A stretch of DNA of 64,000 nucleotides from Moniliella sp. 'wahieum' (GCA_003971905.1 RSEE01000041.1:248001-312000); one strand, 5' to 3'. Shown: positions 1 through 64,000, numbered from the stretch's first letter. Notes: a model not told the origin generated them from the letters alone. A program made the numbers and translations.

Positions 1-2
1 AG

Positions 3-101
3 GTGACCAAGGGCAACCTCAAGCTCGACAATGGGGAGCAGATTCCGATCGACAATGTCCGTATTGTGGCCTGTAAATTCCCAGAAAACTCGGGCCGTTA
101 A
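3..101 (+). CDS. Possible 3' end of an unidentified gene entering from the left edge
   Basis: Open frame VTKGNLKLDNGEQIPIDNVRIVACKFPENSGR* with coding-like codon usage, ending at TAA 99-101; too short to identify. Confidence 0.35.
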   Translation: MTKGNLKLDNGEQIPIDNVRIVACKFPENSGR

Positions 102-2450
102 TGTTGGGAGTTTGTTCGGCATCTAGTCCAGCTCCTCCTCCGCCTCGTCCTCGTCTCTCCGACTTCTTCACGCACCCCTGTCATGGACATGTGTACTTTT
201 AGCGAAATTCGCATCCCTAGGTCTAATCCCACATACTTTGGACCCCTCCTTGCTGCTCAAGTGGGTCCACTCAGCTGCTCCACCAATTCGGATGTCTGTC
301 TCTTCGCCGGCGACGCTGGATTCTGAATGGGGTTCTTCGAAGGTCACTGTGCGTTAAGGTCATGAGGGGTTTCAAGCTTCAAGCTGTACTGAAGCAGCAT
401 GCAGCGTGGACCTGGACCAATGTGAGTAGAGCATGACGTGCACGACGAGAGTGACGTGTTCAGCCCCAGCGCTCATCGAGCGCATCTCTAGCCGGGGGGG
501 TCGATGAGATCGATCGTAGCCGGCGGTTTGGACGTGAGCCGGATGAATGCCGGAGTGGTAGGTGGTAGTGTATGGGATAGGGGAGACCCATAAACGCAAA
601 GAACGACGTACACCAGCCTAGTGGACCCAGTTATGGATCTTAAAGCTTAACCCATAGCGGTGGCCATGAGGCATCGATGATGGAAGCTGGATGGTGGTGG
701 CTATTGGCAAAGGCTGTGGCATGTGAACGAGAGTTGATTAATGATTCTGAATGTAGGGTATAGATGTAGGTACTCAAGTTACATATACACAGCGTCTCCT
801 ATGCCAGCCGGGCTCACCGTTTGCTGACACAGCTGGGGGCCGTTGTGGGCATCGTTTTTGTGCGTGAAAAGTATGCGCTCCATTTCTTAGATCTGAGAGA
901 TCTGATGAGATCTGAGATCTCCCGTGGGCCATGGTATGCGGTACGGCCTTTACCATTGTTGGGTATTGGTTGAGTCTAGTTATACTGGTTCCAGTTGCTA
1001 GGTGCTGTGGCTACCTGAAGGCCTGATATAGGATAGGCCTCATTACATTGACATATTATTGCACAGGTTGTACTGTTTTATGTCACATGTCAAGCTAGCG
1101 CATCCTCATGATGATGCATGATGGGTGTCACATGTCATCGCGTCATCAGTGTTTACGTTTACACAGTATCCGCCCTAGTATAGGCCTTGGCCTTACATAC
1201 AATCATAGCCAAACGTATCCGAACACCGCCGGTGTCCCTTTCAGGGCGATTGTGGCATGTGAGCGCCAGGCAGCTAAAGTGTATAAGGTGAACGCACCTT
1301 GAAAATTGACGCTACAGCGAAGCTCGACAACAGGGTGCTCACCAGTCGGTGACTGCCTTCGCCGTAGGTGCTGTTGAACGTACGTTGAACGTTGAACGTT
1401 GACTGAGCGAAATCTTCGTACTCACAGTGTACATCAATACTGCTTAGGCTGATATGCTGATGAGCTTTTAACCAGGGCCTCGGGGCTCATCGATCATCGT
1501 TTTCGCCAGCCACACAGCGCGTCACCGGCCTCAACGCACAGCAGTTTGGGTTTGAGAGTGGCACCACGATGAAGCTTGAAGCTTGACATAATGTTGACAC
1601 CTTGGACTTCCGCCGGCATCTGCACCACTTTTGTCAATACCGTGTTTCGCATCTCTCGCTCTGTCTAGTTACTTTGTTTGCCCCCTTTTCTAATGATCAC
1701 CTCTCTTCAACCTTCCAGCTTGATTAGCGTCATTCCGTACTGATGATCGAGAGACTTGTTTAGTCCTGGCGGTCCCCTCTTCGAGAGAGTGATGTCATCA
1801 CACTGGTGGTGGTGGTCGAAGCCATCCTACAGAGGAGCGTAAAGCTGACCACCGCCAGGGGCTATTAGGCTGCGGAACAAGGAAAACAGAAACGAGAAAA
1901 CAGAACTCCTATAGTAGGCCTGAGGCCTCTGAGGCTGAGGAGAGGGACTGAAGAAGGGACGTTGGCCACGAGCCACCCGCGATGGCTCAATACGCACGAC
2001 CCATCTTACCATTTCCCCTCCCTCTCTGATCAGGCTCGATCCGATCTTGTATCTCATTTGGTTCGCGTTATAGTTTGCTATTGCCTTACCTTATGCCTTC
2101 ACATATGGGGTCTGTCTATACGGGAAGCTGCACACACAGAGAGACAGATGTTTGAAAAACTTGGAAAGAGAAGGAATGAAAACATGGGGAGCTGCGGGCG
2201 GGACAAGAATCGGAATAGAACGGCGCATGAGATACACCGTGAAGTACATGTGTGCGAGATTGTCAAAAGAGACAGGTAGTGGTACAAGACGAATCAGATG
2301 GGAACTGGGACTCAACCAACCCCTACCGCTTGGGCAACGACAAGTACGTGGTAGGGGGGGGAGGTTCTGTTTGGCTTCGGAGAACAAAAAGGGCAGGATG
2401 GAGCCGGGAAGGTGGTTGGACGGAAGTTCGGATGCACCCACAGGGTCGCA

Positions 2451-3915
2451 TCAAAAAAAGTATACACGTATACGATGGAGCTGGAGTAGCAGCTGTGTTC
2501 TTGAGAGAAAAAGTTGGGTAGACGGAGGCATTTGGAGCCACGGCTTGAACGGTGTGCAAAGTAGTCCAACAATAGAGGAAGCAAAGCCAACTTTGGATTC
2601 CAACGGATTAGGTCCTGCTGTTCTTCTTACGACGGGCAGGGCGCGTGTGTCCACAATCAAATCAATCCACTCGGCCGGGCAGTCCTTCTGCCGGATATGC
2701 AGTTTGGCAAAGTGCCGACGAGCATCGTATTTGCGCGCAAAGGCCTTGTTGCACGACGAAACGGGGCAAACAAAGGGACGGGGTTGCCTAGGATCATGAA
2801 CGAGGGCATGCGCGGCAAGGTTGTAGAAACGATTGAAACGACGGCCACACTCAGGGCAAATGAAGGTACCAAGTGCGGACCGACCCGTGGCCGGCGGGAC
2901 CAGGGCCGCCGGAGAGGGGGTGTGATGATCATGCACGCCGGATGGAAGATCAGACGTTGGAAATGCAATGTCGGACTGAGTGCGCCTGTGAAACGTGTGG
3001 ATCCGAGCAGAAGGATCAACAGGTGAACACGATCGGAACTGACGAGCCGAACCGCCCCGGCACAGGTCGAGAGACAAAATGGCAGGCACACTCGGCGTGC
3101 CACATCCCATTGCCGCATCGGGCTGAACCGTGTCACAATGGGAATGTCCAGGGCTCAGTTGCTGTGAGGCGCCGTCGGGCTACTTCCGATGCTGGTGGGA
3201 AAATGGATTGAAGAAGGAGCATTGGCCAGCGGTGCTGAGCCTACATCCAAGTCCAAAATCGAAGGGGCTGAAACAGCACAAGGGCCAGCTCGGAAGGGAG
3301 GCGGGGCGGTGGTAGGTCCAGGAGACGTTGTGTTGGGAGCCAGTGTGTCCAAAGGCCAAACAGATGGTACGCCTTCGAGCGGAGATTCACCTTTGGAGCA
3401 GAGCTTATTCATGGTATAGTGTCAGTGCAACACGAACGAGAGTGACGATAGCAGAAAAAAATGCTTACTGCTGCAGCAGGAGGTCCTTCGATTTCACACT
3501 CAGTCCGATCCAGCGTACCGAGTGAAGGGTGATGGGCTGGGAAGAGGGGAACGGAGGCAAGTTCGACAGGTCATTCAACCACCCAGAAAGAATTGAGCTT
3601 CCCGGATCGGATGGGGTAAATCCCGAGTACTGCCCGCTTCCCGAATCGCTCTCAGGAAAACTGGCTTCAGAACTTGAGTTGAAGAAAGGGGGGGAAGCAA
3701 GCAAATCAGGCACGTCCATCAGGCCTCCAGTTGCATCCTCGTTTGCCAGAGAGGGAGTCGTCGCATCCGCGAGAACTGGCTCGTTCGGGGCCGTCTTGAT
3801 ATGGCCTGGGTGCAGGTCATGTTAGGGAGACACAGGAAGCTGGCAGGTTGAGGCCCAAGGCGGGGAAGAACAAGTAGGCAGACAGATCCGAGAAGGGCAA
3901 CGCAGCAGTTGCCAT
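2451..3915 (-). CDS. Two-finger C2H2 zinc-finger transcription factor (Crz1-like finger residues); frameshifted in assembly
   Basis: FICPECGRRFNRFYNLAAHALVH and FVCPVSSCNKAFARKYDARRHFAKLH in ORF 2451-3110; S/P-rich N-terminal fragments; GT-AG intron at about 3403-3468 with CTGAC branch point; likely ATG at 3915 (MATAALPFSDL). The 3' end is uncertain. Confidence 0.85.
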
Positions 3916-4102
3916 GTTGTCGTGAGGGGGAGGCTGGTAGTGGTGATTGCTGCAGTGTTGTCGCGGCCGTTGCCTAGGAATGTAGGCATGGCTTTGAACA
4001 TGAGGCCACCCAGAGCTGACTGGGGACGAGGAGATGGTGGTCAAGCAAAAGAAGGATGCGTGGAAGTTGCGGGACGATGGAAGGGGGACGACCGAGCCGA
4101 AG

Positions 4103-4111
4103 TTTTATATA
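4103..4111 (-). promoter_or_regulatory. TATA box of the C2H2 gene
   Basis: TATATAAAA on the minus strand about 190 bp upstream of ATG 3915. Confidence 0.55.
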
Positions 4112-5203
4112 TGAAAAGCGAGACGGAGGGGGTGCCGTTGGGTGTGTGGCCAGCAAAAGGCTGCACTGGCGCCCTTGCTGTTTGAGTAGCGCTGGCTGTG
4201 TTGGCGTTGAGGTTGGAACGTTGACCGCTGGGCGCTACACACGTCAAACCCAAAGCCCTGCACGCCTTTCTCTCTCTTCGGCTGGGCGCGAGGCGGGTGT
4301 GCAAGCTGGGGTGGTGCACACATCAGTCGAGAGCATAGCATCGTCCATCATGCATCATGCATCATACATCATGCATCACCCGTCTCCGCTCAGCGCTCAC
4401 GCTGACGCTCGTCCATGCATGACACCCGACATGTGGCATGTAGCGCGGTGTGTGGCCAGAAATCGGTGATTGGTGATCGAGATGATCGGTGGCATGAGAC
4501 GCGTGACTCGGGATGCATGATGTCAGCCGGTAACCGGTAATTCAGACCCCCCTCCGTCTGAGACTCAGATCCGAGCCTCAGACCAGTGGTACTGAATATT
4601 GGATGTGGCATTCGCAGGCGCCTGGCTGAGCCACTGAGCCTCAGGGCCTCAGACCCTGAGAGGTCAGCCGGTCAGCTGGTCCCCGGTCACCGTTCAGCCC
4701 TGAGGCTGAGCGCTGGCGCTGGGGCTGAAATCGGAGATCTCAGATCTCATGTGAGTCTCAGATCTGACAAAGTGAGTTACCGGTTCCAGACAACCAGTGG
4801 GGCATGGCCGGCACATGCTGCACAGGCTGCACTCTGCCGACTTGCGGCCTCCGACCTCCGGGGCCGGATATGGACCCTCCGCAACCGCGTAAACGCGTAA
4901 CCCCAGTGTATCTTGATTTTTCGACGTGGCGTTGCTGAACCCAGCACTGCATCTCATATACCCTCCTCTCAGATCTCATCTCGGTCTCATCAGACGTGTA
5001 GTGTAGGCAGAGGTTACATGGTACTGACCCCCATGCTGTTGCTAGTAAGAAGCAATTGACTTTCGTCAGAAAAGGGTGTCGGTCGCCTGTTGGGACCCGT
5101 GGTCCCCGTACTTAGGCCAAGGTGCCTCATCACCCTTCACCCCTGATTTGTCCTCCCAAGCCTCACGTGTATACTCAGGCTTGTTTGAACCCCTGTCTCT
5201 AGG

Positions 5204-5845
5204 GTGGCACAAGGCTTAGACCTAAACCACCATCGCGATTGCATGGCTCTACATCTCCAGAGGTTCTTCCACCCAATCCCTTGGGTTCCTCCGGTCTTAC
5301 AGAGTTACAATCCTCTGACGCTCATCCCTGAGCCTTCCATTCACCCCACTCTTCACCCACACCTACCTCCCCCTGGCAGGCTCTCAGGCTCAGGAGTCTT
5401 GGTTCAACTCCTCAACCCATACTCGCCAACTGCCGCCGCAGAAGAGAGCAACACTCCCGTCGGAGTTGACCACGTCTCCCCGCCGATGACGCCATCACGT
5501 GAGTCTACTCCTACACCTCAGCCCACCCCCGTGGGCCCCGACAACACCGCGAACGAGGTCGCCACCCTCGCCGACCGCATTCGCGACATGTTCAAATTGT
5601 TTCCCGAACACGTCACCCTCAAACAGCTACAAGATACTGGTAGCAACCTTGGGTACAGCGACGAGACGACCACAGAAGTCATTGTCATGTTATCATGTGA
5701 GAATCCACCCAAGACTAGTAAGAACGAAGGTGTGCCATATCGTCAACTCCGGCCATCGACGACAACCCGGGCCTTGACTCCCGACAAGGCCATCGAGTCG
5801 CTACACAGTTCCGTGTTACGCTTTAATGGTCGAGCGAGTGGTTGA
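5204..5845 (+). CDS. Orphan ORF or gene relic (P/T-rich, then a helical-looking segment)
   Basis: 213-codon frame in a gene-poor region; segment NEVATLADRIRDMFKLFPEHVTLKQLQ looks protein-like; no recognised domain and no clear ATG start. Confidence 0.25.
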   Translation: MAQGLDLNHHRDCMALHLQRFFHPIPWVPPVLQSYNPLTLIPEPSIHPTLHPHLPPPGRLSGSGVLVQLLNPYSPTAAAEESNTPVGVDHVSPPMTPSRESTPTPQPTPVGPDNTANEVATLADRIRDMFKLFPEHVTLKQLQDTGSNLGYSDETTTEVIVMLSCENPPKTSKNEGVPYRQLRPSTTTRALTPDKAIESLHSSVLRFNGRASG

Positions 5846-8641
5846 ATGTTGAATGGTCAGTTGGCCATGTAGCGTCTACACTTACGCTTCTTGAGGCTGT
5901 CCGCGATGCTATGATTCTAACACGAGAGGTATAGGACGTGGAAAGGGCACCGTCGAGAAGAAAGAAGCAGATATAAATTGAGTGACGTCGTTGACGTGTG
6001 ACCCATCGATCATCGGTCACCATGCATCATAACCGGTGACGTGTAACAAGGTGACGCTTACGACATGTGTGACGTATCGGTGACAAAACAATATATGAGT
6101 CTCCGATATAATGAGTTTTGTTTTTTTCTGTCGGCCGCACCCTGCCAACCCCCACCAACGGCAGCGAAACACACGCCCCCGCCATGAGTATACTGAGTGC
6201 ACACTCCAAACCGATTATTACTCGTTACTGGACTCCTCAGGACTGAGCCTCAGTACTCAGTCTGAGTACTAAATATACAGCCGATATACGATCCGATTAT
6301 TATACAGGCCTAAGGGCGATGCTGTGGTCTGGGTGTCCATAGGGAGCGTGTTGGAGGATATGGAGGCGAGATGGGGAGACACGTGGGGGTGAGGCATGAT
6401 GCATGATGCATGATGGTGAACGTATCCGAAACTCCACCGAGAGTTAAATGATTACAGTGATCCGCGATCATGCACATGGCATATGTCAAAAGGATATGTG
6501 ATAACAAGATGACATGCGATGACAGGTCGATCCTGGAAAGGTCTTAATGGAAAACGGTACCAAAGAGCGAATACGGGCAGGAGAGTGCGGTGCATACATA
6601 TATGACGAAAAAAGCAATGCAGTGCCGTCGACAAGATGGCTAGAACGTAGTGTCTAAAAAGCCCCAAATGGCCATTTCTCATCATCAGCACTCAGTTGTG
6701 TTGTTCGAATCGTATGAGTAACCCTAATAACTTCCCGCCGGGGTAGAGCAGGGAAGCGTCAGCTGCGGCAACTGGCAGACCGTTGCCCTCTGCTGACTTC
6801 TTCCCAAGCGGCGGCGGCAAAACAGGCAAAGCACAACGGCAGATCTGCCACATCCGATTCAATCAGGTGTTCAAGCTTCAAGCCTTATACGCGTTACCGG
6901 TTATCTGTCCCGTGTCCCGGCATCGACATCGGGCACCGCACCCGCTGGCAGCTTCCTAGTTAGGCAAGTATCGCATCAGAACTCAGATCTTAGAGTCTCA
7001 GATCTCGGACCCATCGCGCCGCACGCTATGTGTGTGGGCGTATAGCATGCGCCATGGCGCGGATGTTTGAGATTCAAACGCAACTGACGGCATAGCTCGG
7101 CAGATCAGAAGGCCAGAGGGGCCTAGAGGGCACGTGATGCATGCGGGACGTATGATGCAAACCCTATCGGAAGGGGTGCAGGCTCGTGGGGGGCCAGCCC
7201 CAGCGCGATGGCCATACAGCGATGCTCGATAAGCTCAATCCTCGATACTGGGATCTTCGGAGCCTTCCAGGCCTGAGGCCTTGAGGCCTCAGCAGACTCG
7301 AAGAGACCAGCGGGCGAGGCTGCGCAATTGTGCGCTGAGCCACAGACTGTGAGTATAGTCCAATAGTGAGCGCCAGCTCAGCGCCATGCTCACCGGTCAC
7401 GGTCACCGGCCTCATCCGCATCCGTCATCTAGTCACTAGTCACGCGTCGGGTCACATGTCGCAAGTCACCGAATACTGAGACATGCTTACCCTCAGTACG
7501 ATCGGTACGTACCAGTGTACCTTGACCTCGTAATGCCAGTTGAGAATGTTAAGATCGAGCAATAGCATAAGATCCATTGAGTTTTGAAGAGTTGCGGAGA
7601 CGACAACAGTTGAAGTGGTCCAGAGCCCATCATCCCTCAGTAGCACGTGGTCCGACGCACGCAGTGTATGAGGCCGTGCGTCCCTGCGGACCTTTTGCGG
7701 GCTTGCACTTAACCGGACTCTTCATCACGACCCATAGGTCTCTATAGCTCTCTTTAGTGCTCTGAAATGCCATGACCACATTACCTATATCGCCATCATT
7801 GCTATATCGGTGCGTGTCACTGATAATCACTGCTCCTTGGACGCCTCTGCTTGCTGTTGGTGCTTGCCCAACCATAATAAACTATTGACACTTCTGAGAT
7901 GTGCCTTGAGTACCGTTCATCAGCTTTTGCCAAGCCACACAGCCACTCCAAAAGCTTCATCGATCATCGATCATCGATCATCCTTCATCAGTACCAGTTT
8001 TCCCCGCATGCATCATTAGATCACGTCCATTTCATTGACAGAGCTTTAGGCGGGACAGGGGGAACGCTACGTCTAAACCTAAGTATAAGTATACTGTGAG
8101 ATCTAGCGCACGATGATTCGGATGCTGTGGTTCTGTTACGCAATAGGGTCGAGACGGCAGCAAGTGCCGTGTGGTGTTATTTCCGCCTTCCTACTCGACT
8201 CCGAAAGCCAAATCCATCCATGCGCTCTTGCCTCCGTCTGGGTTCACGTGCTGGTAGGAGAGCTGCTCACGCACTTTTTGATGGTATGGTTTCGTGTGTC
8301 ATGTTCGCATATGTGAACACCCAATCATCCGTCATCCTGACGTGGCATCTGCATGTAATCGATAATCGACAATCTTCATAAAATCCCCACAGTACCTCAG
8401 CCGCTCAACGCTTACGCTCACACTGCTCTCAGCGCAATGTGTACGATCGATGATTTCACGTACAGAAACAAACGCCCTCAGTAGGGTCAAAGGAGGGTCT
8501 ACTTCTGCGGCTTTCAAGTTCCATTAGGGTCTAAACGCTTTCAGAAGAGTCAAAACAGGCAGAGTATATCGATCTTCCCAACATATACCAAACAAAGCGA
8601 TCATGTGCTGCCATCCCACCTCGAGCTGAAGTGCTGCACAC

Positions 8642-10416
8642 TTACACAGATCTGGTAATAGGTTTAGCTGGTCGAAACAAACTGAGAGTATCTTGTCTGA
8701 GAGGGTTGGCCTCAATGTCCATCGCAATGGACGGCTGGTGCAGCGAAGACGCAGAGGGCGGGCCCGGAAGTTGCGAGGATGGGCGCAAATCGGCGGAGGG
8801 TCCTGCTGGGGAGGTGGTCCAGATCAGAGAACCGTAGGAGAGAGGAATACGTGGCTGAGTCCAGGCTTGGTCGGGAAGCAGAACGATCGCGTGTGCAGAC
8901 CTGAAGCGAGGACGACTTGATGAGATGAGCACGTAGAGTAAATAGATGATACAACCCACCGCCAGGCCTGCTACGATGACGGGCACGGCAATCACAGAGC
9001 AAATCAGGAGCCCGGGCAGGAGTATAATCACCAAAAACAGGATGTTTGCCAGAGTGACGATCAGTTTGCGCAGTAGAAGCAAGAGAAAGACAGCCACGAC
9101 TGAAACAAGGGCAAGATCAGTCAGACTGAAGTCAATGACGATATGAGGCATTGGCATCGGATTGCTGTCTGGATCCGTGGTGCGACAGACGTGAAGCGCG
9201 ATGGATGAATCTCAATCCGGTACGACCCATCAGGAAGAACGGTGAAAGTGTACCGTGGCCAGAAGAGTGGGCCCACCCATGAGCCCCCGTGGATGCCAAA
9301 CAATCTGAAAATCGCCCCAGATGGACGCCAAAGCCATTCGATTATAGTCGACTTGGGTGTTCCTACCCACCTACCGAAAATCTTGATTTGACACGCCGCA
9401 TCCAAAGTCATGTGCTTGCCATGGCACGTCTCCATCACCAGCCCGCCCCTTTGGTCTAGAGAGCGGAGACCAAGCACATCTTGAGCGTACATCGCGGTTT
9501 CACGTAGGGGGATAAGGGGTGAGTCATCGTCTATTGGGTTCTCCTCCGTAGCTACACGGTAAGATGCGAACCACCCCGATTCCTTTGGCCGTACCACTTC
9601 GTCCTGGGAAAACACAACCATCACAAAATTGTGAAGGCTGGCGAGGCGACTCTTGTACAGTTCATTGGGGACCACCTCGTTGTTGATGTCGAGAAGGAAT
9701 CGGTTATGGCGAAGGTACGCATTGTAGTCTTCACATTTGCGTGTGTTACGGAAGTATTGAGCGGGTATGATGTGGGTTTGAGCATACTCTGTGTTGACCC
9801 CCCCACGAAGGGCGCCCATGGCGGCACGGCAAAGGAGGTCGTGTGGGGCGCAGGGGGTAGTTCTACAATGCCCATATGTTGACTGCCAATTGTGATCAAG
9901 TTGCGCACTGGTGGCGCATTGCACACCGCTCCACATACGCCCGCAGGAATTGGCCACCTTGGGAAAACCCAATGGCATCAAAGCCATTGGCCAGCTCGGG
10001 GATCTGGGCAAGTTGCTCGCATACCTGTTCCACTTGATCATTGACCACACCAAACAGAGACGCTCGCTGGTCCGCTGCGTGGGAGGAGGAAGCAAGAACG
10101 ATGCTGTGGACAAAGATGCCAGGGTAGACATCGCGCAGCGCATCGGCAATGTCGGTCATCCCCTGCGATTCACCCCAGTCACCAAGACCGTGCCATAAGA
10201 CGACAGGGTGAGGGCGACCGCTTAGCATGAGTGACCATGTAGAGGGAGAGGGGGATGTCGGGACGGTGGCTGCCGAGACGGAAGAGCTGTTGGCGGGTGG
10301 GTGGGGGACGAGGCCCGAGGGGAATAGTCAGGGCAGTGTCGGATCGAGAAGGCGCGCACTATAGGGAGGGGCAACGCCAACAGGGCAGCGAGAGATGGGA
10401 GCCATGTGAGCTTCAT
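8642..10416 (-). CDS. PPT1: Palmitoyl-protein thioesterase 1 (alpha/beta hydrolase, signal peptide), probably extended by a C-terminal transmembrane region
   Basis: Signal peptide MKLTWLPSLAALLALPL (ATG 10416); PVVLWHGLGD; nucleophile elbow DAIGFSQGGQFLRAYVERC; IIPAQYFR; QDEVVRPKESGWF; GKHM. Hydrophobic ORF 8642-9157 overlaps its 3' end in another frame. The PPT1 domain call is secure; the fusion is inferred. Confidence 0.85.
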
Positions 10417-10560
10417 GGTGGCGGTGTGGAGGGATGGGCAAGATGAGACAAATACACAGAGGCTGGGACTTGTAGGCCCAGTTAGATGGGGCGTTGGGTG
10501 TTGGGGCTGGACCGAGCGCAGCGCCCCCGCAATTGGCGGTCGCTTGTGGCGACCAAGGCG

Positions 10561-10590
10561 GCGTAGTGCGGCGTAGTGCGGCGTAGTGCG
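10561..10590. repeat. Tandem decamer (GCGTAGTGCG)x3 upstream of PPT1
   Basis: Three exact copies read directly, followed by a degenerate partial copy. Confidence 0.9.
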
Positions 10591-11201
10591 GCAGTGCGGC
10601 ACCTGAGTGCAATCCTCGATTGGCATCAAGTATCAAGTATCAAGCATCTGCATCATACATCAAGCTTCAAGAGCTTCAAGTGTCCCCACTGTGGCTGCGC
10701 AGTTTCGGCGTTGGGATTTCACGGCATGCTCCACCGTGCAACCCACTCCCAGCACGCCCTCCAGAAGGTCCAGTAGCATTCGCGACTAAGTATTTTCCGA
10801 GCGGGGGATGCACAACATTTTGACATCTTCACCTCGCCCATTGAAGACGAAACGTTGTGCGAGGAACAAGCCAGGGGCGTAACTGACGGGACCACCGCCT
10901 CCGTCACGATGGATGCAAACTGCTTCTGAATAGCAGGAGCGCAATGTCAGTACAATAGTTACGCCGACATCAAGATCTAGGATCTGATGACATACACGGA
11001 ACAGCATCCGTCTAATAGCTTCCCTCTCCGTACAAACCATTCCCACTATCTCTGGTGACCAGACTGATCGTTATCACTGGCAAATTGATTTAGCGGCTGG
11101 TGAAGCTTGAAGGGGCCACATGGAGCACAAGCTGAACTGCGATATAGACAAATCTATATCTTAGGACGTGCAATCAGGAAAAGATAGATTTTGGCAAAAA
11201 C

Positions 11202-14200
11202 CTAGGGCGTAATCGGCGCTACCGGTTCGGCGGCAGGATCCAAGGCGTCCACATGCTCGTCTGACACATTCTGTTCCTGCATGGGCTCGTCGGCAGCCTC
11301 CGCATCAACATCAAGAAGAGGCTCTTTTGATGACGTATCTGCGCTTGTTGGACTTGGTTCATGCGCAGGCTCTTGGGGAGCACCCGTCTCTGTCCCTGTG
11401 CTCGCCTTAGGCGTGTCAGCCGTGTGAGGAGAGCTGGGGCGGGGCTTGGCCGGAACAGGAGGGGGAGGCCCATAATCCGTATGTTCATCATTGGCCTCAC
11501 CATTCGTCTCGACAGGTGGCAGAGAAGGAGAAGGCGGGTCCGCAAGAGCGGGAGAGTGGCCTGCTGCAGCGAGCTGGGCACGCAAAGAGCGTACCAATCG
11601 TTGATGGTCGCGCACCAACGACTCGACCTTGTGTTGGTGTGCCGCATGGAGCGCCAGCAGATCCTCCTGGTCCAGCGCTGCCCAAGAGCCCGAAGATGAG
11701 CTCCCATGGCCATAGCCGTTGCGCTGGTCGTCCGGGCCCGAAGGGGCAGACGCTTAGGCCCGGAAAGAAGGGATTGCAATACGTCTTGATTTGACGCGGC
11801 CTCTTTTGCTTGGACAAGTCGGCTTTGAGCTCGGTAAGTTCATGCGATGCTTGGTTCAGCCGGGTTTGCATCTCGTCTCGCGAGCGTTGGGCTCGTGCAG
11901 CCTTTTGCGAGCGGTCGCAGCTTGTTCCTCTTCCTTCGTGGCGAGCTCTTGCAGAGATTCACACCGCTCCACCCAGGCTTGCTGAACACCTGCCAACTGC
12001 TCCACCCTGCGCCGATCGGCCTTTTCAAGTTCCTCAGCAAGAATCTTGTCTTGCTCCTGTTTCAACAGGTCAAACTGCTCGGCAAACGCATTTTGGGATT
12101 CGCGGAAGGCAGCTTGCGAGTCACGAAGTTCACGCTGCGTGTCCCGTAGCATCGCTGCCCGGCGCGAGACAGCGGCACCTTGTTGGGCGGCGGCGGCGGC
12201 CGCCGCTTCAAGCTTGGGCCAACTCATGCCGCAGATGCTCCGCTTCGCTGGCCTTGCCCACTGCAACATCCAGGGATTGTTGGAGCACCCCACGATCCAT
12301 CTCGCTAGTCTCCAACGCTGTAGAGAGACGCTCCACCTCGGCTTCCAGCGAAGCCACTTTAGCTTCAGTCGCCGCTTGGTCCCATCCTTCTTGCCAGACT
12401 GTTAGTTCCAACTCAGGTGGATCATATCAGAAGGAAACAAACGTACCCTGTTCATCCTTCGGCCTCTTCTACATGGACAGAGGCGTTTTCCTCCCTCCCG
12501 TACCGTCGGGCTCAGCCGTGAACGTGGTCCCATCGGTTACGCTGCGATCCGTGGATTTGTCCTCCGCTTTATCGGATTTTTGCGCAGGTTCATCCGTGGT
12601 CTCTGCGTAGGAGTTCCCGGAGCGGGAACGGGAGCTCCCGCCTCTTGGTCACTTGGATCAACTTGTTTCTTGGCTTCAAGGGCGCGGTGCGCCTGGTCTT
12701 GTGCCTCTTCTAATTGTTGTTGCAGGTCTTCCTTTTCTTTAAGAGCGGTAGTTAGATTGGCTTCCGTTGAAGCAAGCCCTGCCAGTGCCTCATCACGGCC
12801 CTTCTCTGCCTCTTCAAGCGGGTCCGGAGAGATTGAACCTCCTTCTCTTGCTCCAATAAGTGGTTGCGGCTTCTGCACGCTCCGACTCGGCCTTGTGCAG
12901 GGCATCCTGTACCCCATCCAGTCGGCATGAGCCTGCCCAGTTTCTGACGCGCTTCCTTCAACTCCTGCGCAGCACCTTGAGCAGCTGACGAGGCAGCTGC
13001 AGCCACCTCAGCACGGACCGAGGCTTGCGTCGCAGTCAAGGCTTCCTCGAGGATTTGGCGTTGTTCAGTGGCCTCTGACAGATCCGAGGTCAGTTGTTCC
13101 ACTCGCGCTTGAGCTTCCGTCATGCTCCGTCGAGCTGCCTTGGTTTCCTCTCTGGCTTGAGCCAAACGAGTCTCCAAGTCGGAACGGACCGACTCGGCTT
13201 GTGCCTGGGCACGGGAAGCTTGTTGTTGAGCATCGCCAGCTCTTCAATAACTGTCTGCGCGTCGCGGGCTTCCTTCTGGGCTTGAGCCACCTTGGCCTCC
13301 GCCTCGCTCAGTGCGCTTGGGCTTGGGTGCGAGCATCGACCTCAGCAGCGCGAGCCAATTCGGCTTCTTGAAGCGCAGCCTTGAACCTTTCACTTCTTCC
13401 GCCGTGACTTGGACCTCATCCAACTTGAGTTGCAATCCTTGGTTCTCTCCTTGAAGTTGCTTGATTTGCTCTGAAAGCGCCGCCAGAGTCGCTTGACCAT
13501 CCGTCGTCTTGGAAGGAGGTTGAGGAGAAGAGGTGCAACACGGGAGCATCGTCCTTGGTCGGTCTGAGACCAGTCAGGTGGCTCATCCTCGGTAATTTCG
13601 TTCTCAGCAGCTTCACCCCCTTGGTCCTTTTGAGGCGTGGCATGGTCCAGATCACGCGAACCGATGGTCTCGCCAGATCCAGTTGAATCCTTGGCCTGCT
13701 TCAATTGCTCCATCGCCTCATGCCATTTGGCTCTAGTATCGGACAGATGACGCTGGGTCGCCTCCAAATCCAACTCAAGTCGCTTCTTTTGCGCATCGGC
13801 AGCGGCCGCAGCGCGATCATGGTCCGTACTCATCTGCTTCTTGAGCCGCTGGACCTCTTCGTCGTGTGTGGCTCGCAACTGTGCGACCGTCTCGGCCATC
13901 TGCTGCTTAACTTTCTTCAGGTCTTGCACGTGGTCCTCGCCGGCATTCAAGCGGACGGAATCAAGGGCAGCCTCATGCTCCTCCCTCTCCTTGTCCAGGT
14001 GTCGTTCAGTCAGCCAACTGCGCCGCATGTCGGCTCTGTGCCTCCTGTAACACCCTTGTGGTTGGCAGCAGCCGTGTCCAAAGCTGCCGTATGCTCCTTC
14101 CTCAACGTCTCCTTCGCTTCGGCTGTGGCCAAGCTTACCTTGCCCGGTGGGCATCGATCTCTTCCTTCTGCTTGGCAACAGTGTCATTTGCTTGAGTGAG

Positions 14201-16121
14201 ATCGGCTTGGAGTTGGTCATGGGCCGCCTGGAGCGCCTGGAGCTGATCCGCATACCCATCCCGCTCGGTTTGGCTTGTGGTCAATGCAGCGCGGAGCTTC
14301 TCTGCCTCAGCTTTGTGCTCGGACAACTCAGCAGCGTGCTTCGCGAGCGTCTCGCGCTGCAACGTTTCGGCATCACGCTGCCCTGCCGCTGCTTCTTGCT
14401 CTAGCTCTTCAATGCGACGACCCGACTCGCGTACAGCCGTCTCCATCTCCTTCTGCAACTTTTCGCGGCGTTCCCGCTCGGCTTCCAATTCCAGCACCAC
14501 ATCTTCCAGGTCCTCGTCGGCCTTGGACCGCTCGGCAGACAGCTGTCGCACCCGCTGCACTTCCTCGTCTTTTTCAAACCGAACCTCCTCAATTGCCTTC
14601 TCCCCCGCCTCAACTTGTTCCTTGAGCTGCGCCACATTTTGGCCCAGGGCAAACGATTCTGACCGAGCCTTGCTCAGGTCCTCTTGCAGCTGAGCAAGTT
14701 CGGTCATGCGGTCCTGGTGCTCCGTTTCCAATTTCTTCTGCGCTTCGGCCAAATCGGCCTTGGCAGCCTCTAAAGCCACCGCCACCTCCGCCACCTCGTC
14801 CTCCTTCTTCCCAACCTGAGCCTGCTGCGCCTCCATTTCAGCCCGCAGTTCCTCCACCTTGGCTTGCAACTCCTCCCGTTCGGTATGCGCAGCGTCCACT
14901 TCGGCTTGCAGTTCCTCCTGCTTGACATGGGCAGCATCCAAGTCGGCTTGCAGTTCCTTTACCTTGGCCGCCGCCGTGCTCGGTGCCGCCGCTGTGGTCC
15001 GAGCCGAAGTGAGTGTAGAACGAGCCGTGGTACTGGTCGGACTCCGCGCTGTAGTCAGCCCCGGCTTCGTCGCAGGAGAGGCGGTGCCAGACCGAGTTCC
15101 AGGTGAGGTGGGGCTGCGGGTGCCCGAGACACCGGGCCGAGGAGCGACACCGAGTCGGGACGCGGACCGAGCAACCGAGGGGGAAGCAGTGGATGAAACG
15201 GATGGGCGAGCAGCAGAGGAGCGAGCAGTGGTGGCGGTGGGAGGTGAACGGCGGATGGGCTTGAGCCGGCGGGACGCGGGGAAAGGCTGGTCCGCGCAGC
15301 TCCCGGCCGAGCGGAAGCGGCTGGGGTGCGGGTACTCATCGAACTCGAAGGACGCGAAGGACTCGGTGTCACTCCCGTTCGAGTAACGCCCGCGCGCGCC
15401 GTCGCCGTCGTCGTAGCGCCAGCTCGGGCGGCAGGTGAGGCCGTAGACCCCACGGACAGGCGCGCCCGGCCTCGTCGTTGTCACACCGGGCCGAGGGGTT
15501 GAAACGGGCGTGCGGGATGATGGGGTCGTCCAGTCCGGGAGGCAGGGGCGGTAGCAGTCCGCGCGGAAGCAGCTCTACTCGCAGGGGTCGACAGTTGTCG
15601 TTGTACCTGGTCGACGCGCCGCGGCAGTCGAGGGTCGCCGCTGTGTGCCCCGCACAGTAGGACGAGCAGTTGATGTGGATGGAGTAACACCAGGACGGCG
15701 AGCGGAAGTTGCTGTAGCACCAGGACGGGACGTTGCCGGGCGGGAAGAGGCGGCCCCAGGCGCGCGGTAGTTGCGCGAGCAGGGGCAGACGGGGTAGGAG
15801 ACGGTTCGGCACTCGCCTCATCGTCATCGTTCTCGCTCCCGGCAGCATCGGCGGCAGCGGGGGCATCAAGAGCATCCTCCGATTGTTTCCCATATCGGAT
15901 AACACGTCATCGTCGGCACCATCTGTCGGCTCTTCTTGCTCTTGCACCTGGGCCAGCTCGTCCTCGAGCGTGAGGTCGTGTTCGCCCTCGGGCAGCTCCA
16001 AGTGGGGGCCCAGTTGGGCGTCGCTGGCGGGGTCCTGCTCAACGTCGTCGGCAGGCTCGAGGTCGCTCAGCGGCTGCTCCTCCTCGAGCTCGTCCTCGGG
16101 GAGCTCGTGATGGGCGGCCAT
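11202..16121 (-). CDS. Very large coiled-coil protein (acidic N-terminus, basic S/T/R/P-rich region with RPG[AV] repeats, long E/K/A/Q heptads); multiply frameshifted
   Basis: Consecutive minus-strand ORF fragments 15369-16121, 14135-15484, 13390-14259, 12752-13177, 12537-12917, 11856-12293 and 11202-11618 share composition and abut; internal 14-aa repeat ELQADLDAAHVKQE/ELQAEVDAAHTERE. Confidence 0.65.
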
Positions 16122-16763
16122 GGGGGGGGCCGGTGCTGCAGGGGGATGGTGGCGGGGCGGCGGCAGGCACCAGCTGGTAGGAGCGCGTGGGCGCTGCTGG
16201 CCGTCTGAACGTTCAAGTGGGATGCATATGCGCGACAGGCCGCTCCACCACGTAAAACTTTCACCGCCGCTGGCCTTAGGCCTTAGGCCTAACTAGTAAC
16301 TGCCGACCCCGTAGGAACGCAACTGGCAGAACGAAGCACACCCGCAAGGGCGGTGGGCCGAGCTCAAGCTCCACGCTTCCCGCTCAGTGTCCAGGTAGCC
16401 TCGATCTTCAACACCTGCCAAGGAAGCTTCAGGCTTGAAGCGTTAACATCCACATCTCAGCGTAACGCCCTGGGAGGACCACACCTCGAGGCGAGTATCA
16501 ACAGCTCTGCCTGTGGGGCAGGTCTACCCGACATGCCTCTCAGTACTCTCATCGACCACCATTATACAAATCCGTCGGATGACCAGCTACAAACACACAG
16601 CCGCACAAGCAATTGGGGGAAGTGACCGCCAAGGTCGAGGATTCTGTGCAAAATGCGCAGACCATTTTGTCCGAGCCAAAGGCTACGGTCGCAACCGCGT
16701 ATCCATAGGGTACATGGAGCCAACGGCGAGAAGCGTGGCGGAGACTGCAGGGGCTGACATCTC

Positions 16764-17314
16764 TTAAGCCGAAGCACGGGCCACGGCCGGGTTGACCTTC
16801 TTGCCGTCCTTGTTGAAGCGCACGCGCACGGGGGGCGCACGGTTGCGGCGGTCAACACGCGAGCGCACACGCACCGTCTTCGAGTGGATGGCGCACGAAA
16901 CGCAGTAGTGGACCTTGTTGTACAGCTTGGGCAGCGTGTACTCGGCGTACACCGAGGCCTCGCTCATGTCGCGCACAGCGGCCGCCTCGACAACGTTACG
17001 GACAGTGAAACGCTTGATCGCCTTGTCCTTGGGAACCGCGCGCGAGCAGTTCGAGCAGCGGACAAGTTGACGTGGCCACGGCCGTGCTTGTTGCGGCCAC
17101 CGTTCCTGCGCTTGGTCGTCACTGAGCACAAGGGGGGGAGGGAAACCAGTCAGTTCGCCGTGTCGGCCAGGGGAAAGGAAGGGTGGCGGAAGCTGCAAGC
17201 GCGCGAGGTCGGCAATGGGCCATCGAGGCTCATCCGAGCGGGAGAACGGCAGAACACCAACCGCAGCGCTCGCAGCAGGACCCGGCGTGGGAGCAGCGGC
17301 AACGAAGACTCACT
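16764..17314 (-). CDS. RPS26: 40S ribosomal protein S26 (eS26)
   Basis: [97 protein letters not shown]. Intron 17122-17313 (GTGAGT...CTGAC...CTCAG) splits the start codon A|TG; one base is missing near 17066. Confidence 0.97.
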
Positions 17315-17463
17315 GTTGGGCAAAAGGATCTGCTGACTGGTGAGGGGCAAGCAGATGGCGAGCAAGAATGCGCCTAGGCGGGGACGAGGGACAGCGAACA
17401 CAACCACGCAGCGAAATAATAGGGTTGTGCAATCCGCCTGAGGCGCAATAAATCAGGGGCGCA

Positions 17464-17471
17464 TATGACTG
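17464..17471 (-). promoter_or_regulatory. Homol-D-like element in the RPS26 promoter
   Basis: CAGTCATA, one mismatch to the fungal ribosomal-protein Homol-D box CAGTCACA, about 150 bp upstream of the start codon. Confidence 0.3.
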
Positions 17472-18751
17472 CGGTGGGGCGAGTGATCAGCGAGTGGGCA
17501 GGAGCGCGTGATCGATGGTCGATCGGTGATCCAGCCGTCGAACCGCCCAGTCGGCCGTCAGGGTCACGTGCAGTGGCAGATCCCAGAGCGGAGGCTGGGT
17601 CTGGAACGTCAGGCCTAACCTTAACTGGTTAGCACGCCCGGTGTCGCTGAGCAAAACGGGGCCGATGTACGTTCAACTGAACACTGAACGGTCCCGAAGA
17701 ATCCTCAAGTTTGACGCACTGATGGATTCCGTATCTGATGAGTGGGTTGGAGTGGCTCATGGAGCTTGAAGCTTGAAGCTTGAAGCCAGGGGATGGTGCA
17801 GCAGAGCGTAACCCACAAACGCACCACAGTATAGGGGCGTTCTGAATATAAGCGTCGCTGCGACAACCCCTGCCCCCGCTTTTTTCAATCAAGGGGTGAT
17901 AGCCGCCCACCCGCAACACCGCTGCTACTCCTACGGGATTCAGTCTGGCGAGAATGCAGTGGGCAAAATGAGGACAAGGGCTTATACTAGACGATATCCT
18001 TCTGACGGTGCAAGAAGCGGTGCATCAAGGTTGGGTTTTTGGGTTGCGACGAGCTGCGCTTTACACTGCAGCAGTTAAGAGTGGAGTCAGTGGGCTCGAG
18101 GGGTTTTGAAGTGTGTCTTAACTGTAGTTTGGTGCTCTCACCGCAGTCTTCACTTTTCTGTATACTCTACATCATAGCCTCTGATCCACAGCCCAAATAT
18201 CGTGTATATCACACCCGGATGGCCGACGACGGTGGCCGTGGCGATGCAGAGAGGAACCTGGGAATGGGAAATCGGCAATGAGTGATGCAGGAACGGGTAA
18301 GTCACCCCCCCGACCAGGGGGGAGGTAGGTATGGTATATTTGGTGTATGACCCTACTCTCAATTTGGGTTTTGTTGGCCGTCCTAATCGATAATCGCACT
18401 TGTTGTCAATGGGCAAGATAGGCCCGCCGGCGGCAACTGAATGAGAGTGTTAAACGTTATAAGAGCTGAGCTCAGACTGAGCGCTCAGCGCTCCTCCTGA
18501 GCTCTCTGGCTGCTGCACGCCTTTCAACGTCTTCTGCCACCACCGCCACCCATCTGCCCCCTCGTTCGCCTCGCACTGACCCCTTTCATTGGTGGGGCGC
18601 ATCTCATCGGCTCTGCTGTCTGCTCCGTTCCCCCATACTTGCTCCATCAAACTCCACACCCACAACCGCTCTCGAAGTGCGATAGACCTGTCCCTCCCTC
18701 ATTCCATCACTGCAAGGATTCTTCCATTCGCCTTCGTGTCATTTCCCAACT

Positions 18752-21522
18752 ATGCCTCACAACACCTCTTCCGAGCGTAGCCTTGCCTCCACCAGTGAAG
18801 GCACGCCCAGCTCCCTGCGCTACCCACTCGACCCCTCCATCCTTGCCACACCTGCCAGCACTGTTGATGCAGACTATGAACAACTTCCCCCTTCGGCCGG
18901 ACCCAAGAACGGCGCCTGTGTTTCCGACCCCACGGCAGCCCTTCCAAGCGCCACGTGTCCGTCAAGGGCTATTCCGCTAGGGAGCTCGACCCACTACGAT
19001 GCTTCATCTTCCAACCCTCTACCCTCCCATGCTACCCCCCTCTGCTACGAGGATTGTAGTAGCGTCAACACTTTTACCTCTTTTAGCGCTTCCAGCTTTA
19101 CATCCTCCAAAGAAGAAGGTACCGACCACCCGTCCCCAACGCAACTTCCGCCTGTCACCTTCGGGCCCACCCTTCTCCCTATTGAGCATGGCTCGGAGAA
19201 AACGAGGAAAACGAGAACGGAGGCGCGCAAGGCATCAGGTCAAAACCTAGAATTGGCCAACCAATCTTTTTGTCCCTCGAGCTATAGCAAGGGCATGCTT
19301 TCACCGTACCGCGAAAGCAGCTTCCTTTCCATGAATTCATCTCCTCGTTCAGCCTCAAATCCTGTGTCTCTAGGCTCGCCCATCTCGCCCGTCTCTCCGG
19401 TTTCGCCCGCCTCGCCCATGGGGGCCAACCTCAGTAATGGCGTTGGAAATGCTACGTCCCCTACTCGAAGGGAGCCACGGGCTCATCGTGCTCCAGCTTT
19501 GGACGATACACCCGTGTCGCCCACTACGGCGGAAGCGCTTCAAAAAGAGGTACGCGAGAGCCTGGACTGGTTGTATGATGAGTTGTCATCTAGCGAAGCG
19601 AATGGCGATTCTGGACTGCCCGATCTACCGGAAGCCAGCTCGTTTATCTCATCATCCGCACTCTTGGCTTCTCCCGCATGCTTTGGTCCGCGTCGTCATC
19701 CCAACTCTCGCACTGGTCCTCATTTTCAAACAGCGTTGTCCTTTGGTAGTATGCAGCAAGGGCGGAAACAGTTGAGGCGAGCAAATCGTCCTCCGTCCAT
19801 TCGCATCTCACACAATCCTGACGCCCCGAAGGCGAGATTGGCTGACACGGACGTGCACGTTCCCACTCGTACTCCTTCCATTAGACAATCCAAGACGTGC
19901 TTCGTCCCCCCCGTCCCCAGCATGGACTCCAAACTGCCCAACAGCCCGACCAATAAGACAATCAAACGCAGTGTACGGTTCGCCTCTCCTCGCGGGCAAA
20001 AGCGCGTTCCCCTTCCAGGAGAAGGCAAGGGTTTCTTGCACTCGGAACTGCTATCGCGATGGTTGAACGAATCGACAGCCAGCTCAGACCCTCAGGCTTT
20101 CGGCATACCCTCTCTACATGCCTTGCATCCGTCTCGCACATCAATGGAATCCAAGAGCTCTTCTCCCCTCAAGACAGGTCCTACTTCGCCTGTCACACCC
20201 CGAACGAGCAAGAAGGAGACAATGGAGCAGAAAGGGCGTATGACCACCCCGGGTGCACCACCATCATCCAGTCGACTTGGTACAACCGTCAACAGTGATA
20301 CTCCTAAGAGTTTGGTCGTCTCGTTGCCACCAATTGAGTGCAAGCCCTCATCTTTTCCCCCATCTACGGCCAGCCACACCGTGGGAAGCAGTGCCACCCC
20401 TCTCTCGACGACCCCGGTCTCTTCGCAGTCTACCACCCGAATCACTGCCCCGACGTCATTCCCTAAGAACCCTAAGACATTGCGTTCGAGTGGAGTAATG
20501 CGTCGAACAAGCGCAAAAGCGGACCTAGGTCAGGTCAAGGAAAGTAAGGTGGACACCGCCATACCCCACGGATCAAGAGCCGAGTGGCATGAGTTGCGGC
20601 ACCGTGGATCCGATTCGGAGTTGGTTCACCCCACCGTGCGCCAATCTGGCTCCAGTTCCCCCCTGAGAATGTCCCATGCGGTCCTGCATCGCCCATTGTA
20701 TCCTTTACCACTCAGGGAGGCCAGACGGATACGGCCACGACTAGCGAACCCCAGAGGGAGAAGGTGCCAAACTCACCCATAAACTATAATTCCCCTATCA
20801 CCCGGTCAAAGTTGCCTATGGGCGGACCACGAGGGCGCGTGGGGTGGATCGCATGAAGCGTTTGGGTAGGTTCCATTCTGCCGAGTCTCTGAAGGACCAA
20901 GGTGGAGTTGACTCGGGGTCGTATGATATTACACATGATGGGGGCAAGAAGCCCCTGAGAGCAACGGTGACTCCGCTCGAGCCGAACGGGTTTGGTCCCA
21001 ACCGTATTGACGGCCGTCCCAGCGGACCTGGGCAGCACATCATGGCGGCACCTAGTCCAACCGAGCACAAAAGAAACCAGAAAGGTGACCACAGCTTGCG
21101 CTCGATACGCTCTCATCGCCACAACTCCTTGAACCCCGATTCCTGCGACAATACGCCGAAAGGTTCTGCACCCAATACAGCCTCCTTCCTCCCCAGCTCT
21201 CCTCCACCATAGCCCTCCTTCGCCTGTCTATCGCCGCACCCAGCCGTTTTCCTTGGACCTTCCGGAAGCAGGAAAAAGCGCCACATCGCTCCTCTCGTCA
21301 GTGACGAATCGGTTTGATACGTTGCCCTCGCGCATTCGGTCGCGCCCGTCGGGCTTGATCAGTAGCATTCGCTCCTCGGCTCCCATTCGGCGGCCCGACG
21401 TGATCGCCGCGTCTGATGCAGTTGGGGCAGCGAACACCATAATGACGCTCACCGCTCTGCACCTCCCGGGGTGGGATGCACGCTTCAATCTGGAGTATGA
21501 GGACATGGTCCATCGCCAATAA
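18752..21522 (+). CDS. Large Ser/Pro/Thr-rich low-complexity protein of unknown function
   Basis: 676-aa ORF from ATG 18752, continued by same-strand ORFs 20844-21212 and 21253-21522 of similar composition; no recognisable domain; the 3' end could extend to about 21739. Confidence 0.55.
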
Positions 21523-22239
21523 CCCAATGGTGGGTCGCACGGCCAACGCCACTTTCACCCCTCCTCCCGTCGCGGCCAGTGGACCGGATTTCAGCCGATC
21601 CCACCCCCCCGTCACTTCTACTTACTTGCGTGTCCGCACGGCTGCTGAAGAGGCACCAACCAAGCGTACCTCGCTGCGGCCAGCGTCCTTGGTCGGGCCC
21701 AATCTGCGCTCCGTTTCGGTCGGATCGCTCTTAAACTGAGTGGGGCCGCATGCACTTGCACGCGCCGCCCTGTCTCTTTTTGTATCTCGCACTCTCTTGG
21801 CGCCTTGGGGCACTCATCTCCCACATATCATCCTACTCCCCCACGATCGTTATCCAGTCTATACCACAGTCTTTTGGCCCCTTGACCCCGAGGGGCACCT
21901 CTCACGTTCATTCGTCTCCAGGCTAACCCACTACGCTCATTGTATCGCGAGTTTTGTTGTCCCGGATTCTTGGCCTCTCGGAAGTGACCCAAACTCCTGG
22001 ATCGGTGCCTGTACCGCCCATTCCTCACCATGTTTCGTCCCATGTGTTCGGCTTTCGACCCTTTCCGCCCCCATGTTTTCCCCATGTATCCTGGCAGAAT
22101 TGAATAGGTTGGGTGTCTCCGAATAGCAGCTATACCTGGCGTGGGAGGTACGACAGGGTTTGGTCAAGTCAATAGGCTCAAGGATGGCCCAGACAGGACG
22201 AGACGACGTCCAAGTAGCATGAGCGCGGGGCATCGTAGA

Positions 22240-22265
22240 GAATCGAATCGAATCGAATCGAATCG
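22240..22265. repeat. (GAATC)n pentanucleotide microsatellite downstream of RAD23
   Basis: gaatcgaatcgaatcgaatcgaatcg read directly. Confidence 0.85.
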
Positions 22266-22315
22266 GGCAAGCGTTGCAGAGCCCGTCGCCCAACCAAAAA
22301 ATAGCACAAAAGCGA

Positions 22316-23556
22316 CTACTCCTCCCCCTCATCAAAGCAGTACGACACGGCCAACTCGACGTTTTTGCCACAGACAAAGTACGCTTCAATCGCCTTTTCT
22401 TGAGGGATGCCCATCGAAGTGATGGTCTCAATGTTGCTCCGGTCCTCGGGTTCCAACGAGTCAAACGTGGGCAAATCCATCGACTCCATTCCCTCCGGCT
22501 GGAACCCTTGGAGCAACCGCAGTAGTTCGGCCGGGTTGGAATGCAGCGCCTGAGCAAGTTGGGGGTTGTGTTCGGCCAAAGCCTGCACCAGAGGTTGTAG
22601 CGCGGCGGGATTCTCCTCGGCCAAAGCCTGGAGTTGCCTCAGCATGGCCGGGTCGCCCAAATCCAAGACTTCTTGCCCATCCTCATCCACGTCACCTCCA
22701 AACGGTCCCACATCCCTGCCTTGTGCCGCCTGCGCTGCTGCCGCCTCAAAGAGGTTACCGGGTGTGCGCGCGGGGGTGGAGCTGGTTGGGGTGGAGGAGA
22801 CTACGGGTGATGGGGGTGTCAGCAGGTTCAGGGGCGTCGAACCTTCGGGGTAGCCCATCATCAGGTATTCCACGGCCCGATCGGGGTTGTTGTACGATGC
22901 ACGCAGGGCCCGTTTTACTTCGGATCGCGGGAACCCCATCTCCACGATATGGTCCTCGGCCCCACGCAAGGCCGAGCCTGCCAAAAACTCGTTTGTACCC
23001 CGGCTGCGGGCGCAGGGAGGGGTGCACTTCCAGGCGTAGCCATCTCGCTTGACGAGGCGGGTGCAGAGGCAGGATTAGGCGCGGAAGCAGAGTCTACTTC
23101 CATCCGTTCTACATCTGAGGACTTGGGTTCCGTGTCCGGTGCGGCCGATGCGTCTGGGCAGACTTAGTGTCGGCCTTAGTCTCAGGCTCCTCGGTCGGTG
23201 GTACCTTTTGTTCGGGGGCAGCAGGCGGAGGGGGGGGCTTGGCAGCTGCCTTGGCGGGTTTGGGCTTGGATACCATCGAGACGAGAAAGTCCTTCTCGTG
23301 GATGTTGCATGCCTCGACAGTTTGCTCGTTGCTGAGGATCTTGCCGGCAAAAATGATCTTTTGGTTCTCGACAGGGTGGCCCTTGGCTGTGGTAATCTTT
23401 TCCTTGACGGTTAGGATCTGGCGGGGAAGCAAGCAAGACAGGGGTCAGCAGCCAGGAGCAGATGGCAGACACGTAAGGACACCAACGCACTGTATCGGAG
23501 GGCTCGGCATTGACGGTGTAGGTGCCGCCGGTGAGGGCCTTGATGGTGAGCTGCAT
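22316..23556 (-). CDS. RAD23: UV excision repair / proteasome shuttle protein Rad23 (UBL-UBA-XPC-binding-UBA)
   Basis: [33 protein letters not shown]...[13 protein letters not shown]1 [32 protein letters not shown]1-like [25 protein letters not shown]2 [22 protein letters not shown]; intron at about 23420-23490. Confidence 0.95.
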
Positions 23557-23585
23557 GGTAGCGAGCAAGAGGATGGTTGTTGGTT

Positions 23586-23631
23586 CCCAGACGCTTGCTT
23601 GGTGTTTTAACCCAGACGCTTGCTTGGTGTT
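23586..23631. repeat. 21-bp direct repeat x2 (period 25) in the RAD23 5' region
   Basis: CCCAGACGCTTGCTTGGTGTT at 23586-23606 and 23611-23631. Confidence 0.9.
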
Positions 23632-24139
23632 GCTCCAAACACGCCGGTCCACCGCGGTCAACGACAGCTGACGTAACGCAGGCTGTCATGCCTGGAGCGG
23701 AAGGTTGTTTGGCATCGGACAGGGTTCGGCATTGGGCGGTGCGGCCGTCGGTGACAGGAGTGAGACCGCCGGAGTGATGCCACTGTCACGTGCTGCATGT
23801 CACGTGGAGGGGGAAGGACTGAGGCCGAGGACTGATATCGAGGAGCTGGTGACGTCGGCGCAGGCCAGGGCCACATGGTCACAATCGTCAACCCAGGCCC
23901 GGGCCAGCACGCATGCTCGCACTGGAGGGTGAGGCCGGGGGATGCATGACGAAGCTCGGTGGGTGTGGTGGATATACGGTGGATATCGCCTGCATTATTA
24001 TACCACCGTCGTTTTGCCTGTCTTTTTCCCAGGTAGCCGTCGCCCCCACACCCTTCTCCCCACCTCCACCGCCTCGGCATCCGCTCGCTCCCGCCTCCTC
24101 CAGCTCGTACAGGCCACCCCGCTGCGTTGCCTGCCCACC

Positions 24140-25167
24140 ATGTCCGCCTCGGTCTCTGCCGTACCAGGAGCACCATCAACACAAGAGCCCAGCCCCCGAC
24201 GAGAGTTGGGTCAACGCTCTGCCCCCGGCAGCCAAGCCCATGGTCCTTACGCGACCATGGAACACACGCGGCCACAATGACGCTGGTTGGCTGCGAACGT
24301 TTCATACCTTCAGCTTTGACTCGTACCATGACGCGCGCCACATGTCTTTCTCGGACCTGCGCGTGATCAACGAGGACATTGTGGCCAAGGGCACCGGCTT
24401 CCCACAGCACTCGCATGCTAACTATGAAATTGTGTGTCCTGCCCACTCCTTGATTTGTGACTCCAAGCTAGTCTGCTGACGCGTCCCGGCAGTTTTCCTA
24501 TGTTGTCAAGGGTGAGCTAGTACACAAAGACAATCTTGGGAACCTCGAGACGCTCCGCCGAGGCGGCGGGGTGCAGTTTACCAGCGCGGGTAAAGGTATC
24601 GAACACAGCGAATACAACGGATCCAAAGCCAAGCCCACCCACTTTATCCAAATTTGGGTCGCCCCCGACGTGTTCAACACCGCGCCGCAATACTTTACCG
24701 TCGACACTCCCGACCAGTTCCGGCGCGACCGATTGCACACGATCGTCAAGCCCTTGGCCACATTTGCTCCCGACCAACTTCCACGCACCAAATTGCTTCC
24801 ACCTGGGGATGCCATTCCCATCCATGCGTCGCTGGTGTTTCGTTGTTGTCTCTTGGCGCCCAACAAGTCTATTTCCCATCCTGTGGGGATTGACTCGCCC
24901 GCATGGGGCAAGAAAGGTACCGGGCGCTGGGTCTACGTTCACCTGGTCGCCACGGGGGGGTACAAAGATCCTCGCAAACCTGCACCACTGGCCAAACAAG
25001 ACGCACGCCTGCTCCTCCTCGGACCGTATGACGACACCCTGCTCGTCGAGGGAGACGGATGCTACATTAAAAATGTCAAGGTGGGCGAGCGGCTTGAGTT
25101 CCAGTCCATTGGCACGCGACGCCGAGTTTCTCGTGTTGATCTGCAAGCACCCAAGGCACGCAAGTAA
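24140..25167 (+). CDS. Pirin-family bicupin (YhhW/Prn1-like, putative quercetin 2,3-dioxygenase)
   Basis: [20 protein letters not shown]...LRVINEDIV...[29 protein letters not shown]...[16 protein letters not shown]...HFIQIWV; metal ligands HxH and HxE present; intron at about 24432-24492. Confidence 0.9.
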
Positions 25168-27753
25168 TAACCCCCTCCATAAAGGGCGCCTTGGGCACAC
25201 TCCAAGTGAGAGTCAGCTTGGCAGCTCGACAAGCCTACTCTTTGCAACAACTGTTCTGTCCGGTCTATCTCTGTAATACGTCACGTGCAACGTCGAATCC
25301 CCTCTCTCCACCCATTCTCGCGTTACCGGCACCCCCCCCACCTCAAAGATTATTGTGAGCCGTTTAATCCGATCGGTGCTGCCTAACTAGTGGCGCACAG
25401 TCTGATGGCTATATAGGCCTTCTCGCCTACATATCTGCGCTCCTGCAACTCTTATAGATCGGTTAATACACAAACTAGCAAGAGGAAATATAGTGCACTG
25501 TATTTGCCCCCCCAAGCATACCAATGATTTAGTTTGTTGCGACGTGGTAGTGTAGAAATGGGTAGTTCGTCCAGGCCAGTGGCGCGTGCATCTCAGCGCA
25601 CCGCGAGAGGCTAAGCCTGCCTGTGCACACGCTCCTCTCACTGCTGTCGTTCACACTCCCTCCTGTGTTGCGACCACCATTGCACGTTTGCTCTTCTCTT
25701 ACTCTACTCAGGAAGATCTGAGAGGAAAGCAATGCTCTGTCCTCGTAAAACATGAACGCATGAGATACAAGTATGGTGCATGTGAGCTGCATGAGCTGCA
25801 TGAGCGCTTGTGTGCCCAGGGCATGAGCGCCACCATGCGCCATGCATATATTGAACGTTGAACTTCTCAACGTTGAACGTACGTCGAACGGTGCAATTAA
25901 AAGGGCAACAGGTAACGCGTACCGCGCAACGTGTAACATAATGCACCGCTTATAATAAAGCCAACGAAAAGTGGCTGAGTAGGTTACCACGTGGCTACAG
26001 ACGGCTACCAGCAAGCTGCCACAAGGCCCCAAGCCCCCCGAGGCCCGAGGGCCCTGCGGGTTCAGATGCCGGCTCCGAACGGGCGACGCAAGGACAGCCT
26101 GGGACAGCAGAAGTTTTTGCTGGCGGAGGCACTTGCAGCTTGTGGCAAGCGAGTCGATGGCACCCTGGTCAGCGGGGCAACTGTGTGGCCTGTATCTCCG
26201 CCACAAATCGTATCGCACCAATCGCAAGAGTACTGTACATATACCTATCAGATCTCCCCGCACAGGGTTTGTCCAGGGAGTGGCTGGAGGGGAATTCTTG
26301 CCATGGCCAGCCAATGTCAGCGCAGGCCAGCCTGACCGCTCAGCCACGGGTATCGATTGGCGTTTTGGCACACAGGCGATGGCAGAGAGTGTGTTAGTCG
26401 GACCTAGTAATATTAGGGCTCGCTCGTCCTGCCACCGTTCCAAAAGAGCAAAATGTTCCAGCCACACCCGATCAACGCCGACGCCTACACTCCCCTCCTC
26501 TCCCCGCCCGGAAAGCTAGTTGAACATCTGTGTACTGAGGTACTGTTGTGACAGATCGAGAGACTCTAGCGCCACTGCCAATAACTGGCAGTACCGTGAC
26601 CTGGTGACAACGTATAACGCGTAACGTATATCCCGCGTAACCGCGCGCAACCCCTCCCTCTCCTTGGAGGCTCAGATTCAGTATTGAAGCGCTGAAAGAG
26701 GCGTAAGGCCCCTGAGATCAGAGACTTGAGGGTGTGAGGGACACCGCAGGTAGTTGCCCCCAAGCATGAACTTAAGAGAGTAAGAGCGCAGTAACGGCCG
26801 TCGGTAACCGGTTACCAATATATATATCCAGAGTAACCATTGCATAACCTCTGACTGGTAACATCATGCATCATGCGTATGTAAGGCCAGACGGACTGTT
26901 TTGCACTTACACACACTACACTCTTCTCTTTGTAACCCTTTGGGCCTTACGAACTTACGGCCTTACGGCCTTACGGCCTTACATGTTTTACGCCCATCCT
27001 GTGTCGCATGTGCATCATTACGCCAGTGCTTCTCGCTTTGCTTCGTTACTCGGCCCCGCGCACGCCCCGTCCGCCCCGCCGGGTTCCACCAGGTGTCACT
27101 CTGTTCGATCCACCCCTGTCGGCCCAGCATCTCAGCCCCTCTGTGGCTTCTCTTGGGTTACATATTACATCTTTTCTTGGCGAGTTTCTTTCGACGGCGC
27201 CCCAATGCACATCATGCGCGTTTAGCGCATTTTACACTGTGGGCGCACAAATACGCTGGTCACCGGCCGGGTCACCGGTCACCACGACCCACATGGCCTT
27301 GGAAAGGTGAATTTGACCAGCCCAGGGTGCGCGGTGCGGCAGGGTGCCCCCCCCACATTCTCTGCGCTTGGACCCTCCGGCATGCCTACGTACCGCCCTG
27401 CGCCTCCCAAGACAGTGGCTAGTGGTAGTGCAAGAATCAAAATGTCTCCGATTGGGCGTAACGTTGCGGCAGTAAGTACACTGGGTATCCTAAGTACTCC
27501 TCAGATTCAGATCTTCAGCCTATAACGACTCCCCATCTACCTATACCTATATGGTCAACCAGAAGCGACCTTCCCATGTGGCTATTCCTCGTAGTAATAG
27601 ACAAACCCACCATCGTCCATATCCATCACTCGCACCTCTGGCCCCGCACATCTTTTGTGGCTCTGCTCCCACTCCCAACAGACTATACTAGTAGTAGTCT
27701 CTCACCCGGTCCATCCTACACCCTCCATCCCGCCATACCGACCATACCCACCA

Positions 27754-29060
27754 ATGAGCAGCCTCGGCCACCACCACCGCCCGCTTCCCCTGCGTACTTC
27801 TAGTCCCAGCTTCAGTCCCAGCTCCAGCCCCACTGGCTTCCTCGGCTCTTGCATCCTCCCTGACCCGTTTGCCACCGCCATGCCTTCCCTTCAACCGCCT
27901 CCTGCACCGCCCACCGAGGCGAGCATCAGTCCTTACCCGCCCCCGCTGCCACCACAGGACACGGAACGACACGCACTGGGAGAGGACCCTGGTTTCTTGC
28001 CCCTCTCCTCTTCCTCCTCCATGCTGATGCCCAACAACACTGGCACCTACTCCTCCTTTGCAGCACACCTCGCCTCTCACTCTCATGGGCCCAGCCTCAT
28101 TTCCTATCCCCCGCGTCCCTCCACTGGCTCCGGACCAATCAGCGAGATGGCAATGCTCCCCCCCGCCCTTCTCCCATCTTCCACCCCCTTCGATTGTCGG
28201 GACAGTGAGCGCAAGTGCAGGTTTGTGCACAAACTCTACAAGATGGTCGAAGAGGCCGAGGGGGACCCCTCGGCGCACATTTCCTGGAGTGCGACTGGAA
28301 CCAGTGTCATCATCTCGGACGTGAATGCGTTTACGACCAACTGTTTGGGCCAACACTTTAACCACAACAACTTCAGCTCTTTCGTTCGTCAGCTCAACAT
28401 GTACGTCACCCTTCTTCTTTCTCTTTCCCTCCGTTGTCATTTGCAGTGGTCTGATCGCGCGACGGTGGCAGGTACGGCTTTTACAAGACAAACAAAACAC
28501 TTCGGTCTTCCAAAGCGGCTGGGCAGCCCCAAATGTGGGAGTTTAGTCACCCCCACTTCCGACGGGGCCGGGTAGCCTTGCTAGAGACGATTCGTCGCCG
28601 GACGCTCGATTCGGATTCGGGGGGTCGGAGGCTACGCGGGGACTGCAGGCTGACCTGCAGGTCTCCTATTCGCGCATTGAGGCGCAGGTGAAAGCAATGC
28701 ACCCAAGCCCTCTGGGCCGCCCAAAGGGAAAGTATCGAGCTATGGAACTTTGTCCATCAATTGCACCAATCTCTCTCTCTCGTCGCCAAGTACAACACTT
28801 GGAGAGTGAGGTAGGCATGCCTAAGGTCCCGCCCCCGCCTCTTCCCCTTCCTTCTCCTTCCCTTGTCCAACTCCCCTCCCTTTCCCATCGATCCCTTCAC
28901 CGTTCCCTCTTCCCGTCCGCACGTCGATCAGGCTCGAAACCCGGATCGCTGGCCCTTCCTTGTCACCGAGCCAGCCTCCTGCCAATGGTGAACGTTCTCT
29001 CTCTCCTTGCACTTTTCTTTTGTACTGTTGTGCCTGCAGCACTCCTTACCACCAGCGTAA
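27754..29060 (+). CDS. HSF-type DNA-binding-domain transcription factor (short, non-Hsf1-like architecture)
   Basis: FVHKLYKMV...ISWSATGTSVII...HFNHNNFSSFVRQLNM|YGFYKTNK...WEFSHPHFRRGRVALLETIRRR across intron 28401-28471, followed by a short coiled coil. The 3' end is approximate. Confidence 0.88.
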
Positions 29061-29232
29061 CCCTTCTCTTATACAAATCTTATTCCCAGCACGCTGTTAT
29101 GCTACGATGTGCCTCTCTGTGCATGCATGTATATGTACCTGTACACGCCACGTTATTCATGTTGGAGGCATGTGGACGAGGCCCTTGAAGCGCACCCATC
29201 CCATTGGAGAGTGCCTTACCCCATCACAGCAG

Positions 29233-30942
29233 TTACGGGCATTTTGGCATGCGGCGGAGGCCGGGAGCGCGGGGGGCTTTGCGTGGGCTGCGCGGCGAGG
29301 GAGCAGGAACGGTAGGAGGGGCTGGGCGCGCAGCGGCAACTGAGTCGCTTGGGCGGGCCGTGTCCTTGATGAGCGTCCTGTGGTCCACCCAGGCAAGCGC
29401 AATGTTTTGCCCCAACGTATAAAACGCATTGGCCATCCAGTAAATCAGCACCGCCTACGGTCCCGCAGCCAGGGTTGAGGGTAGGAAGTTAGTCTCGCTA
29501 GGCAGATAAGGAACGAAGGAAGGGGGTGGGGGATGGGACGTACGGAGGGTACTTGGGACGAGACGACAATGAACAAGATGGACATGGCGCGCATTATGTT
29601 GGACAGCACGCCTTCCCGCATTTTGGCAGTCATTGTACCGCTGGGGGTCATGCCTTCGGTCTTGGCAGGTTCCGAGCTGCGCGTGGACGAGCTCGGGGTG
29701 GCGTCAGATTGGGAGCCAAGCAGCTCACTGGGGAACTCTTTCTTGGCTGCGTTCACTGCACCATCGCGGTCCATCAGGCGGCGACGGTAGGCAGACACCT
29801 CAGCGGCAACCAGGTAGGTCATACCTACAATGATCGACCCAAATCCCGACGTATCCCGCTCCACCAGCCGCGGTCCCAACTTGGGCCGGAGCAGTTCCAA
29901 CTCTTCGGCCGAAGCACCCTTGTCGGCCACGATCCGCGTTGTTGCTTCAAACTTCTCGATCAGTTCGCTCGACGGGGCTGCCCAAGGGAACGGCGCATAC
30001 TCCTCTCCCACGGCGTGGGGGGGACGCAGCCGTACCGGATCATGGTGGACATGAGCACGAACAGGGCACGTTGACCAAAATCGGGACAAGCACCGTGGCA
30101 ATGGGATTGCAACGGTATTGCTTCATCAGTTCTTTGGACCGTTCCTTCAACTGTCCCATTTCAATGGAGGATGGATCAGGTTAGGGCAAGCCACCCCAGG
30201 AAGCAGGTTGGGGGGGGAGGGAATGAAAAGGGAAGAGAAGCAAGGTGGGTAGTTGGTACGTACGGTCTTGCGCACGCGCAATTGGAGTTCAGCCTGTGAG
30301 CCCGTCCGAGAGCGCTTCATATCCTTCATAATGGCAGAAGGAACCTCCTTCCTCGCCTTGTTCCACGCAGGCCAGAATTGCTGGGTGAGGCGCAACCCGC
30401 GCTGGCGCGCCCACAGGATCGACGGGAGCGAGACAAAGGTGCGCAACGCAATCGTCACACCCACAATGGCCAGGGCGGAGGAAAAGGAGGAGGTGATGCC
30501 AAGGGTCTGGGGGAGATCTTGCATCCACTTGGTTAGGGTGGGCAAGAAGGGATCCAATCCACCATCCATTGCGACGCATCGACCAAGACCTGGTCGTGGG
30601 CGGCCATGAGGCCCTTGAGCTGCTGCACGCCTCGTCCGACATTTCGGGCATGCCGGCGGGAGGGGACGGAGCTGCGGCGAAGCGGCAGCGCTGGAGGCGT
30701 CGGCTGCGGGGCCGGCGGTGCCCGAGGCATGGCGGTGGAAGGCAAGCGGGGCCGAAAGAGCGAGGGCGGGGAGAGGGTGCTGGGGCGTGCGCCGGGGCGA
30801 GCGGCGAGGCGGGTGGAGAGGGGGGGGCGAGCAGGAGGGAGAGGCGGCGGGGCGTGCATGCGGGGGGAGTAGGAGTAGGGCGACGGGTGGGGCGGATGCG
30901 CACGGGCGCGGGCAGGAGGGTGCGCGCGGCGAAGGACGCCAT
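29233..30942 (-). CDS. COX18: Mitochondrial YidC/Oxa1-family insertase, Cox18-like
   Basis: Arg/Pro-rich presequence MASFAARTLL; TM AIVGVTIALRTFVSLPSILWARQR; DPVRLRP segment; C-terminal SILFIVVSSQVPS|AVLIYWMANAFYTLGQN typical of Oxa1/Cox18; two introns; no long basic ribosome-binding tail. Confidence 0.75.
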
Positions 30943-31260
30943 GAGGGCAGGCGGCAGAGGGGCGGCGCGGTGGGGGCCAAGAAGTGGGAACGGCCCTGGG
31001 TGCGCGGCCGGTCAAGTGCAACATGGAACGTTGCGCTGGCAGCGCCGCTCGCTGCTGCGCACGTGATGCCGGTCACGTGCGCCGTGCCGGGTGGCTCTGG
31101 TTCCGCCCCCGGCCGCCCTGGCGGGTGGGCGGCGCACGGGGCCAGTGTGGGGCGGCGGCGGGCGGGTGGTAGCAGGCTGGGCGGTGTGCTACGCCTCGCT
31201 CGGCGGGGCTGCGCGGCCACCTCCTGCCATCGTGGGGAGCTGCCGCTGGACGCCGCCGCC

Positions 31261-32672
31261 ATGCCGCCCGCCCACGCCGCACCCGCTCGTCCTCGACCCC
31301 TCCTTCCCGGCCTATGCCGCCCGCACCCGCCCCCACCGCACCACCCAGTCCCCGCCCTCGCCGCCACACCGCCCCCCCCGCTCGCGCGAGCCTGGTCGCC
31401 GTCAAGTACAACTTCAAGCCCGAGTCGATGCACGACGACTGGCTCGGCGTCCTGCACTGCGACCCCCGACGGCGAGGCGCAGGAGTGGTGTCTCGAGCTC
31501 GAGACCGACTCCACCGCCCGCAGCCGTACCCCGCCCTCTGCCCCGACCCCACCCCCCCGCGGCCGACGCTGACGCTCCTCGTCCCCATCCCCGCCAAGCG
31601 GCCGCACAAGGACGTGCATGCATTCAAGGGCCCGCAGAAAGAGTCGGTCGATTGCGTCTTGGCTGGGACCGGACCAGCAGGTACGTCTCTTCCCTCCGTC
31701 TCTACTCCCCCCCCCTCCGCCACGCGGTGGTGCTAATTGGATCGGCTGCACTAGTCCTACCGCATCCTGCCCCTGGCATCGACGTTCAACTTGAAGCTTG
31801 ACCGCTCCACAGCGCCCTTTCTGCCCCAGCCGCAGCTGTGCTCAAGGGCGAACCTTACCGCCGCCCCTCCCCCTTGCCCGCAGCCCACAGCACACCCAGC
31901 TGCACCACCGCCAATACCGGCGGTGGCGGTGCTGCAGGACTCGACCCGTTGCCGAGTCCCAACCGACGCGACAGCCCTTCTCTCTCTCGGACCGCGGCAC
32001 TCCTCCCCTTTGGCTCGCCCAATCCGACCAGGGTGCCACTCAGGGCCGCAGCCCCTCCACCACCCGACTGCGTCTCAAGAAACTGTCCAGGGTGAGCAAC
32101 AGTGCCACCCACCGTACCCCCGTCCTACCTACCCTGGGCACCAGCCCATTCTCCCCACCCGTACGGACACCGCAACCGACAATGCGGCGCCTCCCCCACC
32201 CAAATCCAAGCCCAAACCCAAACCCAAACCCAAACCCAACCTAAACCCAAACCACCCAAAGCCGGCCAGACTCACCAAGGCCAAACCCAAGGCCAAGCCC
32301 AAGACCAAGGCGGCGCCGGGTGCCACTACTACGCCTGCCGCCACAGGTGTGGGGTTGGGCTTGGGCCTCAGCTTGCCTGGCCAACAGGACCCGGCTCCCG
32401 TCGCGGTGGAGGAAGGGCGGTCGGCCAGTCGGATGGCTCGGACGATTCGGACATTGACGATTTTGCTGCCGAGCTGGATGCTGGCTTGGAACCCGCGCGA
32501 CGAGGGGGAAGCCGAGCCGAAGGATGGCGAATACGAAGGTGATGGTAATGGGGAAGCGGAGGGGGAAGGTGAGGGCCAAGGTGAAGGTGAAGTGACTTTC
32601 GACTCGTCGGGAGCTTTGATGACGATTGAATTCGATTGCTATCGGGACCGCGTGAATCCTAGTAGGGCCTAG
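31261..32672 (+). CDS. ELL-associated factor (EAF family) RNA polymerase II elongation factor
   Basis: VAVKYNFKPESM...GVL...HAFKGPQKESVDCVLAWDRTSR|SYRILPLASTFNLKLDRS matches the EAF N-terminal domain pattern (YxFKPxS ... FxG ... CVL.D); intron at about 31681-31754; PK-rich and acidic tail. Confidence 0.7.
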
Positions 32673-33473
32673 GGTACGTTCAGACGTTCAGCGCCCAATT
32701 CAGGTCTTTCCGCTTCAAGCTTCAGGCCTCCTGACCTCAGGCTTCAGCATGTTGAGCTGAGCGTGACGCCGCCATTGTCCATCCTGATTCTACCAGTGCG
32801 GCTGGATCTGAGAAACCCTTCGTCTTGTTATATATCGTTGGCTTCGTCGCCCACTTGGATGTGCATTGGGTGGTTTCGATAGGCCCACATGCGAGCTACG
32901 TCTGTGTCATTCACCCTAACTACGGCGTATCCTCTCTCAGACCAGGCAGCCGTCTATCGTCTGCTGGACGGTGCGCACAGCGTGCATTCGATGGGGAAGC
33001 AGAATGGGTGCCGCCGGGGCCCGGGAATGTCCCGCGTCGGGCCTATTGTAAAACAGCGTTTGGAGACACTGACCAGGTGCTCACCGCGCTGGGTCGCCAC
33101 GGCAGCTAGCTAGTTGCATTGGCCCCTCATGTAACCCTCTCTCCCTTTACCGGTTCCCCCTGTCCCATCACCCGTCTCTACATTCTCCCTCTCCCCAATC
33201 CATCCTATCTATGGGCATGAAGCTAGCAACCCGCTACGCCGCACCAACAGCGATAGATATTGAGACGTTGAGTGGCGCAAGCCAGATGTCGAATGGAATG
33301 CAGTGGAGTCGATTCTCCGCGCAGGAAGAACCAAGGAAACAGCGAATGGGAATGGGAATGCAACGCAACGCACATACAGGCGGAGGACAAAAACAACAGA
33401 ACTTGGTACAGGCAAACATCAGGCTTCAAGCTTCAAGCTTCAGGCTTCAGCAACGCTTCCAACTTCAATCGGC

Positions 33474-36229
33474 CTAGGAGATTGAGTTGAACGTGACCAG
33501 CAGGTCTTCAAATGTGATGGGCAACCCAGTGGAGCTGTCGTACGGCCCGCCACTGCCAAACATTGGTTGCACCTCGGGAACTTGCAGGAGCTCTTCCAAC
33601 TCTGGGGGGACCATGGGCGCAGTGGTGGCGGTAGGGTCAACGGGGAACAAGGAGGTGTTCAAATTTGCGTCGACCTGCGGTCGTTCGGCCTCCATACCAC
33701 CTCCCCCCGCGTCCGCGTTGGGGCCGTCGGAAGGCCCCAGGACCGGGATCGGCACCAGAAGATTTCCTGGGGCCTCCGCGTTGGAGGGCGCACCGGTAAT
33801 GTCTGTCTCGTCAAACGAGAAGAGAACCCCAAAATCGGTTCGGAGTTGGTTCATCTCGGCCGTCAAGCGGACGAGTTGGGGTTGCTTGGCGCGTTCCTCG
33901 TCGGAGACCATGTGAGGGCAGGCGCTCGCGATGCGCGTGTGCCGCTCCAACTGGGTTAGGAGGGTAAAGGCAGTTCGAGACAGGGGCGAAATGCGGAACA
34001 TGATGCCAGGCGCCGCGTCGGCCCACGTGTCGGACTGTAAATCGGCAGGGCTGAGATGGATGCGATGGACCAAGTCGGTCCAGTACTCCATAACGTAGAG
34101 ATGAAGGACAGGGCGGCTTGGAAATAGGTGCGGCGACAGATGGCGAACTTGGGATCGGTCCAACCACGCGAATAGTGACGTCCATGCAGGAACACCTGCA
34201 ACCAAGAGTGCATCGAGCGAGCAATGATTAAGACCGAAACGAGGCGACGGCCCTCATTGAAAGGTTCCTCCAGCGCCTCCTTGAGTCGCAGCGGTATCAC
34301 ATCAACCAAGTCGTCCAGCCGTTTTTGTAGCGCCAAGGTATATTCAAACGATTCCTCCTCCCCCATCGCATCGCGACGGGTCGAGGCCATCGCGATCCGT
34401 ACCAGCTCGAAACGGTACTTGTGCAGGTAAGACCAAGGTCCATCCATGCTCGCTTCGTCCCAGCTACTCTGGGAATAGAGAAAGGAAGGCGTAGCTGCCA
34501 CTCGGTTGTCGCAGTTGATGATGGGCGCACGGCCAATCTTGATCGAACTAAAGCATTCCAACAGCACCACACTTACCCACAGATTCATCCGGTCCATCAG
34601 CACATCGTTGGCACAGCCTGGGGGAGGGTCCCGTTCCAGGCCCGCTGCCAGTGCGTCCTGGGTTAGGACAGAGGTGAAGATATTGGGGGTCCAAGAGGCG
34701 CACGACTGGAATAAGACTTGATACGTAACCAAGCCGATGCGGATCGTGTCCAGCGTCGGCCGTTCGTGGTGGTCCAACACACACAGCAAACGGAAGGTCA
34801 GCATGAGAAATTTCGGGATGGGCGTCTCGTAGCGTTGGCGAAATTGACGAAACAGCTGCACATCGAACGAGTGGATCAAGCCCACCACCATCACTGCCAA
34901 GACCAACGCTAAAAACGTCGTCTCGGCCCGGATCGACTCGCTCCACTCCACATTGCCTTCGCGGCAAGTGCGAATAAAGCCTCGTGCTTGGAGAATTGGC
35001 GCCAGAATTTGGTCTCGTTCACCACGGGCAGCAAGGCATCGGCCTCCTTGAACTAAAACAGCACATCGTCAGTCAGCCCTGCGGATACGCCAGAAACAAA
35101 AGGGAGAAGAGGACGCAAGGACGCACGTAAACAGAGCAGCACGTCCGCACCGCTTCTGCATCGGGGTACAGGTCGAGCACCTCACGAAGGATCTTGGACC
35201 GGGCCTGAGTCGACGCGGCCGCACTGGTATCAGAGCGGATGAGGGTGATCAAAGCTTGCGCCTTGGTATCCAATTTCCTCCTTGGGGGCGGGGATGCACC
35301 CTGTGGGCTAGGGGCCGAGCGGGATAGGTCATCAGGGACAGAGGCAGGGGTGCATTCCGTGTGAGGCGTCCTAGGTGGATGGTGGTCGTTTTCCTGCGTC
35401 ATCACCTTATCCGAGATTCGGATCAACAGGGTCTCGAGTTTCTCTAGTCGATCCTGAAGTGAGCTTTGTGAAGTGCTTGGTTCACTGCCAAACGTCAAAG
35501 GAGGATCAGCACACCCGTCTAAATTTAAGGGGGAGGAGGGGAGGACATACGGCAAGACCACGCCCTCTTCCAGCGCACATTGGCGAGCCTCATTGCGGTT
35601 GACACAGGCAGAACAAGGGATTTTCTTGTCACACTTGAGCTTCCGTCGGCGGCAGTTGCTGCAAGCAGAAGGGCGGAGGGGGAAGCTATTAGGCCCGGGG
35701 ACCTTGTCGTCGTTGCCGAACGATTCGGGCGGGGTGGCCACACGATTACGAAGAGCAGGTGGGGTGCCAGCTTGGTTCGACGCGGACTGGGTGGGGCGAC
35801 GGCGCTTGCCTGTCGCAGACGTGGAGAGGGCCGAAGCAAGTGGGGGGGCGGGTGGAGGGGCAGCGGGGCGATGGGGGGGCGGAAGAGGAGAAGGAGGCGG
35901 TGGAGGCGGGTGCAGGTGCTAGTGGCGGGAGCAGCGGGGGAGCGAGAGGCGCTGGCAGGGATGGAGGCGCGCCCTGGCCGGCGGGAAAGAGGGTGCGGGC
36001 CGAGGAGGCGGGCGGGTAGGACAGGAAGGAGTGGGATGGGATGGAGGCGGGTGGCGGGGCAGGATACCCGCTGGCAGAGGCGGCGGACGCGTCGAGGGGA
36101 AAGGGCAGGGCAGGGCCGGAGGCAGCAGCAGCGGCGGCGGCGGGAAGGGCGCGGGGGGATGGAGCGCAGGCTGGGCGGCGTGTGGAGCAGCGGCGCGGGC
36201 GGCTGCTGCTGGTGCGGAGGCGTGTCCAT
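33474..36229 (-). CDS. Zn(II)2Cys6 binuclear cluster transcription factor with fungal TF middle homology region
   Basis: ACSNCRRRKLKCDKKIPCSACVNRNEARQC; downstream helical domain (LAAGLERDP...DRMNLWVSVVLLECFSSIKIGRAPII); two introns near 35000-35550; likely ATG 36229. Confidence 0.9.
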
Positions 36230-38169
36230 GGGGGCAGGAGCGAGCGGGTGGTGGGCACACACGCACACTCGTCCTCGCCGCCTCGCCCGGCCTTGGCGGG
36301 CCACGGCGTGCCCAGGCCAGCGGTCACCGGTTAGCAGTAAATATTCCCCAGGAGACGCCGAGCCCAAGTGGCACTGCGGCAGGGGGGCAGTGTGCGGCCC
36401 GTCTGCCTCGGACTTTACAGTCGAGGATGCTTTCAGGTCTTGGCAGTTGCCCCGTTGCGCCGCCGAAGCCCCCCTTCCGCTGCGAGTCGAGTAACGCTTG
36501 GGCTACGCCGGCGGCCACGCCCAAGATGCTACCCACGCGTCCCCCGCTGGGGACCCACCCACGCAAACCACCTAGATGGCCGTGCTTCTGACGCGAGTGA
36601 TAGTCCACCATTCCATACCCCTTTCCCCCGCACCCATCTCGCCGTGGTCCACTTTCCCTGCGCGGTAGGGTTGAGCAAACATTTTATGTCCGGTGTGCTC
36701 AGCGCACTCAGCTCGCCAAGAGGCTGGGCTGCGGGCCGCGGGATGCGCTTACTGAAATGAGTCGGTCGTATCCCGCTTACTTCCTCAGCCGCCGCCACTT
36801 CGACAAGTCTTGGCTGGCACTTCACTTCACAATAACTATACCTGGCTCTCCTCTATGCCTGCAGCCGAGTGCCTCCGGTTGACCGAAACCAAGGCCAGGT
36901 TCACCTCCCACTCCCAACCCTGTCTGTTCTTGTCCTGGCAAATGCAAAAATGTGAACTGTTGCCGCCGGCTTTTTGAATAGCAGCTTGAATAAAATACCC
37001 ACGAGTTAATCCTGCTGACGATTGGGTGCACACCAAACACTAACCGACCTGAACGGCTGGCGCCCAGCGCTGAATTTCACCGGTATATAATACCCCCCTT
37101 TCACTTTGCGCTCACCTTTCCTGGCTTGACGCTTTGTCTGACTTATTTGAGACCCACTTCTGTCTGTCTCTTTGTGTTGGGTGGTGGGGCGCCATCGTAT
37201 ACCCGCGCGCTGCATCCACCTTGGAAAGGATTGGGGGGAACGAGACGGTTGTGGCGTACTGGCGATTCCCACGGGTGCCCTGATGGGTTAGCATGATAAC
37301 AGCAGACAGCCCCAAACAAAGCTGTGTCTGGGCGAGCTTGATATATATTGGAGCAAAGGGGGTGCTTTGGCCCACAGCCATATGAAGCTGAGATGTGTAT
37401 CTATATGGCTTTTCAACAGTAGGATGTGTGTGTTGCCACGGGCGTCGACTCCCGTCATGTACCCTTGTGATGTCTCCGACAACCTCTGTCTGTTACGTGC
37501 ATACTAGCAGCGTGAACAACCACGGATGAGATGTTGATTGGCGCAAGTCGCTGCTTATGGTGAACGTTCCCGTTCATCGATGAAGGACCCTCCACCAAGA
37601 CTCATGGCACCTTCACATTTCCCTCCCTGTTTGGCAAGAAGCGTACTTTACCGGTGAGGCACTGTTCTTGTAGGTTGAGAACATGTCATGGCAGTTCCTC
37701 AGCATCAGCGCCAATGGCTGGACGAACAATCCTTCCCGGCAGATCAAGTCGATCGATCAGAGAACTAGAATTTTTCTGCCAAACGACAAAAATCGAACCA
37801 ACAGACCGCCTGTCTACCCGCATTCGCTTCCCCAAACAGCTGATGTTCCAATACATTTATAAGAAACGAGTGGGCGATCAGGGCAAGCAAACGAGGGGAA
37901 TCCAAATGGATGATGAGAAATGGAATCCGTCCGTGACACCAGGTGGAAGGGGAAGTCTCAGAGCAGCGCCGTAAAAAAGGGGATAGGAAAGACACCAAGC
38001 CATGTTCTGGACGAAGCAGATACATGGATAGCTGGCGGCACATGAATAGCAGTGAGAGAAATAAGGAAGTGAGAACGGTATCATTGGCACTTTCGCCTTG
38101 CTGGAGGGTTAAACGAATGTGGGGAAAAGAGTAGGGGGAAGGAAGTAGTGGGGGGGTAGGAGGAAGGGG

Positions 38170-39531
38170 TTAGAGCAGAGCTGCCCCAGCAAGAAGGCGA
38201 CGGAGAGTCAACCCTTGGGCAAGCAACGACTTGATCCCGGCGGCGGGGGAGTGGGAGGTCGTAGAGCTCGACCCGGCCGCAGAGCTGGGGCTGGCTGCTG
38301 CTGCGCTCGAATGAGCATTGGACCCGGCGCTGGCGGCGGCAGAAGTGCTGCTGGCCACAACGGAGGAGCTGGTCGAGGTGACAGGGGGAGCAACGTAGTC
38401 AATACCCTTCAAGCCGTTGCTGATCGTCGCAATGGCCGTGCAGGAGCTGGCAGTAGGGTACGAGTATGGCGCCGAGGGAGTCACCTGGTCTGACTGGGCG
38501 TTCTGGAACGAGTAGGCCGTGGCACCAACAGTGTAGACGCCAGAGAAGTACTGCTGGAACGTCGACGTCGACCCATCGGGCTGCGGGTAGAGACCGGGCG
38601 GGTACGCCGAGTCGGATTCGCACGACTCAACGTGCCGTTGGAAATGTAGGTCTGAGCCATGACAAATCCGCATCCCATCTCGTCCAGCGTGTGCTGGCAC
38701 TCGACCGACGGCGTCGCTTCGTCCGAACCGGCAATGCACACTCGGAAGCACATTTCCGAAACGGAGATGTAGTTCATCCACTCTTCGTAGAACATCCGTC
38801 TTGCCATCCACAATGTTCGAGGTGACATTGCCGCCCACGGGGTTGCCCATGTTGGTCGCACCGTGCGGGTCAAGCTCGCCACCCATGTCACCAGGGCCAT
38901 GTTGATCTTGGTAAAGTCACCCGCGCGTACAGCTGAATGTAGAGGGGCGTCTTGACAAACTGCACTGCTGTCACCGTCCCGTCCGGCTGGCCAAAGAGGA
39001 GAAAAGTCAGCTTGGCGCTAACAGCCAGGAGAAGAAGAGGTAGGAAACACATACAATCACAGCGCGCATTGTTGCGAGGCTTGGTGCAATAGGCAACCGT
39101 GGTGGCCTCGAGGAAGCCCATGGATTGAGTGTTGTTGAGGGGCGCAGGACCAAAGGTGCACCAGTCGTCCACGCCATTGATGGTGGCAGGCGGGCATCCG
39201 AGGACTGGTTGACAGGCGTGTTAAGCGTCGGCTGGGTGGGGTTGGTTGGGCCGTTCTTGCCGCGGCCCTGGACACCCCAGTAGGTGTTGCTAGGAGTGCC
39301 GTAGGTGAAAGGTTTGGGGTCGACGGTGGACCAGACGCAGCACTGCTCGATGCGGTGGCACTGGAGGGAAGTGGCATCGTCGTCACGATACTGACGGACG
39401 AGGAGGACTTGGAGGCGGCGCGGCGGAAACGGGGTGGCAGCAGGGTTGTTGGGTGGAAAGCAAGCCCCCGGGCCGAGGCGGTACCGGCCGCAGCAAGGGC
39501 AGCAGTAACAAGGGCCGCCAGTGACGTGCAT
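38170..39531 (-). CDS. Secreted, probably GPI-anchored mannoprotein of the Cryptococcus MP88 / macrophage-activating glycoprotein family
   Basis: Signal peptide SLAALVTAALAAAGTASA; DDWCTFGP...VAYCTKPRNNAR|..PDGTVTAVQFVKTPLYIQ...GGELDPHGATNMGNPVGGNVTSN...EEWMNYIS...CFRVC...CQHTLDEMGCGFVM; S/T/A-rich tail and hydrophobic end. Confidence 0.82.
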
Positions 39532-42500
39532 CGTAACGAAAGACAAGAGGAGAAAGGGGAGGACGAAGCAGGAGGTGGTGTGGGGCAAGAAAGGCGCGGC
39601 TTGGGCGGGCGGGGCGGAGTGGAGTAGAGGGAGGGATGGATGTTATGCCCCTTGGAAGCGCGGCCAGGTTGGGCGAGCCGAGTCGTGGGGACTGGTCTGA
39701 GGCCAGTGGGCCGAGGCACTGCGCTGCGCTACGGCAGCGATGGGCGCGGTCAGTGTGCTGCGAAGGGGTTGGTTGCTTGGGCAGGAAGGTGCCTGAGGCT
39801 GGGAGGGAAGGGCTAGGCTGTCGGCCTGGCTCTGGCCCCCGGCTGAGCCAGCACCAGCCGCACACGGCAGGCCACGCGCCCTGGCGCTGCCGACCGCTGC
39901 CGGCGTGCCGCAGGGGGCGGCAGTCGGCAGCAGTGGCGCGGCATGGCTGATGCGCTGCCTGCCGGGCGCCCAGAGCGCACCTGCGCACCCGCCAGCACCT
40001 GGCCAGTGTCGCAGATCATGCAGTCAGCACGGGTCCATCGCTGATCGCGCATCATGCATCCCCTCTCATGCATCACAAATGCTCGCACGGCGCCTGATGG
40101 CCTGTCCATGTGGCACCAGAGCTGCGGTGGCATGACATGTGACACCGAGCTGTCACATGTCAATCCCCGCCCATGCAGGCGCCCTCGCGGTGCCCCCCGA
40201 AACCCATCCGCACCAACAATGCATTGGCCACCCGCCGCTCTCGGCTGGGCTCGATACCACTTGTCGATTGTCGCCCCAGTCCACTGTCAGCCCCCTGTCG
40301 AGTGCGACACATGGCACGTGACGCGTGACATGGGACGGTCACATGTCAGCATGCCGCATGTCCATGGCACATGTCAGACGTCCTATCGAAGGCACAGGCC
40401 CCCTGCCTCCAGCGCCCTGGCATCCACACCGAAATGCGCGCGTGCGCCTCTTCCAGCCTGCGCGGTCTAGCTCCCTCGGCGCCGATCTGTCCATCATGCC
40501 ATGCCGATGCGCCTCTGGGCGTAGGTGAAGTTGGTGACTACCGACCCTGACTCGTGACTAGCGCGGTCTGAGGCTCAGCTCAAGCTCAACTCAACACGTA
40601 CACAACAAGCTTCAAGCTTCGCGCTCTTCAAGCTTCAAGCTCTTCAAGCTTCAAGCTTCAAGCCTCAAAATGGCCCATCGATCGCTCATCGATCAGGCTC
40701 AGCGCGCTCATCGCGCCCATCGCGCTTCTGAGAGCAGTCAGTCTGAGATTCTGAGCAGACATCTGATTCGTGGTCCATGCATATGGAATGGCACGTGCAG
40801 CCGCCGATTGCCAATCCAGTCCAAGGATCGGCATTGCCCTATCATTAATGGCACGATGAGACCATCGCAACATCATATGCAACGACCATAGACCATCGCA
40901 GGCCATCCATCATCGGTGTCAGCCAGAACCGCACCTGCGGACGCTGATCGCAAGGCGACGAGGGTACTGGTATTGAAGCTTTTGAAGACTGAGTAACCGA
41001 GTAAGTGGCCAATACATACGGATGTAGATCTCTCAGATCTGAGAAGAAGATAAGAGGGAGGAATGGTACAAGTCAAAGGATAGGGATACTGGCGTTGTGC
41101 TCGGATGTATAAGAGGGTCAGAGGGTGACCGGTGACCTCGGAGGTGGGCTGGCCAATTGAATATTGACCCCTTCTGGTCAACACCACGCTAATGCGCGCT
41201 GCGCGCTACCACATCCAGTTTTCCATCCAACCTCTGTCACTATCGCTGCGTTCCCTATTTCATGCACCATGGCAGCTTCCCTGGCCTCTCTGGACCGCGG
41301 CATGCGCATCTGCCCTGCACAGAAGACCGACTGCTTCGGATTCTTCGGTTCCTGAATATGATACCCCCACGGACTCTGCGTACACGATGATCATCATTCA
41401 CATGATTGGCCGCCGGTTACCGACTCCGCCTGTACATCGCATGCCACATGCCAGGCGTGGGGCAGTGTCCCCAGGGGGCAGGACCGCAGCGAGCGCCAGC
41501 GCGCCAGTGTCCAAATGATCGGCGCGAGCTGTTCGCGGGAGCCAACGGCCGGCCGGCACACGCAACAGAAGAAGGATGATGTGCAGCGAACCCGAGCGGC
41601 CACCAACGCCGCCTGGCTCGAATACTAGGCCTAGGATCCCGCCGGCTGGAGTGGCAGGAGTGGCTCCGTGCTCAGCGGCTCAGCGCTCGTACTTCGTGCG
41701 CTGCTACAGGTCGATGACCCGACTGACAAAAACCGTGCAACATCGGTCAGTGTATGCCGCTGCACTCGCCTTTTCTCTCACTATACACCTCGATCGAGAG
41801 TGGTAATCAATATTCAATGTCCTTATCCCCACCTCGTATGACCTGCTCGTCCCTGAGCACAGCACCGGCACTACCGCAGAGCTAAAGTTCCTCTTCCTCA
41901 GCATTGCATCCCTCCTCTGCATTTCTTCGTTGTGGTGCTCCTCTGCGCTGTGTGTGTACGGGGTTGCTGGCTTCCCACTGCAGGCAAGACCTCGCCCATC
42001 GGGGACGATACACACGGAGGACTGGACGTGTTTTCCAAATTCCAAGGAACACTGGCGTGAACGTAGAAGGGAGTAGTTGTTACTGTTCTGTCGGGCAGAC
42101 TGCTGAATTTCAGCGTTCCGTCATAAGGAGGTTGCCATTGGGGGCCGCACGAGAAAGCGGGGAGTCCCGATGTGAAGGGAGGGCAGCGGCTGATCCGAAA
42201 GGTCGTTCTCTAGAGTGGAGTTTGCCTAGAAGAAGGATGAAGGGAAAGAGAGGAATGGTAGCGGCTTAGGCCATTACACTTGGATCCAGAGCAGGCAGGT
42301 TTTTACGAGAAGAAGAAGGGGAAGAAAGAAAAGCCAACAAGTTTACAGCTCAAAAGGGAACGAGTCAAAGGCAGAAAGTCAAGGCGAGGCGACGGTCAAG
42401 GACAAAGCGGGCCGAGAAGAGAACGAGGCGAGAAAGCGAGTCGAAAGCATTATGTGTAGTGTTTTGGATTTTTGACGAGCGCGAGCAGAGAAGAAAGATT

Positions 42501-42958
42501 TTTGTTGTGGGTTTTCTATAGATAGGCCGAGAATCCGAGTTGCTATAGCGAAAGATAGACCTGAGTAGTGATAGGAAGAGAAGCCGAGAAGCGAGAGCGA
42601 CGATCATTTAAGGAAGTGGAGGTGGCTGTGCAAAGTGACTATAATCGTCGCCCCGACGTGACACTGTGTGGATCTTTCGGATTGACTGGAAGGTGCGCTA
42701 GTCCTCCGAAGAACAGCCGCTTGTATGTGGCTGTAGCTGAACAGGCTGTAATCTGTCCCACCGCCCTTGGGTCCTCCTCCCTCCTAGTCCACGGCCACAA
42801 CACCAGAGAGCATCTCGCCCAGCCCACCCTCTCCCCCCTGGGTCTCGGTACCAAAAGAAAGTGTATGACTGCTCGCCAGGAACTTATAGCTTCGTTTCCA
42901 CTTCGTTCAGGTCTTACTACCAGGTTTACTTCCCTTCCTCGGAAATGATCCGAAGAAG

Positions 42959-43385
42959 ATGGATATGGATGACACTAACAACCGCGGTCTGCTGCCCATT
43001 CTCCAGACGCTTCCCCCCCCCCGCCTATCCCAAGGTGGCTCATACATTTGTATACCTGAGCCTGCCTTCCAAGCTAACACTGGTCCGTATGCAGCTCTCC
43101 CTCCTCCCCAGCTGACCGACAAGAATCGGACCGAGCGCCACCCTCAGCAGATTCGTCACATCCTCAAGAAGACGGGTGCATTGGGAGCACCGTTGATAGG
43201 CCATTTGCAGCGCAGCAGCACCCGCAGAAATATGTCGCTGTTTTGGTGACGAGCCGGTGGAGCGCAAGCGCACTACCCGGGTTCCCCTCCCCGCTTCAAG
43301 ACGCCTACGCCCACTGTTGGAACTCTACTCCGGGCCGAAGAGGATCCGGTGATGCTGGACGTCGTGCCTCGATGCGACGGCTGAT
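42959..43385 (+). CDS. Possible small orphan gene (frameshifted)
   Basis: Protein-like fragments MDDTNNRGLLPILQTLPPP...RHPQQIRHILKK and GDEPVERKRTTRVPLP followed by a U-rich 3' region; no domain recognised. Confidence 0.25.
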
Positions 43386-44541
43386 TGATGGCACTTTCTT
43401 CTGTCCCACCTACCTTTTTATGGACTGGGTCTAAAGTTCCTTTTATCACGGTTTCTCACCCATTTTCCCTAACACCCTCATATACCGATCCCTGTATTCC
43501 CCCTGATCTCTGCCTATGTCTATCTGATTCTGAGTTTTGTTGGCTTTCCTGTAGTCTCGATATGAATGTGGGCTTTCGCCACCTCAGCTCTCGTATATAT
43601 ACCTTCCTTATACATTCAATCACCTATTAATTGTTGGGTGGGTGCGCGACTTACGGCAACAGATGCGAACACTGTACAGTGCGGAGAGTTGCTTGTGCCC
43701 GCACCAGTCTGTTATGGATGTAACCCAACAAATGGGGTCGGGAGGGAAACTGTATCGCCGCAACCATGCTGAGAGCAAATGATCTCAGCAGAGAATAGCT
43801 GGGATCCAAAACTATTTCATCTCAAAGCGCGATCGTATTTATATCTCGGCATCCTTTCCTATCATTACCTCTCTCTTGCTTGCACGGGAATCGTCAAACA
43901 ATGTCACCGCCGCGCGTCACTTGAGCGCACAAGAGGGTTGGCGTAACGTCGATGCTCTCGCCAATTGTGCGCAACCGAAATGTTTTGGCCCACTGGATAT
44001 ACGGCCGAATTGGTACGCTCAGGGAGCCAATGAGATGAGTGCGCTTGTCGATGGCGCGTGGGTCGGGGGGGTTATACTAACAAAACGAGGACGGACCAAC
44101 AAGATCGATTGATAATAGTGTGACCGTAGCCGGTCATGTGAGAGGGGCGCCACGTCCAAGAGTTTTGGCCACGAAATCCCATTGCAAGCCTGCAAGGCAT
44201 CATCCAACGCACCGTCACTGATTGCCGTCATTTCAGCGTTAGCTATGGGAATGGCGATACTTCCCTGCTGAGTGCTCTACTAATAAACCGAAAGGCACCC
44301 GACGAGCACACGATGATGGCCGTGCCCACCACGCCGCCAGGGATCATGGGCTCTCTCTTGGGGAAGCTCATACCGCTACTAGAGATCGGAGGGACAATCC
44401 CTCCTTAGCGAATCGATCGTTGTTCATCATGGAGTGACCGTAGCCCCAATGGACTGAGGCCCTGTTGCGCCCGGGTCATGGTCGATGTCTACTTTTGCTC
44501 CAGCCAATCAATGGTACACAGGTTAGATGCAATACATGGCT

Positions 44542-46070
44542 CTACACTCGCCTCCGTTTGGCCGGCAAGGAGGCCAAAAGTGGCTCATCGTCATCGCTGC
44601 TCTGGGTAAGATCCAAGGACTCAGGTCGTGTGACGGGGCTGGGCAGATGCGGAGTGGGGAATGTGGCAGGAGGATCAAACAGAGCGGCGGTGGCGGTAGC
44701 TATAAGGGAAGCAGCCTCGGACATGTCCATCGCTCCTGAAGCCTGTTTTGGGGCCGAGGATGTGTTGTCGGGTACGGCCTCAGCTGCCATCTTGACGTCC
44801 GACTCGTCCACTTGCAGTCGACGCACCGGGTATTTCCTTCCTAGCTCGAACGAATTTTCCTCAGCTTCGGGAGGCTCGGTGAACCAAGAATAGAGCAACG
44901 CTTGCTCCGCGGTGACCCTCCGCAGGGGATCGTAAATAAGCAGTGCCTCCAGCAGCCGCACCCCATCCAGCGCAGCGGCCAAGGCGGCGGCAGGCACGTT
45001 TCTGTAGGACCCGCGGACACGACTGCCAAACCACATTGCTAGCCGTTTCCCGCTGGACACGCTATCCCCCCCCATCTTGCGTCCCGCATGAGCTGCCAAA
45101 TCCGCGCATCTGGCATCGCTTCAAACATGGGCCACTCCTCCTTGGTAAAGGGGCCGAGGACTTCGGTGATGCGGTCCAGTTGGTCCTTTTGGAACGGCAC
45201 AGCCTTTGTCTTGGGATCCATCTTAGCCTCCTCGCCCTTGAACATGGGGCGTAGCGCCACCAGTTCTCCCAATATGCATCCCACTGACCACACATCAATG
45301 GCCGGAGTTGTAATGTCGAGTACCCAATAACAGTTCAGGGGAGCGGTAGTAGATTGTCACGACCACCTTGTCTGCCGCATAGAGCGCAGTTAGAGGCTGG
45401 TAGCAAATCCGGGCCAGACCCAAGTCTCCAATTTTGACCCTGCCGTCAGCAGTGACCAGCACGTTGGCCGGCTTGAGGTCACGATGCAAAACCCAGTTTG
45501 CATGGAGGTAAGCGACCCCCTGGAGTATCTGGTACATGATGCTCTTAACAGTGCGGATGGGAATGGGGGCACGGAGTACAGTAGCGTGGTAGTGGATGAT
45601 CTGGAGAAGGTCGTGCTCCGCATACGTAAACACAAGATGGACCGCAGCGCCTTCGAGGATGACCTCGCGCATACCCACCAGGTTCTCGTGCCGCAGCTCC
45701 CGACAAAGGGCAATTTCGCGCATGGCCGATTGGCTCAGCCCAACGTAGGTCCGTTCGCCTTCTTTTTCAGGCTTGAACTTCTTGATCGCATAGAGCGCCT
45801 CGGCCTCGTCTTCCCCGGGGTTGCGCAGTTTGGCCTTGTATACCTTACCATACGTTCCAGAGGAAATAAAGCCCATAATGATGTACTTGGACCGCAGCGC
45901 ACTCCGATCCGCGTCCCTGTGGCTGTACCACGCCCGTGTCGCAGCTCGGCACTGGCATCGGTTGGGACAAAAGCGCGCGCGCGGACGTATCTCTGGGGCA
46001 AAGGGATAGGTGCCGGCTGTGAGGATTCAGGCGCCGCGTCGTTCGCAGTGCTCCGAGCGGCACGCGGCAT
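44542..46070 (-). CDS. SSN3: Mediator kinase CDK8 (Ssn3/Srb10)
   Basis: GFISSGTYGKVYKA, YAIKKFKPEKEG, GLSQSAMREIALCREL (SxSAxRE cyclin-C helix), LHRDLKPANVLV, KIGDLGLAR, DKVVVTIYYRSPELLLGTRHY, EAKMDPK.K.VPFQKDQL. The start is uncertain. Confidence 0.95.
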
Positions 46071-46314
46071 GCCAGCCACGTCCAAGAGCCAAAAGTAGAA
46101 GAAGGCAGTGGTGGTCCGGTCAAGCGAGGCGAGGCTGCGTGGCGGCATTAGCGGTGTTACCTAACCCAGGTTATTTATTTGTTCACACGCGGACGTCATC
46201 TCGTCGTATCACGTTTCTTCGCCGCCACTCATTTCTCAACGTCCAACTCCTCTTGCGCACAGTGACCCTGGGGGCGCAGGCCGGCCACATTCAACACATC
46301 AACGCCCAAAGCCG

Positions 46315-46947
46315 ATGCAACGCAGTCTCCTCCCTATTCCAACTGCTGCTTTCGTCTTTCATTGCTTCCCCATCAGCGCCAGACTCTCCTCCTGCCGCTT
46401 CCCTTGCCGCACCCGACGCTGCTTGACAACCACCACGACTCCCCACTTTTCCTTCCGGCAGCTGTTCCAGGGCACATCCTCTACCCCTCAGGTGGCAGAC
46501 AGCTCAGCAACCAGTCCCAGTTTCCCAAAGGCAAGAGCGAGAGCGAGTGGCGCGCCCAGCTTAGTCCGGCCCAGTTTCGCATTCTCCGGGAAAAAGGCAC
46601 GAACGCCCGGGAACCGGCGCCTACGATCACTTTTACGAAGACGGGATCTACACTTGTGCCGGTTGCCACACCCCGTTGTACAAGTCGACGACCAAGTTCA
46701 ACTCTGGCTGTGGATGGCCCGCTTCTTTGACGCCATCCCTGGAGCGATTGACCGGCACGTGGACTATAGTTTGAACATGAAGCGGATTGAGATTACCTGC
46801 CACAACTGTGGCGGTCATCTGGGCCATGTGTTTGAAGGTGAGGGTTTCAGTACGCCCACCGATGAACGCCATTGTGTCAACTCCATCTCTTTGAACTTCA
46901 CCCCAGCCGAGTCCAAGGATATCAAGGAGACGGCCGCCAAGGGCTAG
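46315..46947 (+). CDS. MXR2: Peptide-methionine (R)-S-oxide reductase MsrB, Zn-binding, with probable mitochondrial presequence
   Basis: KSESEWRAQLSPAQFRILREKGT, YTCAGC, KFNSGCGWP.FFDAIPGAI, EITCHNCGGHLGHVFEGEGFSTPTDERHCVNSISL across several frameshifts. Confidence 0.95.
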   Translation: MQRSLLPIPTAAFVFHCFPISARLSSCRFPCRTRRCLTTTTTPHFSFRQLFQGTSSTPQVADSSATSPSFPKARARASGAPSLVRPSFAFSGKKARTPGNRRLRSLLRRRDLHLCRLPHPVVQVDDQVQLWLWMARFFDAIPGAIDRHVDYSLNMKRIEITCHNCGGHLGHVFEGEGFSTPTDERHCVNSISLNFTPAESKDIKETAAKG

Positions 46948-47104
46948 ACACCCTTTTTACCTACCCACACCTTTTTGCGTTGCACTGCCTGTGGTTAATT
47001 ACATGCTCCATCTCCTTCACCCTCTTCTAGTACACAATGAAAAATGTTCTTTACTCGACCAGAATAGTATTCTTCTGGCTGCCACGCCAACTGCCCCGGA
47101 TCGC

Positions 47105-48355
47105 TCAGTACGGCCTGAAGCGGCGAGTCTCTTGAGCTGAGCGACTTTCTCTGTATCCTTCTTGAACTGCTCCCGTAGCGCAGCCAATTCGTCCCGCTTC
47201 TTCTCGGTTCGCTGGAACTTGTAGAATCCCTCCAATTCGGGCTTCTTCTTCTTCTGTTCTGCGCCTCGAGTGCCGCAGCGGCACGCTTCCGGGCCGCACT
47301 GCCCTTTTTGGGCTCCAGCGGTACGCCAGACTCGACAATAATAAAACCATCCTCGTCGAGCAACTCGCCATTCGGACCCCGCGCCACAGCCTTGATGCCC
47401 TGGCGTTTGGAACGCTTGACTTGCCCACGCAGTTCCTCCAGCGCCTCAGCGGCGGCAGGATGGGAGCGGAGGAACTCGTGTCGGAGCACGGCAGCGTCGG
47501 CATAGGCCCGTACCGTAGGTAGAGGCGGGCGTTCTCGGCGATACCCTTGCAGGAGGTAGTTAAGTCCGGTGGGAGGAGCGGTCAGGCCGGCCTCGGCGGC
47601 AGCCTGGGATGCGGTGAGGGGCTTGGTACTGCGACGACGTTGGCCTGTGTGGGAAAACGGGGCATCCTCCTCTTTCCTCCGTACCTCCAGTCCAGCAAAC
47701 GGATTCGGCCAGCCAATTTGGCTCAGCCTGCCCGACTGGCCATCTCCATGGCGCGATCCCGTACTGGCGCCTCTACAAACACCACGTGGGCCGATGAGCC
47801 GGAGTTCAGCAGCGGAGCGTAGCCTGCTGCGAGCCGGTCAGGGGCACCCTCGCATCGAGGGGTGGCAGAGGCACCTCAGGTGGAAGGTCAGCAAGGGGGC
47901 CTTGGGATTGCTCCTCCATTCTCGTTCAGAGCAGCACGGACGTCGCCATCTTCCTCCTCGGCCTCGAGCGAGGGGGGAGGGGCCTGGTCGGTGGCGCGGG
48001 TCCTTGGGAAGCGTACACGCTCCACCGCCCCAGCCGAGAGGAAGAGGGTCTTGAGGTGGAGTGGCGTGGCATCGACTGGCAGATTTACCACAAACAGAGT
48101 GCGTTCGGGAGGGAGGGTCTGCTTGCCAGCACGTTTGGCCTGCAAGTCGGCAGGAGATGCTTCATGGGCGCGGACGTAGAGGTAGTGGACCGAGGAGCGG
48201 CCATCGACCGCGTTCATCCGCAGGGGGACGGCGACAAAGGATGTGACCTGCACGGGAGCAGGAAGCGAAGCGTTCGGCTTCTTGGATGAGCTGGTGGTCT
48301 TGGTGCTCTCCTTGCGGCTCTCCTTGGTGCTCTCCTTGGTGCTCTTCTTGCCCAT
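47105..48355 (-). CDS. RRP7: Ribosomal RNA-processing protein 7
   Basis: HYLYVRAH; RRM-like RTLFVVNLPVDAT; C-terminal DEDGFIIV, FYKFQRTEKKRDELAALREQFKKD and RRFRPY*; N-terminal KEST repeats. Confidence 0.9.
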
Positions 48356-48761
48356 TCTGCTGGTGTGGCTGTCCTGCGTGGTGCCGCAGGAGGTGCGGTC
48401 CCTGTCGAGTAAACGAGCGGCCACAGCGTCGAAAAAATTACCATTCCGCCCTGCGCGCATTCCGCCCTGCGAGAAAGCGGGGGCAGACGAGGGGCATTTG
48501 AAATGTGCAAAGCCCCGCCGGGCAACGTGGAGCGGCTGAGGTCAGCAGATCCACACACCGCACAGGGGCAGTGTGTCGCCTGTCGGGGCTGGCGGCTCGC
48601 GCTCAGCGCTGCTCTCACCGATGGGACTCATCGGTGAGGCGCATCGCCCATCGCCATCGATTCGCTCTTGGCGCGCAACGCCGCATTCTTGGCTGCTGGC
48701 CATCGCATCCACCCCGCCCCGCCTCCTCTCTATCCCGCCCCGCCACGCGCCGCTCTGCGCC

Positions 48762-50296
48762 ATGGCCTCCATCGTCGCCATCGTCGACATCAAGGGCAAG
48801 TCCCTCATCCAGCGCTCCTATCGCGACGATGTCTCCACCTCGGCCATCGACAAGTTCCTCCCCTTGCTCCTCGAGCTCGAGGACGAGGCCGGCGGCAGCA
48901 CCGTCCCCCCCTGCTTTAGCAACGAGGGTATCAACTACATGTTTATCCGCCACAACAACCTCTACTGTACGTTTCTCCTCTCTCTATTGGCACTTGATAC
49001 TGACCAGAGAGCTGCCAGTGCTTGCTCTGTCCCGGAGGAACTCCAATGCGACGGAGATCCTTGTGTTCCTGCATAAGCTGGCCTCGGTGTTGGAGGAATA
49101 CTTTAAGGAATTGGAGGAAGAGTCGATCCGTGACAACTTTGTCGTGATCTATGAGCTGCTGGACGAGATGATGGACTTTGGCTTCCCTCAGACTACCGAG
49201 TCCAAGATCCTTCAGGAGTACATTACCCAAGAATCCCACCAGCTCGAAGTCCAAGCTCGCCCACCTATTGCTTTGACCAATGCAGTCTCGTGGCGGTCGG
49301 AAGGTATTCGGTACCGTAAGAACGAGGTCTTCCTCGATGTGGTGGAATCGGTCAACTTGCTGGTCAATGCCAATGGCAACGTCGTTCGTTCTGAAATATT
49401 AGGGGCGGTCAAAATGAAGTGCTACCTGAGCGGCATGCCCGAGCTGCGATTGGGGTTGAACGACAAGGCTATGTTCGAGTCAACCGGAAGGACAGCAAGG
49501 GGAAGGCGGTGGAGATGGAGGATGTCAAGTTCCACCAATGCGTTCGTCTCTCTCGTTTCGAGAACGATCGTACCATCAGCTTCATCCCGCCCGACGGGGA
49601 ATTTGAGCTCATGTCCTACCGTCTTTCGACACAGGTCAAACCCCTTATCTGGGGGAAACGATGGTGGAGCGGCACGGGTAGCAGGATCGAATTTATGGTC
49701 AAGGTTAAGGCACAATTCAAGCGTCGCTCTACTGCCAATAATGTCGAGATTATCATTCCCGTCCCGGACGATGCGGATTCTCCCCGGTTCAAGGCAGCGA
49801 TTGGGTCGGTAAGCTATGCGCCAGAAAAGTCGGCCATGGTGTGGAAGATCAAGCAATTGAGCGGCGGGAAGGAGTATCTCATGCGGGCTCATTTTGGTTT
49901 GCCTAGTGTCAAGAACGGACACGATTGACCGCCGCACTCCAATTAGTGTCAAATTCGAGATCCCGTACTTTACTGTCTCGGGGATCCAGGTGCGCTATCT
50001 GAAGGTTGTGGAGAAATCGGGGTACCAAGCACTACGTATGTGGCTCCCTCTTGTGTGATGGATGTATGATGCAGCCGGAGTACTGATACTGACATTGGGC
50101 TTTGTGTTTTCGGGGTTCAGCCTGGGTGCGTTACATTACTCAAAATGGGGAGTACGACCTCCGAACCCAGTCGGAAAAGGCGCAAGATGTCCGCCTGACA
50201 CCATTGCCTAGCATATTCCCCATCATGTCTCCAAGTTGGACCGGAATGGTGGAGTACTGCGGCCTACGGTTGCAAGTCATGGTAATTGTAGGCTAG
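48762..50296 (+). CDS. APM1: AP-1 adaptor complex mu subunit
   Basis: MASIVAIVDIKGKSLIQRSYRDD, LEEESIRDNFVVIYELLDEMMDFGFPQTTESKILQEYITQE, VSWRSEGIRYRKNEVFLDVVE, EDVKFHQCVRLSRFENDRTISFIPPDGEFELMSYR, FEIPYFTVSGIQVRYLKVVEKSGYQAL|PWVRYITQNGEY; two introns. Confidence 0.97.
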
Positions 50297-51772
50297 TGCA
50301 ATGCACAACGCGAATGGCAACCCGAGTGGTGTAAGGTGCTGTAGCTGCTAACTTCTGGCCAGGGCTGTTTCTACTCGTCCAATAATACCAGTTAGAAGCA
50401 TGGCAGGAGCAATGCAGGTGTGTGCAACATCTTCATTTATCTACCCCCCCAGTCATCTTTCCACCATTCATCCATTCAACCATTGTCATTCCCTGTTATC
50501 TTGAGCGGTATAAGAACTAAGCCATGTGGTCAGGGTCCCATCCGCATAACCCCAACGTACATCCGACGAACCCCGTTTTGTTCCAGACACAGCGGGGCAT
50601 TACTATGACGGTTCTGAACGTCTGAACCTGGGTCTGGAGATCAACAGTTCTCGGCATTGCGCCTTCCAATCCACGACTGGGAAGACAAGGGGTTTGCCCT
50701 CACTGTGGCTTGCTTTGCTCCGGTCTCGTCACATTACTCTGTCAGATCCAGTCCAGCTCGTTCAAGGGTTTGATGTTGTGTGGTCCTGTTGCGACTACAG
50801 GATGTAATCGATGCAATTAAATGATGGGTGTACGACCTGGGGCGACATTCGAAGGCGGAGGACAATGCACAACATGCCCCTGTTTGCCATGCTTCTCCCA
50901 TGCCTGATCCCGCCATTGTCCCTCCACATTCCCCCAGCATCGCCTCTTCCTCCTTGGACAACTCCACCTCCCAGCTCCCTCATGAATCCCTCTCGTCTCA
51001 CTTCGTTTAGGCACTCCTCGCCCCCACAGCACCGCCAAAAGGCTCGCGTGCACTTTCTATAATGATCGAACTTTTATCTCCCTCGTTCCAGTAAGTCGCC
51101 GCACTTTTCCAAACTTCATCTTGGCTCCCATCCCCCTCCTCGGCCAAGTCGCTACGCCACCCCCAGCTCTTTGTCACTGTCTTTGGCAACGTCAATCTGG
51201 GCACGCCATCTCCTGCCGCACCAGAATAGTCGCCCAGAGGGAGGACTAGACCCCGTCTATAATAGTGCGCACACGCCTCAAGACCAAGATGAGGAATCTA
51301 CCTGGCGCCCTTGCCTTGCCTTCTGTCGTCGCTCGCGCTGCACATCTCTCTTGGACCATTAAACCTCATATGCATACTTGACTTGCCCAACGGAGGACCG
51401 TTGTACCCATCTCCCTCCTTCCTTGCCCCCCATCTAAACCTTCTTTACTGTATGCCTCCCTGTCCGGTTGTAGGAAAAGGTGGGTGCAGACCATCACATG
51501 CTTGATGCGGCCAAATCAATCTTTCAACGTTGCAACGTTGCAATGTCCAACGTCCAACGGCCCACACGTCCAACCCTACCGACTGCGGTCACGTGGCACC
51601 ATCCACGCGTTTCCAGCCGGCCAGTGCCCAGCCGAGATGGGCTGAGCGACGACCTACACCAGCCGACACCCAACACGCGCGTTCGTTGCGCCTCACCGTT
51701 GCCTGTGAGCCTCAACGCATTCGGCCCGTTGAGCTTGGTCTTCCCCCCACCCACGCGCCTGCGATTGCCAGC

Positions 51773-52894
51773 ATGAGCCAGCGGCCTGGGCGGGAGAACC
51801 AGACCTCTTCGCCGTCCCGGCGTGGTCGTGGACGGTCCGTGTCGCCAACGAAGCGCACCCGCCAGCTGTGGTTCCAACCCCAACCCACCGCGCTCTTCTC
51901 CCCCGACCCGCTAGCGCGCCCCGTGCGTTCTAACACGCCACCCGCGCCGGCCCGTGACACCGCAGCTCCAGCTGTGGGTGCCGCACTGGCACTTGACTTG
52001 CCCCCACGCTCTCCCAGCAAGCCCATGCTGGGAGATAAGTCGAACCGCAGCCCAGCCAAGCCCTCGCGCCCGCCCATGAGGTTTGACATGAAGGGCAACC
52101 GGTTGCCCGATGAGGAGGGAACCCAACTTGCTGCCCCCGTTCTTGCGCCCACTCCTAGCAAAGCGCAGCCCTCATCCCCCACCCGGTCGCCCGTACGTGT
52201 ACGCCTCAACCCCGCTCCCACCGAGTGGCCCGAGGTGGAGTACATGCCCCCCAAGCCGATGGCGCGCGGATGGGACATTCCTGAGCTCCAAGGTCTACCG
52301 CAAGGGGACAAACTTGTCTCCTTTGTCGACTCGATTTCCTTTTGTCCCCATCTCTCCGCCTCGCAGGCGGAGGGCAAGCCGTCGCCAATAGACCGGGAAT
52401 GGTACTTGGGTGGTCCGGCGGACGCGCTCTTCCCCTGGGACTTGTCATTGCCAGAGTTAGCCGACGAAAGCCTGACTGACGACGAGGGTGATGCCTACCG
52501 CCTCGCCCAGCTGTTGGGATCCGACCCCAAACAATTGCCGCCACATGTACCGCGCGGCGCCCACCCCACCAAGTCCAGTCCCAGTCTCGGCTCTCATCCG
52601 CGTCCAGGCTCACGGCCTGCCCCCCGTCCCCAACCGCAAGCCCCGAACGGCCACCAGGGCCCAGCAGCACTTTGTAGTGCCACGGCCAAATCGCTCGGTG
52701 GCCCTGCGCCGCTTCGTACCGCTCGTACCGCTCGTGCGCCTCCCCGCCCCGCTGCCCGCCCCACATCCACGCGCACCAGCGCGTCCCGCCCCCCCTCAGC
52801 CGTTGCGACAACCACGACAAGTCCGTTGCTGCCATGCCGCGGAACGGCGGCCGCCCCGTGCGCTCCGGGCGAGCTTCCCTCAGTTCGCGGCTAA
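51773..52894 (+). CDS. Disordered protein with securin-like motifs (candidate securin)
   Basis: D-box-like KPMLGDKSN, separase pseudosubstrate-like PEVEYMPP, downstream LPE motif, seven S/T-P-x-K/R sites. Coding status is likely; the functional call is inference. Confidence 0.55.
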   Translation: MSQRPGRENQTSSPSRRGRGRSVSPTKRTRQLWFQPQPTALFSPDPLARPVRSNTPPAPARDTAAPAVGAALALDLPPRSPSKPMLGDKSNRSPAKPSRPPMRFDMKGNRLPDEEGTQLAAPVLAPTPSKAQPSSPTRSPVRVRLNPAPTEWPEVEYMPPKPMARGWDIPELQGLPQGDKLVSFVDSISFCPHLSASQAEGKPSPIDREWYLGGPADALFPWDLSLPELADESLTDDEGDAYRLAQLLGSDPKQLPPHVPRGAHPTKSSPSLGSHPRPGSRPAPRPQPQAPNGHQGPAALCSATAKSLGGPAPLRTARTARAPPRPAARPTSTRTSASRPPSAVATTTTSPLLPCRGTAAAPCAPGELPSVRG

Positions 52895-54066
52895 GTGTGC
52901 GGGCAGGAATGAGTGCGCGGCAGCAAGACACGGGCGTGCTGCTTGCACTCAACCCGGCCGACGCCTTCTTCTGAGGTGGGAACGGCAACCCTTTGCCCCC
53001 TCCCCTTCTTTCCCCGTTTCCAGCTTTCTTCCCCGCCCTCTACTGTCGGTGCTGAGCGCTGAATTGGCAAATTCATATGATTCCTTTGAGATGGCACTGA
53101 AGTAAAAGGAGATGATTCGCAGTGATACAGCCATAATAACCGTCGGGGGCCACAGAGAGCAGGGCTGGGGGGGTTCGCCGTCTTCGGCTTTCGCTCCAAG
53201 CAGTTGCGCTCAGGGTCAGTTGGGGCGGATAGCAATAGCAGGAAGTGGTCCCGTCAAGACAAGGCAGAAAGGCAAGCCACTAAGGAAAAAGAAAACGAGG
53301 CGCTGGGGCCCCAGAACGCATCCTATAACATGCCTATGCCAACCCAGTGGCATTGAGTTTGAGCATGGTCCTCACGTCCTTGTGCGCTTTACCATCATGC
53401 CTGTGCTGTTCGAGGGGGACGACATGTCCAACGATGATGTGTGGGTGACCAGACGGGGATGCGTTGGTTGTAGCGCTTGCAAGTCCTGTACTCCACCTCG
53501 AAGGCTATTAGCGTTCCCCTGCATGCTCGCTCCATCTCCCACCTTTCTCTCCTGTCTGCTTCCCGCCAGACGTTGCTGGAAGACCGGTGTGGGTCACCAC
53601 GTTATCTCCACGCGCTGTCTGAGGCTGCTCGGCAGCTGATCCCCAGGATCGCCGAGTGCTGCCGCGTCGCACTTAAGCAGGCCAGGATGCTCCCCAAACT
53701 GCGCCGACGCCCATCTTACTCACCCCCCGCGTCCGCATCGGTGCAAGGTGTATGCCACACCCCTGTCACGGGTCACCGGCGGTCACCGGTCACCCCGGGC
53801 ACCGCGCGTCACCAGCCTGCTGCCCATTCCAAAGCTGTCGTGGCCCTCGGACCTGGACTATGACTCGACGCGCACTGCTTACGTATCCGACTGCCCCCGT
53901 GCCGGAAGTCCGGAGCCCATTGTGCAGCAAGCGCAACGAGCACCCGCCGCAGCAGCGCAACAGAGCGCCCCCCTGCGACGGCAGCGTCCTGGGCCGTTGC
54001 GCACGCGCGCGGCACCAGCGCAGTGTGGGCCAGCGGGTGCTGCGGAACTGCCGGGGCGAGCGAGGG

Positions 54067-54073
54067 TATAAAA
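54067..54073 (+). promoter_or_regulatory. TATA box of the Gcn4-like gene
   Basis: TATAAAA about 100 bp upstream of uORF1. Confidence 0.6.
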
Positions 54074-54168
54074 CGTTTGCCGGCTGCGCTCGGCTGCCCG
54101 CCTCTTTCCCCCACCCCCTCCCCTACCAACCCAGCCCACCCCGTCTTACTGCCTGCATCGTGCCCACC

Positions 54169-54186
54169 ATGGCCTTCTCCGCTTAA
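54169..54186 (+). promoter_or_regulatory. uORF1 (MAFSA*) in the Gcn4/Cpc1 leader
   Basis: CCCACC ATG GCC TTC TCC GCT TAA; strong initiation context downstream of the TATA box. Confidence 0.8.
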
Positions 54187-54310
54187 GCGAACCGGTCCCC
54201 TGACCACACCCGGCGTATCTCCTGCATCCGCCCCGCACCGTACAATTTGGTTTCCCCAAGTTGTGCTGTTGATCAACCTTGTTGCCTCTGCACCCCCCTC
54301 CCAGCCCACC

Positions 54311-54397
54311 ATGTCTACCCTCTCTGCCCCCGCGGCTTTCCTGGCATCATGCCCTCCCTCTCCAACCTCGCGTTTGACGCCCAACAACCGTTCTTAA
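54311..54397 (+). promoter_or_regulatory. uORF2 (28 codons) in the Gcn4/Cpc1 leader
   Basis: CCCACC ATG TCT ACC ... CGT TCT TAA; same strong context as uORF1. Confidence 0.65.
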
Positions 54398-54562
54398 CAA
54401 GCCCCTTGCGTTCCCGAGCCTCTCGGATCCTTCCCTCTCCCAACCCCCATCCCACTGAGTGACCCCGCTCCTCCGCAGTTTGCCCCCAACCCCCCCGCGA
54501 CTGCCTCTTGCATTGTGTCCCCCGACCAAGCAGACCCTTTTGTTACTGTATTGAACTTGATC

Positions 54563-55569
54563 ATGTGTATGTTCACTTCCTTGCAGCGGGTCTCTGAGTC
54601 CAGACTGACTTTCCCTCTGTCTCTCCAGCAACGATGATGAAAGATCCAAACTTTCCCGACCGACGCTGGCGTGGATATGGCGTCGCTTTTCGGCCCTGAC
54701 TCGACTGGCCTCGCCGGCCTGTTGGGACCCGAGCCCATTGATGCGGTGACGATGGGTATGCCACCACGGTGGAGGAAGACGACTTCCTCGCCGCGACCGA
54801 TATGCCAGACTTTGGGACATCGTCTTTCCCCAGGACCTCAAGCCCAACGCTGGTATTATGGTTGATACCCTGCCTGCCCCAACAGCGGGTCAGGACCAAG
54901 CCACGGGGCTTCCTATGGAGTTTTCCTTGCCTGGTGCCGCGGTCGCGTTCCCGGCAGCGCTCATGGAAACCCCGGCTCTGGCGGACGACGCGTCAACCGC
55001 GGCGCTCCTCCAGATTCTTACTCAAGCTGCTCTTCAGCAAACCCAGATGCAGTCTGCCTCTTCTCCTACGGTGCCGGCTGTCGAGCATGGTGCGCAAGGC
55101 TCGGTTTCCCCGCTCGGTGTGTCGCCGAGCCAAACGCCCATTCTCACCCCGGCTCAGCCTGGTGCAAGCGAGCGCAACGCTTCTCGCACCTCGCTGTCTC
55201 CTGTGACTGAGACGGGCTCGACGGTCAGTGCGCCTGCGCACAAGCGCAAGCGTCGTGCGCGTGACTCGGCCGATTTGCTCCCGATGGATGCGCCGGTGCA
55301 GAAGCGTACCTACCTCGCTCCCAGTGCCACGTCGCGCCGCGAGCTCCCTAAGGCCGACGGCGACGAGCGCGGCTTGAGCGTCGAAGCGATGCTGGCCAAG
55401 CGTCACAAGAACACGATGGCCGCACGGCAGTCGCGTCGTCGCAAGGCGGAGGAAATGTCGCAGCTACGCGAGGAGAAGGAGGCGTTGGCAGGCAAATGCC
55501 GAGCTCAAGCGCCGCATTGAGGCGGTCGAGCTCGAGTTGGCTTCCGTCCGTGGCGAGCTCAGGGTGTGA
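54563..55569 (+). CDS. GCN4: Gcn4/Cpc1 cross-pathway-control bZIP transcription factor
   Basis: Basic region KRHKNTMAARQSRRRK plus leucine zipper ending at TGA 55567-55569; LLPMDAPVQKRTYLAPSATSRR block recalled from basidiomycete Gcn4-like proteins; acidic-hydrophobic N-terminal segments; intron 54567-54628; uORFs in the leader. The true start is uncertain. Confidence 0.8.
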
Positions 55570-55593
55570 GCTGAGCTGAGCTGAGCTGAGCTG
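55569..55593. repeat. (AGCTG)n pentamer repeat starting at the Gcn4 stop codon
   Basis: agctgagctgagctgagctgagctg read directly. Confidence 0.85.
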
Positions 55594-55971
55594 GGTTTGC
55601 CCGTCAGTGTGCTCATGCTGTGCTGTGCCCCTTTGGCTTTGCCGTCGGGGCCGGTAAAAAATTGTAGCCGTGCCCGTCTCGGCCTTTTCCATGGTTCCGT
55701 CTTTTGTGCTCTTGGAGGGCCTGTTGGCCTCCACTCTTGCTTCTTATTGTTCCTTTGCTCTTTTGACTCGAAATGACTGGTTCACACTACGCTGCTTGAA
55801 GCTTGACGCTGTATAGTGCTGTGATGCGACCACATTGGTAAGCGTTGTTGGGCCCACCCTATGTGTACACGACGGCGGCATGCAGTTGTCTACGTGCTTA
55901 TCTGCAGAAGCATTGTTGGTCACCGGTCAGGCCTCAGGAGACAAAATACCAGTCCTCCAATACAAATATTT

Positions 55972-56056
55972 GGGCGGATAGCTCAGTTGGTAGAGCGCAC
56001 GCTTCGCATGTACAGTGCCCTTGTGTGAGGTCTGGGTTCGATTCCCTATTCGTCCA
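55972..56056 (+). tRNA. tRNA-Ala(CGC) with 13-nt intron
   Basis: Acceptor stem GGGCGGA/TTCGTCC-A with G3:U70 alanine identity; D arm GCTCAGTTGGTAGAGC; anticodon arm CACGC-TTCGCA-[intron about 56009-56021]-T-GTGTG; T loop GGTTCGATTCC; poly-T terminator follows. The T stem lacks one G (homopolymer). Confidence 0.95.
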
Positions 56057-56297
56057 TTTTTTTGGTAGTGCGACGAGCGCCTTTTTTCCTCTACTGCACG
56101 CTGGTGCCTCCCTCTCGCCCTCACCCTGCCACAAACCAGTTGTACCAGCAATGGATCTGCCATCGCTACCTGGTAGTTGTAGTCTCGTCCCGCCAGCGCC
56201 ATCTATCTATCTCAAGCCAAGCAACACGTAGTTTCCCATCGTACATCCATCAATCCTGACCAGAGAGAGCCCAAGGGCAAGCGCGTAGCCTACCCGT

Positions 56298-57335
56298 TTA
56301 GGACGGAGGTGCATGCGCCCCATGCACACGTACCATCGGTGCCGGCGCCTGCGCGCCAACGGGCCAGGGGTGCATGCCCCACGCAGGCGAATGCGGTGTT
56401 GCGGGCGGCGGGGCAGGGTGGGCATGGCCCGGAGGTGGGTACGCATGGGCGGGCACGTAGCCTTGGTACGTGCCTGGGCCGGGACCGGGGCCAGGCGCCG
56501 GGGCCAAGTACGGTTGAGTAGGAAGGATGGGGTAGCCGTGCACCGGGCTCGGATGCACCGTTTCGTCCCTTCGTACTCGCTTGCCCTGGTCGGGCGCTGC
56601 CGTGCCCGTAGCCCGGCGCTTGCCTGGTTCCTGTGCCTGCGCCGCCGCCACGCCCGGCGACGGTTCCAACGGCGACCCCGGCTCCGAGTCGGGCGCGTTG
56701 CAGATGGATTGAATCAGGTCTTGGCCTTGAGGCGTGGTGACGAGCGGACGCAGTTGGGCGTCGAAAACGTGTAGACCAAGCCGGACGAACTGACAATCAG
56801 CAGCAGCACATGGCTGCCGGTGAGCAGGGCAAGTTCGTACGCCTGTGCACGCGAGTCAAGCCACGTTGAGCGAGGCGGAGTGGCAGTGGCAGTGGCAGGG
56901 AAGTGGCAGTGTTAGTACACACCCGACCTGCAGGAAAACCGGAACCTAGGCCAGAACGTGGACGTACCTTTTTCATCAGACCCCATTTGCGCTTGCTAAA
57001 GGCAATGTGGCGCTTGGTATCGTCCTCAATAAAAGCCATCGTGATCGGGCGGCGACCAGTGGCCTTGTCGTCGTCATCATCGTCGTCGTCGTCGACTCTG
57101 GCTCTCTTCCACAACTTCGCTCTCGCCGTCGGCACCACCGGCCTGGGCCGTCTTGCTCGGTGAACGAGGCGCGGCCGGGGCAGAGGGGGCGGTGTCGGCC
57201 GAGGAATCGAGGGCAAGGAGACGGACTTGCTCGTCGGTGGCGGGACGGAGGGTGCCGTAGGGTCTGGTACGCGCCGTCGGGCAAGGGCGTCACTGTGGCG
57301 GGCACTGGGGACGCAGAGGTGGAGGCAGTGGACAT
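56298..57335 (-). CDS. SRF/Mcm1-type MADS-box transcription factor
   Basis: GRRPITMAFIEDDTKRHIAFSKRKWGLMKK|AYELALLTGSHVLLLIVSSSGLVYTFSTP with an intron at about 56843-56967; acidic run before the box; P/H/G-rich tail. Confidence 0.9.
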
Positions 57336-58236
57336 GGGGTGGTGGGCAGAGGGAGCGGGCCAGGGCGTGGGGGACGGCGTGGCAGGCAGGGCGTTGTACC
57401 TTGGACGCAGAGATCGACGCTGGGCGCTGGGGCTGCTCCGATTGACTGTGGATGCCTGGCGCGGGCCTGCCTGGGTCGCGTCTGGGGCAGCGTCGATCAT
57501 CGATCATCGCTTCCCGCGTCGGCTGGCGGGGTGCTGGACGAGGGTGCGCCACGGTGGCGCCTGGACGCGCACTGTGCCCCCGTGGCGGGGGGGGGCGGGC
57601 GGCCGACATGCCAGACCATTGATTCATTGGGCATCGAAGACCCCCGCCCAGGCCTCGCGTCCCTCTAGCTGTCCCATGCCAGCGGGCGGCTGGCTGCGCT
57701 GAGTGCGTCCCATGTCACACGCCCCACTGTCACATGTCACATGTCACCCCATCACACTCGCCTGCATTCCCGCCTTCCGCTTCCGGCTGCGCTCTGCACT
57801 CGGCACAGGCCAGCCGCTTCCTCGTTTCCACACGCCCCACTTGCCGTTTCAAGGTTCAACGTTCAAGGCGCGCGGCACGATTCAATGCTGCCGCTTGGGG
57901 GTTTCAATGTTCAGAGCGGCCAGCGCGCACGTGGCAGGCTCGCTGAGCTCAGCCAGCGCTCAGCTCCGTCGGGCTGTCTGCGCACGGCATGCAATCTGCA
58001 TGCGCAGGCCGGCGCTCAGCAGCCCAGCACAGCCGCGCTTACCTCAGCCAGCCGCCCGATGGGCACGGCGGAGCACATGGGCTGACGTCAGCGTGCGTCA
58101 GGTGGGGGCTCGCCGCGCTGGCCTGGGCTGCGGCTGCGCTGCTGGGCCTGGCTGCGTCGCCAGCGCCAGCGCCAGCGCTTCCCTCAGCAGCCCACAGCAA
58201 GTCTCACGCGTGGCTCTTGGGTCTGTGCTGCCATCC

Positions 58237-60967
58237 ATGTCCCAGTCGTACGCTCCGCCCTCCGCTGCCCCCATCGCCATCTGACCCCCCCCCCGCCCGC
58301 CGCCAGCATCGACAAGCACGTCCGCGCCGCCACCACCAAGCCCAACGGGCGTGCGCCCAAGCCCAAGCACATCGACCCCCTCCTCGCCACACCTTCTCCC
58401 GCGACCCCGACTCCGCGACCCGTCCATGCCCTCGCTCCCGTCTCTCCGACCGCGCCCCGAGGTCGCCTTCAAGACGCTCATCGTCATCCACACCCTCGTC
58501 CGCAACGGCGGCGTCGAAGAGGTCCTCTCCAGTCGCCGGGGGCGATTGCGCCCAACAACTCAAGGCCTTGGCCGGCCGCGGCGGGTATGGCGGCGCGTCG
58601 CGCGGGGCCAGTGCGTACGCTTCGTTGGTCCGCAGTTACGCGACCCTACCTAGACGATCGCGGTGCGCGCCTATAAGGAGCTCCATCACGACGTCATCCG
58701 TGTCTCTGACACGGACCGCGCAGGCGCGGGCACCAACCGCTTGCGCAAGCTCACTGTCGACCGGGGCCTACTGCGCGAAATTGGCATTACGCAGAAGAAT
58801 GTGGAAACTCGGTGCTCAATGCTGACGTATGTTGGACGCTGTCCCAGACCCTTTCCTCACGCTGCCCTGACCTCACTCGCCTCACTAACCCTCCCTCTCA
58901 TTTCAGTTCTTCTCGAGGATTGCAAGACCCGCTGGTGATCGTGGCAGCTCAGATGTGCTTCAAGGATGTGCTGGCTGTGTATGCCGGGATCAACGAGGGA
59001 GTGATCAACATGCTCGAACATTACTTTGAAATGGCCAAAACGGATGCTGCTCGTGCCCTCGAGCTGTACCGCCGCTTCGTCAGCCAGACGGAGAAGGTAG
59101 TAAGCTACCTCAACCAATCCCGCCGGGTGTCGCAATCGCTGGGCTTCCAAGTCCCCAAGCTTCGCCATGCGCCCACTGGCCTGGCCACCGCCTTGCAAGA
59201 GTACCTCAACGATCCCAACTTTGAACAGAACCGGCTCGAGTACAAGGAGAGCAAGCGGATTGCCGATGGAGGCCACTTCCCAACCCCCCGCCTAGCAAGC
59301 CCAAGGAAACCCCCAAAGCCGGAGCCAGCACCACCCCCTGCGGCCCCCAAGCCTCCTACAGATAACCAGGCGGTCCAGGATTTCTTTGCCTCCATCGATA
59401 CCAATCCGGCACAGTCGACGTTCGCCGTTCCTCATGATACGTTCACTGATATGTACGGCGGCATGTACGCCCAACCGACCGGCATGGGCGGCATGTACGA
59501 CCCTTCTCTGCAGATGGGCATGCAACCGCAGCCGACCGGCTTTAACCCCTTTGTCCAGCCGATGATGGCGCAGCCCACTGGGTTCATGCCCCCTCAACAA
59601 ACAGGGATGGTACAACCGGCCTTCACCGGAGCTCCCCCGGTGCCTTCGCTGCCGACAAGGCCAGGCGCTACCCCAAACGCAGGCTCTCACCGCTCAGCAA
59701 ACGGGCACCTTCACCCTTTCCGGCCTGGGGCGGTGGGCACGCAACTGCCTGTGGGGGCGCAGGCAACGGGCATGTCCTCGCAACAGCTCCAGCCGCAAGT
59801 GACCGGCTTTGCATTTGGTTCGACGCAGTACCCCCTCACGGCTCAAGCGACGGGGGCCAGTGCCGGGCCCAACCCTGCGCACCTACCTCCTGTGCGTGAT
59901 GGGCGGACCAAGAGTCCGCCGCCTGCGCGTTCGGCCGGTGCGGCCAAGCCGTTGACGGCGCAAAAGACAGGATCGAGGAACCCGTTGCGCCGCCAGGCGG
60001 GCTTCCTTCCCCGCCTCCTTCCCGGCCTACCTTGCCCACCTTATCCGAGCTGGCAGAGCAAGGGGTCACCAACAAGTACGGCCTTGGTGCCGATGGCTGG
60101 GACGGTGCTTCCTCCTCCACCGCTACCCCACCACCGCCCCACCCTCCCAGCCTTCCAGTTTGGCGCCGCAGCCTACCGGTCTGCTGGGCAACGTGGCTAG
60201 TGAATTTACGCGTTCGGGCCAAGCGAATTTACAAGCGCAAGCGACCGGCGCGCCTCCGCCGACCACCCAAGGTTGTCCAACGCAATGGGCTCCTTGTCGC
60301 TCAACACGGCGGTGCTGAGCCAGCCAACGGGAATCGGGAGTGGAGCGAGTCCTGCCGGTGGTCTGGGTACGCCCGGTGGCCTGGGTACGCCCGGCGGCCT
60401 CGCCCCCCAAGCAACCGGTACCGTTCGGCCTTTCAAGCCCGAATCGGCGTTTGGCGCCAGTCTGGCAAGCCAGCCCACGGGGGCTGGCACGGTAGCCAAC
60501 CCTTTGGTGCCAGTAGCGGCTTGTCGGTCCAGACGGGAGCAGGAGCAGGACTGGGCAGTGTGCCAGCTGGCTCGCCCGCCTCGCCGCTCTCTTTGCCGGG
60601 TGTCGGGGGGCAGTCTACCGGGCTGGGGTTGGGGGGGAGTGGGCTGACGGCCCAGCCAACGGGTTTGGGGTCGCAGCTCCTTGGATCGGGAGCGGGAGCG
60701 GGGGTGGGGGCCCAAGCTCCCGCCCTGTCCCCGTCGCAAACGCCTGGATTGGGAAGCAATGGGCTGGCGCCAACGTCTTTGCAAGTGCTAATGGCAGCTT
60801 GTCCCCCTCGCGCCGTTGGCGACGCAAACAACGGGCTTGCCCGGTTCGAGTGTCAAGCCGTTCCAGCCCTCGAGCGCGTTTGGCCAATCGCAGTTCCAGC
60901 CCGGTCCGCTGGGCGCTCAGCCAACGGCGCAGGCGTGCGGGAACCACATTTGGCACGTTGATTTGAC
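58237..60967 (+). CDS. ANTH-domain clathrin assembly protein (AP180/Yap1801-2/PICALM family)
   Basis: APKPKHIDPLL, VAFKTLIVIHTLVRNG, VRAYKELHHDVIR, NRLRKLTVDRGLLREI, INEGVINMLEHYFEMAKTDAARALELYRRF, PKLRHAPTGLATALQEYLNDPNFEQNR; C-terminal QPTG/QATG repeats and NPF motifs; two introns. Confidence 0.92.
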
Positions 60968-62067
60968 CTGGACCAAGATTCAATGGGCTGGCAGGCTGGG
61001 CGCGCTAGGGATCCAGCGTGCATCGGTATCAGCATCTCATTGATCTGAGATCTGAGAATCTGATCTCTGATCTCTGATTCCCCCCTTAGGCCTGAGGCTC
61101 AGGCTTTATTCTCAATCGATTATTCCCTTGACCTGCAGAGGCAAGTTGGATGGATGGTTCAACTAGTCCAATTCATGAAGCATGGCCCTCCCCTTTTCTC
61201 CCTCTGCCCCTCTTTCTTCCCTTGCTGTCTTTCCTCTGTTCCTCTTTTCCCCGGTCCCATGCTCACTGTCCCGGCTGGGCACGGTGGCCGTTTCCCCCCT
61301 GTGGACTGCTATTCCCGGCGGTGTCCCGCTTTCTTGTTCTTATCTTTCCCCCCCCGTGACCGCCCTCTGTTGTGTTGTGTTTTCTCGCCCCTCGCCCCGC
61401 AGCGGGGGTCGGGAGGGAACAGCGACAGTGTGGCATGCCAATGGACCGCCTGCCCCATCGCCGCGTGTGCGCCGTGAAGCATAGAGAGAGCAGCGCTCGG
61501 CCCATCGTTCTGCGCGGGACGATGCGGATGATGTCTGTTGGGTGGGCTTGGATTCAATATTCATCTCCAGACCAGGCGAGGCGCGGGTGGCCGCGAGTGA
61601 AAGCGGCTGGGGCGGCGCTCTTTCACACTGTGCTGGCCACTCGCCCCTCCCAGCGCCAACCGTTCGCCCGCGGGCCAGCGCCAATGTGCGGGGAAAATCA
61701 GCCAGGCAGCACAGCACAGCAGCTGCATGCCACACCCCACTACCACAGCACACCCCCCACCCCCCTGCACATCCCTCACCGGCCACCCACGCACGACGCA
61801 TGACGGCATGACGCACGATACCCACCCCCCACTGCCCCTGTGCCAGCCGCGTCGCCCAGCTGCGCTGCTGGTGCTGCCCCGCCCCGCGCCTGGCACTGGC
61901 GCTGTGCGGCCCACCGCACACGCTGCCCCTGTGCGGGCGGCGGGCAGGGCCAGCGCGGCGGGCGAAGGCAGCCGCAGCCCCGCTCAGCGCAGCCCAGCCC
62001 AACTTCAACTTCCCACCCGGCGCCTCGCACGCCCTCCCCACCACCTCCTCCACCGCCCCATCGCACG

Positions 62068-64000
62068 ATGCTGCGCGGCCACAAGGGAGACACGTATGCG
62101 CGCGACCTGCAGGACGCCCGCATGCGTGGCGCCTGGGACGCCCCCGCCTCCCCCCCCGCCGCCAAGCACTCCAAGCTGGGCAAGCCCAAGCCCAAGGCCG
62201 AGTTTGCTGTTGCGCCGTCTCCCACCTCGCGCGTAAGCTCTCCAAGCCACAGCGGGGGCGTAGGCGACGTTGCCTCGGCCGAGTTTGAGCTGCGCGCGTT
62301 CCTGCGTGCGTACTGGGACGAGGTGGGCTGGAACGCCCGCAGCCACGCCTCGGACTTTGCCCGCCCCGCCCATGTTGGCCACACTGCCTTCCCCCCGCCC
62401 GTGCCGCAGTCGGGATCGGGCGCGACCTGGGGCAGCGACAAGTACGCTGGCATCCTGTCCAACCTCGATGGGCTGTACAAGCGCCAGCACCGAGGCCCAG
62501 AAGAACTCGATCCTGCCCATCCTCGCCTACGCCCTGCTGCATGCCGGCCGCGAGGAGGAGGCAGTGATGGTGCTGCACGATGCGCATTTCATCGAGTCGC
62601 TCTCGATTGAGGAGATGCGATCGACGAGTCACAGCGGCGACTATGACGTAGTGTTGGTCATCTTGGGCTTTGTCGTGTACGGCATGGCCAACGAGCGCTT
62701 GCACCACGCGGACCCCAAGGCAGGCTATGCGCCTTTGCATTTGCCGGGTACGCACGTGCGATTGACTTGTACGACGGGGTGCGGGGCACGCTCAAGGGCA
62801 GCACGCCCGACGAGATGGACCGGTGGGGCGCATTGGCACTGTACCGCAACGCGCTCCTGAGCGTTCGCGAAGGCGACACGATCCTCGCGCTCAATGCGTG
62901 CGTGCGTACCAGACCCATGCTACCCGCTGGCCGCCCTCGTTTGTCCCAACGGAGCGCGCGGTGATTTACCGTACCTACCTCGAAGTACTCAACCGGTCCG
63001 TTGTCCAGCGCGCATACCAGCCTCCGCTCTCACGCCCGAACCGGGCCAACACGACCCTCGCTCGCAGATCTACCAGATCAAGGTCCTGCAGACGGTCGCG
63101 GCGCGCGTGCCCATTATCAGTGGTGTCAGTGGCGAGAAGGGGGCGCCAATTCCCGTTCGGCCCGGCTCCACCGCTCGCTCGGTCATCAGCCGCACCGTTT
63201 CCTCGTCGTCCCCGCCGGAGCAGCAGCATGCGTCCTGGTTCCTTGGTCTGGGGCGACGAGGTGTACACGGTCAGCGCGGCCCTTTCGCCCATCCTCGCCC
63301 GCTCCAGCGATTTCCCTCGCGCCGGCCAAAACCAATTTGCTCATGCTGGAATTGGCCGATGCCCTGATGACGTCGTGGAAACTCAATGGGCAAGAAGGCG
63401 GACTGGTCGCGGACGACCTGGTGCAAGTACGTATCGTATCCTTCCCCCTACCCCTCGCATCGAATCCCCCCCTCCTTCCTCCCCTCTCTTTCTCCCCCCC
63501 CCCCCCCCCCCACTATCGTCCTGAATACTAACGTCATTCCAGACCTTGTACGTGATGACACGGATGACGTTTGACTCGCACCTCATCACCCGTAGTCTGA
63601 TGGAGGCGCTCACTGTGGCGGAGCAGTACGAGGAGGCGGAACGTGCGCTTGGTCTGTACGTTGAGCTGGTGAACAAGGCGCGCGAGGCGGCGGAGGCCGA
63701 GCGCAAGAATGCGCGCAAACAGAGGAAGATGCCCAGTCGGAAGCCTCGGCCGCGTCGGCCAACAAATTTGACGATCACGACGATAGCGAAACGTATGCGC
63801 GTTCGTTGCTGTTTGGGGCACGGCTACTGGGCAAGGGATGGGTAAGCACCGCGAAGCGACGAGTTGGCTCGCCAGGCCTTGGCCATGGTGGAGACCGACG
63901 CTGAGGTTGCTACCCCCCCCGAGGATGCCGACCAGGAAGAGAAGCAAGCTCATGCGGAGCTCCTGGCGTACATTCAGCGTGGCGCCGGGATTGCGCGCAG
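62068..64000 (+). CDS. Helical-repeat protein, probably Ypp1/TTC7 (PI4-kinase scaffold); runs off the window
   Basis: N-terminal HKGDTYARDLQDARMRGAW resembles the Ypp1/TTC7 start; TPR-like ALTVAEQYEEAERALGLYVELVNKARE and LYVMTRMTFDSHLITRSL; intron at about 63428-63542. Confidence 0.6.

Follow-up and report, generated by a model that had tools for sequence, protein, structure and literature searches.

Period-7 arrays at T-N-A sites in a Moniliella genome resemble scars of a site-specific insertion process

Known footprints and palindromic repeats

Transposons of the hAT group create an 8-bp target duplication and leave variable footprints. Tandem palindromic repeats are made in vitro by polymerases, either through hairpin elongation or by a polymerase combined with a restriction enzyme. 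Intergenic heptamer repeats of prokaryotes (cyanobacterial STRR, Xanthomonas GGGAATC) were reportedly described by Rehm et al. in 2015; their units are not self-complementary, hairpins arise from inverted pairs of arrays and the hosts are bacterial or archaeal. For Ac/Ds, PMC4561436 describes footprints as palindromic sequences from flanking DNA that are made via hairpins, and it reports mPing excision as mostly precise. TNA is named as the classic Harbinger target duplication in PMC12477816, and a preprint states that Tc4 duplicates the TNA of CTNAG (bioRxiv 10.1101/2023.11.06.565293).

Here we analyze 64,000 nt of Moniliella sp. 'wahieum' (GCA_003971905.1 RSEE01000041.1:248001-312000, one strand), referred to as the window. 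Fungal genes with introns are encoded in it, and the host is a basidiomycete fungus. All counts rest on this 64-kb window and on metagenome contigs, and expected values were obtained from dinucleotide shuffles (n=200 for the period-7 array counts). Our literature search found no description of such T-N-A/palindrome heptamer arrays.

Period-7 arrays and their minimal unit

An earlier note on this DNA listed intergenic arrays of a 6-bp palindrome plus one spacer base, and all of these were recovered in place or a few bases away. Two entries need qualification: the array at 25851-25878 is imperfect, and what lies at 26803-26816 is no direct array but a perfect 14-bp palindrome with a flipping N. 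The window holds 41 perfect period-7 arrays of at least two copies (shuffle mean 3.63, maximum 9), and in 27 of them the unit is a 6-bp palindrome plus N (mean 0.365, maximum 3), which bears out the proposed excess. The palindromes were also said to begin with A; this is true for 26 of the 27 (A....T; mean 0.04, maximum 1), with a C/G spacer in 23 (mean 0.04, maximum 1). The constant T-N-A junction stands as well: T-N-A, a 4-bp palindrome and T-N-A with identical N occur 68 times against 2.10 expected. The middle base of the junction is free, given that TAA (6 against 0.13 expected), TCA (39 against 1.23), TGA (21 against 0.70) and TTA (2 against 0.10) are each 20-46x enriched in pairs that carry an identical N, whereas the 12 remaining X-N-Y classes, when pooled, show no enrichment in the window (8 against ~19). 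For TNA-N4-TNA the same-N excess is seen solely at spacer 4 with a palindromic N4 (39 against 0.98 and 21 against 0.85 expected); TNA pairs around a 2-bp palindrome number 9 (7.58 expected) and those around a 6-bp palindrome 2 (0.58 expected).

Reverse-complement-symmetric units account for 27/41 arrays at period 7 against 22/119, 3/66, 1/9 and 0/8 at periods 5, 6, 8 and 9, and among the periods compared (5-9) the enrichment is restricted to period 7. The suggested 5-mer analogue does not hold up as a class, random units being symmetric in 28.5% of cases. Two long symmetric examples of period 5 lie at 55567-55593 and 22240-22265. The spacer had also been described as flipping often, a claim that is contradicted by the counts: the same N is found 68 times against 9 for a flipped N (perfect 10-bp palindromes; 2.15 expected), and a separate count within arrays gives 60 direct against 7 flipped spacers.

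At its smallest, the structure is no heptamer duplication. It is the 12-mer TNAxy + rc(xy) + TNAxy, in which two direct copies of 5 nt enclose a 2-nt inverted filler. This form has 83 matches at 52 loci (0.1 expected). The catalogue of arrays and units is as follows (strand "." throughout; "12-mer" denotes the minimal unit).

372..383 (.): 12-mer, core AGCT, N=C
639..650 (.): 12-mer, core AGCT, N=A
735..746 (.): 12-mer, core TTAA, N=G
889..921 (.): imperfect AGATCT array, variable spacers; contains 12-mer 906-917 (core GATC, N=G)
1081..1092 (.): 12-mer, core CATG, N=C
1112..1123 (.): 12-mer, core TGCA, N=G
1126..1137 (.): 12-mer, core CATG, N=C
1384..1402 (.): 19-nt array, two increments, core ACGT, N=G
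1487..1498 (.): 12-mer, core TCGA, N=C
1570..1586 (.): 17-nt array, core AGCT, N=G
4346..4378 (.): ATGCAT+C array, one unit mutated, perfect parts 19 nt and 12 nt, core TGCA
4388..4399 (.): 12-mer, core GCGC, N=C
4529..4540 (.): 12-mer, core CCGG, N=A
4738..4749 (.): 12-mer, core GATC, N=C
4967..4978 (.): 12-mer, core GATC, N=C
6250..6261 (.): 12-mer, core GTAC, N=C
6395..6415 (.): 21-nt array of three odd-palindromic heptamers, core TGCA, N=G
6871..6882 (.): 12-mer, core AGCT, N=C
6889..6901 (.): different-core neighbours in frame, ACGCGT t ACCGGT t
7269..7292 (.): imperfect AGGCCT array, spacers g / tg / c
7431..7447 (.): 12-mer (core CTAG, N=C), then in-frame ACGCGT c
7952..7982 (.): AAGCTT c, then in-frame 26-nt array, core TCGA, N=C
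8356..8367 (.): 12-mer, core TCGA, N=A
10660..10671 (.): 12-mer, core AGCT, N=C
11101..11112 (.): 12-mer, core AGCT, N=G
16274..16301 (.): 14-nt array (core GGCC, N=T) adjoining 12-mer (core CTAG, N=A)
17765..17785 (.): 21-nt array, core AGCT, N=G; upstream of RPS26 gene
18384..18395 (.): 12-mer, core TCGA, N=A
18480..18493 (.): AGCGCT+C twice, perfect 14-nt array lacking the closing A and hence not of 12-mer form
25852..25863 (.): 12-mer, core ACGT, N=G, within imperfect array 25851-25890
26615..26626 (.): 12-mer, core CGCG, N=A
26862..26875 (.): 14-nt array, core TGCA, N=C
27270..27283 (.): 14-nt array, core CCGG, N=C
31790..31801 (.): 12-mer, core AGCT, N=G
32713..32729 (.): 12-mer (core AGCT, N=C), then in-frame AGGCCT c
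33419..33450 (.): array with 19-nt perfect middle (core AGCT, N=C), GGCT variant units on either side
40133..40144 (.): 12-mer, core CATG, N=G
40151..40162 (.): 12-mer, core CATG, N=C
40317..40328 (.): 12-mer, core CGCG, N=G
40606..40668 (.): interrupted composite AAGCTT+C array, perfect parts 15, 16 and 22 nt
41124..41137 (.): 14-nt array, core CCGG, N=G
41156..41167 (.): 12-mer, core ATAT, N=G
41807..41818 (.): 12-mer, core ATAT, N=C
53051..53062 (.): 12-mer, core GCGC, N=G
53781..53794 (.): 14-nt array, core CCGG, N=C
55795..55806 (.): 12-mer, core AGCT, N=G
55918..55938 (.): two overlapping 12-mers, cores CCGG then GGCC, shared N=C
57495..57508 (.): 14-nt array, core TCGA, N=C; within open frame, upstream of MADS-box match
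57707..57747 (.): decayed array, 19-nt perfect part 57728-57746, core CATG, N=C
57854..57865 (.): 12-mer, core ACGT, N=C
61044..61057 (.): 14-nt array, core GATC, N=G
61552..61563 (.): 12-mer, core ATAT, N=C

Run lengths of 10, 11, 12, 13, 14 and 15 nt occur 2, 3, 18, 11, 5 and 6 times, the commonest being 12 nt (five matched positions), and in the list as inspected all 18 runs of 12 extend beyond TNA by exactly 2 nt and on one side only. Other fillers between TNAxy copies are far rarer than two inverted nucleotides (16 against 4.7 expected for none, 10 against 1.55 for one, 3 against 0.1 for three). Each 7-nt increment holds 2-3 nt of inverted and 4-5 nt of direct copy. Full 14-mers (duplicated odd palindromes) are found at 8 loci, against ~2 expected from chance extension. 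In comparison to 4485 background TNAxy sites, the usage of N, x and y at the 52 loci is no different (p = 0.064, 0.058 and 0.38), with the exception of xy=AG (13 loci against 3.9 expected); sites are used roughly as they occur in the background, and their choice looks random. Perfect palindromic cores that differ from each other but share the spacer base stand in frame 6 times at distance 7 and 6 times at distance 14 (0.38 and 0.47 in shuffles; local baseline ~1.6). Array edges carry degenerate units, and both orientations are mixed along the window.

The arrays share period 7, an intergenic location and many unrelated units under one architecture with the prokaryotic heptamer repeats. Unlike those, they are self-complementary as single arrays, follow the T-N-A and 4-bp-palindrome rule and lie among fungal intron-bearing genes, and they fall outside that group.

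Genomic setting and turnover

By eye, the arrays had seemed to avoid conserved exons, and the counts agree: 13 reading frames with Pfam support make up 21.6% of the window, yet only one of the 52 loci lies inside them (p = 5e-5, binomial). Autocorrelation at lag 7 reaches 3.8-6x in blocks of non-coding DNA against 1.1x in one coding-rich block. The arrays at 17765-17785 and 18480-18493 sit between divergent genes (RPS26 and the next open frame), and upstream regions hold arrays, as does a putative 3'-3' spacer (5850-9120). The loci behave like neutral DNA: all but one lie outside Pfam frames, with degenerate edges and mixed orientations. One transposon family as the source of all arrays was also looked for, but self-BLAST of the window gave two trivial matches and no transposon family, MITE or dispersed repeats, and a transposase Pfam match was seen in 0 of its 289 open frames (at least 100 aa).

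Indels of 7, 13 and 14 bp distinguish paralogous copies in the related, basidiomycete-like metagenome contig L079, and they fall precisely on such arrays; a single GTAAC in one copy corresponds to three in-frame units in another, and a 6-bp palindromic insertion (CCCGGG beside CCC) is present too. The same 12-mers and mixed arrays recur in independent metagenome assemblies (L011, L047, L079, L087, L090, L118 and L119), and these contigs are basidiomycete-like.

A putative insertion process and its alternatives

Ordinary microsatellites do not look like this; the pattern rather resembles a scar left by a site-specific break-and-repair or insertion process that has not been described. Our leading, though still tentative, interpretation is that a lineage-enriched mutational process inserts 7 bp at T-N-A sites in frameshift-tolerant DNA and that the arrays are its neutral scars. 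Each event would turn ...TNAxy... into ...TNAxy-y'x'-TNAxy..., adding 5 nt copied directly and 2 nt copied in inverted form from the neighbouring bases, though a split into 4 direct and 3 inverted nucleotides describes it just as well. The sequence itself shows that such an event generates the 4-bp palindrome, and the A....T hexamer with it. The shape is that expected of a staggered double-strand break if both overhangs are filled in, by which the target would be duplicated, and one end gains a short palindromic addition before blunt joining. Longer arrays would then result from further events at the duplicated site and from ordinary 7-bp slippage, with subsequent decay by point mutation; comparison of the L079 paralogues appears to support these lengthening and decay steps. 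A mutational process writing sequence at T-N-A in non-coding DNA, as had been proposed earlier, gives the best fit; site usage mirrors background TNAxy, and array edges decay.

The putative order of break, fill-in and palindromic addition would follow the same logic as the excision footprints of hairpin-type transposons. As in the hAT (Ac/Ds) footprints described in PMC4561436, the target duplication survives in two copies with flank-derived palindromic bases in between: an intact TNAxy repeat stands on both sides in the 83 matches, and the filler is the rc(xy) of the adjoining copy. Unlike in hAT, with its 8-bp duplication, the repeat measures 5 nt, the filler is nearly always 2 nt and T-N-A is obligatory; no matching element is present in the window. 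The directly repeated T-N-A junction with its free middle base is shared with PIF/Harbinger and Tc4. Their duplication is however 3 bp long, against TNA plus two more bases here (18/18 12-mers), mPing excision is mostly precise, and their footprints would be element-derived or absent whereas the core here varies with the flank; we know of no flank-derived palindromes in PIF/Harbinger or Tc4 footprints. That these transposases duplicate T-N-A may be taken as a lead to a T-N-A-selecting agent, not as a demonstration. The scar interpretation is weakened by the fact that the window contains no transposon, MITE or transposase, that hairpin footprints of known type vary in length while two inverted nucleotides are near-exclusive here, that T-N-A at one end of a 5-bp repeat is odd for a symmetric dimeric enzyme, and that the eight 14-mer loci are not predicted.

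With less assurance, we consider it possible that this basidiomycete lineage has an active, undescribed endogenous activity which recognizes T-N-A and repeatedly writes fixed 7-bp palindrome-creating insertions into non-coding DNA; candidates would be a transposase, whether domesticated or not, or another pair of nuclease and polymerase. If true, such an activity would leave a new, sequence-defined mutational signature and account for a measurable part of the intergenic DNA.

Unlikely, but the best of the alternatives, is replication-linked template switching or fold-back synthesis, an idea of the earlier note. Here the growing 3' end would take the wrong strand as its template for a short while before returning, and palindromic units would be written with no need for a double-strand break or nuclease. 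It would account for the 2-3 inverted nucleotides beside a direct copy in each increment (the 1-nt overlap, T, could be the switch point), for the weak enrichment of flipped-N 10-bp palindromes and for the CCCGGG insertion in L079. Simple fold-back nonetheless predicts the complement of N, and because the odd base seldom flips (9 against 68), pure fold-back synthesis is unsupported; hairpin-primed fold-back as the main step also fits poorly with a mere 2-3 of 7 nt being inverted. The in vitro products are likewise tandem repeats of palindromic units, but there the strand is self-copied and an odd centre would alternate with its complement, whereas here the centre base stays the same. Moreover, microhomology should suit any complementary pair, yet C-N-G, G-N-C and A-N-T are not enriched, and neither are other periods.

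Slippage favouring self-complementary heptamers, whose looped-out units or flaps fold as hairpins and escape repair, seems improbable to us. As in hairpin-forming micro- and minisatellites, the arrays are tandem and non-coding, 2-4 units long with decayed edges, differ by whole units between the L079 paralogues (7/14 bp for arrays of at least two units) and have units that are reverse-complement-symmetric save one base. Unlike such satellites, they have one period, one junction and one of the weakest hairpin classes: the predicted energy for three units averages -2.96 kcal/mol for A-first against -5.29 for C-first and -5.40 for G-first units, which are the absent classes. Hairpin stability leaves the A..T rule unexplained. 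Symmetric units are in excess neither at period 5 nor at period 9, whereas an unconstrained unit should give similar neighbouring periods. A single copy cannot yield the 12-mer by slippage either, and a 7-bp tandem duplication gives 14-mers whereas the observed peak is 12.

Equally improbable are selected binding or structural sites (nucleosome exclusion, boundary, promoter) that are read by shape or symmetry and not by core. The highly rigid rule, the different-core neighbours with a shared spacer, the arrays between divergent genes (e.g. near RPS26) and the same structures in other basidiomycete-like contigs are consistent with selection. Against it, cores track background TNAxy frequency, arrays occupy the putative 3'-3' spacer as well as upstream regions, units decay freely and paralogues gain or lose them; to our knowledge, no protein reads T-N-A with a free palindromic core. 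The cruciform variant raised earlier would favour perfect palindromes and stronger stems, but general palindromes with arms of 2-5 occur at 0.9-1.2x, perfect ones are only slightly enriched and A-first units are among the least stable by prediction. Chance, or an assembly or base-calling artefact, is highly implausible given the 30- to 800-fold enrichment over dinucleotide shuffles, the depletion from coding frames and the recurrence of the same 12-mers in seven contigs of independent metagenome assemblies.

Period-7 arrays and the T-N-A junction

The window consists of nuclear fungal DNA with introns and a G+C content of ~58%. A conserved exon of AP-1 mu shares 93% identity with Acaromyces ingoldii and 90% with Tilletia caries, which places the fungus in the basidiomycetes and probably in Ustilaginomycotina; no close annotated relative of it was found. 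A coding map based on GC3 was dropped as uninformative because codon bias is weak, and Pfam-supported frames (13 frames, 21.6% of the window) were taken instead:

Pfam-supported frames, first set: C2H2 protein, palmitoyl thioesterase, RPS26, Rad23, pirin, HSF, Zn2Cys6 protein
Pfam-supported frames, second set: kinase, MsrB, Rrp7, AP-1 mu, MADS-box protein, ANTH protein
55972-56056: tRNA gene, the sole Rfam match in the window

A 69% G+C block at 30000-32700 holds long open frames overlapping on both strands and hexamer repeats (among them ACCCAA x9.5 at 32198-32253) and has no Pfam match. At 14853-14958 a 42-bp repeat (x2.5) lies in a long coiled-coil-like minus-strand open frame with a weak ATG16 match.

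The arrays listed in the earlier note, with a unit of a 6-bp palindrome plus one base, are recovered by TRF and by exact-run scans of the window. We count 41 perfect period-7 arrays of at least two copies (against a mean of 3.63 in 200 dinucleotide shuffles of the window, which supply the expectation for all these array counts). The unit is a palindrome plus one base in 27 of the 41, so the proposed enrichment stands up to the shuffle control (mean 0.365). A palindrome starting with A is found in 26 of these 27, and the spacer is C or G in 23 (shuffle mean 0.04 in both cases). The restriction to A-first palindromes is likewise seen for 6-bp palindromes as a whole, which are in excess only if A-first (1.64x, against 0.85-0.90x for all others). 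Small counts show strong depletion of several such palindromes, TTTAAA (0 against 4.1 expected), GTTAAC (1 against 6.1), TCCGGA (4 against 18.5), GAATTC (3 against 12.3) and TTCGAA (3 against 10.7). Four-bp palindromes as such are not enriched in the window, and palindromes in general with arms of 2-5, whether even or odd, occur at 0.9-1.2x. An overall excess of palindromes was rejected: there is none at 4 bp and a weak one at greater arm lengths. Self-similarity at lag 7 reaches 3.8-6x in non-coding blocks against 1.1x in a coding-rich block.

The heptamer is better described as T-N-A followed by a 4-bp palindromic core. Pairs of T-S-A (S being C or G) with the same S are in excess at a spacer of 4 only (39 against 0.98 and 21 against 0.85 expected), and this excess is essentially confined to palindromic spacers. 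All four N of T-N-A are enriched (20-46x), whereas the 12 other junction classes (A-N-T, C-N-G, G-N-C) sum to 8 against ~19 expected; palindromic spacers of 2 or 6 between T-N-A show no enrichment in the window. The triplets flanking a core are direct repeats with the same N in 68 cases and complementary N in 9 (60 against 7 in a second count), which does not agree with the frequent C/G flip of the spacer reported previously. Nor does the suggested 5-mer analogue form a class: since it is only at period 7 that reverse-complement-symmetric units are in excess, the analogue comes down to two long examples, each a 4-bp palindrome plus one base:

22240-22265: period-5 array GAATC x5.2
55567-55593: period-5 array TGAGC x5.4

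A period-8 array (GGCCTTAC x5, 26943-26982), outside the T-N-A/palindrome rule, adjoins heptamer arrays upstream of HSF, and an 8-bp perfect palindrome (CAACGTTG x2.4, 51525-51543) is followed by a decayed period-7 array to 51574.

The 12-mer unit

Motif-bearing period-7 identity runs peak sharply at 12 nt (2 runs of 10 nt, 3 of 11, 18 of 12, 11 of 13, 5 of 14 and 6 of 15). By inspection, each of the 18 runs of 12 nt is a 10-mer (T-N-A, core, T-N-A) with exactly two further bases at one end only. These bases are on the left in 9 runs and on the right in the other 9, and the left and right forms are mirror images of each other on opposite strands. The resulting unit is TNAxy, the reverse complement of xy, and TNAxy again. 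This inverted filler of 2 nt has 83 matches where 0.1 would be expected, and the counts with a filler of 0, 1 or 3 nt are 16 (4.7 expected), 10 (1.55) and 3 (0.1). Reading the unit as 4+3 is equivalent to 5+2; the second base is A in 94 of 100 matches to the 4+3 form, 83 of these 94 being preceded by T. Merging of overlaps leaves 52 loci: 33 of 12 nt, 8 of 14, 1 of 17, 4 of 19, 5 of 21 and 1 of 26.

Usage of N, x and y at these loci resembles that of 4485 background TNAxy sites, except for an overuse of xy=AG (13 against 3.9 expected), and both orientations are intermixed along the window. Only one of the 52 loci falls in the 13 Pfam-supported frames (p = 5e-5), in line with the absence from conserved exons that had been judged by eye. 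Edge units of arrays are degenerate. In-frame neighbour units with different perfect cores occur six times at distance 7 and six times at distance 14 (0.38 and 0.47 expected from shuffles, with a local baseline of ~1.6), and the spacer base is identical in all six pairs at distance 7.

Two AGATCT arrays, each with two flanking bases on either side, form an 18-nt inverted pair of 100% complementarity (905-922 / 4733-4750) around the C2H2 zinc-finger gene, which is likely to be a chance effect of two similar arrays. The ATGCAT arrays at 4345-4381 and 6387-6415 make up another inverted pair, which encloses the next open frame.

Possible origins of the unit

The 12-mer cannot come from tandem duplication of 7 bp. 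Compared with a single TNAxy, it is a 7-nt insertion (5 nt copied directly and 2 nt inverted), and such an insertion creates the palindrome by itself. We put at somewhat below an even chance that site-selective break and repair at T-N-A would produce this 7-bp insertion, with arrays lengthened later by repeated hits or slippage. Outside this proposal stand the full 14-mers (8 against ~2 expected), the overuse of AG, and the off-centre position of T-N-A in a 5-nt repeat with the filler fixed at 2 nt.

Hairpin-type excision footprints, described for Ac/Ds (PMC4561436), follow the same logic as a 5-nt duplication with short palindromic filler derived from the flank; mPing excision is described there as precise. 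T-N-A is the target duplicated by Harbinger elements (PMC12477816) and by Tc4 (bioRxiv 10.1101/2023.11.06.565293). The window's units share this target, but their direct repeat measures 5 nt. Target duplications are 3 bp for Harbinger and Tc4 and 8 bp for hAT elements, again different from 5 nt. No element of these kinds is present in the window, and no transposase domain was found in its 289 frames of at least 100 aa. As neither Harbinger/Tc4 nor hAT fits, we go no further than the site-selective 7-bp insertion by break and repair at T-N-A proposed above. Full-text literature searches did not find a description of the T-N-A/palindrome rule.

Replication-linked template switching and selection for the arrays are rivals to break and repair. 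Slippage favoured by hairpins is a further rival, weakened by the data: hairpin stability does not explain the rule, as the mean folding energy for three units is -2.96 kcal/mol when they are A-first, against -5.29 and -5.40 kcal/mol for the absent C-first and G-first classes, and slippage from one copy cannot yield the 12-mer. Fold-back synthesis was suggested in the earlier note; pure fold-back copying is contradicted by the unflipped N (68 against 9).

Some candidates were rejected. A target duplication of 7 bp with T-N-A at its centre would require more than 12 nt; T-N-A is no more frequent than chance in non-palindromic period-7 arrays (by inspection). Duplication of TNA alone (3 bp), with the other 4 nt left by the ends of an element, is at odds with cores of 13 kinds, with flanks that repeat xy and with the rarity of bare 10-mers (2 of 58 runs). 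One transposon family as the source of all arrays finds no counterpart in a self-BLAST of the window, which gave no dispersed repeats; its hits were limited to one pair of arrays and a coding repeat of 64 nt.

Should a single event yield the 12-mer as its primary product, the unit would be a clean and countable mutational signature with defined target (T-N-A), stagger and filler. Such a signature would indicate specific enzymes, as 2-4-bp duplications do for topoisomerase II, and could be used to locate activity in genomes and to estimate its age. For fungal intergenic DNA, the signature would also reveal a route by which heptamer minisatellites and short palindromes, many restriction-type hexamers among them, can arise de novo, with 7-bp indels as a marker class for population studies. 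If selection is responsible instead, the arrays would be a DNA element dependent on symmetry and independent of sequence, which would be rarer still.

Arrays in metagenome contigs

Metagenome contigs were scanned with one pattern, three AAGCTT+S units, yielding at least 121 loci (651 kb). Most of these loci lack the phenomenon with other cores: the density of other-core TSA-palindrome-TSA is 0.034 per kb among the matches listed, compared with 0.69 per kb in the window. The matches listed contain 27 other-core 12-mers (~1 expected), which cluster in a few contigs, L079, L047, L087, L011, L090, L118 and L119. No homology to the window was found among the matches listed.

Contig L079, which looks basidiomycete-derived, carries at 1-20020 four tandem 5.5-kb paralogues of a MOV10-like helicase gene region (80-89% identical). 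At the arrays the copies differ by indels of 7, 13 and 14 bp, and a single GTAAC in one copy corresponds to three in-frame GGTAACC-type units in another. Given the 12-mers in several contigs, these indels and the low overall density, the phenomenon is real in independent assemblies yet not universal, and it is far denser in the window. Some indels between the L079 copies are short insertions of palindromic sequence, for example CCCGGG beside CCC.
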